Positions 1 to 64,000 of a stretch of 64,000 bases of DNA are shown in pieces. Position 1 is the stretch's first letter. Every line of letters starts with the position of its first letter. Position numbers and translations under genes: made by a program. This DNA comes from Leptogorgia sarmentosa (lineage: Eukaryota): positions 13,764,001 to 13,828,000 of the forward strand of contig OZ210885.1 in the NCBI GenBank assembly GCA_964658305.1, given 5' to 3'. The notes under the pieces were generated by a model, which saw only the letters and a program-made list of their open reading frames with translations, did no database searches and had not been told where the DNA came from.

Positions 1-1229
1 CTATAGCCACTCTGCTTTTTCAAGTTACCATGTCCATAAAGTCCATTGTGTTATCGGAACAATCGTGTACGTTTAGTATTGAACTGAGGTTTATCGTTCA
101 CCAATATGTCCCAAGAGTAAAATGCATACTATGCCGTGTTTGGTACCAAAATGTGGAGCGAGAAAGAATTTTTCCCGAGGTGCAGCCTTTTCCTATAGAT
201 ATGCCGTGAGTCCGAGACTCTATTCATCAGCAAACGCGCATTGCCAAGAAGCAACGCGTGAAAATTTAAATTCAGAATGGCTGAGACTGCTCACGAGGAG
301 AGATGCGTATTGAAAAAAGTCGGATGATTTAGATGGTTTCGACAGTTGGACTATGTTTCTCAGTACCAGCTGTTTTTGGCATTTTGATTTTGATGAGAAA
401 ACGCTGAGGGATATCGGGGGGTATTGATGAATTCTGAGGACATTGATCGTACAGCCGCTGGGAAGATTGCGCGGGCTGAAATATCCGCGAATTCTGGCTA
501 TGGTGCGGACTATAACAATAGCGTTATATATCAAAATAAGGATATTGTGGTAAAGAAACGGTTAGCCAGCAGTAATTCACGCTGTTACCTTTTGCCAAAT
601 AGTTTCAGTTTTATTTTTCCAAGACAACTGCACGTCAATTGTTAACCGGATTGTTTTGCATTCATAAACTTGTTTGAGATGTTTATATTCAATGAAAATA
701 ATGTCATGGAATAAGAAATACTTCTTAATATAGGTTTGGAGCCAATTTATATAAAATCTGTACTAATAGTCCATCTTGTCTATATATAAAATTTTATATA
801 CTTGGTTTTGTCGTGAATTATTGCATGCCGAGCAGGTTCAGACAAATACACTCTGTTACACCCAGATCTTTAACAATTGGGACAAATTACATACAATTAC
901 GTTTTTTCTTTTTTTCCAAGATCGCATTGTTTTCAGTAGCAGATCGTCATCATGCAGTTTTACGAACAATGCAGTTTTAGGATTAAGGTATAAGTTGTGC
1001 GATAATGGAAATCGTAGATGGTCAAACTCATCACTGACAGTCGAATGGATAATTTATTTTTGACTGGATCCCGCATTTTTAACAGCAGGATGACCCAGGA
1101 AATACAATATTGGCGTCAAAAATGACTGGAACTACAGAATTGGGGCTCGTAGTTGGGGTCCTTTATAGCACTTCCAAACAGTGAGATAACTGAACTAATC
1201 TTGATAAGGTCAAAATTAAATATACATAA

Positions 1230-1752
1230 CATACATTATTATATGGCAAGTGTTCTGAGCGGTCTGTCTGCTAAAATACAGCATCCTGATTGGTTCCTGA
1301 GCGGTCGGTAACCTGCAGTACGGACCGCTCGCGTTTAGCGACGTCGGTTGTTTATTGAATCAAGCGACAACGAAGACGAAATAAGTTAAAAACATGTTTG
1401 AACATTCTGTTCTTTTTTTGTTTCAACATTTTGTTCTTTTTTTGGTAGCCAATAACATTTTAGAGAACAATTTTTAGCGAACTTCTTCAGCTGTTCTTAT
1501 ATTAATTAGCCGTTTACCGGCTTTGTTCATAGTATTGAATTGTTGTAAACGAGTTTTGTTTATTTTTTGCCATATAATAAATAGCTTATTGACTGAGTTT
1601 GTTCGATCCGCACTGGAGGATACTGCACGGTCTCGTTCTTTTCTCGCTTGTTTATGGACCTCGCCTTCGGCTCGGTCCATAAACAAGCGCGAAAAGAACT
1701 CGACCGTGCAGTATCCTCCAGTACGGACCTCACACTCAGTCAATAACATATA
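1230..1752. mobile_element. Small non-autonomous element with a long terminal hairpin (Crypton-like, tentative)
   Basis: CTGATTGG-containing left part and a 160-bp imperfect palindrome at 1586-1746 ending AATAACATATA. Related structures at 2748-3192 and 4736-4880. Confidence 0.4.
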
Positions 1753-2196
1753 TGTATAATGCAAATAAATTGAAAAGGATGACGGGAAAAATTCTTGATC
1801 AGCTAAAAATGCATTGAGATTTACATTCACCGCAGCAACGATGTGCTGCAAATCCTATAGGATTTCTATATACCACAGCAATCTTGTAGTTTTGGTATTC
1901 TTTCTCTACATGCAACACGACCTAAATAATGCATATCAGCTTGTAGATACTCGCGATGAAACCGTTTTCATTGTATTGTTCGTAATCAGAAAATAGCATG
2001 TGAAGCCATAACAATTTCTTAAATCGAATCCAATAGTAATTTGAATGCACTGTTTTTTTCGGAGAAATATATTGTCAACTAAAACGGATATTTCACAAAC
2101 ATAAATTTTGCGTGTATAAAGATAGTACAATACCCTGTAGTCGCATCAATGACTTAGCAGTATTCAGAAGTTTCAAATATTCCTTCATTTACCCAC

Positions 2197-2605
2197 CTGC
2201 ATTATGCTCGACCAAACTATTTGTTGACAGTTTCCCGTGGAAAAACACATTATTCTGAAGCGAACCAAATAATACTATTTTACCGTCGGGTGATATTACT
2301 GGTGGGACGCTCGACCCTTGACGAACAGTCGATACTTGTAGTGAGTCGAGATTGATTTCACAAGTATGCATATCCCGGCTGCATGTGTAAATCATGTTGC
2401 GATCGCATGCTAATTCCTCTGTGTAGGACGCGGGTAAAATGACTTCTTTCAAAAACGCATCAGGCTTTTGCCAGTCCCTGATGAACACATGGTTATCTTT
2501 GCATCCAATTATAACTTGCAACCCATCAGAACTAAAGCGAACAATCTCAGGTGTGCCATCGCTATCAATTTCATTGATCACACTGCCATCAGACAAATTC
2601 CACAC
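2197..2605 (-). CDS. Exon: WD40 repeats
   Basis: TTTTCAAG acceptor. VWNLSDG...VRFSSDGLQVIIGCKDNHVFIRDW...ISPDGKIVLFGS. Possible donor G/GTGGGT. Confidence 0.82.
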
Positions 2606-5600
2606 CTTGAAAATAAAAGGAAACGTTTTTCTGTGTGATACGCAAGGAACGCTTTAAACTTGTGACTACATTGATTTTAGCAAAACTAATTATGAATATA
2701 ATAACTAACACGCACATGAATGACTTTGTAAATAGGTTTAATTAGTTTTATTATATACACAAGCGCTGGATATGAGCTATTCTGCAATCTGATTGGCTCC
2801 CTACTAGCAGGATATTAGCTCATATCCTGCTAGTACAGAAATGTAAACAAAATGGCTGAATGAGCGAAGCCGGAATTGAAGTTTTCAACAGTTAAAAACG
2901 TCTTTGCGATCGATTAAAAGAATGAAATTCAAGAAGTTTAGTGAGTAAATGCTAATTGTGCAGTTTTGAATCTGGAAAACCGGACTCGACGCTATAAAAT
3001 TCATCGCTTGATTGAGTTGGATCGCTTGTTGCTGTTTGTTGACATTTTACAACGGTAAAATTTGTATTACTGTACTTTCAAATGCAGAAAAATACAGACG
3101 AAAACTGCTGAAATTTAAAACTAGCTATAGTTTAAACGCTAAACGACTATCAGCGCATATACGACTCGAGTTCGCAGAATAACTGTTAAATATTATGCGT
3201 GCTACTTAAAGCGATTATAAACCGGAAGTTATGCAGTTTTTAAGGATTGGGATAGCAATTTAGGCTATCAACAAATTAGTTAATACGTTCTAGAATAGGT
3301 TTTACGTTTTAATTTTCGAGATATACGTATTAAGAACAGACCTAGAATATGACTGGACAAAGCTTCGGAATTGCATAAATGAACAAAATGTGCCCATATT
3401 GGTGACACCATCTAAAATCCACTGTGGTGCTTTTGAAGTTCCTGCAGTTTTAGGTTATTACTTGAAATATTTATTAAACATTGCCTGAATAAATTTCCTC
3501 CAAAAATTGTGTCTTTTTCCTTTTAAATTTGCCCGTGAATAACTACTGAGGTCACACGAAGATGTACGCTGTGTGATTCTTTACAAAGCTGTTAAAACGT
3601 TCTAGAAAGCACTAGAAAAGTTATGACCAGCTCTGTGTATGTCTTAAAGTGCAAAAGACATTTTCTTTATAATCCGACCATGAATGTTGCGATTTACGGA
3701 AACTGCGATCAATGTCACTCATTTTATAATCTTATCTCATTAGAAATTTTCTAACTTCAAAATTCCAGACTGAAATCACTGAATCCAAAAGGATGATAAA
3801 TCCGGTAGTACGAGATCAGTGGATATAAAGGCTGGAAAGCACATTACTCTCAGTAACACAATCTTTGTAATGATTTTGTTCAATTTATGTGTTCATACTT
3901 TATTTATGCATTCAACAGTTTAACTGCATGTATACAACCTCGTGAATAAAGCTACTGCAGAAAGTTTGACTGGTTTGCTTGAGTTCAGGAGTCTATTGGA
4001 GTGTTAGTTAGACTAATAATGGAACGGCCATGGAACGGTGGCTAATTGTGGAAAAGTCAGATAGGGCTAGATACTTGTTAGCAAATATTTCAACCGTTGT
4101 TAAAATGCTCGGGAAGGTATAAAATCGCAGATACGGAGCAGGCAATTGATAAAAAAGATTATTTTTTTGTAAATCAGCAGCGGGCGGAATCCTAGCGTTT
4201 TCTGCAATGATATCTTGACCACGGTCCGGAATCCTAAATCCGTAATGGCCGAAGCAAATAAAATATCCTTTGCATGTTTGTTTTAATGGCAAAAAAATGC
4301 AATATATATCGAAAATCTGCAGTTTATCCTGACTTAAATTCATCCTTTTTAATAAAATACTATGACCAGTTGATTTACATAAGTTTAAAGTTAATTTCAC
4401 TTCTATATTTTTATAAATAATTTTTAGTACGAAGAAACATTTTCGGCGAAATATTTCGGTGTCGTATTAAAGCATATTTAACCGTGTTTTTATCGTGTAA
4501 TGTAAAAGAAGATAAATAATTTCAATAAATTTACCTTTTTGATTGTCATGTTGAGTGAAAAGGCAGCAATTGTACTAAAACTGAAGGGTTTTTTTCACTT
4601 CGTCTTGGCTGTTTAGCAGCAATACTTGCGATAGAGTAACAAAGTAAACAAACACAACTGATCTCAAATCTAGTTCGCTACACTGGAATTTCTTATGAGT
4701 TTGATCATAGCATTGCGCAGCAAAAAAATAAATCCGTTATTTACCGTTTAGGTCGGTCCGGATAGAAAAATATTTTGTCTCGGTCTCAAAAACGTCCCTC
4801 GGCCTTCGGCCTCGGGCCGTTTTTGAGACCTCGACAAAATATTTTTCTATCCGGACCTCCCAGCCGGTAAATAACATATATATATTCAACTTCAAAATAT
4901 TTAAGTTTTATTCGCGTCAGAGTTTTAACGGGTTGTTTTAGGAAATTCAACTAAGAGCAACAGTCTTGCTCACTACCTAAACGATAGAAACAGATTTAAC
5001 GTTTCGATGAAACGTCCTTCCTCAGGAATTGGTGTGTTCACTAATGTAGTTATTCAGTGCATGGCGCAATCTTATATGTGAACAACCATCTCGTTACAGG
5101 AACGTTATAAATTGTTACTGCATGAGACCTCCTCCACTGCACGAGCGGGGGGAGTTTTAATATGATTTCTTTCACCAGTTGACAAGTATTACTATTTATG
5201 CATGCGTTGTCCACAATGAATTTTTCCACGATTCTTGCCCCATCTAGTCATCGATTATATACAGGATTATATCGAGCCTCATATTAATTGGACTATATCA
5301 AACGTCAATTATACATATCTATATAGGTACAGATCTTCACTGCAAAAAATCCATTTCTGGATATGAGTAAAATGACTCAAAAATTGAGTCAGGATGCTCA
5401 CGTTTTGAGTGAATTGAAATTGTTACTCAGATAGGTGAGTAAAAATACTCGCATCTGAGAGTAAGCACTATTTGCGAGTAATTTTACTCAATCATGCGAG
5501 TAATACAATACTCACTATATTGAGTAAAAATTCATCTTGAGTCATTTTAACCAACAACATGAGTAAATTGACTCAAAAGGATGAATATTTACTCAACCGC

Positions 5601-8600
5601 AAAAACAATACTCAAAAATTTGAGTAATTTGAACTATATAACTCAAAAGTTGTGTAAAGTCAACAAAATGTCAAAACAAGTTACTCACAGATATCCACGA
5701 CATGAGTAACTTTACTCACAGCTACTCATGACATGAGTAACTTTACTCACAGCTACCATGACATGAGTAAGTTCACTCACAGCTACGCATGACATGAGTA
5801 ACTTTACTCACAGCTACTCATGACATGAGTAACTTTACTCACAGCTACCATGACATGAGTAACTTTACTCACAGCTGCGCATGACATGAGTAACTTTACT
5901 CACAGCTACTCATGACATGAGTAACTTTACTCACAGCTACCATGACATGAGTAACTTTACTCACAGCTACGCATGACATGAGTAACTCTACTCGCAACTA
6001 CCATGACATGAGTAACTTTACTCACAGCTACGCATGACATGAGTAACTTTACTCGCAACTACCATGACATGAGTAACTTTACTCACAGCTACTCATGACA
6101 TGAGTAAGTTCACTCACAGCTACCATGACATGAGTAACTTTACTCACAGCTGCGCATGACATGAGTAACTTTACTCACAGCTACGCATGACATGAGTAAC
6201 TCTACTCGCAACTACCATGACATGAGTAACTTTACTCACAGCTACGCATGACATGAGTAACTTTACTCGCAACTACCATGACATGAGTAACTTTACTCAC
6301 AGCTACGCATGACATGAGTAACTTTACTCGCAACTACCATGACATGAGTAACTTTACTCACAGCTACTCATGACATGAGTAACTTTACTCACAGCTACGC
6401 ATGACATGAGTAACTTTACTCGCAACTACCATGACATGAGTAACTTTACTCACAGCTACGCATGACATGAGTAACTTTACTCGCAACTACCATGACATGA
6501 GTAACTTTACTCACAGCTACTCGTGACATGAGTAACTTTACTCACAGCTACGCATGACATGAGTAACTTTACTCGCAACTACCATGACATGAGTAACTTT
6601 ACTCACAGCTGCGCATGACATGAGTAACTTTACTCACAGCTACGCATGACATGAGTAACTCTACTCGCAACTACCATGACATGAGTAACTTTACTCACAG
6701 CTACGCATGACATGAGTAACTTTACTCGCAACTACCATGACATGAGTAACTTTACTCACAGCTACGCATGACATGAGTAACTTTACTCGCAACTACCATG
6801 ACATGAGTAACTTTACTCACAGCTACTCATGACATGAGTAACTTTACTCACAGCTACGCATGACATGAGTAACTTTACTCGCAACTACCATGACATGAGT
6901 AACTTTACTCACAGCTACGCATGACATGAGTAACTTTACTCGCAACTACCATGACATGAGTAACTTTACTCACAGCTACTCATGACATGAGTAACTTTAC
7001 TCACAGCTACGCATGACATGAGTAACTTTACTCGCAACTACCATGACATGAGTAACTTTACTCACAGCTACTTATGATATGAAGATTGTCATCGTTGCAT
7101 ATACGTAAAAATTTGCATAACTGCCAACATGAACCAATCAGTGAGTCCCAAAGGGATACCGTTGAGTCACATAATTGTCTATTCGGCACCTGGAATCCTA
7201 CACGTGTATCCTGCTTCGTGTTCAGAGCAAAGTTTCTTGTGGTCGAAGACCCGCTTATACTACCGAAAGTTAAGCTTTTTTAAATCTCGCTATTATGGAG
7301 CAAGTCCAGGAATGTTTGAAGAAAAATGGTTTTGAAGAATATCGTGACAGATTCCTTGGTAAGTTATTGTGGAATAATGTATTAATGCGCTACTTAAGGC
7401 GAAGCACATTTGTCTACATCAGCCGATTAACAGTGCCGAGTATTAATGTTTAAAGCCTAGTTATAGGTTTGTGTTTTTGAAATACCTTCTGCTTTGTTTA
7501 TTTGTGACAACGGAATCTGCAATTGTGACTGTGTGCCACCCGAAATACCGTATAAGCTAGCGGTATAATCAAAGGAGTTTGATGTCACTAAACACCATGA
7601 GCAGTGGTTGTTAGTAATCTCTCAACTAGCTGATGCTATAAATAATAAATTATCTGCATCAGAAAGAAATTCTTCATAATGACATAAAGTGCGACAACAT
7701 ATTATTTGTAATTTGCTCGCGTTTGTGTTGTCCAATACTTATTGACTTTGATAAGGCATGTCTTATCAATAAAGAAAAGAAGAAAACTGATATAGGCTAC
7801 ATGCACTGGTATAATATGCATGTGCTTAATAATTTTATTGTACTTGACCATGCAATTCAGGGATTAACTTAACATTCTGTAATAACAGTACATGCAAAGT
7901 AAACAGACAGTCCTGAAATAAATATCTTAGTATAGGAAATTTTACTTAAATGTTGTCATATCACATATGCATGTGATTTGTTGCAAACAACTCCGCATTC
8001 GTGATAAATCTACATCACTCAATCTCTGCACGTATTTTGCATTTTAGGAGGAATCCACGGTTGAGGAAACCGTCGAGGGTTATCGGAAAGATTACCATAG
8101 AATTTTTATCAAAGGTGACTGCCGAACACCCGAACGAGTTGTCATTGCGGCAGAACGCACAGTGTTGTTCTCGGTGGAAGGTGTGGAATCGTCAAAGCAA
8201 CTTTAGCACTGCTGGAAACGTATTACGTATTTATGTTTGAGTATCCTCAAATATTGAACAACTTTTATTTATATTTGCAAAAATGCGTTTTAAATATTAT
8301 ACAGGATGGGGAAAAACTTCCTGCAGCAATTGTAAATTTTGTTAACGATTTGGATTAAAGGATTTTGAGGAGTCAGAATTACTCATAAATTTGAGTCAAT
8401 TTTCATTTTACTCAGGATGTTGAGTCACTGTGGGTACATTTTGAGTGAGTCAATTTTACTCAACATTATGAGTCAGAATTACTCATAAATTTGAGTCAGT
8501 TTTCATTTTACTCAGGATGTTGAGTCACTGTGGGTGCATTTTGCGTGAGTCAATCTCACTCAACATTTTGAGTAAATTTACTCTTAAGTTTGAGTAAATT

Positions 8601-11600
8601 GTAGTTTTACTCAGGATGTTGAGTCACTGTGGGTGCATTTTGCGTGAGTCAATCTCACTCAACATTTTGAGTAAATTTACTCTTAAGTTTGAGTAAATTG
8701 TAGTTTTACTCAGGATGTTGAGTCACTGTGGGTGCATTTTGCGTGAGTCAATTTTACTCAACATTTTGAGTGAGAATTACTCATAAATTTGAGTCAATTT
8801 TCATTTTACTCAGGATGTTGAGTCACTGTGGGTGCATTTTGCGTGAGTCAATTTTACTCAACATTTTGAGTCAGAATTACTCATAAGTTTGAGTAAATTG
8901 TAGTTTTACTCAAGATGTTGAGTCACTGTGGTTGCATCTTACTTGAGTCAATTTTACTCAACATTTTGAGTAAAATTACTCATAAGTTTGAGTAAATTGT
9001 AGTTTTACTCAAGATGTTGAGTCACTGTGGGTGCATTCTGCGTGAGTCAATTTTACTCAACATTTTGAGTAAAATTACTCCTAATTTTGAGTAAATTGTA
9101 GTTTTACTCAAGATGTTGAGTCACTGTGGGTGCATCTTACTTGAGTCAATTTTACTCAACATTTTGAGTACAAGTACTCTTATTTTGAGTAAATTTTACT
9201 CAACAACTTGGGTCACTGTGGGTGCATCGTTTTACTCAGAAATTTGAGTCAAAATACTCAGGGATTTTTTGCAGTGTTGAACAATATATATCATGTGTCG
9301 CATCACCAAAATGCAAACTCGTACATGACAGAACTTCAGCATTCAGTAAGTTGTTGCTGGGTCTTCCAGCAAGGCAAAATAGATAGTACTGTAAGTGTGT
9401 TTCCCGTATAGATGACAAATTGCATGGTGGGGATTTTAGTAATGGGGGTATTTTACGATCGGGTTAATCTGCTTCCAGATTATCTAACTACATAAAATAC
9501 AAATAAAAGTTGTATTTATAGTACTCAGTTGTGTTGGTAGTGGCTTTATTAACAGGCAGCAAAGAGTCTACTCACTACCTAAATTATATAAACAGATTTT
9601 ACGTTTCGAGCAAAGGCCCTTCGGAGGGATCGAATAGTGTGTTACACTAATTCCCGACGAGGCCCTTTTGCGGGAAACGTCAAATCCATTTGTATATCCC
9701 TTATAGGTATTGAGTAGACCTTTATTTGTTGTTGATGTTGCCATCTGCTACCTACACTGGTCACATATTCATACTTCAATTATTATCTATCGTGGGTTAT
9801 GAGTACGTTGACCTGAAACCGTCATCATATAGGTCTGAATGAAGTTGATGTATAGTTTGTCTTAAATCTTGCATGATAATCCATTCCATAACACATGGTA
9901 AGTTAGTAACTTACTGAATCTGTCGAAATTTAAAGCTGTTTATGAAATTGAAAGGCAATGCTTCAATGCTCGTACTCAAAAACTCTTTTATTCCGTCCTC
10001 TGTTGAACGTTTTAATAACTTTTAGTACTAACGCTTAGTTTTAATCAACAGTTTTTTAGAATTTTTAGTTTTTAACATTTTTACCATATACTCTGATATT
10101 TTATATGTAATAGGTAACCATGCTGTTATGCCTATGGATGTATTTCAATCTTTAAGATTCCAAAATCCAAGGTCATTATTAATAATAATAATAATAATAA
10201 TCCATATATACTGATATACAATTTTACTAGACTATTTTTAATATTAAAATATAACCTACTTCAAACGGACATTCTTATGCTTTCTTACTATATATTATAT
10301 GTAAATGTACATTTCTTTCGGTTCTGGTTTAAGATATGTCAGTACGAAGTCCTGGAATGGATTAAATGTGAAGTTACAGGTTTCAAAACAAAGCGCAAAA
10401 CGCGGATGTCGTGCAGTTTAAGCCAGAGTTTCCAGTTTAAAAACACATCTGATATAGGCATATAGCAACAGAAAATCAAAGTTATAGACTTTTAGTTTAT
10501 GCCAGTCAACCGAAATCTGCGTATTACATATACTGACACTTGCACGCTGACGATTTCCTCTTTGTTTTCTTCATGAATTATTAATGCGTTTCACATTTCA
10601 CAAGTATATGTACCCATGGTTTGTAAAAAATCGGTATAAATTCCTAATAATGAATACGCCGAGTCCAAACGTGGAACAGACAATTCAAAACATTTCTTGT
10701 GTTTGGATGTTTCTATTGTTTTGTATTTTTATATGCACAGTATGACTAGTATAGGCTTGTGTACTACACCTTTATCGAGGACTCCGTCGAGACCTGGAAG
10801 ATATTCCCATCCTTTGACAGCGACACGACATAGCGATCATCAGCAGAGACTGCAACAAGTTTTGCCCGTTCAAGGTCACCTATTAATGAGGAAGGAAAAA
10901 ATAATCAATTCAGAAATTAAAGTAAACATTAAAAGGATATTTTCTGTAACAGTCACAAATGATCTGGTTGGACGCGTTATTAAAATTAATGCAGAAATCT
11001 TTGCAATTTAAGGATTTATATACAATGAAAAGAAAAATCTTGGAGAGTGCATTAAATACTGTATCTAATATGGCTGGATACTTTAACAAGCAGCAAAAGT
11101 TCTACTCACCAACTGAACGATATAGGCAGTGAATTTGTTTTCTAACGTTTATGAAATTGAAAGGCAATGCTTCAATGCTCGTACTCAAAAACTCTTTTAT
11201 TCCGTCCTCTGTTGAACGTTTTAATAACTTTTAGTACTAACGCTTAGTTTTAATCAACAGTTTTTTAGAATTTTTAGACCGAGATCGTCCGCAACCTATT
11301 TACGAGAAAGCTGGCCCAAATAGACAATTTGAACTATACCTGTGAAAGAAAAGCACTGTGTGTGAAGATTCCAAACTTTGAAAGTTCCATCTGTAGATGT
11401 GGAAACACATCTGGAGTCACCACGAGTGATTGTAATATCTGTGACGTCATTTGAATGATCAGAGAAACTGTTTTGTTCCATGTACGCAGCAGTTCCCAGG
11501 TTCCAAACCCTGATACTTCCATCCCATGACGCTGTCAATACCTTCTTTTCTTTGGGAATTATTGCAACACCGCTGAAATATTACAAGTTGATTGTTTATT

Positions 11601-14600
11601 ACTAACAATAATTTTTTCTACCGAAAAATGGCAAAGACGATCTCTGCCGGACTATTGATAGTTTAAGAAACCCATATCATCAAAATATGCTGTATAATTT
11701 ATTCATAAATGATCTGGGAAATATGTCCTATTCATCGAATGTTAGTGCAAATGAAAACTACATCTATGGTCACTTTATCTTTAGCAAAAATCGTTCTATT
11801 ATTATGTCGACAACAATTAAGAAGATAGATAGATAAAACCTTTATTTACATAGGGTAGTCCCGTCAGTAATAAAAATCACTGTTATCAACGGGAGCCCTA
11901 TTGACATATTGTAGAGTTCAGTACGGCAGAAAATCAACGAAAGCAGCAATACAAGATAGGATAATGATAGATGTACAACAGGTAAAATTATGTTGCATTG
12001 GATGTCATACGCTGAATTTCCTACGTTTATCCCTCATTAAAATCTTTCTAAAGCCCAAGTCGTCCATTGCAAATAAGCACGACTATAGCCAGAAGCCAAT
12101 CAGTATATTAGTGTAACAACTAGAAATTCTTATAGCGTTGTGAACAAATGGATGACTGAAAATTACTTTCATGGTGTTCAACTTCGCTATCTTTTCAATT
12201 CATCAGTAACCTATTTCAAGAAGCAGTACGTCTAAGTGTGACTGTGAAATATCGTAATAAATTAATACAATTACACAAAACAGAATGTGTTGTATGTTAA
12301 GCTTAATGTGATGTATTGGGTCTTCGTTGTTGCCATGCCCGCTTAACGATCCTTTCGCTAAATTAGATATAGCTGCTAGAGTGAACTCACCTGATCTCAT
12401 TGGTATGACCTTCATAACAGGAAAGGCACTTTCCAGTGTGCAAACACCACAACCTCGCACTTCCTCTGCTGTCTCCAGAGATAATATTCTTTTTATCATC
12501 GCTCACAGCGACACTGGTAACAATGGATTCATTACCCTTAAGAGTACGAATTTCTTTACATAGTTTTAAATCCCAAATTTTTATTGTCCCATCGTATGAA
12601 CCAGACACAAGCATTGGATTGTTTTTTCCTGAATCTAAAAGAGAAACTTCGCACTTTAGTCGAACTGGCACAAAAAAAACAAGGGGAAGCAAAGTACATA
12701 TTGATATCCTAAATATATTCAATAACTCGATCGCTGACAGGAGAAATGTTCATATATGCTTCTGCAAGTCAAGGCAATGGATTCTATAGTAGTCCATAAT
12801 TATACAGAAAGTTGATTTTGTTGGTACCGTTAGGATATTTAAGAGAAATTTACGCAAAAAGAAATTCCAATGTGTCAGTTGAAATACTCAAAATATGGCC
12901 GAACCGTCTGGCAAGTACAACAGTCATGATCACGAATGAATTGTGCAAAGTAACACCATTCTTCCAGTTAGTTTTGCACAGTGTTAAGGCTCATTACCAC
13001 GGCGAGGAGGTTATGTAATCATCTTGGTTTGTTTGTGTGTGTATGTGTGTGTGTTGGTCTGTGAACACGATATGATAATATAAGTGTTAAAACGAAGTTT
13101 AACTTCTGAAAAGTCTAAAACGTTTTTTCCTGAGGAAATATTCGAGTACCCAAATTTATAATTGCTATTTCAACCTATATCAATACTATGTACTGTAAAG
13201 TTACGGAAAAGTCTAATGAAAGATCGTAAGAACTCTGCGTCGGTGCAATTACTCAAAACCAGAGTGTAACAGTACTGAACAGCACATACACTGTAGCACG
13301 TACCGCAATGGGAAATTTTCATTGCTGCATTTCATGTCATGATTATTGGTTTGCACATGTATTCATATTTATGTTTGGGAACATAACTGTGTTCAACTGC
13401 TCTTAACTGTTGCCTAGCTGCTCTTTCATGTCACTGAGTAACTGTGAAAATTGACCAATTAAATTCAATTATTATCACATTTATTCAAGCAATTAACCTA
13501 CCAAGTTCTAACAGTACAGCACAACGTTTGTCACAACAATTATAAAACAGGTCAAACTATATAAATTTTGTCTGTTGGAATAAGAGGATCTGAGGTGAAG
13601 ATGGACAAGGTATGTCAAACGACACCTGGCTATATACCTTGGCAATGGACAGTATATCTAAAACAATATTACTTTATAAAAAACATTCATGTTGGCTTTC
13701 ATCCGTCACTTCATGCCAAATAAATGCCAAGTCTTTTGAATCTACTAGTACAGTATTGCAATTTATACATTAAGGTCTGGGACACGGGGTAATCAGTTGA
13801 AATATACGCACAAGCAAATTGTCTCAAAGTATTTTTAGAAAGCTAGCATAGATAAATCTAATAGCCATTTTAAAATACTCTTAGCATATACAAATACAAC
13901 CAGCTTAAAAATTTAAAAGAAATCAGAAAGTCCTAAAATATTGCTTGTACATGAATGCACTGGTTACCACCATACTAACAATAAGGAAAGACATTGCTTT
14001 CTTTCTGGGCATAATTTTTAATTACAATATTAGAATGCTGTTGCAAGCAGGTATTTTTGTGCAATAATTGGGAAAATTTATTCCAAGACATGATATTCCC
14101 CTCCAATCCTTGCTTTATTGAACCATTAAGGAAGTTTATAATAAAGAATATGTTTTATCCGAAAGAAATAACAAAAATAATACGAAGAAACTGTATTAAA
14201 GTAAGATCTTCAAAAAGTTATGAAATATTAACTCATACAGTATTGCATACCTGTTGCGACAACACATTTCACCCAAGCTTTATGGCCAACAAAACTGGCC
14301 TCAAAATTTAGTGTATCGGCTTTCCACAACTTGATAGTCTCGTCTTCATCTCCAACAGTAGCAATGAACTGTCCATCTTTGGTCGTACACAGCGACTCGA
14401 CTCTCTCAGGAATACTTGTTGAGAGGTTTTCTCCGGTAGATACACAATACACTTTCAGCCCTACAACGCATGATGGATACTCGTCAGACTGATGTTTCAA
14501 TAATGTCTAACCCTAGACGATTTTGTGAAATCTTGTTTTTAATTGTGTCCCTCTCCGGCGCTGAACATGCTCTGGCTGTTGCTGGCTTATGTTTTTACAC

Positions 14601-17600
14601 TGCGTTTCACTGCGCTCTACACGACGTTTACAGTTAACCGCTGGTTTGAAGATACGCAGTCGCTGGAATCCTCAAACCAGCTGTTGCAATTATTGTTTGA
14701 ATATGAACAATTTGTACTTTTGGCGAAGGTTGAGAGGTGCTACTAAAACAGACGTATCTGGTTTTCCCAGGAAATCATTTTACTACAGCTACGTTACAAA
14801 ACTGCTGTTCCTGGCATCAAACACAAAAAGAATTAGTGAACATGGTCCAATCACACGATACGATGCCGTTTGTAAATTTTATAAACCCACCCTATACCAT
14901 AGCTACATTGTGGTCAAATTGTATGCATTGTACAGGGCATCCATATCAGTGGTACTGTTGGTAAAACTTGGTTACAGATCGTGAAAGTTACATCCGTGAA
15001 GCAAGGGCCATGTGTGGCAGTTGGGCTGGCTTCAAAATAATGAAAATATACTTTGTTTTCAAATGTAGTCGATTATGTACAACAGGTTACAGGTATGAAT
15101 TCAGATAAAATGGTTGAAATGTACGACGGATTACAAAGGAGCTCTCTTTCTCTCCAACACTTTTCCGGAAGTTGAAATACAAATTTTTAATTATTTTTTA
15201 TTTCGCTGCAGAGTATATACCGCACGAAACAAAAACAAACACCATTGAAATACTAATAAACTGATCATTCGAACGGTGGGTCGCATGCTAGTTAAAACAC
15301 AACACAAAAAAAAATAAAGATTGATCGTCGGAAACGTAAGGCATAAGCATCTGTCTGAGAAAATCGAATATGTTGAAATCCATGTCCTTATTTCTCCATG
15401 AAGCCGCATAGTCATGAAACCTGTGTTATGTTCTTTTTATTTTGCATATTTCGTGTTATTAGCAGTAATAATAACATTTCTACAAGCTTTTTTGTAATTG
15501 TCGGAAATTTCGGTTAAGTCACTTCTGGTTTATTCGCACGCGACATAAAAAACACGACAGCTGTCCCAGGAATTTCGCCCGCTCCCCATAATTTCGCCCC
15601 CCCCCCCTCCACACACTCCCGGGGGGCGAAATTCCTAGGAAATTCGCCCCCCTCTAGAAACTTCATCGTTCCTTAGTGAAGACCTTTTCATCTATACCCT
15701 TCTAAAAAGGTAGAAATATAAAATTGTCTACGGCGATTTTATTAGTACTACTCCGAAGAACTGAATATCAGTGGTTGCAGAGTTATGATCAAACTAAAGG
15801 TCGAAAATATGCATCTAATTAATATTCTGGGTCACATTTTGCTGCGATGTATATTTTCAATGACTTCAAGTCAATACATTTTCCTTGTATTGCAATTTAT
15901 ATATATGAACATTGCTTAGATATATAGAGTTTTTACGCTGAATAAAAAGAGAGTATTTTTGTCCTTGTTCGGTGCGTAAAACCAGAGATACGGCAGCCAA
16001 TTATAGTCATAGGACGAATTCGACATAAATTAATATGGTGTTGGAGAAAAAGAGTACTTTTCGTAAGAAATTGAGTGGAAGTCAATCTAAAATGTATTAA
16101 TGATTATGCGTCGCGATTTACAGTTGACTCCCACTCAAATATGGAACGTTACCGTGAAACCCATGGATTGAAACGATATGCATCAATCTGTTTCATAAAC
16201 GTTCTTGTATTAAAATGTGAAGCCAAATTTGTTAGTAACCAGCGATGTAGCTAATGTGCACAGTGGGGTAACTACTAGGGGTCCAACCTGGCCGGGGGCC
16301 CTGGGAAGAGATTTCTTCAGAGCCGTGGCTAATGTGAAATTCAAATAATTTTTATTGAAACTGAAGATGCAAAAACGTTCGAAGTTCAACAAAACGTTTG
16401 ATATCATTCAGTAGCTGAAACTATTTTGTTTCTGCTTTATAGGAACTTATTTTAGTGTGCTTCTTTTTACGGAACGTTTTTGCCTTTTTTGATGCAGTAG
16501 AGATGTTAAATAGCTATAATATGTTCTATAAGAAAGAGCAGAATTCAAATGCAAATAATATGCAGAATTCAGGAGAATATTTCTTAGAGTTAGCATAGTA
16601 AAAATGTGAAGCTAAGAGGTGTAATAAAGAGGCCATCCACAACAGTTCAACCGAGGGCCGACACTGAAGATTTACGCCGCTGAATTTGCAACGTAAAACA
16701 AACATTTTGTGATCGTACTTTCAAGTATTTTTATTTGAAGAAAAAATATTTCAATTTAATAAAAGATATTCCAATTTTGAATTTGGTACCGGCGGAGTAA
16801 CATATTTCCGAAAGTATGATCATTTGCGGAGTTATTTGACAAACATAGTATGAAAAGGATTTAATTTTTTCTCCAATGGCATCGTTGCTGGCGTTCCTTC
16901 AGAACCGTTATACCCGTACACGTCAGCAAAGTCTTATTTCCTATCGAAACTCGCGCACTTTAATACATTGAACTATATATAACTGGAAGGCTACCTTAAT
17001 ATTAACGAGAAAGCAAAAATTGAAGGCAAAATTTTGCATCAAATTACCTCAGGGGTAATTTCACGCGAGTTCAACTGCGTGACATTCTCGCTTGTTCGGA
17101 AAACAAAGAATGATTTGTTTTGGCCGTGTTTACGTTGCGTGAGAAGACTGGGGCCGATGTTGCATATTTTGGCTTCAAATTTCGGCCGGAAGTAACCTTC
17201 CAGTTTTATTTAGTTCAATGCTTTAATACCAACTAGCAGGGCGGAAGTGGAGAAAACGTTTATGCAAATTTTCGTTTACCTATTCTGAACAACATTTTGA
17301 TATCCTTGTTTGATTTGTGTTTAAGATGCTTACCATCGTCTGTTCCAATAAACACTCGCTGATCATCTGCACTGAAATCCAAGGCATTGACGTCACTCTT
17401 CACTTGGAACACAAAAAGCTGTTCATAATTATCCATTCTCCAAAGGATTGTACTTCGGTCCCGCGACCCTGACGCTAGTATTGTTCCACTTTGTGACACA
17501 GCCAAACAGCTAACGACGTCAGAATGTCCCAGTAGTTGTTGAACTTCTCTACCTGTTTATAAAATACGATAGTACGTACTTAAAAGGGTTTAATAGATCA

Positions 17601-20600
17601 TTTTCACTCACATCGTTACTACATTGGAAGTATTTTTCAAAACATTGCGGCGATAAAATAAATGATTGAGACAAGTAACTACATTAACTAAATCATCAGC
17701 AACACTCTGTTTACACCGCTAACTTTCATTTTTACTATTACGTCCCTATAGAAACGAAACGATTTTTAATGCTAAAAACAAAATAACTGTAATTTTGCGG
17801 AATTTACTGTGGCGTGTTTCACAGATATTCTTATTTCAATGAATAACCAAGATTAAAGCTTTTGCTTAGCTGAAAAGGCATGTATGAATATTGTTACGTG
17901 CCAAGCTCAGAAAAACACCAACTTTTAAAAAGAACTTATATTTGTCGGCAAACTATCTTAACTCTCTAAAAACAGTTATCCCACGCCTTATATATATCTG
18001 TAACACAATAGGATTACTTAATATGCATGCTTTGTTCCAGTCACGGATAACTGCACCCTATACATAACAGACTCCCCCCCTCAAGCTCAAACTGTCCCGG
18101 TTTGATTATTTCCGTATATGCATTCAAATATCCAAGTATTTTCATTAATGTCTATTCATTAGAGTCTGTCCTTCACCTTGCACTTCTACAACTCTAGTCG
18201 ATCTGGTGCTCGTCTTGTTCTCGTACTTCTGCGTCGTTGTGGTTCAGGAATTTCCTCCTGACCGGCATTTTCTCTTCCTTCCCTCGATAACAGTTCTGGT
18301 ATGTTTTCACCAACGTATTCCCTTAACCGATTACGATGTACTACCATTGGTTTGCTGCGGTTTGAAAGCTGTATTCTGTAGACTAAATCATTTATTCGCT
18401 TCACAATGGTGTACGGACCGACCCAAGGTTTGGATAACTTCGGAGATATACCCTTCTGTCGTTGTGGTCTATATAGCCATACCGCATCGCTCCCACATCG
18501 AGTCGTACAGCTGTGGCTTTCACATCGTATCTTGTTTTCATTCGATCTGCCGTTAACTTCAATCGCTCTCGAGCAAACTTATGTGCAACATCAAGGCTTT
18601 CCTTCAACCTGGCAACATAGGATAACCTTGATTCCTGGCTTCTCTGTGGAGGATGTCCCATTACTAAGTTCAACGGAATGCGCAATTCTCGCCCCATCAT
18701 CATCTTTGCGGGTGTAATTCCAGTTGATTCGTGGGTAGATGTGCGATACGCCATAAGCAAAAGAGGTTTATGCTCATCCCAGTCTCTTTGGTTTTCATTA
18801 ACAAAAATTGCTAGCTGATGTTCCAATGTTCGATTGTACCGTTCCACCATGCCATCAGATTGAGGATGTAACGGAGTGGTTCTTGTTTTCTTCATTCCGA
18901 GTAGTTTACACATTTCAGCGAACACCTGAGACTCAAAGTTCCTCCCTTGATCTGAATGTAATTCGGCAGGTGCCCCGAACCGACAAACGAATTGATCAAC
19001 CAACACTTTCGCCACCGTCTCTGTCTCTTGATTAGGCAGTGGGTACGCCTCTGGCCACTTTGTGAAGTAGTCCATTGCTATGAGGATATATTTGTTACCA
19101 CTGTCGGAAACGGGTAGTGGTCCGAACACGCCTACTGCCACTCTTTCCATGGGCAGTCCGACCACGTATGTTGTCAACGGTGCTTTTATTTTTCTCGTTG
19201 GACCTTTTCTCGCCGCACACATGTCACATTGAGCACACCAAGTCTGGACATCATTCCGCAACTTTGGCCAGTAGAATTTCTCCTTTATCTTTCCTACGGT
19301 CTTACTAATGCCAAAGTGTCCCCCCGTCTTGGAACCATGTAGGAAATCAAAGATTTGTTTTCGGAGAGCTTTAGGAACCAGTGTTTGCAAAGTTTCTTGA
19401 GTACCGCCAGGATTTTCCCATACTCGACACAGAACACCATCCACTAAACGCAAACTGTCCCACTGTGCCCATAGCGTCTTCATTTCCTCCCCAAAAGGCG
19501 CAATTGCCGTCCAACCGGGTTTCGTTCTGTCTCTTCCCAATGCGTTGATCAATGTAGCTAAGGCAACGTCTTCAACTTGCTTTCTTGTCCAATCCGCGCA
19601 ATCCATAGGGGTTATTTCTATGTCTATCGCTGACACACAACATGTGTCGACTTGATCGTTGAGGGAGCTCGTTACTCTTCCTACTGTTTCTAACTGGACT
19701 TTCCTTTCATAACGTGCGCAATGTTTGCAGCTGACGTCACAGCATGGGCGTCTGGACAACGCATCCGCGTTCCTGTGGCTAACCCCAGATCGGTGTTCGA
19801 CTTCAAAATCATAAACTTGAAGTTTCTCCAGCCATCGAGCTACTTGTCCTTGCGGCTCGCGAAAGTTCATCAGCCACTGCAATGCCGAATGATCGGTTCG
19901 TATTCTAAATTTCTGCCCGTAAAGGTAATAGTTAAAATGTTCAATAGCTTTGTCCACTGCTAAAAGCTCCTTCCTCGTCACGCAATAATTCCTCTCTGCG
20001 CGTGTCAGGGTGCGGCTGAAATAAGCTATGACTTTTTCCGTGCTTTCTTGCCTCTGAGATAAAACAGCACCAATCGCGCAGTCAGAAGCATCTGTATCCA
20101 AACGGAATTCTCCGTCCAAATTTGGGAAGGCCAGGATTGGCGTTGACGTTAACAATTGTTTTAACTTTTCGAACGATTTTTGACTTTTTTCCGTCCAAGC
20201 GAATTCACAATTCTTCTCAGTCAACTGGTGCAAGGGCCGGGCAACGTCTGCAAAATGAGAGACAAATTTTCGATAATACGTGCATAGTCCGAGGAAACTT
20301 CTCAGCTCGGTTTTATTCTTCGGTTCGGGCCAAGTAGAAACAGCATCCGTTTTCTCAGGGTCAACTGCAACCCCTGCCTGACTCACAATATGCCCAAGAT
20401 AACGGACTTTTTTCTGGAAGAGACTACATTTCCTTGTGTTCAACTTCAATCCAGCCTGCCTTAGTCGTTGAAAAACAATGCGCAGGTTTGAAAATTTGTC
20501 GTCCAATGTTTTGGCATGCACGATGACATCATCCAAGTATACCAGGCAAACCGTCCATGACAAGCCTTGGAGCACGCGTTCCATAAGACGCTCAAAGGTC

Positions 20601-23600
20601 GCTGGAGCGTTCGACAGACCGAAAGGCATCACAGTGAACTGCCACAACCCTTTACCAGCCGTAAACGCAGTTTTTTCTTTGTCGCCCTCTTCCACTTTCC
20701 CTGCCAATACCCGCTTTTAAGGTCCAGTGTGGAAAACCAGCTCGAACCACCAATCGCATCTAATGTCGTGTCAACTCGTGGAAGGGGATAAGAATCACGT
20801 TTGGTGACTTTGTTTAACCTTCGGTAGTCAACGCAGAATCTCTTGCTGCCATCTTTCTTCTTGACCAGTACTACTGGCGATGTCCACGGGCTCTGTGAAG
20901 GTTCTATTACACCTTGTTGCTGCATTTCTTCAATCAACTCGGATGATTCTTCTCTCTGTTTTATTGGCAATCGTCTTGGTTGTTGCCTGATGGGTGTCGC
21001 TTTCCCAACCTCAATTTTGTGCGTTGTCAGGTCTGTACAGCCTAAATCGTTTGGTCCTTTGGCAAATACGTCTTCGAATTCAGTTAACAATCTACCCAAC
21101 TCAGCTTCATGTTCCTGTCCAATCAGGGCCTTACTTCGAGAATACAGATCTTTCAAATGTTCCGGTATTTGCCTGTTCGTTGGCCTAACGTTAAAGACGT
21201 TCGTAGTCGGTTGTTTATCCACGTTTCTGACACACGTAGCTGGCTGACACATAGCTATCCTTGTTCCCTTCTTTAACGAAACATACCCATTAGTTAAGTT
21301 CATTACCCTTACCGGCAAGTTATCCGTTGATAGGTCAACTAATGTTCTCGCAACGAGTAGTTTGCTGTTCGGGTTGTCCATGGGTTCTATGACTACCCAC
21401 GTACTTTTGTCATCAAGTCCATCTATCTTTCCAGGAACAATGGCTTCGCTCATCGCCGGTATCGCAACTGTTCTTCGAACAACAATTCGAGAGGAACCAT
21501 TCTGTGGCTGTATTTGACTAAACAAAGGAACTTCGTCATTTCCAACGTACAGCAGTTTTTCTGCCAAATTTACTTGACAATTGTTAGCCATTAAATAATC
21601 AAGTCCGATTATTCCCTCCTCGACAATGTCTGCTATCCACACATCGTGCTCTGTTTCATTGTCGCCAACAGTTACCTTTAACAACCCGCGTCCTTTCACA
21701 GGGGCCGTTTCACCAGTTACTGTCCGCAATACAGTTTTCGTTGGCACAATCTTTGCGGGCTGTAGCAATTCCACAATATCAGGAGGAATGATGGTAATAT
21801 TTGATCCAGTGTCTACTACACATTGACACCAGCGTCCTTCCACCTTAGCATCTACGACCAGAGTTTCCCCAACAGAGGCAGTTTTCACCACAAAATCTGG
21901 AGCATTTTTAATTTTCTTTTAGCTGCTCTCCGCTCCCCAAAAGCAGCTACTTGGCGTTTCCCGAATTTCCGTTTGTCGACGACAACTCACTTGTTTCTCC
22001 ACCAGCACATTTCCAGCACCCACATTTCCAGCACTCTGAGCCACGGGGTTCTCTACCTTTAGTTGACCTCGGCCTCCCACGGTCTCTCATCAGGGCTTCC
22101 AACCTTTCCATGGATTGTGCAATCTGTTTACTGGCTGCTTCCATTCTGCTGGCGACATCCGTGGGACTTGAAGCTGAACCGTGCTGTTTAGGCTCAACTT
22201 GTACCTTTGCTTCCCGAGAAATTCTTACTCTGTGTTGACGATTGGCTGAATGAAACGACTCCAACTCTAACGCCAATTCTAACGCCTTCTGTAAAGTTGG
22301 CGGTCTTTCTTGTCGGAGACGCAGGCGCATGTCATCATCGGGTAATGAATGAACAAATTGGTCCCTAGCTAACGTCTCAATTATGGGCGCCGGTGCGTCC
22401 GTGTACGCCAATCGGGCAAGCCTTTCGATGTCTTCGGCCAGAGCGGGTAGTTCCTCATCACGTTGTCTTACACGATTTCTAAATCTAAGTTTCGAAATCT
22501 CCGTCCGGTGCGACGTGCCAAACCGACTTGATAAAGCCCCAACTAACGCTTGGAAGTTTTGTCTCCGCTCGCTTGACAAATTCGCCAAAACTTGCAACGC
22601 TGTTCCTTTTAGACTAGTGGCAAGAAATGCTGCTTTCTCCATATCATTCCACCTGTTCATGATCGCAATTATGCAAAATTGAGCATAATACGCCTCCCAT
22701 GAGGATTGGCCGTCATACAAATTTGGTTTACGAATTAGGTTGGCATCTCTTGTCGTTGACGCATTTCTTACTGTTAAACCTTCTGACCATACGCCTTCTG
22801 TCCAAGCTTCGCCAGCTCTCTGCGTAGGCATATGGGTTGACATTCTCTCTTCCGGCGCAGTTTGATGAGTTGTTCTGTCCTCGGTTGACCGTGGGGCCAA
22901 AAGTACTCAGGAACTAGCCACTTCCATCCCTAAGCGTTCGACTTTTCCGGCCAGTTCCTGTGTTTGATATTCCAATTGTCGTACGTATTCTCTGACTTTT
23001 GCATCGACTACCTGTAATTCTTTCGTGAGCGATTCTTCCACGCGAGTCGTTAGTTCCGCATAAGCAATCTGTGCTTTGCCTTGATTTGCATCCCAAACTT
23101 TACCTCGCTTTTCAATTAAGTCGATCCTTTCTACCAAAGCAACAACATTGTCGTTTAAACCCTTAACATTAGTAACCATTCGTTCTTGCCTGTCTTCGAT
23201 TCTTCCGATTCTTTCCTCATACTGGTTTATTACTTGATTAAACCGCTCTGTTTGCTGTATATGTAAGTTGTTTTGATCGCTAATCGTTCGCAACTGATGT
23301 TCAATTAATTCGTCCAAAACACTGGACGTCGGTCGCTGTTCATCCGTATCATTCTCTTCGTCAACAAGATCCCTCCTCGTAGACCGAGTATTCATCTTGC
23401 CTTTTTAGATATCCTGGCGGGGTCGCCAAAATGTTACGTGCCAAGCTCAGAAAAACACCAACTTTTAAAAAGAACTTATATTTGTCGGCCAACTATCTTA
23501 ACTCTCTAAAAACAGTTATCCCACGCCTTATATATATCTGTAACACAATAGGATTACTTAATATGCATGCTTTGTTCCAGTCACGGATAACTGCACACTA

Positions 23601-26600
23601 TACATAACAATATGTTTAAATTATAGTCATAATATATACGCTATAATTCAATTTGTCTGCTTCCAAAACTGAAACTTTTCTCAAAAACCGGGGCAGTGTG
23701 CTACCGGTCTAAAAAATTTGTATAATTATTCGTGTAACGAAATGAGATTTGGATGGCGTGATATTGTTGAATATGTTTCTATTTGCACGAGGAGGGAATC
23801 GTTACAATTGTGCCTATAGTATTCCTACTGTTCGTAAGGGTCTTCCGTCTTCTTCTTAGCGTTGTTTAGTCGGTTTCTTCGTTGAGTTCGTCTGCTTCAG
23901 TTTCGGTAACCTTTTCATTCAATGCGTTCTTTACTTCGGTCTACGTCCACTGACTCAAGTTGGAATGGGAAGTTCCTTTTATACTAACGGTCGAGGGGAT
24001 CTTTGTTCACGTGAACAGCGAGGTGGCACGGTACTGAATCCACCAATCAGCGTTGATGTGTTGTACTATGAACCCTCGTTCCAGCTCTCCAATTCTGTTT
24101 GTTTAGGGTGTTGTCGCAGTTCTCAAGTCAGTTTTACGCTCATTCTACCGATACTTAGACAGGTTAAGAATAACCTACTTTATTACTTACTAATAGCAAA
24201 ATATTTGAAGTGCAACATCTAGGCTTAGCTTTATGAGTTAACTTAATTTAGAAGAGAATTTAACGAACTGAGATTTTGATGACGTATTATTATTATTACT
24301 CAACCGCGCGAATTATCTTGAAGCGTGATTGATGGCAAAACCCAAAGCATACGCACGTGCAAGTACAAAGTTTCTATTTACACAATGTACACGGCCTGTT
24401 TAAACACATCTGGCTTTTTCCTCACATTTCGGTCAAACTTTGACAGTATCCAAGATTGTTTATCTTCTCTATCCGCCTAATTGGAACCATAATTGACATT
24501 CTGCGTAGGTTCGGTAATTTATTATTTATTTTATTTGGATTTTGAAGCAAGAATGTCACTTATCAGCTCCTCCACGTGCGTAATGTTTAGTTTGCCTGCG
24601 GAACTTATGTTTAATGTTTACGCAATATTATGCACCTGCGTAACAATATCATTAATCCTTAGCTACTTCTTTCGCGCGGAATATGACGCGTGTATACAGT
24701 GGTTTATTTTACACTGCACCAATATAGTTTTTTTTATTCGATCAAACTGTAACTATCACCACACTTTTCTGTCATTCCTAATAGAAAGACAACTGCATTG
24801 TGGATAAATTCAAAAATGTTGTAATAGCACTTTTGTAGCAGAGGATTAGCGACCAACTCGACGACAAGCTTTCCGAACAAACAAATTTTTAAGCTGAACA
24901 AAAACCAAGCATAAATTGTGGTATCAACGGCTTTGTTGTTATCAATGCAACGTTAAGCCAAGCATTATAACGTCTTCAAAGCAACGTGAAGACTGATTAC
25001 AACGTGAGAGCTGTGACTTCAAGTTGACTACACAGCAACGATCGCATTGTTTTCGCTGAACCTATAACTGTTTCCTGAAAAAATTCCAACATCTATTTAA
25101 AGCATAAAAAGGTCAGCACTCATTTTCAAGCTGAAATTTAGACCCCGTTGTCGAGTTTGTGGCGTTTTACATCTTAAGGTCCCTACTATCAATTATTGGA
25201 CGACGCCGCACGAAATACTGCGAGTTATCGTTGGCGAGCCGGTCAATTATTTGCCAATTCCGAAAAGAGAAGCACGTAAGTAATCTGAGAACAACCGATA
25301 TATAACTGAAGCAAAGCATAGCCACATTAACTAGAGTGATGCGAAGCATAATGGGACAAGCCCTGAGGCCAGTGAGCTCCATGAGATTATAGCGCCGTAA
25401 ATTTCCGATGTAATCAACTACTGTACATTTAACAGCAGGTAAGTTAAACATGTATTTTATTAAACTTTTTATCTATATTTAGTTCATTATCAGCGTTAAC
25501 AAAAAGAATTGAAGCTGAAGGCTAGTACAACGTTTCTTGACAAGGGGTGATTTTGCACTGCAAAGTTTTGTTAATTAATAACGTCACCCGAGTGGGTTTG
25601 CGAAATTGAGAGCAATTTCAAATTTGCTCAGTTTTTTATACACCTATATAGGGCAGCCGCTCAACTTGCATAACTCAGAACTGATGATTCTTACAAATGT
25701 GAGTGAGGATATGGTTGCACATATAATTACAATTACAAGCAGAGGCGGCATTGAATCTGTGTTTTATCCCTTTTCCGGACCGACGATCAGTCAAAAGAAA
25801 AAAAAAATTATTGAAAACCCCAAACCTTGCCATTAGTTTTATCCACAGCACGTTACCACACGGTTACCTACCTGTGTCAAGATCAAAGATTGTGATTGAA
25901 CCATTCTCTAAACCACAAATTACAAGTGTAGCAGATGCAGTATTGGACATCGCTAATGACCATACGCTGGAATCAAACGTTTTTCGGAAGATCTCAGGGC
26001 CGCCAAGATCTAAACATGAGAATTCCGGTACAAGACGGCAAGTCTCCGTGCATGTTGCACGGAGTTGCTCTAATAGCGTCTTTATCCCCGGGTACTCTTC
26101 ATAAGATAGCAGTCTGCCTGGAAAAGAAAATTACACAACATTATTAACGTACGTAACAAAATCATAACATTTAAAATAGCTATATAAAGAATTAAGACAA
26201 TTTTTTGACTGGGAAAAATTAAAATTGAACAACTAACGGGCCTATCTGATTATACTATATATATCTGTTTCTTGATTATTAACACAATAGGTTCTTAAAA
26301 TTAATCATATGAGTCCCTTTCTAATTTGCAAAGGAAGTTTTCCATTGTTTTAAGAAAATTTTCGTTCCCCTTCAGTGACTTTCATATAAAGGAGACATAA
26401 AGTAATATCAATGTTTGAAAATGAGACACTGAAAAAATGTTTTTGAAAGCTTTGCAACTGTTGAAATGATGTTTTATTCTGTTTTATATTGTGACAGTAA
26501 AAAGATGAGTAATTTATTTTATGGTAACGGAACGAGTATTTATGAAATGATTTATTTCCGCATATATGTTAAACTGACAAGGGTTAATTCTGCTATATAC

Positions 26601-29600
26601 CAGCAGTTGTCATGCTTAGTTGCTAGTTACAATTATTGACATCACAACCAACGATTAACAGAGTATAGTATGCATTTGTTCTTCATTAAGTTAGCAATGT
26701 TCTTTACGACGGGAAGGATATGCAACATGTGCGGTTATGCATAAAGTCCATAAATATCGACTTCAGCTCTGGGAAGAATAATCCTTCTTTGGTCGTGTCT
26801 TCAAAAAATCTTGGAAGTTTTCATTGTATATAATCATTTTCGGGAAGTTGAGATCACATACATATTTACGATCGTGCTATAGTTCTCTTATCTGATCATT
26901 GGTGGCTGACAGTTGATAGTTGAAGTACAGATGAAATACTGCATAACAGGTAGCCTTATAGCTTTTATATATTGCTGTTCTGATTGACCTCGCTTCTTAG
27001 AAAATTCAACAAAATATTAATGTCATGGTTTCATCTGCCTTTGTAAATTTACGAGATCAGTTAAATAGTCCGAGTCAGCTCTACATGAAACATAACTATC
27101 ATCAAACTCAGCAATATTTTCAGCTGCTGAAAATGACCAAGACCACGTATAGGATTACCAAGCTGACGAATCATGGCAAATAGATCTTTTTTACACCTTT
27201 CAAAGTATGGAGGTGATCCGCGTAAATTTCTTAAAACTCCAAATCCTTCATCCAAATTGATTAACTTGTTGACACAGCTTTCTGATTTTAAAATTTTAAT
27301 TTTAGTTTAACAGTTACGCAATGACGACTTGCACTTCCTTGAATTTGCCTGATCTGTAATTTCTTTAGTTCGTTAAAAATGTTTGGGACAGACTGCGCGA
27401 GTCTTCTATCTTTGCTTCGCAATTCCCATTTACATATAGTGCTATAATGAACAGGCATTCCTTCTCCTGGTGCAAAACTTATTATTCTGTCACCATCTTT
27501 GGTAATGTCGGTTTCTTGTAATAATGTATCCATAAGATCTGATGACCGTTCAGTCGCTGCACACCACTCATCTGTATCATCATCAATCAAGTCATTTTCT
27601 CAACTACTTCTTGACCGTGAGCGTTCACATTTTCTGAAGTGTTCATTCCATCCATGGAAGTAATTTCCGACCACTCCTCTTCATTATTATCCACTTGATT
27701 TGATACATAACTGTCCATTACTTGTATTCCTTCGTTTTTAAATAATTCACTGGTACGAACGAACAATTGAGCTGGTTTTGAAGTTTTACTAATAGCATTC
27801 TGAAATATTTTACTAATACCTTTTAAGACGTGAGGTTGGGCGTGGTTAAAACGTGAGACGTATTCAATACTTCATATAAGCTTTCATGACTATCTCGCAT
27901 TCCGGAATTCGCGCGATCATATCAAATTGCATAAGGATTTGAAACTTGACGACATATGATATCGCATGTCATTCGGTCTTTAAAATAGAGACAGCGCTTT
28001 GCGATTGTTTGTGAAAAATGTGGCTTTCTAAAAACCAAATTTACTTTTTTCAAAACCATATCATAATAATATATTTATATACACTATGTTCTGTCCATTC
28101 ATGCAGCATTTGCCTGGACGCTAATGTGTATGATCGGTATGTGTGTAGGTTCAAAACAGAATACTTTAAACTATATACGAATTCGTTTGTTTTGTCTCGC
28201 GCTTAATAAACGCACAAATCCATTTTATTACATGCTATAAAATCTATTTTCCTGGGATTGAGAGTTTCAACCATTCCGGGCGGCAAATTGATACAATTGT
28301 CGTGAAAAGGGTATCAATTTTGTGTGCGTAATACAAAAATATACAAATTTTGAAAACTTCACAGGGGTATATTTCTCGCATTTTATACCATTTCGCAACC
28401 AAACTCTGCAATCTTACTAACTTTGAAATGCTCTTTAACGCTGTTATTTTGAATTGCATATTATTTCGAGGTTTTGGAAAATTTTCTCTATTATGTAAGC
28501 GGTCCATTGACGCCCTTTTTACAATGCCAGAAAGCATAAAACATCGCTTCGCAAAACAAAAGTAGAAAGACTGTTAAAGTTCTGTGAATTCGCAAAGCAC
28601 CGATCTCATGCTTAACACCAAAAAATACTTTACTCCAATACAACAGAACGTTACTTCCTACAGTTTTGTAAATTCTTAATATTATTGATTAATTAATGTC
28701 TAACTGAATTTGATTCCAATCTCCAATAATATATGGTGTGGGTGAATGACAGTGACTGTGAAAATAGACCGATCACATGCATACTTTGTGTGAATCATGG
28801 GCGTGTATTACCCATGGAGACGCATCATATGAAGAACCGCGTATACATACGAACCAACGTCGTACCCAGGGTCTCTTGTGGGAGAGACCCTGGCGCCGGC
28901 TGGTCACGTGACTCCAATTAATATTTGTTCTTGTGAGAGGGTGGGTGAATCTCGCATATATAATTAGTTCATGAAGCCATGTTGCCGAATACGAAGTATG
29001 GGATTTTCCGTTTACAGTTTGCAATACTAAATAGTTTGTATAGTGAGGTGATTTTAAAGCCAAAACAGGTTATTTGCTTCGAAAAAATATTTTTCTACAC
29101 ACTTGACTGGGCAAGCTTGGATCGGGAGCAATATTGAGGCCATACAAGTGTTCAGCGATCTTTAACAATTCCCGATTTGATGGCTTCAAAATATCTTTGC
29201 GATGGCTCGTGTCACCGACAGTTCGGCAGAGTCGACAAGACGCGGGATCGATACAACTAGTACAAACGGGCGCTCTATATAATTTCTTTGGTGTTTCCTT
29301 CGAAGCCATACCGCGCAAATGACCTTTGAAGCTCTGCACATGTTAATGCTATTGTAATTTGATATGTAAATTATTTGATCCAGTGCACAGAGAAAATACT
29401 AGCTCGTATATTAATTCCTCCATTATTTTCGCGTTTAAATATTTTCTTCGCTCCTCGCTCGAATAGCTTTAATTGTGCTCGAATGAAAAATGTGACAAAC
29501 ATACTTTCTCTCCCACCCTAAAAGATTTTATATAAAAATACACGTGACCAGCCGACGCCAGGGTATTTTCCCCTGAGCTATACTTAATATATCTGGAGAT

Positions 29601-32600
29601 CAGGTCATAATACCTGGCCGTACAAAATAGTGTCGCCAAAAACATGGCGGATTTTAGCGAAATTTACGTCATTATGGCGTAGTAAGTCCCCTATTTCAGG
29701 GGACTAACCACTGACCAAATAACATTGCCGTAATTGAGCAGTTTTCTCACCCCCCTGTCTGAAAATAAAATACTAACATCACGTAAAAGTTTTAAATTCA
29801 AAACAATATTTCGTTGAATTTTGTTGATTATCAACATGCCGCGTTTTTGCTATGTTTACGGATGTCACAACTCCTTTGACAACAAAGAACTGTCGTCACA
29901 CTGGTCCATTCCTGTCCTCTTTAATCAATCGCGTTCGGTATTTATAGGCGCGTACATCAACAAATATACAACAATATATTTTTGAGATGTAAGAGAATTT
30001 TAATACTTTATCTCAATTCTTTGAAAAAATATCAAAACAGCACTGCAGTATATATTTATATATAAAATCGTACAGTAAAATCCAGGGGGAGGTTGGAAAC
30101 GGCGCCTGCACACACTTCAACTGTGGTCAGTAATTACTATCATAAGAATAGGGGACGTGTCACATAAAATCCGCCATGTTTCCGGCGACACCTTTCAGTG
30201 GAGTGCCTGATCTCCAGATTAATAATATAGCTCAGTGGTATTTTCGCAGCGGGCGCACTAGCCTACGCTGACTCAGCAAAATTACCCTGGCTTGCGAGGT
30301 TGCATACGAACTAGCTGGTTAACAATAGAGAAACTTTGTTTTCGGATAGCATGCCTAATGGAGTATTTATAAAGATAGGCATAACATTCACGAAGTAATA
30401 CTTCGCGTTATATAGTGTGGTAACAGTCCAAAACAATTGCCATTCATCTACATGCAACCGTACTTGGGCAGTGGTGGAAGCCGTTTCGACGTATCGAGCA
30501 AAGACCCTTAAGCCGGTTTTCCACTAGCGATTTTTGTCGCGCGAAGCGAATATTTTCCATTGTCCTTGATCTTTCGACTGGAACCATCTGGAACTAATTG
30601 CATCAAGACAAAAGAAAAAAATCGATTCGCGCGACGAAAGTCGCTAGTGGAAAACCGGCTTTAGTCGTTAATTAGTAGTGGGGTCGGGGGAAAACACAAG
30701 GGTTTTTATATTAGTGAATATATGGAAACCAAGTAAAAACCAATCGGATGGATTTGGTACACCAGTTTTCGAAAGCCTTCGCCAGAAATGTGGAATCGTA
30801 TCGTGTAGGCGGTGAAAAAAATATTTAGCAAAAAAAGAAAGTAATTACCTAACAGCTGTGGACCAATAGAATGCAAATTCTTCTCGATAACCGCGAAAGA
30901 CCGCATCAACGACGTCTTGAGCAGTTCGATTTCTTTCGAGGGCTGGTCCAGAAAACGAAAATCTGACATTAAGGAGGGGAGATCGAATTGATTCACCTTT
31001 TCATAAAGCCAGTTAAAATTGAAGAACAGTTTATGTAGTTCATCAAATTGCTCGGAGGAATGGAGGTGATAGGTCAGGTACTTGAAATAATAATCCTTGT
31101 TGCCTTCAAATTTTCCCCAATCACCGTTCTCGCAATGACCACGAAGTGCCTTCACGAACAATCTTTGGACAGAACTTAGTTTGCCTCCTAGTTTTGCACG
31201 TGCAAAACCCAAAAGGAGATCATGGAGACGGTAGCTCTTCTTTCCATGGATATCAGATCCTGAAAATTATCGTTATAAGGCGAATTTCAATGAAGTGCAA
31301 AATTTTGGTTAGCGATCGCTTTCTTTTGAAATGCTTGCAATCACCCAAAGTTAATGAGAATCGTTGACTGTTTGTATTTCAAAATAAAGCGTTCGCTAAA
31401 AGTCGATCGTCGCCATTTCGCACAGAATTAAATTCTGCCATTAGAGAACATAGTCACGTATGGTGATTCGAAACGTTTTTGTACAGGACACTAGAGCAGT
31501 CTGGGACTGCAGTCAGGCTATAGTACAATAATTTTTCAGATTTAGTATACCCCAGGGCGAAGGATGTATTTTCCATTCAATTCGATTTGTTGCTCATCTA
31601 CGAATGTCAGAGGAAAACACTGAAAATATTGGGCAAATGAACGGGCAAATTTGGCTAGCCCACATATGAGTCAACATATTATGATTATAGCTGAAAAATA
31701 ATTTCCTTAGGCTTGCTTGACGTTGATTTGATTAAATGTTCAGCCTAACAACTTGTTGACAGTTAATATACAGCTTTCGCAAAAGGAGCTGTAGTAAAAA
31801 AGCATTTGAAAATTTTCTCGTCGTATTCGTTCATTTCATTTGATTGCATGAAGCAACAGACAAATTTAGCGATCACAAAAGTTTAAAAATAAGACAACAA
31901 GCAAATCACCACAGTTGGAAATAGCGTGCTGAAATTAGCATGAATACAGAGTTTGAAGAATAAAAATTATAAAATGAGGAAATTTAGCCTGTGCCCCAGA
32001 CCACACACGGTTTGTGTATGGTCTGTGCAACGAGCTCCTAAAAGCTGTCCCGTTACGTCACAGCTTTCACCGCCAGGCGGGGAAAATTTATGCATGATTA
32101 AGTTACAAGGCGACAAATTATACATACATTTGTAATAAATCGATTAAAAACATGCTTAGTACGCTAATGGCAATGGCATGACTTCCCCGCCATGCTGCAG
32201 TATCTGTGCAATAACTTTAAAAAACAACAGCGACTTCAATCTCATCGAAAGGTCAGGCCAATTTAATCCGTTGGAGATTATACGCACTTTGCCCTTTGTG
32301 GTTTTTAGCAGTATCGCGAAATACGTTTGCAAAAGATGCAAATCAAAGTTAAAAACTCTTAGTAATCTTCGTGGAAACGTTTTAAAGGCAGAAGAAGAAC
32401 TGAGGAAGCTTTATGTAGCGATATCTATGCTTCGTCTGAATACGCCGCCATCTTGATTGAAATTATAATAATTTTAATCATAATAATTGCATACATTTTG
32501 CTAAAAGCTGTGACGTAACGGGACAGCTTTTAGGAGCTCGTTGCACAGACCATACACAAACCGTGTGTGGTCTGGGGCACAGGCTAGAGGAAATTGTGCC

Positions 32601-35600
32601 CATGCAAATTTAGCACAATTTACATACTATTTATAAAGCAGAAGTGATTTAATACCCATTTTCGCCTGAAATGGATATAATTTTGTTTGCCCTGATACAA
32701 TAGTACACAAAATGAACTGTGTCTGGCAATGATATTCCCATTTTATGATATTTCTTCTTTAAACTTTGAAGTTATAGTAATTTTTGCACGCTGTTTCCAA
32801 CTGTGGCGAAGATTTTTGTCTATTATCATGCACCGTGCCTTCATTTACCTTTTTGAATCATCGACTTCTTTTCGAGCTCATCAAGTATACGTCTTGCTTC
32901 ACGACGGCTGCACGAAGTTCTTCCGGCTACTTTGGAAGACCAAAACATCTCAAGAATGTCTGATGGTACATCCGTATCTTCTGGAAATAAAGCGAAATCT
33001 AGAAACTTTTCTCGTATTTCTTCGTTCAAATGTTGAAAGCTGGCGTTAATGGCTGTTAAGACGTTGTCGTAAGGATAAGCTTCGGCGGGATATATTGAAC
33101 GTAATTTTACCAAGTCTGCTGTTTTGAGGTCATTTAAAACGTCTTCCCAGTCTTGTTCGTCGCGAGTGTCGGCTAAACTTGAACCCACTAGGGACAGAGC
33201 TAGCGGTAGATCGCCGCCGTGGTTTAACATTTCCTCAATAATTTGCCGCATGTTTGAACTAAACTTAGACTGCTCGTCCTCGGTGACTCGGGCAGTTTGA
33301 TACAAGAGCTTGTAAGAATCATCCCGTTTTAAAAATTTGAGTTTATACAAAGCAGAACCTTGTAAACCGCGGACAACTTCAGAATTCCTTGTAGTTATCA
33401 ATAATTGGCATTTTCCAGAGAGATGATCAAACACAGAAGCGTGGTTTACACTCCAAACATCATCAAGAATCACCAAGCAATCTTTATCACTCTGCAATAC
33501 ATGGAAAACTACTTTATCGTCGTATGTGTTGATACTTTTCGACTTATTTATTGGGGGTAAAATTAATCGCGTCGGAACAGAAGGAAAGTTATGATGACTT
33601 CTGAGTCAGAAGGACACCAACTCTCATGACAGAAACATGGTAAAAACATCGGGATCAATGAAATTTTATTTAAAGTAAATTAGCGCTAGGGGTCTCTTTT
33701 GAGAACGGTTTTCTTGTTATATCGTGGCAACGAGTATTACATAAACCCTGGGAAAGGTGCACATACCGTATTTGCTTTTATCCAGCCTTGCGCGGCACGG
33801 ATATCAGAGAACGTCATTTCTCCACCAATGTCTTTTATGAGGAGGTTAATCAGCGCTAGACAGTCTGGAGTTTCTCCAATATCAAGCCATATTACCTGAC
33901 GAGATTCCTTGGCAGCCCAAGCAACGGCCAGAGCTAAGATGGTCTTACCCAGACCCCCCATACCACGGATACCAACGACGTCGCCCCCACGATTCCCAAC
34001 CACACCAACTCTACTATTTCCATCCGCAAGTAACCATAATATCTCGTTCACTTCTGACGGTCTCTCCACCATGTCACGTGGTAGACTGCGCAAACCATGG
34101 GCAACTAACATATAAAATAAGAATTGATGCTGTATTAGTAGACCCACTTTTGTGTGTGTAACGAATCGACAATTAATTACATATATTAGCTGGCGCACCC
34201 ATTTGCTAACGCTCTGTCGTGTCATCCTACAGAGTGTCCCAAAAAAACGCTACCATTGAAAATAATCTATTGTTAGAATTACAATGCCTCGCACTATAAG
34301 TTTAGCCCAAGGGTGCATAAATTATTGAAAATTTCTTAATAGCTATTAAAATTGTTGTTATAGATTATTTTGAATGGCAGCGTTTTATTGTGGGGGGACC
34401 CCCTGTGTTCCAGGGACAAAATCACGACTACACCGTAGAGATTTTTCGTAATATATTATTAATACATTCAATAGTAAAGTGATTAGATTGGATTAAAAAT
34501 GATTCAAAATGACCAGATTTGTACCCAGACCAATAGATTTCTATTTACCTGAAGAGTGGATCTCTACAGCTTTACAAATACGACACAAACTGACAAACAC
34601 ACTTTACTATCAACTCATAGACTCATAGACTCAACTCGTCTATTTGTTCCCTGTTCCCTGTCACAGTCAAACTGACATCCTGTTCATCTTATCGTCAATC
34701 AACCATTACTTAATTATAGTTTTCTGCATGCGCATCAGTTATACAAATCATGGCCGGCGTAATCAAGTTAATAATCAACGGTTAATTAAAGTAAATGTAA
34801 ATGTAGGCTGTCCATAACAACCTGTATGTATTTAAAAGGCGTTGCGTTAAAAATGCACATTCTCTGTAATTGCCTCAAACTGGCTACTTTTTCTTATAAT
34901 CATATAGAGGGTAAATTTAATAAAACCTGATTGACTAAATCTTCAGCATTTTTCACGTACGGCTTCCTCGCATTATTTGTCGTGTATGAAATCGTCAAAT
35001 TAATTAGCTTAAAAGTAATTTGGTAAATATTTAAGAAAATTCTGTAATTTGCCTGTGCCAAAACACTGCATGCGAAATCTCTTGGATTACATACAAGCCA
35101 TTTTTCCAACTTTTTGCGTTGTACACCTGTGCTAATTTAGAAACGTTAAACTGGAGAATATTACGCAGACTATCTTACTGATGGACCAAATATTGACTGG
35201 AATGCCTAAAATACTAAACGCCCAACTGATATACTAATACAACTGCTTAATTCATACATAAAATTAAGTGGCTTTCCAACAGATCTGACTATACTTCTAC
35301 AATTACTCTTGCTGGCTAATTTTTGGCGCGTAATCTCACTGTAATATGTTTTTTCAACAATTTGATACCTTTTTTTGCCGAATAATTTCTTTGTTTCTCA
35401 TAATGATTTTCCGTTATGTTGACATTTTGCTGTAAACTCTCCATTTTGTCAGCATGGCTTTGCAGCTCCTTTGAATAATGTTCAAATTTTGCCGCGTGTT
35501 GTTCAAGTTCCTTTGACTGATGATCAAATTTTGCCGAGTGTTGTTCAAATTCCTTTGAGTGTTCTCCAAGTTCCTTCGAATGATGATCAAATGTTGCCGA

Positions 35601-38600
35601 GTGTTCTTCAAGTTCCTTTGATTGATGTTCAAATTTTGCCGAGTGTTGTTCAAGTTCCTTCGAGTGTTCTCCAAGTTCCTTCGACTGATGATCAAATTTT
35701 GCCGAGTATTGTTCAAGTTCCTTTGAGTGTTCTCCAAGTTGCTTTGAATGTTCTCCAAGTTCCTTTGACTGATGATCAAATTTTGCCGAGTGTTGTTCAA
35801 GTTCCTTTGAATGTTCTCCAAGTTCCTTCGACTGATGATCAAATTTTGCTGAGTGTTGGTCCAGTTCCTTTGAGTGTTCTCCAAGTTCCTTTGACTGATG
35901 ATCAAATTTTGCCGAGTGTTGTTCAAGTTCCTTTGAATGTTCTCCAAGTTCCTTCGACTGATGATCAAATTTTGCTGAGTGTTGGTCCAGTTCCTTTGAG
36001 TGTTCTCCAAGTTCCTTTGACTGATGATCAAATTTTTCCGAGTGTTGTTCCAGTTCCTTCGAGTGTTGTTCAAGTTCCTTTGAATGTTCTCCAAGTTCCT
36101 TCGATTGCTGGACAAGTTTTTCCGAGTTTTTCGCGACACATTTTTCAACTTTTTCAATTCTGCAGACCAGTTTTGAATGGAAGTTGTCAAGTTTCTCTAC
36201 CGCGGCATTCACCTGCAGAGATACAAGTAAAGAGTTATAAATATTTCAGTTTATATTAAATATACATGATAAACATTAAATATTAAAATATCTAAAGATA
36301 TACAAATTATGCTTAATTCAGAGAACAATACATGTATAAATGCGCGAATTTTTCTGGTCAGCATTAGAAATGAAATTATATTTCGAAGCATCATGCAATA
36401 TTCTTTTAGAAATATTGTCCCACAATGTGCTCCAAAAATGCGACCAAAGTAGCCGGAGGAACTTCGTGCAGCCGTCGTGAAGGAAGACGTATACTGGATG
36501 AGCTCGATTAGAAATCAATGATTCATAAAGGTAAATGAAGGCAGGGTGCATGATAATGGACACTGTTCTAAGTCAGCGATATTTAGCTATCACATCTTAA
36601 ATTGCCATAAAAAGAAGCAGAAAGTTCTATAATTAAAAAATTTATATGCTTTTGGAACTTACGTATTGATCGATTATAAAGCAAATTCAACAGTTGCAGG
36701 ATAAAAATAAATATAAAACGGGCCATATGTCGACAAAATTTACATTCATCTTCGCGGAAGTATTATAGCCAAAGCGTTAGCATAAAAAAGGATTTCAAAT
36801 TTCTCTTTAAAAAGGCATAATTCAAGTTTCGTTATACTTCATTTCGGATTCATATTCGAAAGGCATGGTATAAGCGTTGCCGCCATTAGATTTTCGTTCT
36901 TTAGGATGCCGTAGGCCTAATTCAGACGTCGTACATTTCATGTGCCAAACCTAATGTTAACGAGCTAAGTTCTTTGTTTGAGTTCAATTGGATTAGGCTC
37001 GGCACATCAAAAGTCTGACGTCTCAAGTTTCAACTGGCCTTATTCCACAGACACCAGAGAATATGCTCAGGTTGGATTCGTATTGAATAAAACAATGTTC
37101 CTGTAGTTATAAAGCAGTAGCATGCAAAATGCTTCATGGCATTTCAACAAATAAACTACATGACCTCATGCATAAACACGTCAGAAGGGTAGATTAGTAG
37201 TAAAAGCAGGAATCTTTGAAAACGAATGAACGTTTCCGTGCCGACCAGCAGAACCAGAATTCCATGCAAGATAACCTCTTGTGACGTCATTATACATAAG
37301 GTCTATTGAAATTTGATATGTATGTTTGCTAGTTTTTAAACTTTTCAGAAAATTGTAGTTCAACGTTGGAACATCAATATTAATTTTGCAAGGAAAAGAA
37401 ATTGTTATCTATCAAAATTTAGGTTTATCTCTTGCCTATGAGAATGCCTCAATTGTTTTGCTTAATGGGGTGCATGTCATAGGGCTAGTTTTTTCCTAAA
37501 AGAGTATTTATATTAGTATTTATCAATAATTGATATGTAGTGTGTTTTATTTATCGGTACACGCTTCGTTCTAAATATTCTGTTGCAAACGTGTCCCCAA
37601 AATCTGTATGCAGATGTTTGCCTTGTAACGTGCTACGGGTAAAGTAAAACCAATAAAAACAGCATTATCGAATAAAAGCACAGATTGCGTTCCCACGCTG
37701 AAAATTTGCACTCGCTCGCATTTGAAACATGTCTTATATTAATTTGAACAGCGTCATCCTACTTATTCAACGACTGTTAAATGAAACATCAAAAGTTCCT
37801 CAAACCTTTGTGGCGTCCAAATCGTAGTTTTTGATACAACGGCAAAGTTCAGCTACACTTTCTGCAATTAGTTTTGCGTCACGACCATCAACAAGAATGT
37901 CTGGAAATAATGAAAAAAATTTATCTTGAGTATCACAAACACTATAAATATATCGCTGCTAATGCGCGTAGCACGAAGGATACATGAAAAAGCATGCCCT
38001 ACTGTCCATATATATATTTGATAAGCATGGTCTGCTGTCGCTATTAGCAAACTTCAATATGCGGCCAGTGTAGTGGATAGGGGATAACAACATCAGCAAG
38101 CAGTACATGTCCTACCCACTACCTAAACAATGCAAACAGGTTGGACGTTTTGAGTAAAGTAGATTTTTTGCATGATAGACATGCAAAAATTTCGAAATAG
38201 TACAATCCAGAGCAACAGCGTTAATAAAGAGTATGACAAAGTTAGTAAAACTGTAAAGTCTGGTTGAGAAATGTTTTAAAATGCGAAAAATATGACCCTG
38301 TAAAGTTTTCAAATTTTGTATATTTTAGTATTACCCATGCATTTATATCCTTATCGAGAAAAGTCTATGAATTTTGCGTGCCTAATACTAAAATGAAAAA
38401 ATTGGCAAAATTGCGTTAAACATTCCCGACTTTTGAATGATTGAAGTTTTGAACACAAATGTCCAACTGGAATTAGTACGATTTACGAAGTCTAATTCAT
38501 GTGAAATTTCGATTTTATGCATATATCAGCATATATTAGTTGTACTATACTGTATATCATGTCGTATACAGTATTAAAGGCATTAACTTCTGCACTTATA

Positions 38601-39513
38601 TGAAGGTCTAAAAATAAATCACTGTTACCAATTCAACACTAGATTTCTACAAGTGTAGCTAAAGTAAAGCTACACTATTGGAGAATTTAATTTTTTTTAC
38701 CTGTTCGACCCCATATAATTTCAACGATTGATCGTATTGAGATTCGCATTGAATTGTATATATGGAAATATATGAATAAAATTGGATGATAATAATAATA
38801 ATAAATGAATAATAAGAGAAATTCTTTCAACACATGGGGGTTTTCTTACCGGAGATAAAAAATGATCTGCGCAAAACATATTTAAAGGCATGATGAAATT
38901 CCGGCAATAATGCTAATAATACAGTACCTGTTTTATTCCAGAAATCTAGTTCATCACAAATTATTTTTTCGTCAGCTATTGGTAAATTTAATATTTTGAC
39001 CAAAGATTCCATTCCTTGAAACGAGGCATTGAACATATGTACAGTCCATTCAGAGATGTTACAATGAGCCCATGGGTTTCTGATGTCCGACCGAACTTTG
39101 TTTGCTTCAGCTGCAGCACCAGATGATACAAAAGGAGCTGCCTTGCCGATAATAGTCAGAATGGCTGACATATCCATGGTTTTATCAAATCCAGTGAAAT
39201 GTGCCATAAAGTCCGTGACGAATAGTTTCGCCAAAGAGACAGGATCTTTAACAGCATAATCATAAGCTGATTTAGTAGGCTTGTGGATAATGTTATTGTT
39301 AATGTTTTGATATTGTAGGTTATGGGTGGAAGGGGGTAATTTCTTCCTTCTGTATGCTGCGAAATCTTGCTTGTGAATTTCATCAGGTGGTTGGCATAAA
39401 GAATGATACCACTTCCCAAGTTCAATGGCGACAACGTTCCTCAATGCAGGTGCAAGAACTTTGGTAAAGGCAATGCCAACTAAAACCCAATGTTGTTCTT
39501 CCTCTGATATCAT
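2197..39513 (-). CDS. Multi-exon STAND receptor: HEPN-like (CXorf38/DZIP3 type) - heptad coiled coil - NB-ARC (APAF-1-like) - WD40 repeats, about 1520 aa or longer
   Basis: Manual splicing with GT-AG sites and matching phases: 39513-38928, 37900-37806, 36212-35369, 34104-33767, 33491-32849, 31259-30849, 26117-25872, 17552-17334, 14460-14251, 12634-12391, 11572-11340, 10879-10794 (alternative donor 10770), 2605-2197. No in-frame stops. The 3' end is uncertain: candidate last exon 1854-1799, read-through to the stop at 2189, or continuation left of the window. Confidence 0.85.
5696..7071. repeat. Minisatellite, 30/31-bp unit CATGACATGAGTAACTTTACTC(A/G)CA(G/A)CTAC(G/T), about 45 copies
   Basis: Directly visible head-to-tail array with no spacers. 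Confidence 0.97.
7295..8358 (+). pseudogene. Remnant first and last exons of a SAMD3-like transposon accessory gene
   Basis: 7295-7358 reads MEQVQECLKKNGFEEYRDRFL then GTAAGT, like a SAM-domain start. 8048-8358 follows a TTTTAG acceptor and, with one frameshift, reads ...LLETYYVFMFEYPQILNNFYLYLQ...stop. Confidence 0.55.
8370..9260. repeat. Tandem repeat, 99-100-bp unit, about 8-9 copies
   Basis: ACTCA(G/A)GATGTTGAGTCACTGTGG recurs at 8410, 8510, 8609, 8708, 8808, 8908, 9007 and 9106. Confidence 0.95.
9938..10200 (+). mobile_element. 3' fragment of a LINE with (AAT)n tail
   Basis: Encodes KNSFIPSSV, typical of CR1/L2-group RT C-termini, followed by an AT-rich UTR and (AAT)n at about 10180-10200. 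The first 131 bp are duplicated at 11147-11277. Confidence 0.5.
10794..10879 (-). CDS. Exon: short WD40 segment (GDLERAKLVAVSADDRYVVSLSKDGNIFQ)
   Basis: Phase-1 acceptor. Joins the next exon as DGNIFQ-VWNLSDG. An alternative in-frame donor exists after 10770. Confidence 0.7.
11340..11572 (-). CDS. Exon: WD40 repeats
   Basis: LTASWDGSIRVWN...HSNDVTDI...VSTSTDGTFKVWN. Phase 2 to 1. Confidence 0.92.
12391..12634 (-). CDS. Exon: WD40 repeats
   Basis: LVSGSYDGTIKIWD...ISGDSRGSARLW...EGHTNEI. AG/GTGAGT phase-2 donor. Confidence 0.92.
14251..14460 (-). CDS. Exon: WD40 repeats
   Basis: Joins as GTDDG-LKVYCVSTG, then DETIKLWK...FVGHKAWVKCV. TTGTAG acceptor and G/GTATGC donor. Confidence 0.85.
17334..17552 (-). 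CDS. Exon: WD40 repeats
   Basis: LLGHSDVVSCLAVSQSGTILASGSRDRSTILWR. Phase 1 to 1, G/GTAAGC donor. Confidence 0.9.
17892..18069 (-). repeat. 3' LTR
   Basis: Preceded on the minus strand by the polypurine tract GAGGGGGGGAG (18072-18082). Confidence 0.95.
18186..21891 (-). pseudogene. pol: Gypsy pol (PR-RT-RH-IN) broken by frameshifts near 20699 and 18490
   Basis: DLKSGYWQ continues in another frame as KVEEGDKEKTAF. YLDD, HHCC and a GPY-type integrase tail in ORF 18186-18404 are present. Confidence 0.93.
21947..23395 (-). pseudogene. gag: Gypsy gag interrupted by one in-frame TGA at 22907-22909
   Basis: ORFs 22907-23395 and 21947-22900 are in the same frame. Capsid-like YDGQSSWEAY...LARDQF and a damaged zinc knuckle CWKCGCWKCA. 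Confidence 0.85.
23412..23428 (-). other. Primer binding site TGGCGACCCCGCCAGGA (probably tRNA-Arg)
   Basis: Starts with TGG 3 nt inside the 5' LTR. Its complement TCCTGGCGGGGTCG-CCA resembles metazoan tRNA-Arg 3' ends; the tRNA identity is inferred. Confidence 0.75.
23432..23609 (-). repeat. 5' LTR
   Basis: Direct repeat of 17892-18069, followed on the minus strand by the PBS. Confidence 0.95.
25872..26117 (-). CDS. Exon: end of helical domain and first WD40 blade (not in the ORF track)
   Basis: TTTTCCAG acceptor. Translation GRLLSYEEYPGIKTLLEQL...LVPEFSCLDLGGPE...VICGLENGSITIFDLDTG, which completes the QLLGRL motif. G/GTAGGT donor. Confidence 0.85.
26900..27805 (-). pseudogene. Degenerate Helitron Rep/helicase N-terminal fragment
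   Basis: FAPGEG, YSTICKWELR..DRR and LRGSPPYFERCKKDLFAMIRQLG motifs typical of the Helitron N-terminal region. Broken by frameshifts and deletions. Confidence 0.75.
27810..28225 (+). repeat. Dispersed repeat of about 420 bp with an inverted copy at about 62620-63045
   Basis: TACTAATACCTTTTAAGACGTGAGGTT...TTGTCTCGCGCTTAATAAACGCACAAA matches the reverse complement of the distal copy. Confidence 0.85.
28855..30302. mobile_element. Non-autonomous TIR element with 9-bp TSD (AcademH- or MULE-like) carrying a ZAD-like ORF remnant
   Basis: Ends CAACGTCGTACCCAGGG and CCCTGGCTTGCGAGGTTG. TSD CATACGAAC at 28846-28854 and 30303-30311. Minus-strand ORF with CRLC...LPSQVC. Confidence 0.75.
29571..30237 (+). 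mobile_element. Nested P-element-like non-autonomous transposon with THAP remnant
   Basis: TIR C(C/A)CTGAGCTATA...TCTGGAGATCAGG. 8-bp TSD GTATTTTC at 29563-29570 and 30238-30245. MPRFCYVYGCHNS, a THAP-like start, near 29837. Confidence 0.7.
30511..30660. mobile_element. PIF/Harbinger-type MITE
   Basis: TIR AGCCGGTTTTCCACTAGCGA, flanked by TTA on both sides. Confidence 0.75.
30849..31259 (-). CDS. Exon: MHD motif (YRLHDLL) and APAF-1-like helical domain
   Basis: TTTCAG acceptor. Translation GSDIHGKKSYRLHDLL...YYFKYLTYHL...FNFNWL...PQLLG. G/GTAATT donor. Confidence 0.88.
31985..32586 (+). mobile_element. Non-autonomous TIR element, TAG..CTA termini, about 80-bp TIRs, 9-bp TSD (AcademH-like)
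   Basis: TAGCCTGTGCCCCAGACC...GGTCTGGGGCACAGGCTA. TSD GAGGAAATT at 31976-31984 and 32587-32595. Internal 92-aa ORF with CSIC...VCKRC. Confidence 0.85.
32849..33491 (-). CDS. Exon: NB-ARC Walker B, sensor 1, GLPL region and winged helix
   Basis: CLVILDDVW, CQLLITTR, DLPLAL and FALFPED motifs of the APAF-1/NB-ARC type. TTGCAG acceptor and G/GTAAAT donor. Confidence 0.92.
33767..34104 (-). CDS. Exon: NB-ARC N-terminal part with Walker A
   Basis: VVGIRGMGGLGKT P-loop and VIWLDIG strand. TTAG acceptor and ACG/GTATGT donor. Confidence 0.9.
35369..36212 (-). CDS. Exon: long coiled coil made of 7-aa tandem repeats
   Basis: CTGCAG acceptor (phase 0), 21-bp repeats encoding SKELGEH/SKELEQH/SAKFDHQ, phase-1 donor after 35369. 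Confidence 0.8.
35454..36104 (-). repeat. Coding minisatellite, 21-bp unit x31, with 63-bp and 126-bp higher-order periodicity
   Basis: 31 consecutive heptads counted in the translation. The block SKELGEH-SKELDQH-SAKFDHQ-SKELGEH-SKELEQH-SAKFDHQ occurs twice in tandem. Confidence 0.95.
37806..37900 (-). CDS. Exon: linker (DILVDGRDAKLIAESVAELCRCIKNYDLDATK)
   Basis: TTTCCAG acceptor and AAG/GTTTGA donor. This 95-nt exon converts phase 1 to phase 0, exactly as the flanking exons require. Confidence 0.75.
38928..39513 (-). CDS. Exon: N-terminal HEPN-like domain (CXorf38/DUF4559- or DZIP3-HEPN-like)
   Basis: Translation shows WVLVGIAFTKVLAPALR, DPVSLAKLF, MDMSAILTII and IRNPWAH (R-X4-H) in a helical pattern. 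Acceptor AG at 39522-39521, phase-1 donor after 38928. Confidence 0.7.
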
Positions 39514-40609
39514 TATCGTTCTATGAAGTAAACATAAAATAATGGTGTTACAATTTTAGCTACCAAAGCACAAAGCTTTTCTAAACAGTACAGACATAAT
39601 TACTTTTTGACATTTTAATGTTTTACAAATATGTGAAAGTAGAAGTTTCTTTGAAAATACTAGAACGTATGTCCTTTGAAAATACTGTATGAGTAACCCA
39701 GTTTTGAAAAATCAGACAAGCAAGATTTATACAATTTATAAGACGAGTGGAAAGTATTGACCACTCAACGCTGTCTGCAAATATTCGGCTTCGTTGCCTC
39801 GCAGTTTGTTCAGTATTTCGAGCATATTATGGATAGTTGCAAACTGACGACGATCAAATATATTTCTTTCGTTATTTTTATCATTCAAGCTGTGCCACTC
39901 TAAATAATATAATAATCGCTTTAAAGTCACTTAGATCATAAACAAATCAGTGGCGTAACCGAGGGGTGTCAGGGTGTCCAGTGACAGGGGGCCCCCGAAC
40001 TTTAGGGACCCCCGACAAAATGAACATAAAAAATTGATAGCACATTTCTGGGAAATTCAAATACGAAAAACAGACAGATAGGCAGGTGCGGGTGGAGTTG
40101 CCTATTAATTGGGACTTATGGTGTATCCTTTACCTGTTCTTTGGAAGAGAGAAGCGAAATTCATTAAATTCAAATTCGGGTTCGAGTCTATTCTGTAACA
40201 AAGTGAGGTTTGTCGTTGTGACAATCGTCTATGCTCAGATTTAAGTAAAACATTGTATTTTTTACACATAATGTCCATCCGGAAATATGCATATGTATAT
40301 CTATACATAGCCTACAGATATAGGGAATAATGAATTTATTAATAAACGTCGCACCTTCGCAACTACAGTGCGGCGGTTAATCGAGGATAAAAGAGAACTC
40401 ACGCAGGGACGTTTTTAACACCACGGTTGTCAATGTGACGATGATGTGAAGGAAATTGATATTCTATTCTGAACAGTTTTTGTTCATTCGTTAGGTTTTT
40501 GGGCAATAAAAATTACGAGCATTTACGGTACTTCCATGCTATCAGTCAAATATTCTTAATCTTGCAATAATTAAAAATGAAAGTTTTATGTTATGAGATG
40601 TATCCATGA

Positions 40610-43600
40610 CCTTTTACTGATAGAAATGTTGCTGAAGATATAATATAGTTTTTAATGAAATTTGTAAACAAAATTGCGCGAGGGTACACACTACCAGTAT
40701 TGAAGTTTGCTTTCCTATGAATTTAAAGGCCTCGTCGAAATCTAATCATAATTAAGAGCAGGAAATTTGCGATACAGACTGTAAGTTGTCAAATTACAAT
40801 GCAATTAAGGTCCATCTGCGTGTTGTTTGGCTCTCTGGTCATTGCATGTTCAAGTCTGAATAAGCTCAGTTCAATTTAGGATTTTCAGTAAATCGTGCCA
40901 CGTAGCGCTGTATGTCTAATGCAAGACATGCCAATGACTGAACATTCGCTGGAGTCATACGTCTCCATGATATAATAACCCCAAGAATACACTGCAGATA
41001 GTCATGAAAAGCTTTTTATAGCGTTCAATAATTATAATTAATGATTCATGATCCCGACCTTTTCAGATCAAAACGTTTGAAATGATATCTAGTTTTAGGA
41101 GTATCTTGTCTGAAAAATTTAAGTGTACAACATACAAACAACCGCTCTTGCTTGACGAATTGCTTAAACTAAGTGGTGTGTGAGGTGTTTATATGTGTTC
41201 ACGAAATCACAAAATAAAGCAAGACATCGACATACTTCAAGTTCACGTTTATTTGGCATTTTGTTGCAGACGCATGATATCGTGCTTTGAAAGGGAATTT
41301 GCAATGTGACATTTTACAACGTTACTCTGCAAACTGGAAATAATTTCGAAACATTTTCGTAATATCACCGATCGAGTGTTAAAATCTTTTGAAAGAAAAA
41401 GCGATTCTGTATTCATTTTGTGTCACATAACTCAACGCCGTCATATCTCGCGAACGTCAGTCGAGCAATTCTGTTTGCGGGTTTCACTTGAATGGTGCTG
41501 GGTCGAAGAACAATATAACTGACATAAGTCAGCAAGACACTCATATGTGACATTTTACGTGGGAACAGAGAGCCGCAATGATTAGATTAGCGTCAGCAAT
41601 AATGAATATAAATATAACTGATAGCACAATTTACATGGTTTTTTTCTCGACGGCAGCGCTTATTTCAAGCTAAAGTTTATGCAAATTAGGGTAAATCTTT
41701 TTAATTAAATACAATATGAAACTGCACTATGGTCGTTGTGAAACATCCAAGATCGTTTGGGTCACCATGACATTGTCAACATACATTTGCATCTGGAATA
41801 TTTTATGTTTCAACTCTGATTCTAATAAAGCAATGAAATACTTGCTTTCTATGAGATGACAGTTGATCAGTACTATAAAAACCATGCGCAGATTCGACTT
41901 TTCGAACAAAGGCTCTTTGTCGAGTAAAATACAATCCGTGGTGAGTGGATATTCCGCTGCACTTGATGCTATTATTCGTCAGACTAAACCTAAGTTAAAC
42001 GATGAACTCCAACAAAAGGCTTTCGCTCCAAATATTGAAACTTATTAATTGCATCGTTTAGGTAGTGAGCAAAACTCTTTCTGGTGTTTGCTGTTGTGAT
42101 CCGCTACCTGCACTGGCGCGCCGCATATTGAATATTTCCTTACACACTACTCGGTAAAAATAATTCAGTGACAATAAATTTGATGAATTCTACTGATCAC
42201 AAGACATTCGGTGTATAAACTACATAAAGCTGAAGCAAGTTGCTGTTTAAGCTTCGGGAATATTGTTGCAAAGTGCAAAGTAATGCATGTTGGGTTTCAT
42301 GCAACAAAACAGTATATTGAAATGATTTCTGTCACAATAATAAGACGTCTGAACGACCAATACAAGTTTACCCTATAACGTAAAATACTAAAATGTTTTT
42401 CGCCTGAGATGAGTTCGTAACTTTACACTAGCGCACAATGCAACTCAACTTATTTTTAATCCGTCATGAATTTAAAATCATCCGGTTATATTTTCCCTCT
42501 TCTTAGGAAATATAATTATCATATGAATGAAAAATTAAAGACAGTTCGTATATTAAATTTCGCAAAGATTTTGGCAATTAAATACCCATCACAGCGAAGT
42601 ACATGTTGATGTTACCGTGATTTTCAGGCATAGGTCATGTGGGAAAGAGTTTGGTAGATATACGCGTGACAATTTTAAAACTAAAGCACATATATCTTAC
42701 ATTCCTTTAAACAACCCCATAGTTCGTTTACTTGCATGCTGTCAGTCAATTTAATCTCAGTCTTTGTTTTATGGTAGACGCAATCTATCAACTGTTACAG
42801 ACTGAAATGTTGCCAATCATATACTATAGTTTTTAAAGAAACTTGTAAACAAACTTGCGTGAGGTATACGCACTGCTAGTATTGAAGTTTGCTTTCGTAT
42901 GAATTTGAAGACTTCGTCGCAACCTAATTAGTCAAGAACAGCAAATTTGCTAACAGCGCTACAGACTGAGCGTTGCTAAGTTGCAGTTATATCGCTGAAA
43001 ACCTGAAAGCAATAAAGGTCCACCTGTTGTTTGGTCTCTTGTTATTGCAGCTCAAGTCTGTATTGAATAAGCCCGAAGTGAGGATGGAGGCTGCTTTGTT
43101 TGGCAATGCTCAATTCAATTTAGGATTTTCAACAAATCGTGCCAAGTAGCGCTGTATGCATGACATGTCAGCGATTGAACACGCACCAGTCATATGTATG
43201 TTCACCATGATATAACCACCCAAGAATCAGTATAGATAGTAACGAAAAGCTTTAAAGCATTTATTAAATAATGATTTAACACCTCAGCTTTTAAAAAAAG
43301 ATCCAAATTTTTTTAGTTTTATCAGTATCTTGTCTGAATAAATTAAGTTTAATTTACAAACAAGCGCTCTTGCATGACAAATATCTTAGATAAACTAAGT
43401 GGTGATATGAGGAGTTTATGTGCAATACAAGGCTCACGAAATCACAGATAATTAAAAGTAAGAGCGACATAGAACACCCTCACATAACCTGAGACGATAT
43501 TACACGAATGGTAGAAGCGTAAAGGCATGTTTGTTTGTCATTGTGTTGCAACGTCATCAGATGGATATTGTGCTTTGAAAGGAAATGTGTTATATGGGAT

Positions 43601-44780
43601 TTTGTAACGTTATTGTGCAAACTGGAAATAGTTTCAAAAACTTTTATTAGTACTCACCGAATGTTGAATTTGCAATGATGTTAAAAGGGCAAACGCTTCT
43701 GCATTCAACTTGTACGATAAATGTCGTCACATATCGAGAACGTTCCAGCAATTGTGTTTGCGGGTTTCACTTGAATAATGCTGGGTCGAAGAACAATATA
43801 ACAGGAAGACACTCATGTCACAAGTTGCGTGGGAGCAAAGATTAGCAATGATTAGTTCAGGTTGAACAGAATTAGATTTAGAGATTATTCAATTGTATAT
43901 TCGCTGGATTTAATATTTAGCTATTATTCAAAAGCGATCTCTGAACGACCAATACAAACTTGCCGTATGAAGTAAAATACCAAAAGATGGTTCGTTTTTT
44001 ATATGAGTTCGTAGCTTTACAGAAACGCACAATACGACACAATTTGTGTTGTCAGTAAATGGAATTGTTTTTAATCCGTCATGAATTTAAAATCATCGGG
44101 TGGTATTGTCCCTCTTCTTGGGAAATATATTTATCATATGAATGAAAAATTAAAGAAAGTTCGCATAGGAAATTTCTCAAGGATTTTGGCAGTTCAATAC
44201 CCATCGCGGTGTAGTAGTTGCCGTGATTTTCAACTAAAAGTCATGTGTTACAGGGGGAAAGAGTTTTGTAGATATACACGTGAGAGTTTTAAAACGAAAG
44301 CACATATCTTACATTCCTTTAATGAATCCCGCAGTTCGAAAAAGTGTATTGAAATAATTATTTTTAATATCTCCACTGCACGACAAATTGCTTTGGGTCC
44401 ATTTCAATGTATTGAATTTTGTCATCCCGTGGTATTGAGATTCTGCCAAGGCCATTTACACGATAAAATTTGTATTATAGCGTATGGAATGCATGCAAAT
44501 AAACATGCGTGAATACAATGTATTTTAAATGCCGTCGTGTAATCAACAGGTAATATAGCATTTTGAAACGTTATTGTGCAAACTGGAAATAGTTTCAAAA
44601 TTTTTATAGTACTCACCGAATGTTAAATTCGCAAAGATGTTAAAAGGGCAAACGCTTCTGTATTAAACTTGTACGACGTAAATAAATGTCGTCACATATT
44701 GAGAACGTTCTGACAATTGTGTTTGCGGTTTTCAGTTGAATGGTGCTTGGTATAGAAACAGTAAAGACACTCATGTGTGG
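40610..44780. repeat. Diverged tandem segmental duplication (two units plus a partial third)
   Basis: 40610-41590 resembles 42795-43855, 42345-42715 resembles 43940-44335, and 43600-43820 resembles 44565-44780. Confidence 0.8.
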
Positions 44781-47599
44781 CAACAGCATGTAAGTTTACA
44801 TATTGATCGGCTGTTTCTCTAGGTTGCAGTGAAACTAGACACTGAATCATGCTTGAAGTATCACTCCTAAAATTCTCAAGACAAGCTGCACAGAATATTA
44901 TATAATAATAAATTCGAAATGTATATGTCATGTACAAAGCAGTATGGTATTGTACAAGCTGTATCTTATTAATCTTTTTCTCATTCGTACATGAAATAAG
45001 GATAAGGATAGAATTCCGTATCAATGTACATTTTCATGGAAGAAAAAGGGATATTTTGCGGCCCGCGTTAGATAGGTCAGTTTACAAAGAGTCTGACTGC
45101 TTCTCAATCTTTGATTTATTAATTGCACATCATACCATGCCATGGTAATAATGCAATGGTAATAATGGACACAATTATACGATGTTTGCTTCTAATACAA
45201 TGGCTAAAGGTCTTTAATATGATACCAGGATCTCACAAATCACGACTGAATCATGAAGGAATCTCGACATGATCTCGTAGGATCAACCGTGTCTGGGGTT
45301 GTCGAAGCGAGGATTTAAAATAGTTGATGAATTACGGACGATGAATGAGGTCAATCAACATTACATATTTTAGCTATAGGTTACGCCAACACATCAAAAA
45401 TTTATACAAATACCAACAACGTCAGTTTTGCAGAGGTATTAGATAGATAGATTATAAATTACATACTAACACACTTACCTACCAGCCTAGGTTGATTTCC
45501 ACAAGACGCGACCGGAGTAAAGATTGTTCCTAGACAAATCAGAAATATATCATGAAATCAAAAATCGTAGGAATCGTATGATGTGATATATATCAATACG
45601 CGATTCATACGTATTCCTACGAGGAATTGTATAGTCTACAGTAGGCTAGCAGGACGTTTGCTATCCTTTGATGTTGTTATTCACAACCTGGCCACATATT
45701 GAAATTAATTCCACTTTTTTAATCAGAATAGACTTTTGCCATGCTTGCTTTTGCCAACAACATGCAACATGTGATGATCCAGAAAGATGACATAACAAGA
45801 TCTCGAACGTCAAAGAAAAGCTGATAAGAACATCAACAGACAAGCAAAGAAAGGTTCTACTTAAACGACACATTTGACATTTCGAGTAATATTGGCCCAC
45901 CTTCCGGCGGCAATTTGTAATTAAGTAACTCCAAACGAAGGGCCTTCGCTCAAAACTTCAACTCAAGTCTTCTACTGATCACACATGGCGAGATGTCATG
46001 AAGTGGGATCATATAAGCCTGCCCTTCAAGTAACATTGTGTCATGTAGCAATCAATTCTATACCTATATCGGGGACGCAAATTTCTAATCTGCCGACAGT
46101 CGAGCACCTCAATAATAGTCGAACACCTCATTCACTCGTATTCAGCAACTCAACAGCGCTTAACACTAACCCAAACCCTATTCTTAACCCTAACTTTAAA
46201 CATTGACAAAATAAAATGCGTATTTTGAAAAAAATAGTTGAAAAATTATTATTATGCTTATTTCTAATGCCACTGTTGTTCATGTAATACAGTGAGGTGT
46301 CCGACCATCTTGGAGGTGTCCCACCGTCGACGGAATCGAAATAAGCATCGGGGACTATTATAAGTATGTCATAAACGTTTAAATATGTTAATTTGTATGC
46401 ACTTTAGCTTTAATTTTCTCAGTTTAGATGAAGTTATAATTTTGAAAATTTAACTCATAAACATGGCTCGCTTTTTAAGCCATTTCAAGCTGTTGTAGTC
46501 GAGTTTTATCAGATCCCCTCCTACGTTTGCTTTATATAAAATAACTGATACTTGAATATTTGTGATGTCCTCGCAGAGTGCGACAAATATATGTAAATGA
46601 TGACAAATAAGAATAAAACATGATATTGTCAGTTTGAAAAACAAACTAAAGCAATAACATGATAATAAAATAATCACCTTTGTCGACGCTCAGTTCAATT
46701 TGGTGAATCTTGACGATATTTTAAAATACAACCATCAATTCACACAACAATACTGCGCTTCGTTCCCTCATCTGCAAGACAGGAAAATTCTATTGAAACG
46801 AAGCTAATTAATCATCTTTATTTTTCTATACATAATATACCTTGAATAACAAGACTTAAGTGATTTAAAATGACCAACAGTGTTTCAATACACCATGCAG
46901 GGAAGGCTTTTGTTGTGTTTCCGCCACTTTTATAACTATTTTAATTATGTCAAGTTAATTAATAATCCCCTACCGTTAAAAGGTTGACACAAATATGATT
47001 AAGTCTAACATTGTTCATGTACTTTTGTATAGAACACGCATATACCCATTATATTGCCATAGAGCGAACGAATAGCAATAAAATTATGTTGTCGCACATC
47101 CATAGGACAATGTTGTGAATCTTGGTACTTATTTAGTACTCTTCACATGCAGTTTAGCTTGAGTTATGGAAGGAATACAGTAATAAACCACAGAACAATT
47201 AATTGAATGAAATTCACCAAAATGGTATTTCCCGGGATGAACTTTCACATTCGAGTTAAATAACTCTTCAATCCGCAGTATACCTATAGCTATATTTTTT
47301 TATTTTCGCAAATTATTTGTTGATCATGATTTCACCTGATTTAGTAATCACACCATTCAAATAATAATACCCAGACACAAAGCGACGTTTGATTATGCTT
47401 TCGCCTTTCACAATTTTCATTTTTATTGCATCCGACAGAACAGGATAAGGTTAGAGCTTGGGTTGGCTAGGGTTAGGACTAGGGAGAGGTTCTGATTAGG
47501 TTGAAACGACAACCACGACTATGCTGAAATATGATCACAAAGATGACGCACCATGCATTGCTTGGATAATTATATCACACAATTCAAAGAATGCTCTTG

Positions 47600-50500
47600 A
47601 AAAAACTCTGTGAGTAAGAAACCTTGTCGCCTCAATAAATACTCTTTCGAAACCAGAGCAAGATATATTGCGGGTACGGCCATATGCATGATGTTTTAAT
47701 TTGCAATACCAAATCTGATATGCATGAATTGATTTGGCGCTGTAGAACAACGCACATTCAATTGATTAAATTTAGGTTCAATAATTGACATTTGACAACA
47801 TTAACATGGAAATGTCTTGAAAATTTGCGTATTTGAGTTATTTCAATTTATGTGTAATTTGGGAGAAATGGCTTTGTAATTAGCTACTTCTGATCACAAT
47901 TAGTAGCATTCATACTATCTACACGTAATGAATACTGTAAATATATTATTGTAATGACAACTTATATTGCCTTTTATATTTCACTATTTGATTGTATCTT
48001 TTCACTACTTCATGTAAATAGTTCTAATATATTTGTTTTAGCAATTACGATATTTATCATATCCCATATCATATAGCTATAAATGATTCTTGTGATACCT
48101 AGGCACCTTACCTAAAAGTCCAATAGGAATTCCAAAGGTCCCTAGCCCGTTATTACTTTGTAAATAATGTAAATCATTTTGTATTTTTATCGCTTTGTGG
48201 GCAAATAAAACTTCAAACTTCAAATACACTAAAATTGTATTACGCTTCTACATTGAATTAATCAAATAATCACATTTTTAAAATACTTCCATGATAGCAA
48301 AACACAAAGGGAGTTGTCATTTTTTCTCGCCTCTTCAAACTCCATTTTTGTGTCATCAGTTACATCGGAATTACTGAGGAACATGTTCTGATCAGATTTA
48401 AACCAGAACATTTACCATTGAACATTTACCATATATTGAAATATGATTGAGAAAAATTATGGAGTATTTCTTTAGTACAGCATTTCTAAGCATGTCTACG
48501 TATTTACAAAATGCTCACAGTGTGCGGTATAGCTGAAGCTACATCACTGTGAAAGGATATGAAAACTTTGAATTGCGCGACTAATTTATAATTACATACT
48601 CTTTAAAAAGTGAAGATCTTACAAACTCGGATCACAAAATGTATCGATACAAATAAAGACTGCATGTATGTATATCGATATTTAATAACATACAGACTTT
48701 ACATATTTTCAATTACGAATATTTTACCTTTTAAATCGCTTGCTTCAATTCCGTTAATCTAAACCAAAAGAGCTTTAATATCAAGGAACAATCCGTGTTA
48801 ATACTTCGATTTTATACTCGATCAAGATGAAGACAAAAATATATCTCACTGGCATCAAACTGTCTGATGTTCACAGGGTTCTGTGATAATTTAAATATAT
48901 AATTTGCTTTGCAATAACAATATACATTGGTCCGGTGTGATTGAGTGAATAATAGCATACCATGTATCATGCAGTGAGTTTTTTACCCCGCAATTTCATT
49001 AGATACCGCGTACAGATATACGTAGGTCGGCACAAGCCATGGAGCGCGATTGTGGCTTCATATACTGGAATTTTCCGAGCAATTCTGAACTGAATATTTA
49101 TCTTGTCTTACTATTCGCTCAACACCAGAATTTTTAGCCATGCCTGAAATGATCAAATCCCCCCCCCCCCCTCTGGGCCCTCAATTCAAAGTCATGTAAC
49201 ATTTATCATTGATTGGAAGGTTTGGAAGTATCCCATTTGATCAGTTTTTTTCAGTATTTTTACACCAAAAATTGATCAATGTAAACCTTGTTTATAAGCA
49301 TATATTAGAAAAAACTCTGTGTGCACGCGCGCTGTAACAAAAAATCTTGTTGCCTCAATAAATACTCTTTTGTAACCAGAGCAAGATATATTGCGGGTAT
49401 TGCCAGATCCATGATGTTTTAACTTGCAATAACAATTGATATACATGAATTGATTTACCTTTCAAATGGCTTGCAAACAACAAAATATAGTCAAATGTAA
49501 TAGGGAGATGTTATACTGTCGTCTGCAAGACACAACAATTTCATTGAAACCTAAAATTCACATGCAGCATTGATTTTGTATACCAAACCCAACACACAAG
49601 TTGTATGCTAATTTTGAATAGGCCAATAAATTCATAATTTGTAGCTACGTTTTGGTTTAAGCAATTAATAATGACCTAATCATTTCAACATTGCGCTTCT
49701 GCCGTGCCGAACTAAATTTGTGACTTGTTGAATTCGACTATGAAGGGACCATTAGTAATTAAAACTACATTTCCATATGAAACATGGATATGGCCATACA
49801 GCCGTGGAGCGAAAGTAGAGCTTATACACATAGCTAACACACTGTGCTGCATGAATCTTAGATCTTGTTATTCTAGATCAATGGCGCTGTAGAACAACAC
49901 ACATTTAATTGATTAAATTTAGGTTCAATTATTGACAACATTAATATGCGAATGTCTTGAAACATTTGCTGATTTAAATTTAAATGTAATTTGGGATAAA
50001 CGTCTTAGTTAACTAGTTACTTCTGATCACAATTGTGTAGCATTCATAGTTCAGATTGAATTATTAATACATGCATGAAACTACAATACTTACTATCTAC
50101 ACGTAATTAATACGGTAAATATATTATTGTAATGACAACTTACATCGCCTTTTATTGTATCTTTTCACTACTTCATGTAAATAGTCATAATATATTGTAC
50201 GTACGCTCTTATATATTTGTTTTAGCAATTACGATAGCTACTTATTATATCCCATGTCATATGGCCTTACCTAAAAGTCCATTAGGATTTCCAAAGGCCC
50301 TATCCCTTTATTACTTTGTAAATAATGTAAATAATTTTGCATTTTTATCACTTTGTGGGCAAATAAAACTTCAAAATACACTAAAATTGTGTTACGCCTC
50401 AACATTCAATTTATATAATGATCACATTTTTGAAATACTTCCATGATTGCAAAACACAAAGGGAGTTGTCATTTTTCTCCCGCATCCTCAAATTCCATTT

Positions 50501-51465
50501 TTATTGCATCAGTTAGATCGGAATTAGGAACAGGTTCTAATCAGATTTAAACCGGAACATTTACCACAGTTATATTGAAATGTGAATTCGAATATGATTG
50601 AGAAAAATTATGGAGTATTTCTTTAGTACAGCATTTTCCAAGCATGCCTACGTATTTACAAAATGTTCACAGTGTGCGGTATAACTGAAGCTAAATCACT
50701 GTGAATCAAAGGATATGAAAACTTTGAATTGGGCAACTAATTTATAAATATACTCTTTAAAAAGTGAAGATCTTACAAACTCGGATCACAAATTGTATAT
50801 ATACAAATAAGACTGCATGTACATCGATATTTAATAACATACAGACATTACATATTTTCAATTACGAATATTTTACCTTTTAAATCGCTTGCTTCAATTC
50901 CGTTAATCTAAACCAAAAGAGCTTTAATATCAAGGAACAATCCGTGTTAATACTTCGATTTATACTCGATCAAGATAGAGACAAAAATATATCTCACTGG
51001 CATCAAACTGTCTGAAGTTCACAGGGTTCCGTGATAATTTAAATATATAATTTGCTTTGCAATAACAAAATATATTGGACCGGTGTGATTGAGTGATCGT
51101 GAATAATAGCATACCATGTATCATGCAGTGAGTCTGTTTTTTACCCCGCAATTTCTTTAGTTACCGCCTACAGATATACGTAGGTCGGCACAAGCCATGG
51201 AGCGCGATTGTGGCTTCATATACTGGAATCTTCCGAGCAATTCTGAACTGAACATTTATCTTGTCTTACTATATTCGCTCAACACCAGAATTCTTAACCA
51301 TGCGGCCAGAAATGATCAATCCCCCCTCTGGGCCCACAATTCAAAATCATGTGACATTTATCATTGATTGGGAGGTTTGGAAGTATACTATTTGATCTGG
51401 TTTTTTTTTCAGTATTTTTACACCAAAAATTGATAAACGTAAACCTTGGTTATAAGCATATTAGA
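47600..51465. repeat. Tandem duplication with units at about 47600-49310 and 49311-51465
   Basis: Long near-identical stretches, for example 48690-48830 versus 50835-50975. The second unit has an extra segment at about 49455-49880. Confidence 0.9.
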
Positions 51466-54400
51466 CATGGAAGAAAAAAAATTAGCTCAGAATGAATAAA
51501 ATTGATATTACTTCTGCGATCATCGCATCTGCCCCTCTTTACATTTGATATTTTGTAATACTGGCTAAATAATTGCATTGCTCAGCAAAAACGAATCGTC
51601 AAAACTACAATGTGAACTTAGATTAAGAAATAAGAAAATTGAAGGTTTAAGAATCGAGTACTTTTTGCATTGGGATGCAAAGAACTAAATTTGCCTTAAC
51701 TTTCTCGGCGGTAAATATACTATCCGGCTTGAGTTACGTAGTGGTTCTGATTCGCACTAGCAGCTGTTGGTATAAATTTCTAAGTAACTATAACATTTCC
51801 TGCAATCTGATATGAACCTAAAATTCTAATATGCTGTTCTCAACAGCTTCCGAACAGTAAGTGATTGTCACATACGTCTGACCGACGAAAATTCATATTT
51901 TGTCGTCTCCTCCAATCAACAACCGAGCTTATGTAACTAGAAGGCAGTTTATCAGTCAGTTAATGAGACTATTCGTTCGCTAACCTTTAGTTGTGCAGGT
52001 AAACTATTGAAAATATAGTCAGTGAGTAGATTGAGCGTTAGGTGAGTGTATATTCATATATTCATTATTCATATATTCATATTCTTCTCCACTGACTTGT
52101 TTTCAATAGAATTTCGTTGAGAAGAACATGTAGTATTATATGAATATACACACACCCCAATTAACGCTCTAGTTACGTCTCAGGGGCCGGTTGGTCGTAG
52201 CCCGTTTAGCCAAAACGGTGGATAAGTCCAAAATATCAAACAAGTCTTCGTGTTCATTGAACCATCATAATACAAATTTTCAATCTGAAAAGCACACTTG
52301 TGTAAACAATAGTCATGTGAAGCTTGCGAATTTTGTATACTTTCGAAATATTATAACGCTCTTTCACACTCATTGCGAAGTCATTCCATATGATAACGAT
52401 ATTTCACAACTGCAAATTTGGACTGCTCTTTCCAGTTGAAATGATGGGAAAAAGTTGTTCCGATTAGGGAATATTCCACGCTATACAGTAAAATTTTCAT
52501 TGATTTTTGAATCCCAGTAGATTCATTGCATGTCATGTATAGCACAAATGTATGGTTAAAAATGTCTATTAATTTCAATTGTTTGATAATCTTTATAATT
52601 CATAATAGCCACAAAATACGGGTGTATAAATAAAGAGATCATGAACCCTTTCAAATTCAAATTAGCTGTAGCTATACTGTATGTAGTATATTCTGACATG
52701 GCTAATTGCTTTGAATTAAGGTTGGGCAAGAACACAAGGTCTTCTATACTCAGGGGATTAAATTCAAATACGAATTAGAACTAAAGTGCCATACTGTTGT
52801 AAATTTATCTGATCATGAATGAATTACATAAAGAGCAAATTATTGTATATACGTCTGCAGCACCTTGTAGCTACACTAAAGGGTCACTTTCTTGTACACC
52901 TTGTACGTATACGGCCACTCTCATCTCATTGTTATGCTCAGCTCAGAAGTAAAAACTGATCATTTTAAGGCCCCTATTACACTATATACCGGATTGCATC
53001 GGAGCGGAGCGATTTTTATACCGGATTGGGCTGTTGATCACACTACGCCACAGTAATCCGGTACGTGCCGCGGAGCAAAAATCACTCCGCTTCGTTCGTG
53101 ATACGAAAAGTAATCCGGTATGTGCCGTACCAAAATGATTGCCTTACAAAATATTTTTATGTATGTATTGACTGCTGCAAGCGTGCTGCAAATAATGTCG
53201 TGTTTGTATTCCCTAAATATCCAACATTATACGATTCGAAGATGTCTTCGACAGGGGAGCGGCGTAGTGTAATCGCTGCCTAAGAGTACACAACCATTGT
53301 TTCAGGTAACAATGCTATTCATTAGACACCTGTGACTACATTTAAACAGAAGTTTCAATGCCAAGTGGCGCCATCGCTTTGAAGTCATATCAGTTGCGTA
53401 CAACCCAACTTTATACAAAAGGATAATATTTAGCATTCAAAAGGGAAAGTGGCAAATATGTCATAGTCAAAGAGATGTTTTAAAATTTAATCAATGAGTG
53501 ACGGTTCAAAGTTCATTGTCAACAAGAAATAATTACTAACAAGGCCCTATTTACAAGATAATATTTTCTACTGATTTTATATAAATACATGCAGTAAGAA
53601 TAGTTTTAAGAAAAATGCGAGCTACTGCAATAAATGATCAACAACTATATAGTGTTCAGCACATGCTTTGCGGGCTACTGGAACCGGTTTTTCGTAGCCC
53701 GTTTATAGCTTAAACACATTTAAATTTTGCTCCAAAATTTAAATTGTGCTCCAAATTGTGTTTAAGCTACATTTAAATTGTATACTCCAATTCGTATTGT
53801 GGATAATTGAAAATTTACACACTGTCTTGTTGTGTACACAGGTGTTCTTTTCGCAATGGAAATTTTTATTTCAATGGACCGATTGCATAACAGACAAAAT
53901 TTTTAAAAAGTTCGAAATAGTACCATTCATAATAACAGCGTTGAAGAGCATTCCAAAGTTAGTAAAATTGCCGAGTTTGGTTGCGAAATTTTTTAAAATG
54001 CGAAAAATATACCCCAGTGAAGTTTGCAAATTTTGTACATTTTATTATTACGTACGCAAAATTGATACCCGTTTCTCGACAGGGGGTATCAATTTGCCGT
54101 GCGTTATACTAAAATATGCAGAATTTGCAAACTTTATGGGGTCATATCTTGCACGTTTCACAACATTTCACAACCAAACTTTGCATTTCTGCTAATTTTG
54201 GGACTCGGGTTACACATAGGGATATCGATGGGTATTGGGTTGGGTCGACCGTTCATGTTGGCAACGACCGTTGACGAAAAAAGAATTGCCGAGGCGCCAC
54301 AATGGTGACGCAGAGCGAGAAATTTTAAACATTCAGTACAACCTCAAGATTCCCGAAAGTGACCATTTCAGAGACCGAACTCCACTTTCTTAGCACGCTC

Positions 54401-55345
54401 GTTCAGGCGGACGAATGAATGATTGTTGACATTACCTTATTCCTCGAGTTTTTGTCTGAATTATGCTCAAAATTTGCCCGACCATTCGCCATATGGGGTA
54501 CACATTAGGAATTTTACGTTTACCACATGCTGCACATATACCGCGGGTGTCTGAAAAAAATATCGGTGTTTGATTTGTTATACCAGTCAAACTGGGCAGG
54601 TAGTCTCTGTAAAACGCGCTTTATCGAATTCAGAAAGGCCGAACTTAAATTTTGGTATATGACACGAGGATGTTCGAGCAATATTGAATGAGCTATTGCG
54701 ATTTCATTTCCAAACAGCATTTTTGAAAGTGCTTCAAATTACCATAAATCGACCTATCAAATTAACATATAATTAACTCATCTTGGTCTTGCCGTATTAC
54801 ATTTTGCATCTTCCGGTGGACACAGAAGCTGAAATAGAACGTTTTTAATCTAAAACCATGGAATAATACGAAATCTAAGACATTGAAAAGCTACCTTTAA
54901 AATTTACAATACTGGGGGATAGATAACACAATAACTTTTTGAGACACCCGGTATACTAGTGCCTAACCACTTCCCTCCGAATCAAAATTATCCACTACTG
55001 TAGTGCGCAAAACTGAGATCATTTATATATAACAACGACAAAAAGATGATATTGATATTATGATGAATGATATTATGCTGTTAAAATGCATTTTGTACTT
55101 GCTTCATTTAAATTTAATAATTTTCAATCTATATGCTGTCAGTTCTTAACAATGAAGATTCCTACTTTGTTTAATTTTTAAAAATTAATTTTACAAATTA
55201 ATATTTGCGAGTTCGGAAGTAGCTAAATCAACAGTCTTTTATTTTTCATTCACATTGGCGGTTCAAATAACGTGCCTTTTGTATGACAGTATTTCAGCTG
55301 AACATTTGGTGCAAACAACTTATATTGATTAACAATTACTTAAAC

Positions 55346-55356
55346 TATATAAAAAG
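55346..55356 (+). promoter_or_regulatory. Candidate TATA box of the astacin gene
   Basis: TATATAAAAAG about 50 nt upstream of the signal-peptide ATG. Confidence 0.5.
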
Positions 55357-55397
55357 GCGGCTGACTATGATTGAACATTGCAATAAACTGCAGCAAA

Positions 55398-58300
55398 ATG
55401 AAGGTCTTCATAATTTGCTTAATCGTTGGCATTTTGGGCTTCGTCAAGTCCGAAAGTTACGAAAATGGTGAGCAGATGTTCTATTTGGAATGGTAGCTAT
55501 TCTTGTATAAAGTCTCTTGCTTGGCATAAACGTTGTGTTTTTGTCATTAATATCTGGAATTCATTACTTGGTGCATTTCCAAATTCTGCTTAATTGTTGT
55601 TCATTCTAAAGTTAGCTAATTCTTCATTCTGAATATTCTTACATTAGAAAATTTTGACGATAATTCGGAGGATCACTCCGTTTTCGACAAGATCCTGGCT
55701 ATAAACCAAAAATCAGGTAAGCTTAAATGATTTGCGAAAGGAAGACTCTTTCCATCATAATATTCGGATATAACTTTAGTGCTCTCTTGCTATGCTTTAA
55801 TTCTCAACCAATTTCTTTTCTGATTTTCTCAATTGTACTGGAGTAGTAACGGACGAATTTCTTCATCTAAGTTTGAGTGTCCAAGTTGTCATTCCTCTTC
55901 GTATATAACAGTTGCAGTTGCTTCTCTTCCCAACCAGGGAGACCAATACAATCGCGAAAAAATGTCCCACCACCCTCGTTAAACGTCTGAAAATATTTTT
56001 TCAAACATGACTCAACGCGCTATTCTTTTTTATCCAATCAAAGTCCAGCATAACACCATTTCATTTCCAAATTTTCTGGAAAAAATATTTAAAGGTAAAA
56101 TTTCTGGAGAGATTTATATTTCGAGGACCAAATTAAGTTCTTACCTATCCAAAATTTGGGTGATTTAGCTTAATATTGTTAAATTTAGTTGTCGTTTATC
56201 GCTTTCAATTCTAATTAAGTAAATTTGATTTATTTGTATTGCACCATGTCTCAAAAGATGAAAGAATGTTGCATTCGTCCATAAAGTCTAAAATTTAACT
56301 GGATTACAACAAATTTTAGGTGTGACAAGCGCAAAATCTCAAGCAAATCTGGAAATTTTGGTCCTCGCTATTTAATTGAATCTCCCTAGAAATTAGATCT
56401 TTTAAAATTTGGCCAAGAAAAATATTTTTAAAAATACTTATAGCAGGGGGGGGGCATTTTTTGGGGACACCCTGTGCCATCATTAGCCTTCATCCCTGCT
56501 CCTAAATGGGGTAATTTCTAAACTGGCGAGCTAAACTGAAAAGTCACTAAGTGATTTTTTTCCTGCGTCCTTGCAAAGAGTGAATATGATTGAATATGTC
56601 ATCAGTGTTTGTCGCCAGCCAATCAAGTTGCTTCTTCTTTGTTCCCGCGAACACATTCGCCTATAGTGGAAAACGGTCTTAAGGGGCTGATTACATTGTG
56701 AATTTTCAGTCTGGCTGTTGGCAGATTTAAAAGAAGAATATATATATATATATATAATTTGACTAACAAAAGCGCAAATTTTAATACACATTTTAATTTC
56801 TGTGTCTTTGTGTCTCGCAGGCTGTAATTTCTCCATGTAAACAGCTCCTAGCTAAAACCTTTGTTTTCATGCAGCTATGAGTGATATATACAGGGGCCGG
56901 TTGTATAAAAACGTAGTTAAAGTTGACTGTAATTAAGTGGGAAAATTGACCAATCAGAAACCTGTATTTCAAAGTTAACTACCATTTAACTACAAAACGG
57001 ATAGTTATAAGAGTTTTATACAACCGGCCCCTGATGATTGCGATGCAATTGGTTATATTCAGTGCCAGCGCCTAACAATATAAAAATTTGTTTGCAGCTA
57101 GATCACGTTCAGGACGTAAAGAAAAGTATTTTGAGGGAGACATTGTGATGACAAAGTCGATAGAAGAAATGATTGAAAATCGCAAACGTGGCGCAGCCTC
57201 GGCAAATGATAGACACAATTGGCCGTTCAACCCTGGGAATGGCAAATACGAGATACCTTATGTGATTGACCGAAGTAAGCTAACGTGCAAATCTCATTTA
57301 TGTTTCGGTTATAACAACACAGCTGTTAGGCAATTAGCGTTTGTGTAGTTTTCAAGGGGGGTTTTATGGATTGAGGATAAAATGTGTAAATTAAGTCAAA
57401 ATAGCGAACAAGATTCGTGTTCACTGAAAGCGCATCGATTTGAAAACACTGTTGACAGCCGTTGAAGAAAGACCTCAATGGATAGTACCTAATATTTCTC
57501 AATTGAGAACACGGATAATGCCCACGCTGGACTATCGCTGATAGCTATATTGATATAGTTATATTAGTGTTAGATATGAACCATTTTTCTATATACTGAG
57601 AATTTCCTTAATCCCAACCCAAACCCTAGAATCCTAACCCTGACCATTGTGGTCAGAAAGATATTGAGGAAAAAAAAGTTTTCATCACTAACGCTGAAAA
57701 ATATGTCGAACTGGGGCTTGAACTATAGAACTGCAACGCACGCACCGCGTGCCTTACCACTTGAGCTAAATCGAGCTCGCTGCTCACCACTCTGGCCTGG
57801 CTAAATGCATATGATTATAGACCCGGGCAATCACTGTTCATAATTTACCAGGCCAGGCTACTTAGACGATAGTCCAGCGTGGGCATTACCCATGTTCTCA
57901 ATTGAGAAATATCGGGTACTTCCCGTTGAGGTCTTTGTTTAACGGGTGTGTTGAAAGTGAATAAAAATGAAAACGCATTGTACTTTTGAAAATGATGATA
58001 TCACTCCAATCGATTGCCACCCATTAATAGATCTTAAATCAACTTGTGGCGTAGAAAATATAACCAAACTTTGTGAGTTAGCCTGACATAAAATTTCGTA
58101 TGTTTTTGGCAAATGAAATTATTTGAATTGTACGTAACCACGATAACTTCATACCGGAGAGAAATTGTGGAATAGCTGTTCTAAGATCACCCAGTTTATC
58201 TGGGCCATCCATGGGCCCAGTCCGAGTAAGAAATTAGTTTTATGGTAAAACAAACGTCGAATTGCTGATTTACGCCACTTTACAATCGAATCAGCGTTTT

Positions 58301-61300
58301 CAAGCGTGGACTGTCGAATACGCTACGAAAACGGTAGTTTTGACGGGAATCTCGTTGCATGCGTTTCCGCGGTCTAAGTTATTTTTTCGACGCTATATCT
58401 TTTAAATGAACCCTTTTCCATCTACAAGTGGAGTTCCACCGAATTGAATAATTTAAATTGAAACTTAGTGATGCACGCGTACCGAAGTTTTGTTTCGAAA
58501 TTTCCTTCATAATCGTATTACTCATATATATTTTCACATGCAGGTGTCTCACGACACTCAAAAAACTCAAAGCTAATACTTGGAGCTATGAGAGAATGGA
58601 TGGGAAAAGTAAAATGTTTCAGTTTCGTACGAAGAACTAACCAGAGAGGATATCTGAAGTTTGCTTCCGGAAATGGGTGAGTTTACAATATTTGTAATTT
58701 CCAATAGATAATTCCCATTGCAAAAAAAAAACATTAATCGAAGCGAGATTTCTGGATGGAACCTTATAAATGTGGTAAAATTCTAAAAATTGGTAGAAAA
58801 ATATTGTAATGTGTCGAAGATGTGCAGGATCACCGATTTCACTATCAGTTATCGTATCTTCGACGGTTGCCACCTAAATTTACGATTAATGATGCAATCT
58901 GCCCCTCTCACTCACTGATACTGTATTATTTCTTCTCCGCAAGCCTACTGTTTACTCTCATGAAACAAACTGCATTCCTCCCAGCCAAATTCCATAGTTA
59001 TACCGTCTCTGTTCCTGCTTTTTAACCTTGCGAGTTTTCATTTTCCGTATGAATCTTAGGCGTTTCACCAATTTTACTGAAATTCAATCAACCAAAACTT
59101 CATTAATTGTAAATCTTTGTACTTTAATGGTCAGAACCAAGGGCGTCAATCCCCATGCCTGTATGCTATACATCACACGTTCCTGTGTGGTTAGAACGAA
59201 GACTTTTAATAGGATAAAGACATGAAGTACAATCAACAATCTGAGATCAGAAGAAAACTATTCGGAGCCTTTGAATAGTTCTGCGAATGAAATCCTAATT
59301 GGAAAGGCAATTAACGGACCTCAGCCACGTACACACGTTCAAATTTGCTTCCGTTTTTATTGATCACTGTGTGCACAATTGATATAATTGATAATTGTTA
59401 AAGAAATCATTTCATTTGCTATTCAAATCTTTATTGATTTATTAAAAATAATACGTATTCAAATAATACACATTCGACATCGAAAAAAAATTCTCATAAT
59501 TTAGGCAAGAAATTCGGCGGAATAATTTTAATAAAACTCGTCCCCAGAACGCTGAAAATGGCATTTGTGCATGAGGTTTCAAATTTCAAAATTTTGCTGG
59601 GGAGCATGTCCCCAGACCCTTCTAGAAAGCGGCACGTTTCATTACTATTTTGAAACAGTCAGGTTTTTGTCCTCCCCCCATAGACGTACGAGGCAGGGGG
59701 GGCAAGGGGGGCAACTGGCGTCCCAAAAAATCAAATTGGAAAATTCAGGCACTGCTTTGAGCATAATTCGGGCAAAAATCTGAGGAATAAAATAATGTCA
59801 ACAATCCTCCAGTCGTCCAAGAAAGTGGAGTTAGGACTCTGAAATCACCGTTTCCGGCAATCCAGAGGTTGTAAAAGTTCAAAAATTTCTCGCTCGGCGC
59901 CAACCATGGAGGCGCCTCGTGACATTCGCTACCCTCATATTCGCGCAAAGATTTTCCTGCCCCCACCTGAAAAAATGTAGCCCCTAACGCTTTTGGTCCC
60001 CCCCCCCCACTTTTTGGGACAGATTGACGCCCTTGGTCAGAACTTTATTTCATTATTTCAGCTGTTCCTCGCGTGTTGGTTACCAAGGAAGAGAACAAAT
60101 AGTTACACTTGGTGGAGGATGTATGAGCCATGGAATCATTGTCCACGAAATCGGTTTGTGAAAATATGCATTTTGTTTCCATCAATCGATCGATTCCATA
60201 ACAAGCAGACTTTTTATCAAAATTAAAATCGAAATAGTAAAATTCATTGCAACAGCGTAAAGAGCGTTTCAAAGTTTGTCAACATGCAATGTTTAGTTGC
60301 GAAAGGTTGTAAAATATAAAAAACGTACCCCTGTGAAGTTTGCAAAATTTCAATGTTCTTGCATTACACAAGAACAATTTATACCAATATCAAGGGGAGG
60401 ATACCGATTTTCCGGGAATGATGTTGAAATAGTACAAAATTTACAAACTTTACATGGGTAAATTTTTGAATTTTGATATCGGTAATGAAATGAATATTTT
60501 TCTTATCGGAATACAATCGGTCACAGAAGAAATCCTGACATGTACAGTCCAAGATAAATAACAAACAGCGAACTGTCAGGAGTTAGATGATTGCGATGCA
60601 ATTGGTTATGTTCAGTGCAAGCGCCTATAACAATATAAAAAAATGTTTGCAACTAGATCACGTTCACGACGTAAGGAATAAAAATCCTTTAATAGTTAGA
60701 AAAACCTTTTGCGTCTCGAAGATTTATATTCGGTGCGCTACATGGATGTACACTTATCATGACCATGACAAGTTAATTATATTGACATGAGCAAGATCAG
60801 CGGTTGCATAACGAACTTTGATGTAGCTATCCCCTCCGCTAATTTCCCTTTAGTAAACGGTCGTTGCCTTCCAAAACGGTCGATGCCTTCCCTGCTCGCA
60901 TTTTAAATGTTACATAATGCCTTCCTACTATAAATACTTTTGTTTTCAATGTTCTCCAGGGAGCTCAAAATTAGCTCTACGAAACCATTCCCCCTAAAAA
61001 TTTTGAAAATTACCAACACGAAACCTCAGTCTCAAACCCAGGTTTGAACTATAAAGCTGCGACGCACGGACCGCGCCCCTAACCGTCCGACCTATTTTCG
61101 ACCTGGCTGAAAATCTTTGAAAACAAAAGTATTTATAGTGGAAATGCATCATGTAACATTTAAAAAGCGAGCAGGGAAGGCATCGTTCGTTTTGGAAGGC
61201 AACGACCGCAATTGTCTTTATTTCGTTACTTCCACCTGACTACTTTAAAACTTACTGTCCAGTTTTCCTCCACGTTTTTATTCGTTTTTTCATTTTCAGG

Positions 61301-61383
61301 CCACGCTCTGGGATTCTGGCATGAACAATCTCGCAGGGATCGTGATAAGTACATAACAATACATTTCGGAAATATCCGAAAGG
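55398..61383 (+). CDS. Astacin-family (peptidase M12A) zinc metalloprotease, secreted, 3' part beyond the window
   Basis: Exons 55398-55467 (signal peptide MKVFIICLIVGILGFVKS), 55648-55716, 57098-57274 (FEGDI prodomain motif, RKR site, WP...IPY), 58544-58676, 60062-60153 (GCSSRVG...HEIG) and 61300-61383. Spliced signature HEIGHALGFWHEQSRRDRD. All phases are consistent. Confidence 0.92.
56894..57030. mobile_element. Harbinger-type MITE
   Basis: GGGCCGGTTGTATAAAA...TTTTATACAACCGGCCC with CAG/CTG flanks. Confidence 0.65.
57460..57945. mobile_element. Foldback MITE with about 80-bp inverted ends and an internal tRNA-like segment
   Basis: AAAGACCTCAA...TTCTCAATTGAGAACA...ATGCCCACGCTGGACTATCG is mirrored at the right end. 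Confidence 0.7.
59138..60035. mobile_element. hAT-like non-autonomous element in an astacin intron
   Basis: TIR CAAGGGCGTCAATC. 8-bp TSD GTCAGAAC at 59130-59137 and 60036-60043. Confidence 0.8.
60858..61208. mobile_element. Foldback MITE with about 90-bp inverted ends
   Basis: CGGTCGTTGCCTTCCAAAACG...CGTTTTGGAAGGCAACGACCG. Confidence 0.75.
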
Positions 61384-64000
61384 GTAAGTTTTTTTTTTTT
61401 AATATACAGTGCATTGGCCAGTCGTTTGTGCATGGCTTTCATTTTGGAAAAAAACGCTGACAATTGAGTGGTTTATCAACGTTTTAACTATAGCCTACAG
61501 CACTGAACGGGCAGCATACCTAATTTTGACGGCAACCCACTAGTCCCCTATTCGCCCGCCCTGCACACTTCGTGTTATTTACAAGTACTTATTACACATA
61601 TTTTTCGACCTATATTACAACAATTTGGATTATACTCTCCTATCTGTGTTCATCCTAACACACCATGTCCACGTTGTTGCATGTGGCAGGGAATTGGAGC
61701 CCCAGAGACAGAGAGTGGTGCTATCCAATATGGCCGCTAGTGGCTCCATTTATTCATAGCATTCAGTCTTAGTATATGTCAAAGGTGTTGACTAACTCTT
61801 TGTACATGAGTAGAGCACTGAGTGCGACCTGCAACGCACGAGATGAAAGGCTGAGCACGAGATGAGAGGCTCCAACCACCCCAAACGCTGATCGCAATCC
61901 TGCTCTATTTCGCTTGTTGTGACTGGGAAACGGGGATAGAATTAATTATGCCTATGTAAGCGTATTAATGCCTATCTGGTATTAATTATACCATGATTGC
62001 AATTCGAAGCGGGAAACAATGTTCTGAATAAGCACCAAAATTTAAAACTCGATCACGAGCCTTCGTTTTTCCCAAATTTTCGTTCTTTCAACACGCCCGT
62101 CAATTCTACACTTCATGGAAAGCTATTTGCATGAATAGCCAGCCGATAAGTAGTAGAAAATACAATGGCCGTAGCGACGAGTGGTTTGACAGAAATATAG
62201 CTTAATTTATACGCGTTTACGCCGTTCATAACACTATTTATTAAGAAATTTATACGCAAAAATATCATGGCGCAAATTGTACATTGGCATTGCTTTTAAA
62301 GATATTAAAAAGGTATGTTATGGAATTTAGATCAACAAAGCAAAAATATCATGACGCAAATTATTTGTATTACCTTGAACACAGCTAATATTTAAGGTTA
62401 TGAAAGAAGTTTAGTTTTGACAAAATTGCGCGTATATTTTCCCTATGATACTTTCCCTGCGTGTCGGTACTGACACATTTGTACATGTTTGGACAGCCCG
62501 CGGACCCGCGGTGTCATTGTGATCACGGAATATCTACTATATTTTGACGCTTTGCCATACAGAATGGTTGAAAAATTCAATCCCCGGAAAATAGGTTTTG
62601 TAGCTTGTAATAAAACTGGTTTGTGCGTTTATTAAGCGCGAGACAAAACAAACGAAATCATAAATAGTTTCAAGTATTCTGTTTTGAACCTACACGCATA
62701 CCGATCATACAATAACTTCACCGTCTAGGAAAATGCTGCATGAATGGACAGAATATAATGTATATAAATACATTATTCTAATATAGTTTTCAAGAGAGCA
62801 AATTTGGTTTTTGGAAAGCCACATTTTTCACAACCAATCGCAAAGCGCTGTCTCTATTTTAAAGACGCAATAGCATAATATGCGATATCATTATGTCGTC
62901 AAGTTTCAATATTACCTTACTCAATTTGATATGATCGCGCGAATGCCGGAATGCGAGATAGTCATGATAGCTTATATCAAGTATTGAATACGTCTCACGT
63001 TTTAACCACGCACATGCAACCTCACGTCTTAAAAGGAATTAGTATTTGCGCTATTCGCCTAATCCCTAGCAGTAAACCATTTCATACATGCAAGATCGCG
63101 TATTAGGGACAGATAAGATGTGTGTATCGAATAGTTGAAAACAAATGAGAATTGATCATCGCTGGTAACCAAGCAAAAAATATTTGGTCCTGCTTCGAGC
63201 GCCCAAGTCGCGAGGCTGTAGGGGGATCCGGAAGAATTCTCCCCCGGACAATTTAACTAGAACCTCGGAAATGCTATTTGCTGCGATCTGGGGACTGACT
63301 TATGACAACCAGTTTCACTGAAATATGGGTTATAATTTTGGCAAATTTAACACAATGATGGACAAAAAATGGACAGAAAATGTGATAGATCAAGATTTGA
63401 CATGAAATCCGTTTGTTAATTGCGTTGAATATTATCTCAGATAGGTCTTACCACGTACAGACATCACAGCAGTAACTGGGCCCTGTGCAATGCAGACGCA
63501 GTCGTCATATTAAATGTTTATTTCAAAATAATATGTACTGTAGTTGATGTTGGCTGTGCATTGAAACCTTGTGCTTATCATGCTATTATTGTTACGTCTA
63601 TTGACATCTCACCGTGAAGCATCAAGTCTTGATTTAGTAAAATGCTCTATATCATCTGCCGAGACATGAATATCACATAAAATATACAGCCTATACGTGT
63701 CTTTAAACGGACAAAAGCTCTGTCTGTAGTCACGCTGAAAGCTGGTTGCGTAGTTGTAATTTAGTCGCACCACAACAGCCACAGTAAAACGCGTGAAATC
63801 ACGCAGAAAGCTTGCTTTATAAATAATACATTTTCGGCAGTCCTGCCTTCGGGAGAGAGCAGGACCTCGTCGTTGTAAACACCCGTCCTGAGCATGCGTA
63901 GGCCAAATTACCCAATCAGTATTATTAATTATTATTAATTAGTATTGCAACTCCTGCCTTCAAAAAATAGCATGTCCTGGAGTGAAACACGAGTCGCGAG

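What the first reader, a model, noticed from the sequence alone, without database searches (positions are those of the whole stretch)
2197..39513. APAF-1-like STAND receptor with a putative HEPN ribonuclease in place of the CARD
Seen: the exons splice in frame into an N-terminal helical domain with RNPWAH (R-X4-H), then a coiled coil, NB-ARC (Walker A GMGGLGKT, Walker B LDDVW, LHD) and about 10 or more WD40 blades. No CARD or death domain is visible. Established: R-X4-6-H is the catalytic motif of HEPN RNases, which form composite active sites on dimerisation. NB-ARC/WD40 proteins such as APAF-1 oligomerise when a ligand binds the WD40 propellers, and prokaryotic STAND antiviral proteins use N-terminal nuclease effectors. 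Inference: this may be a caspase-independent animal immune sensor in which ligand-induced oligomerisation switches on RNA cleavage. By eye the domain is closest to the CXorf38/DUF4559 and DZIP3-HEPN groups. I cannot verify whether this exact architecture has been reported.
Basis: partly seen in the sequence, partly recalled or inferred. Interest (0 to 1): 0.88.

Follow-up and report, generated by a model that had tools for sequence, protein, structure and literature searches.

The report
Coral APAF-1-like sensor with HEPN effector
A real, likely soft-coral gene joins a predicted RNA-cutting (HEPN) domain to an APAF-1-like alarm sensor, so it would likely respond to infection by cutting RNA instead of recruiting caspases; related HEPN-sensor fusions are already described in corals, and the cutting activity is untested here.

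Summary
The gene is real. Thirteen minus-strand GT-AG exons splice into one frame (1,527 codons): RNPWAH domain, 28-heptad coiled coil, NB-ARC, APAF-1 helical domain, about 12 WD40 blades. It probably continues off the window (relatives run 375-400 aa further). A relative's spliced contig confirms ten junctions and has an upstream stop, so no CARD. R, N and H are each 97% conserved in 264 homologous domains; members match Pfam Swt1-like HEPN (81/111) and DUF4559/CXorf38 (38/111), not DZIP3. Fold search was inconclusive; dimer prediction gave no answer. Two corrections: the chassis is not APAF-1 proper but nests among anthozoan paralogues with tandem DED or death domains, so HEPN most likely replaced DEDs, not a CARD; and HEPN-STAND-WD40 proteins are already published for corals (HEPN-NACHT-WD40). 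This HEPN on this chassis was not found in my searches. Ligand-triggered RNA cleavage is the best mechanism (0.55), inferred only. This copy has a GLPL Gly-to-Asp change and may be weakened. Three look-ups found no earlier scan report of it. New variant of a known kind.

The parts
38928..39513 (-). Coding exon 1: predicted HEPN domain, CXorf38/Swt1-like (aa 1-195); D114 at 39174, R145-N146-x3-H150 at 39081-39064; an AG acceptor lies 7 nt before the ATG (likely 5' UTR intron)
37806..37900 (-). Exon 2: short linker after HEPN (aa 196-227)
   Evidence: 88% nucleotide identity over 76 nt to spliced relative L002
35369..36212 (-). Exon 3: predicted coiled coil of 28 His/Gln-Ser-Lys-Glu-Leu heptads, from a 21-nt tandem repeat (aa 228-508)
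33767..34104 (-). Exon 4: NB-ARC start with Walker A GMGGLGKT (aa 509-621)
32849..33491 (-). Exon 5: NB-ARC Walker B LDDVW, TTR sensor, GLPL motif read here as DLPL (G715D, 33212-33210), start of winged helix (aa 622-835)
   Evidence: Pfam NB-ARC E 3.2e-19
30849..31259 (-). Exon 6: LHD (MHD-type) motif and APAF-1 helical domain (aa 836-972)
   Evidence: Pfam APAF1_C E 2.6e-12
25872..26117 (-). Exon 7: end of helical domain, first WD40 blade
17334..17552 (-). Exon 8: WD40
14251..14460 (-). Exon 9: WD40
12391..12628 (-). Exon 10: WD40
11340..11572 (-). Exon 11: WD40
10770..10879 (-). Exon 12: WD40
   Evidence: matches full-length relatives
2197..2605 (-). Exon 13: WD40; ends at a GT donor, further exons probably lie beyond base 1

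Best explanation
This is a spliced gene, likely from an octocoral, for a STAND switch protein (HEPN-like domain, coiled coil, NB-ARC, helical domain, WD40 propellers) that is predicted to act as a cytosolic immune sensor: a ligand would bind the propellers, the NB-ARC would exchange ADP for ATP and oligomerise, and the clustered HEPN domains would pair to form an RNA-cutting site. Shown: the gene, its domain order, motif conservation, and the nesting of its chassis among DED/death-domain paralogues. Inferred from trees: it arose by exon shuffling, a one-exon HEPN from the expanded octocoral HEPN-STAND-TPR family taking the place of tandem DEDs at the phase-1 intron before the NB-ARC. Inferred from family knowledge: closed-to-ring switching as in APAF-1; two R-N-x3-H motifs (with D114 a candidate helper) making one site; the long coiled coil zipping neighbouring subunits into pairs; cleavage of host or viral RNA that shuts down or kills the cell without caspase recruitment. 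Ligand and RNA target are unknown; cytochrome c is unlikely to be assumed, as the chassis is not APAF-1 proper and a relative is predicted to have about 21 blades.
For: In-frame 13-exon model. L002 is intronless over ten window junctions, reads into a GT at the site of intron 11, and has an in-frame stop five codons before its ATG. Second full-length relative P0287 has the same order. R145 257/264, N146 255/264, H150 256/264, both R and H 251/264, D114 262/275. Pfam HEPN_Swt1 81/111 and DUF4559 38/111 members at E up to 0.1; P0185 passes the DUF4559 cut-off over the whole domain and is 34% identical to exon 1. Language-model neighbours carry HEPN_DZIP3/DUF4559 on a minority of members (recognition value below the tool's mark). 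The motif sits at the end of a helix (133-149) in a pLDDT-95 model. The domain begins within the first 63 residues in 38 of 45 long homologues, often before STAND or GTPase domains and repeats. dN/dS against L002 0.26 in HEPN, 0.28 in the NBD. Walker A, Walker B, TTR and LHD intact. Papers propose this mechanism for related fusions.
Confidence: 0.55

Rival explanations
1. Same sensor, but the HEPN domain does not cut RNA: it binds RNA or a partner protein, or acts as a decoy for pathogen inhibitors, and the output is signalling.
For: Some HEPN groups are RNA-binding or inactive (PMC3710099 passages). The motif's W148 and W156 are as conserved as R and H, so part of the conservation may be structural. 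The ancestral N-terminus was an adaptor (DED).
Against: Inactive HEPN domains are described as losing the motif; here R, N and H are each kept at 97% down to about 35% identity, and an upstream Asp is kept as proposed for CXorf38 (D134, bioRxiv 10.64898/2026.05.28.728550).
Confidence: 0.17
2. The HEPN is an active RNase, but the coiled coil keeps it paired all the time; the closed STAND part (or the helix after the HEPN) holds it off, and ligand releases it rather than assembling it.
For: About 230 aa of heptads separate HEPN from the ATPase, and the spacer is much shorter in P0001 and P0287, so exact geometry to the ring is not conserved. A downstream helical bundle is proposed to block the CXorf38 site.
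Against: All nucleotide-switch motifs and the APAF-1 helical domain are kept, as expected if oligomerisation matters; polar His/Gln at core heptad positions suggests a weak, conditional coil (inference).
Confidence: 0.13
3. The family works as proposed, but this copy is decaying or has a weakened switch.
For: 10 of 115 invariant chassis positions changed, against 0-4 in six octocoral-type DED/death relatives; GLPL reads DLPL. A recent LTR element sits in intron 7 (LTRs 99% identical).
Against: No stop or frameshift in 13 exons, all splice sites canonical. The other two HEPN-bearing proteins also diverge (5 of 110, 14 of 119), and bacterial or amphioxus relatives have Tyr or Cys at 715. dN/dS is below 0.5 in all folded domains.
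Confidence: 0.12
4. The HEPN exon belongs to a separate gene or the domain is a non-HEPN helical bundle, and the fusion is an artefact of reading.
For: Fold search is not specific; HEPN exons of this type are very common in these genomes (127 short hits); no reads for this locus.
Against: Two independent intronless relatives encode the same fusion with matching junctions; two HEPN-group Pfam profiles match the motif region.
Confidence: 0.03

Closest known systems
Coral and mollusc HEPN-STAND receptors (DZIP3-like HEPN-NACHT-WD40/LRR, HEPN-NB-ARC-TPR, DUF4559-NACHT-Ank/LRR/TPR; PMC10236652, PMC8260672, PMC9646362)
   Same: N-terminal HEPN with R-x4-H, central STAND ATPase, C-terminal repeat sensor; proposed RNase effector; lineage-specific expansion.
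   Different: Here the HEPN is a CXorf38/Swt1-like subfamily that Pfam mostly misses, and the ATPase is an NB-ARC with the APAF-1 helical domain. None of the 7 rows with an APAF-1 domain in Additional file 16 of PMC10236652 (five stony corals) carries HEPN or DUF4559; none of 27 DUF4559 rows has WD40.
Anthozoan APAF-1-like paralogues with tandem DED or death domains (Dendronephthya XP_028393314 group, Nematostella XP_032223290, Xenia; described as a class in PMC2246300 and PMC10959488)
   Same: NB-ARC-WHD-HD2-WD40 chassis, 64% identical to Dendronephthya over 467 aa; same start of the NB-ARC exon; WD40 region of about 930-990 aa.
   Different: N-terminus is HEPN plus coiled coil instead of a death-fold pair, so the output would be enzymatic rather than adaptor recruitment.
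Vertebrate APAF-1
   Same: NB-ARC, winged helix, helical domain 2, WD40; relative P0001 matches mouse Apaf-1 at E 5.6e-57.
   Different: No CARD; the one CARD-type APAF-1 I held (spider) is 25% identical over the chassis, below bacterial NB-ARC-WD40 proteins at about 31%; about 21 predicted blades in relative P0287 against 15 in APAF-1 (recalled).
CXorf38 / DUF4559 (Swt1-like HEPN group, PMC3710099)
   Same: R-N-x3-H motif, upstream conserved Asp, whole-domain profile match in some members; fusions to NACHT, ankyrin, CARD and death domains already listed.
   Different: Most members, and exon 1 itself, fall below Pfam's cut-off: a divergent sister family rather than CXorf38 proper.
Bacterial NACHT/STAND antiphage proteins with HEPN effectors; RNase L
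   Same: Sensor-driven assembly switching on a nuclease (HEPN listed among bacterial NACHT effectors in bioRxiv 10.1101/2022.07.19.500537).
   Different: No prokaryotic relative of this HEPN family was found (a short-pattern scan of limited reach); analogy, not descent.

Membership tests
HEPN superfamily | Conserved R-phi-x3-H motif (phi = N, D, H) | tested here: met
   RNPWAH; R and H both kept in 251 of 264 domains, N in 255
HEPN superfamily | Profile similarity to known HEPN families | tested here: met
   Weak but consistent: HEPN_Swt1 81/111, DUF4559 38/111; P0185 and P0235 above DUF4559 cut-off; exon 1 alone no match
HEPN superfamily | All-alpha HEPN fold with the motif at the end of a core helix | tested here: inconclusive
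HEPN superfamily | Dimer with composite active site | tested here: inconclusive
   Complex prediction gave no answer
HEPN superfamily | Metal-independent RNase activity | not testable with these tools
   needs an assay
DZIP3-like HEPN (PF18738) | Match to PF18738 | tested here: not met
   0 of 111 members at E 0.1; where PF18738 matches strongly (P0137, P0283) it is a second, separate domain; one weak motif-region match in P0221, E 0.02
CXorf38/DUF4559 (PF15112) | Match above Pfam cut-off | tested here: inconclusive
   2 of 30 chosen homologues pass; the window's domain does not
NB-ARC STAND ATPases | Walker A, Walker B, sensor Arg, GxP/GLPL, MHD motifs | tested here: met
   All present; GLPL altered to DLPL
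APAF-1 orthologues | N-terminal CARD | tested here: not met
   None in exon 1-3 or 94 upstream frames; upstream stop in L002
APAF-1 orthologues | NB-ARC groups with CARD-type APAF-1 | tested here: inconclusive
   Groups with DED/death/TIR-bearing paralogues, but only one CARD-type APAF-1 was in the tree, on a long branch
APAF-1 orthologues | Cytochrome c binding and caspase activation | not testable with these tools
   needs experiments
Anthozoan DED-type APAF-1-like paralogues | Chassis falls inside the clade | tested here: met
   Nested at support 99/96 and 100/100 in a 14-row tree
Anthozoan DED-type APAF-1-like paralogues | N-terminal death-fold pair | tested here: not met
   HEPN plus coiled coil instead

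The most novel reading that the evidence does not exclude
Octocorals rewired an apoptosome-type chassis from caspase recruitment (tandem DED) to direct RNA destruction by a single exon swap, perhaps twice, giving a three-propeller sensor that drives a HEPN RNase through a length-variable His-rich coiled coil: an animal counterpart of bacterial nuclease-armed STAND defence, with its DED-bearing sister gene as a natural control.
Probability: 0.4. Interest if true: 0.75.

Novelty: new variant of a known kind. Interest (0 to 1): 0.47.

Why it matters
HEPN-STAND proteins are among the most expanded immune genes of corals and bivalves, and the papers I read treat their RNase role as a prediction. 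This gene puts such a domain on the best-understood STAND chassis, where switch mutations are known, and next to sister genes that keep death-fold adaptors. That makes a clean test of whether an animal STAND receptor can execute defence itself by cutting RNA. It also shows a HEPN subfamily (554 clusters at 50% identity) that Pfam largely misses, so genes named 'APAF-1-like' or 'uncharacterized' may hide more of these.

Tried and rejected
No whole genome was held, so paralogues and the missing 3' exons could not be sought. No sequencing reads were obtained for the locus, so splicing rests on relatives. HEPN homodimer prediction: no answer, score 0.00 in two runs, alignment not used. Foldseek of the HEPN model against PDB: 0 matches at E 0.001; second look ranked Mob1, Csm6 and bromodomains alike. 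Profile search of PDB sequences: one hit at E 0.2, judged chance. NCBIfam: nothing relevant. Prokaryote genome scan: 15 pattern matches, 0 relatives. An upstream CARD/death exon: rejected. A stop at 2191-2189 as the true end: rejected because relatives continue and a GT donor lies at 2196. DZIP3-type HEPN: rejected. Literature searches with no paper on this exact fusion: 'Apaf-1-like'+'HEPN' 0 papers; 'HEPN'+'APAF-1'+'cnidaria' 1 paper, passages not about it; 'HEPN'+'octocoral'+'NLR' 2 papers; 'HEPN'+'NB-ARC'+'coral'. A phrase search for 'NB-ARC WD40' in supplement 7 returned 0 but cannot match across table cells, so it counts for nothing. The 50-row careful tree did not finish; the quick tree is quoted.
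Full report
1. Observation. The window is AT-rich animal DNA. Six-frame translation finds RNPWAH, GMGGLGKT and LDDVW on the minus strand. Reading splice sites from the sequence gives 13 exons, 39513-38928, 37900-37806, 36212-35369, 34104-33767, 33491-32849, 31259-30849, 26117-25872, 17552-17334, 14460-14251, 12628-12391, 11572-11340, 10879-10770 and 2605-2197, all AG/GT, with no internal stop (4,582 nt). Pfam on single exons gives NB-ARC (E 3.2e-19), APAF1_C (2.6e-12) and WD40; exon 1 gives nothing at E 0.1. Exon 3 is a 21-nt tandem repeat (27.8 copies) coding 28 heptads. The gene is cut by the window: five relatives run 375-400 aa further, exon 13 has a GT donor at 2196, and 1-2196 holds no match to the tail.

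2. One gene, no CARD. P0001 (1,205 aa) matches the exons in order. Its contig L002 (2 loci from 84 pattern matches) matches 11 of the 13 exons by nucleotide, has no intron at ten junctions, has an in-frame stop five codons before the ATG, and ends by reading into a GT exactly where window intron 11 begins, as a partly spliced RNA would. P0287 (1,709 aa) is a second, complete protein of the same order. Of 120 chassis relatives only these 2 carry the domain. Upstream, 0 of 94 minus-strand frames of 45 aa or more matched a death-fold family; the plus strand carries astacin exons. Reads for this locus itself were not obtained.

4. The chassis. Its closest relatives are Dendronephthya (64%), Xenia (52-53%) and Nematostella (43%) proteins, which suggests an octocoral source (inference). 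Their N-termini are tandem DED (P0286, P0288, Nematostella P0291; Dendronephthya isoform X1 57% identical to P0286's DED region) or tandem death domains (Xenia P0289), and TIR in an amphioxus relative. In a 14-row tree the window nests inside this group (99/96 and 100/100), with DED proteins outside it on both deeper branches; the three HEPN-bearing rows form a clade at 78/79 only (88 in the quick 50-row tree). In the HEPN tree the window and P0001 sit in a 14-row group (99) within the octocoral HEPN-STAND-TPR expansion, and P0287 lies apart (quick tree, 62 chosen rows). So the swap replaced DEDs, once or twice. All relatives join their N-terminal module just before x-P-[FYH]-G-L, the window's phase-1 intron, which fits exon shuffling. 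AlphaFold2 of P0287's C-terminal 927 aa shows 28 strands, a linker and 55 strands, about 21 blades, 12 of them within the window's exons (pTM 0.57); APAF-1's 15 blades is recalled. The switch motifs are intact except GLPL, here DLPL; the window differs at 10 of 115 positions invariant in nine relatives. dN/dS against L002 is 0.26 (HEPN), 0.28 (NBD), 0.43 (HD1-WHD), 0.24 (HD2), 0.47 (WD40), 0.74 (59-codon linker).

5. Mechanism. Shown: anatomy, conservation, ancestry of the parts. Inferred: ligand binding by the propellers opens the ADP-bound protein; ATP-bound subunits oligomerise; the coiled coils pair neighbouring HEPN domains; two R145-N146-H150 motifs cut RNA; the cell halts or dies without a caspase adaptor (0.55). 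Rivals: non-catalytic HEPN (0.17), pre-paired HEPN released by ligand (0.13), decaying copy (0.12), artefact (0.03).

6. Prior knowledge. PMC3710099 (passages and Table 1) lists CXorf38-family HEPN fused to NACHT and death domains in cnidarians and proposes RNA degradation in defence or apoptosis. PMC8260672 (passages) counts 17-83 HEPN-NACHT proteins per anthozoan, most in Dendronephthya; its Supplementary Table 5 I did not see and it may bear on novelty. PMC10236652 (passages; supplements 6 and 7 in part; files 13-17 of the tool's list not searched): 18 of the 29 WD40 rows I saw (30 of 200 places) are HEPN-NACHT-WD40, one also marked NB-ARC; all 7 APAF-1-domain rows lack HEPN; 0 of 27 DUF4559 rows have WD40. 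PMC9646362 (passages) reports over 50 HEPN-NACHT proteins in pearl oyster. PMC2246300 and PMC10959488 (passages) describe APAF-1-like paralogues with DED, death or TIR N-termini. The TAMALE preprint (passages) predicts an R-N-H plus Asp site for CXorf38. PMC8195603, PMC13581612 and the bacterial NLR preprint were seen as passages. Searches found no paper on a HEPN fused to this APAF-1-like chassis; the library lacks most subscription papers. Earlier scan notes: one different, unproven protist case; nothing by sequence or place.

7. Verdict. Observation confirmed, interpretation partly supported. A real and tidy new combination within a known, untested class: new variant of a known kind, interest 0.47.

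Noticed in passing
window 17892-23609 (-): Ty3/gypsy-type LTR retrotransposon in intron 7: 178-nt LTRs 99% identical with TG...CA ends and a 4-nt ATAT duplication; gag, protease, RT, RNase H and integrase lie in several frames. A recent insertion.
   Followed up: partly
window 36444-36562 (+): Inverted 119-nt copy (92%) of the end of exon 5 and its donor (32817-32935) inside intron 2, with stop codons; it could pair with exon 5 in the pre-mRNA.
   Followed up: partly
window 57076-61457 (+): Exons of an astacin metalloprotease gene, divergent from the STAND gene (Pfam Astacin E 8.5e-7 and 2.8e-10; the exon at 57076 judged by eye).
   Followed up: partly
window 31985-32586: 600-nt element with perfect 83-nt terminal inverted repeats in intron 5, probably a non-autonomous DNA transposon.
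   Followed up: no
window 5681-7082 and 8370-9197: Two satellite arrays in intron 12 (30/31-nt units, about 1.4 kb; 99-nt units, 8 copies).
   Followed up: no
window 27064-27936 (-) and 62551-63014: Repeat present twice in opposite orientation (87-94%); the copy in intron 6 has broken frames that by eye resemble a Helitron-like replication protein (recalled resemblance, not tested).
   Followed up: no
window 35369-36212 (-): The coiled coil has His or Gln at one core heptad position throughout and differs greatly in length among relatives; possibly pH- or metal-sensitive (speculation).
   Followed up: no
proteins P0239, P0137, P0283, P0165, P0186, P0180: The same HEPN family is fused to a kinase plus RNase L-type KEN domain (P0239), to a second DZIP3-type HEPN (P0137, P0283), behind Roc-COR (P0165, P0186) and before an AIG1 GTPase (P0180).
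   Followed up: no
proteins P0015-P0031 and clusters: Dozens of single-exon HEPN frames closest to the window's, several on contigs of the same length, point to a tandem expansion; whether each joins an APAF-1-like chassis is unknown.
   Followed up: partly
window 41276-44763 and 47616-51406: Local tandem duplications of about 1-2.3 kb and 2.15 kb upstream of the gene.
   Followed up: no
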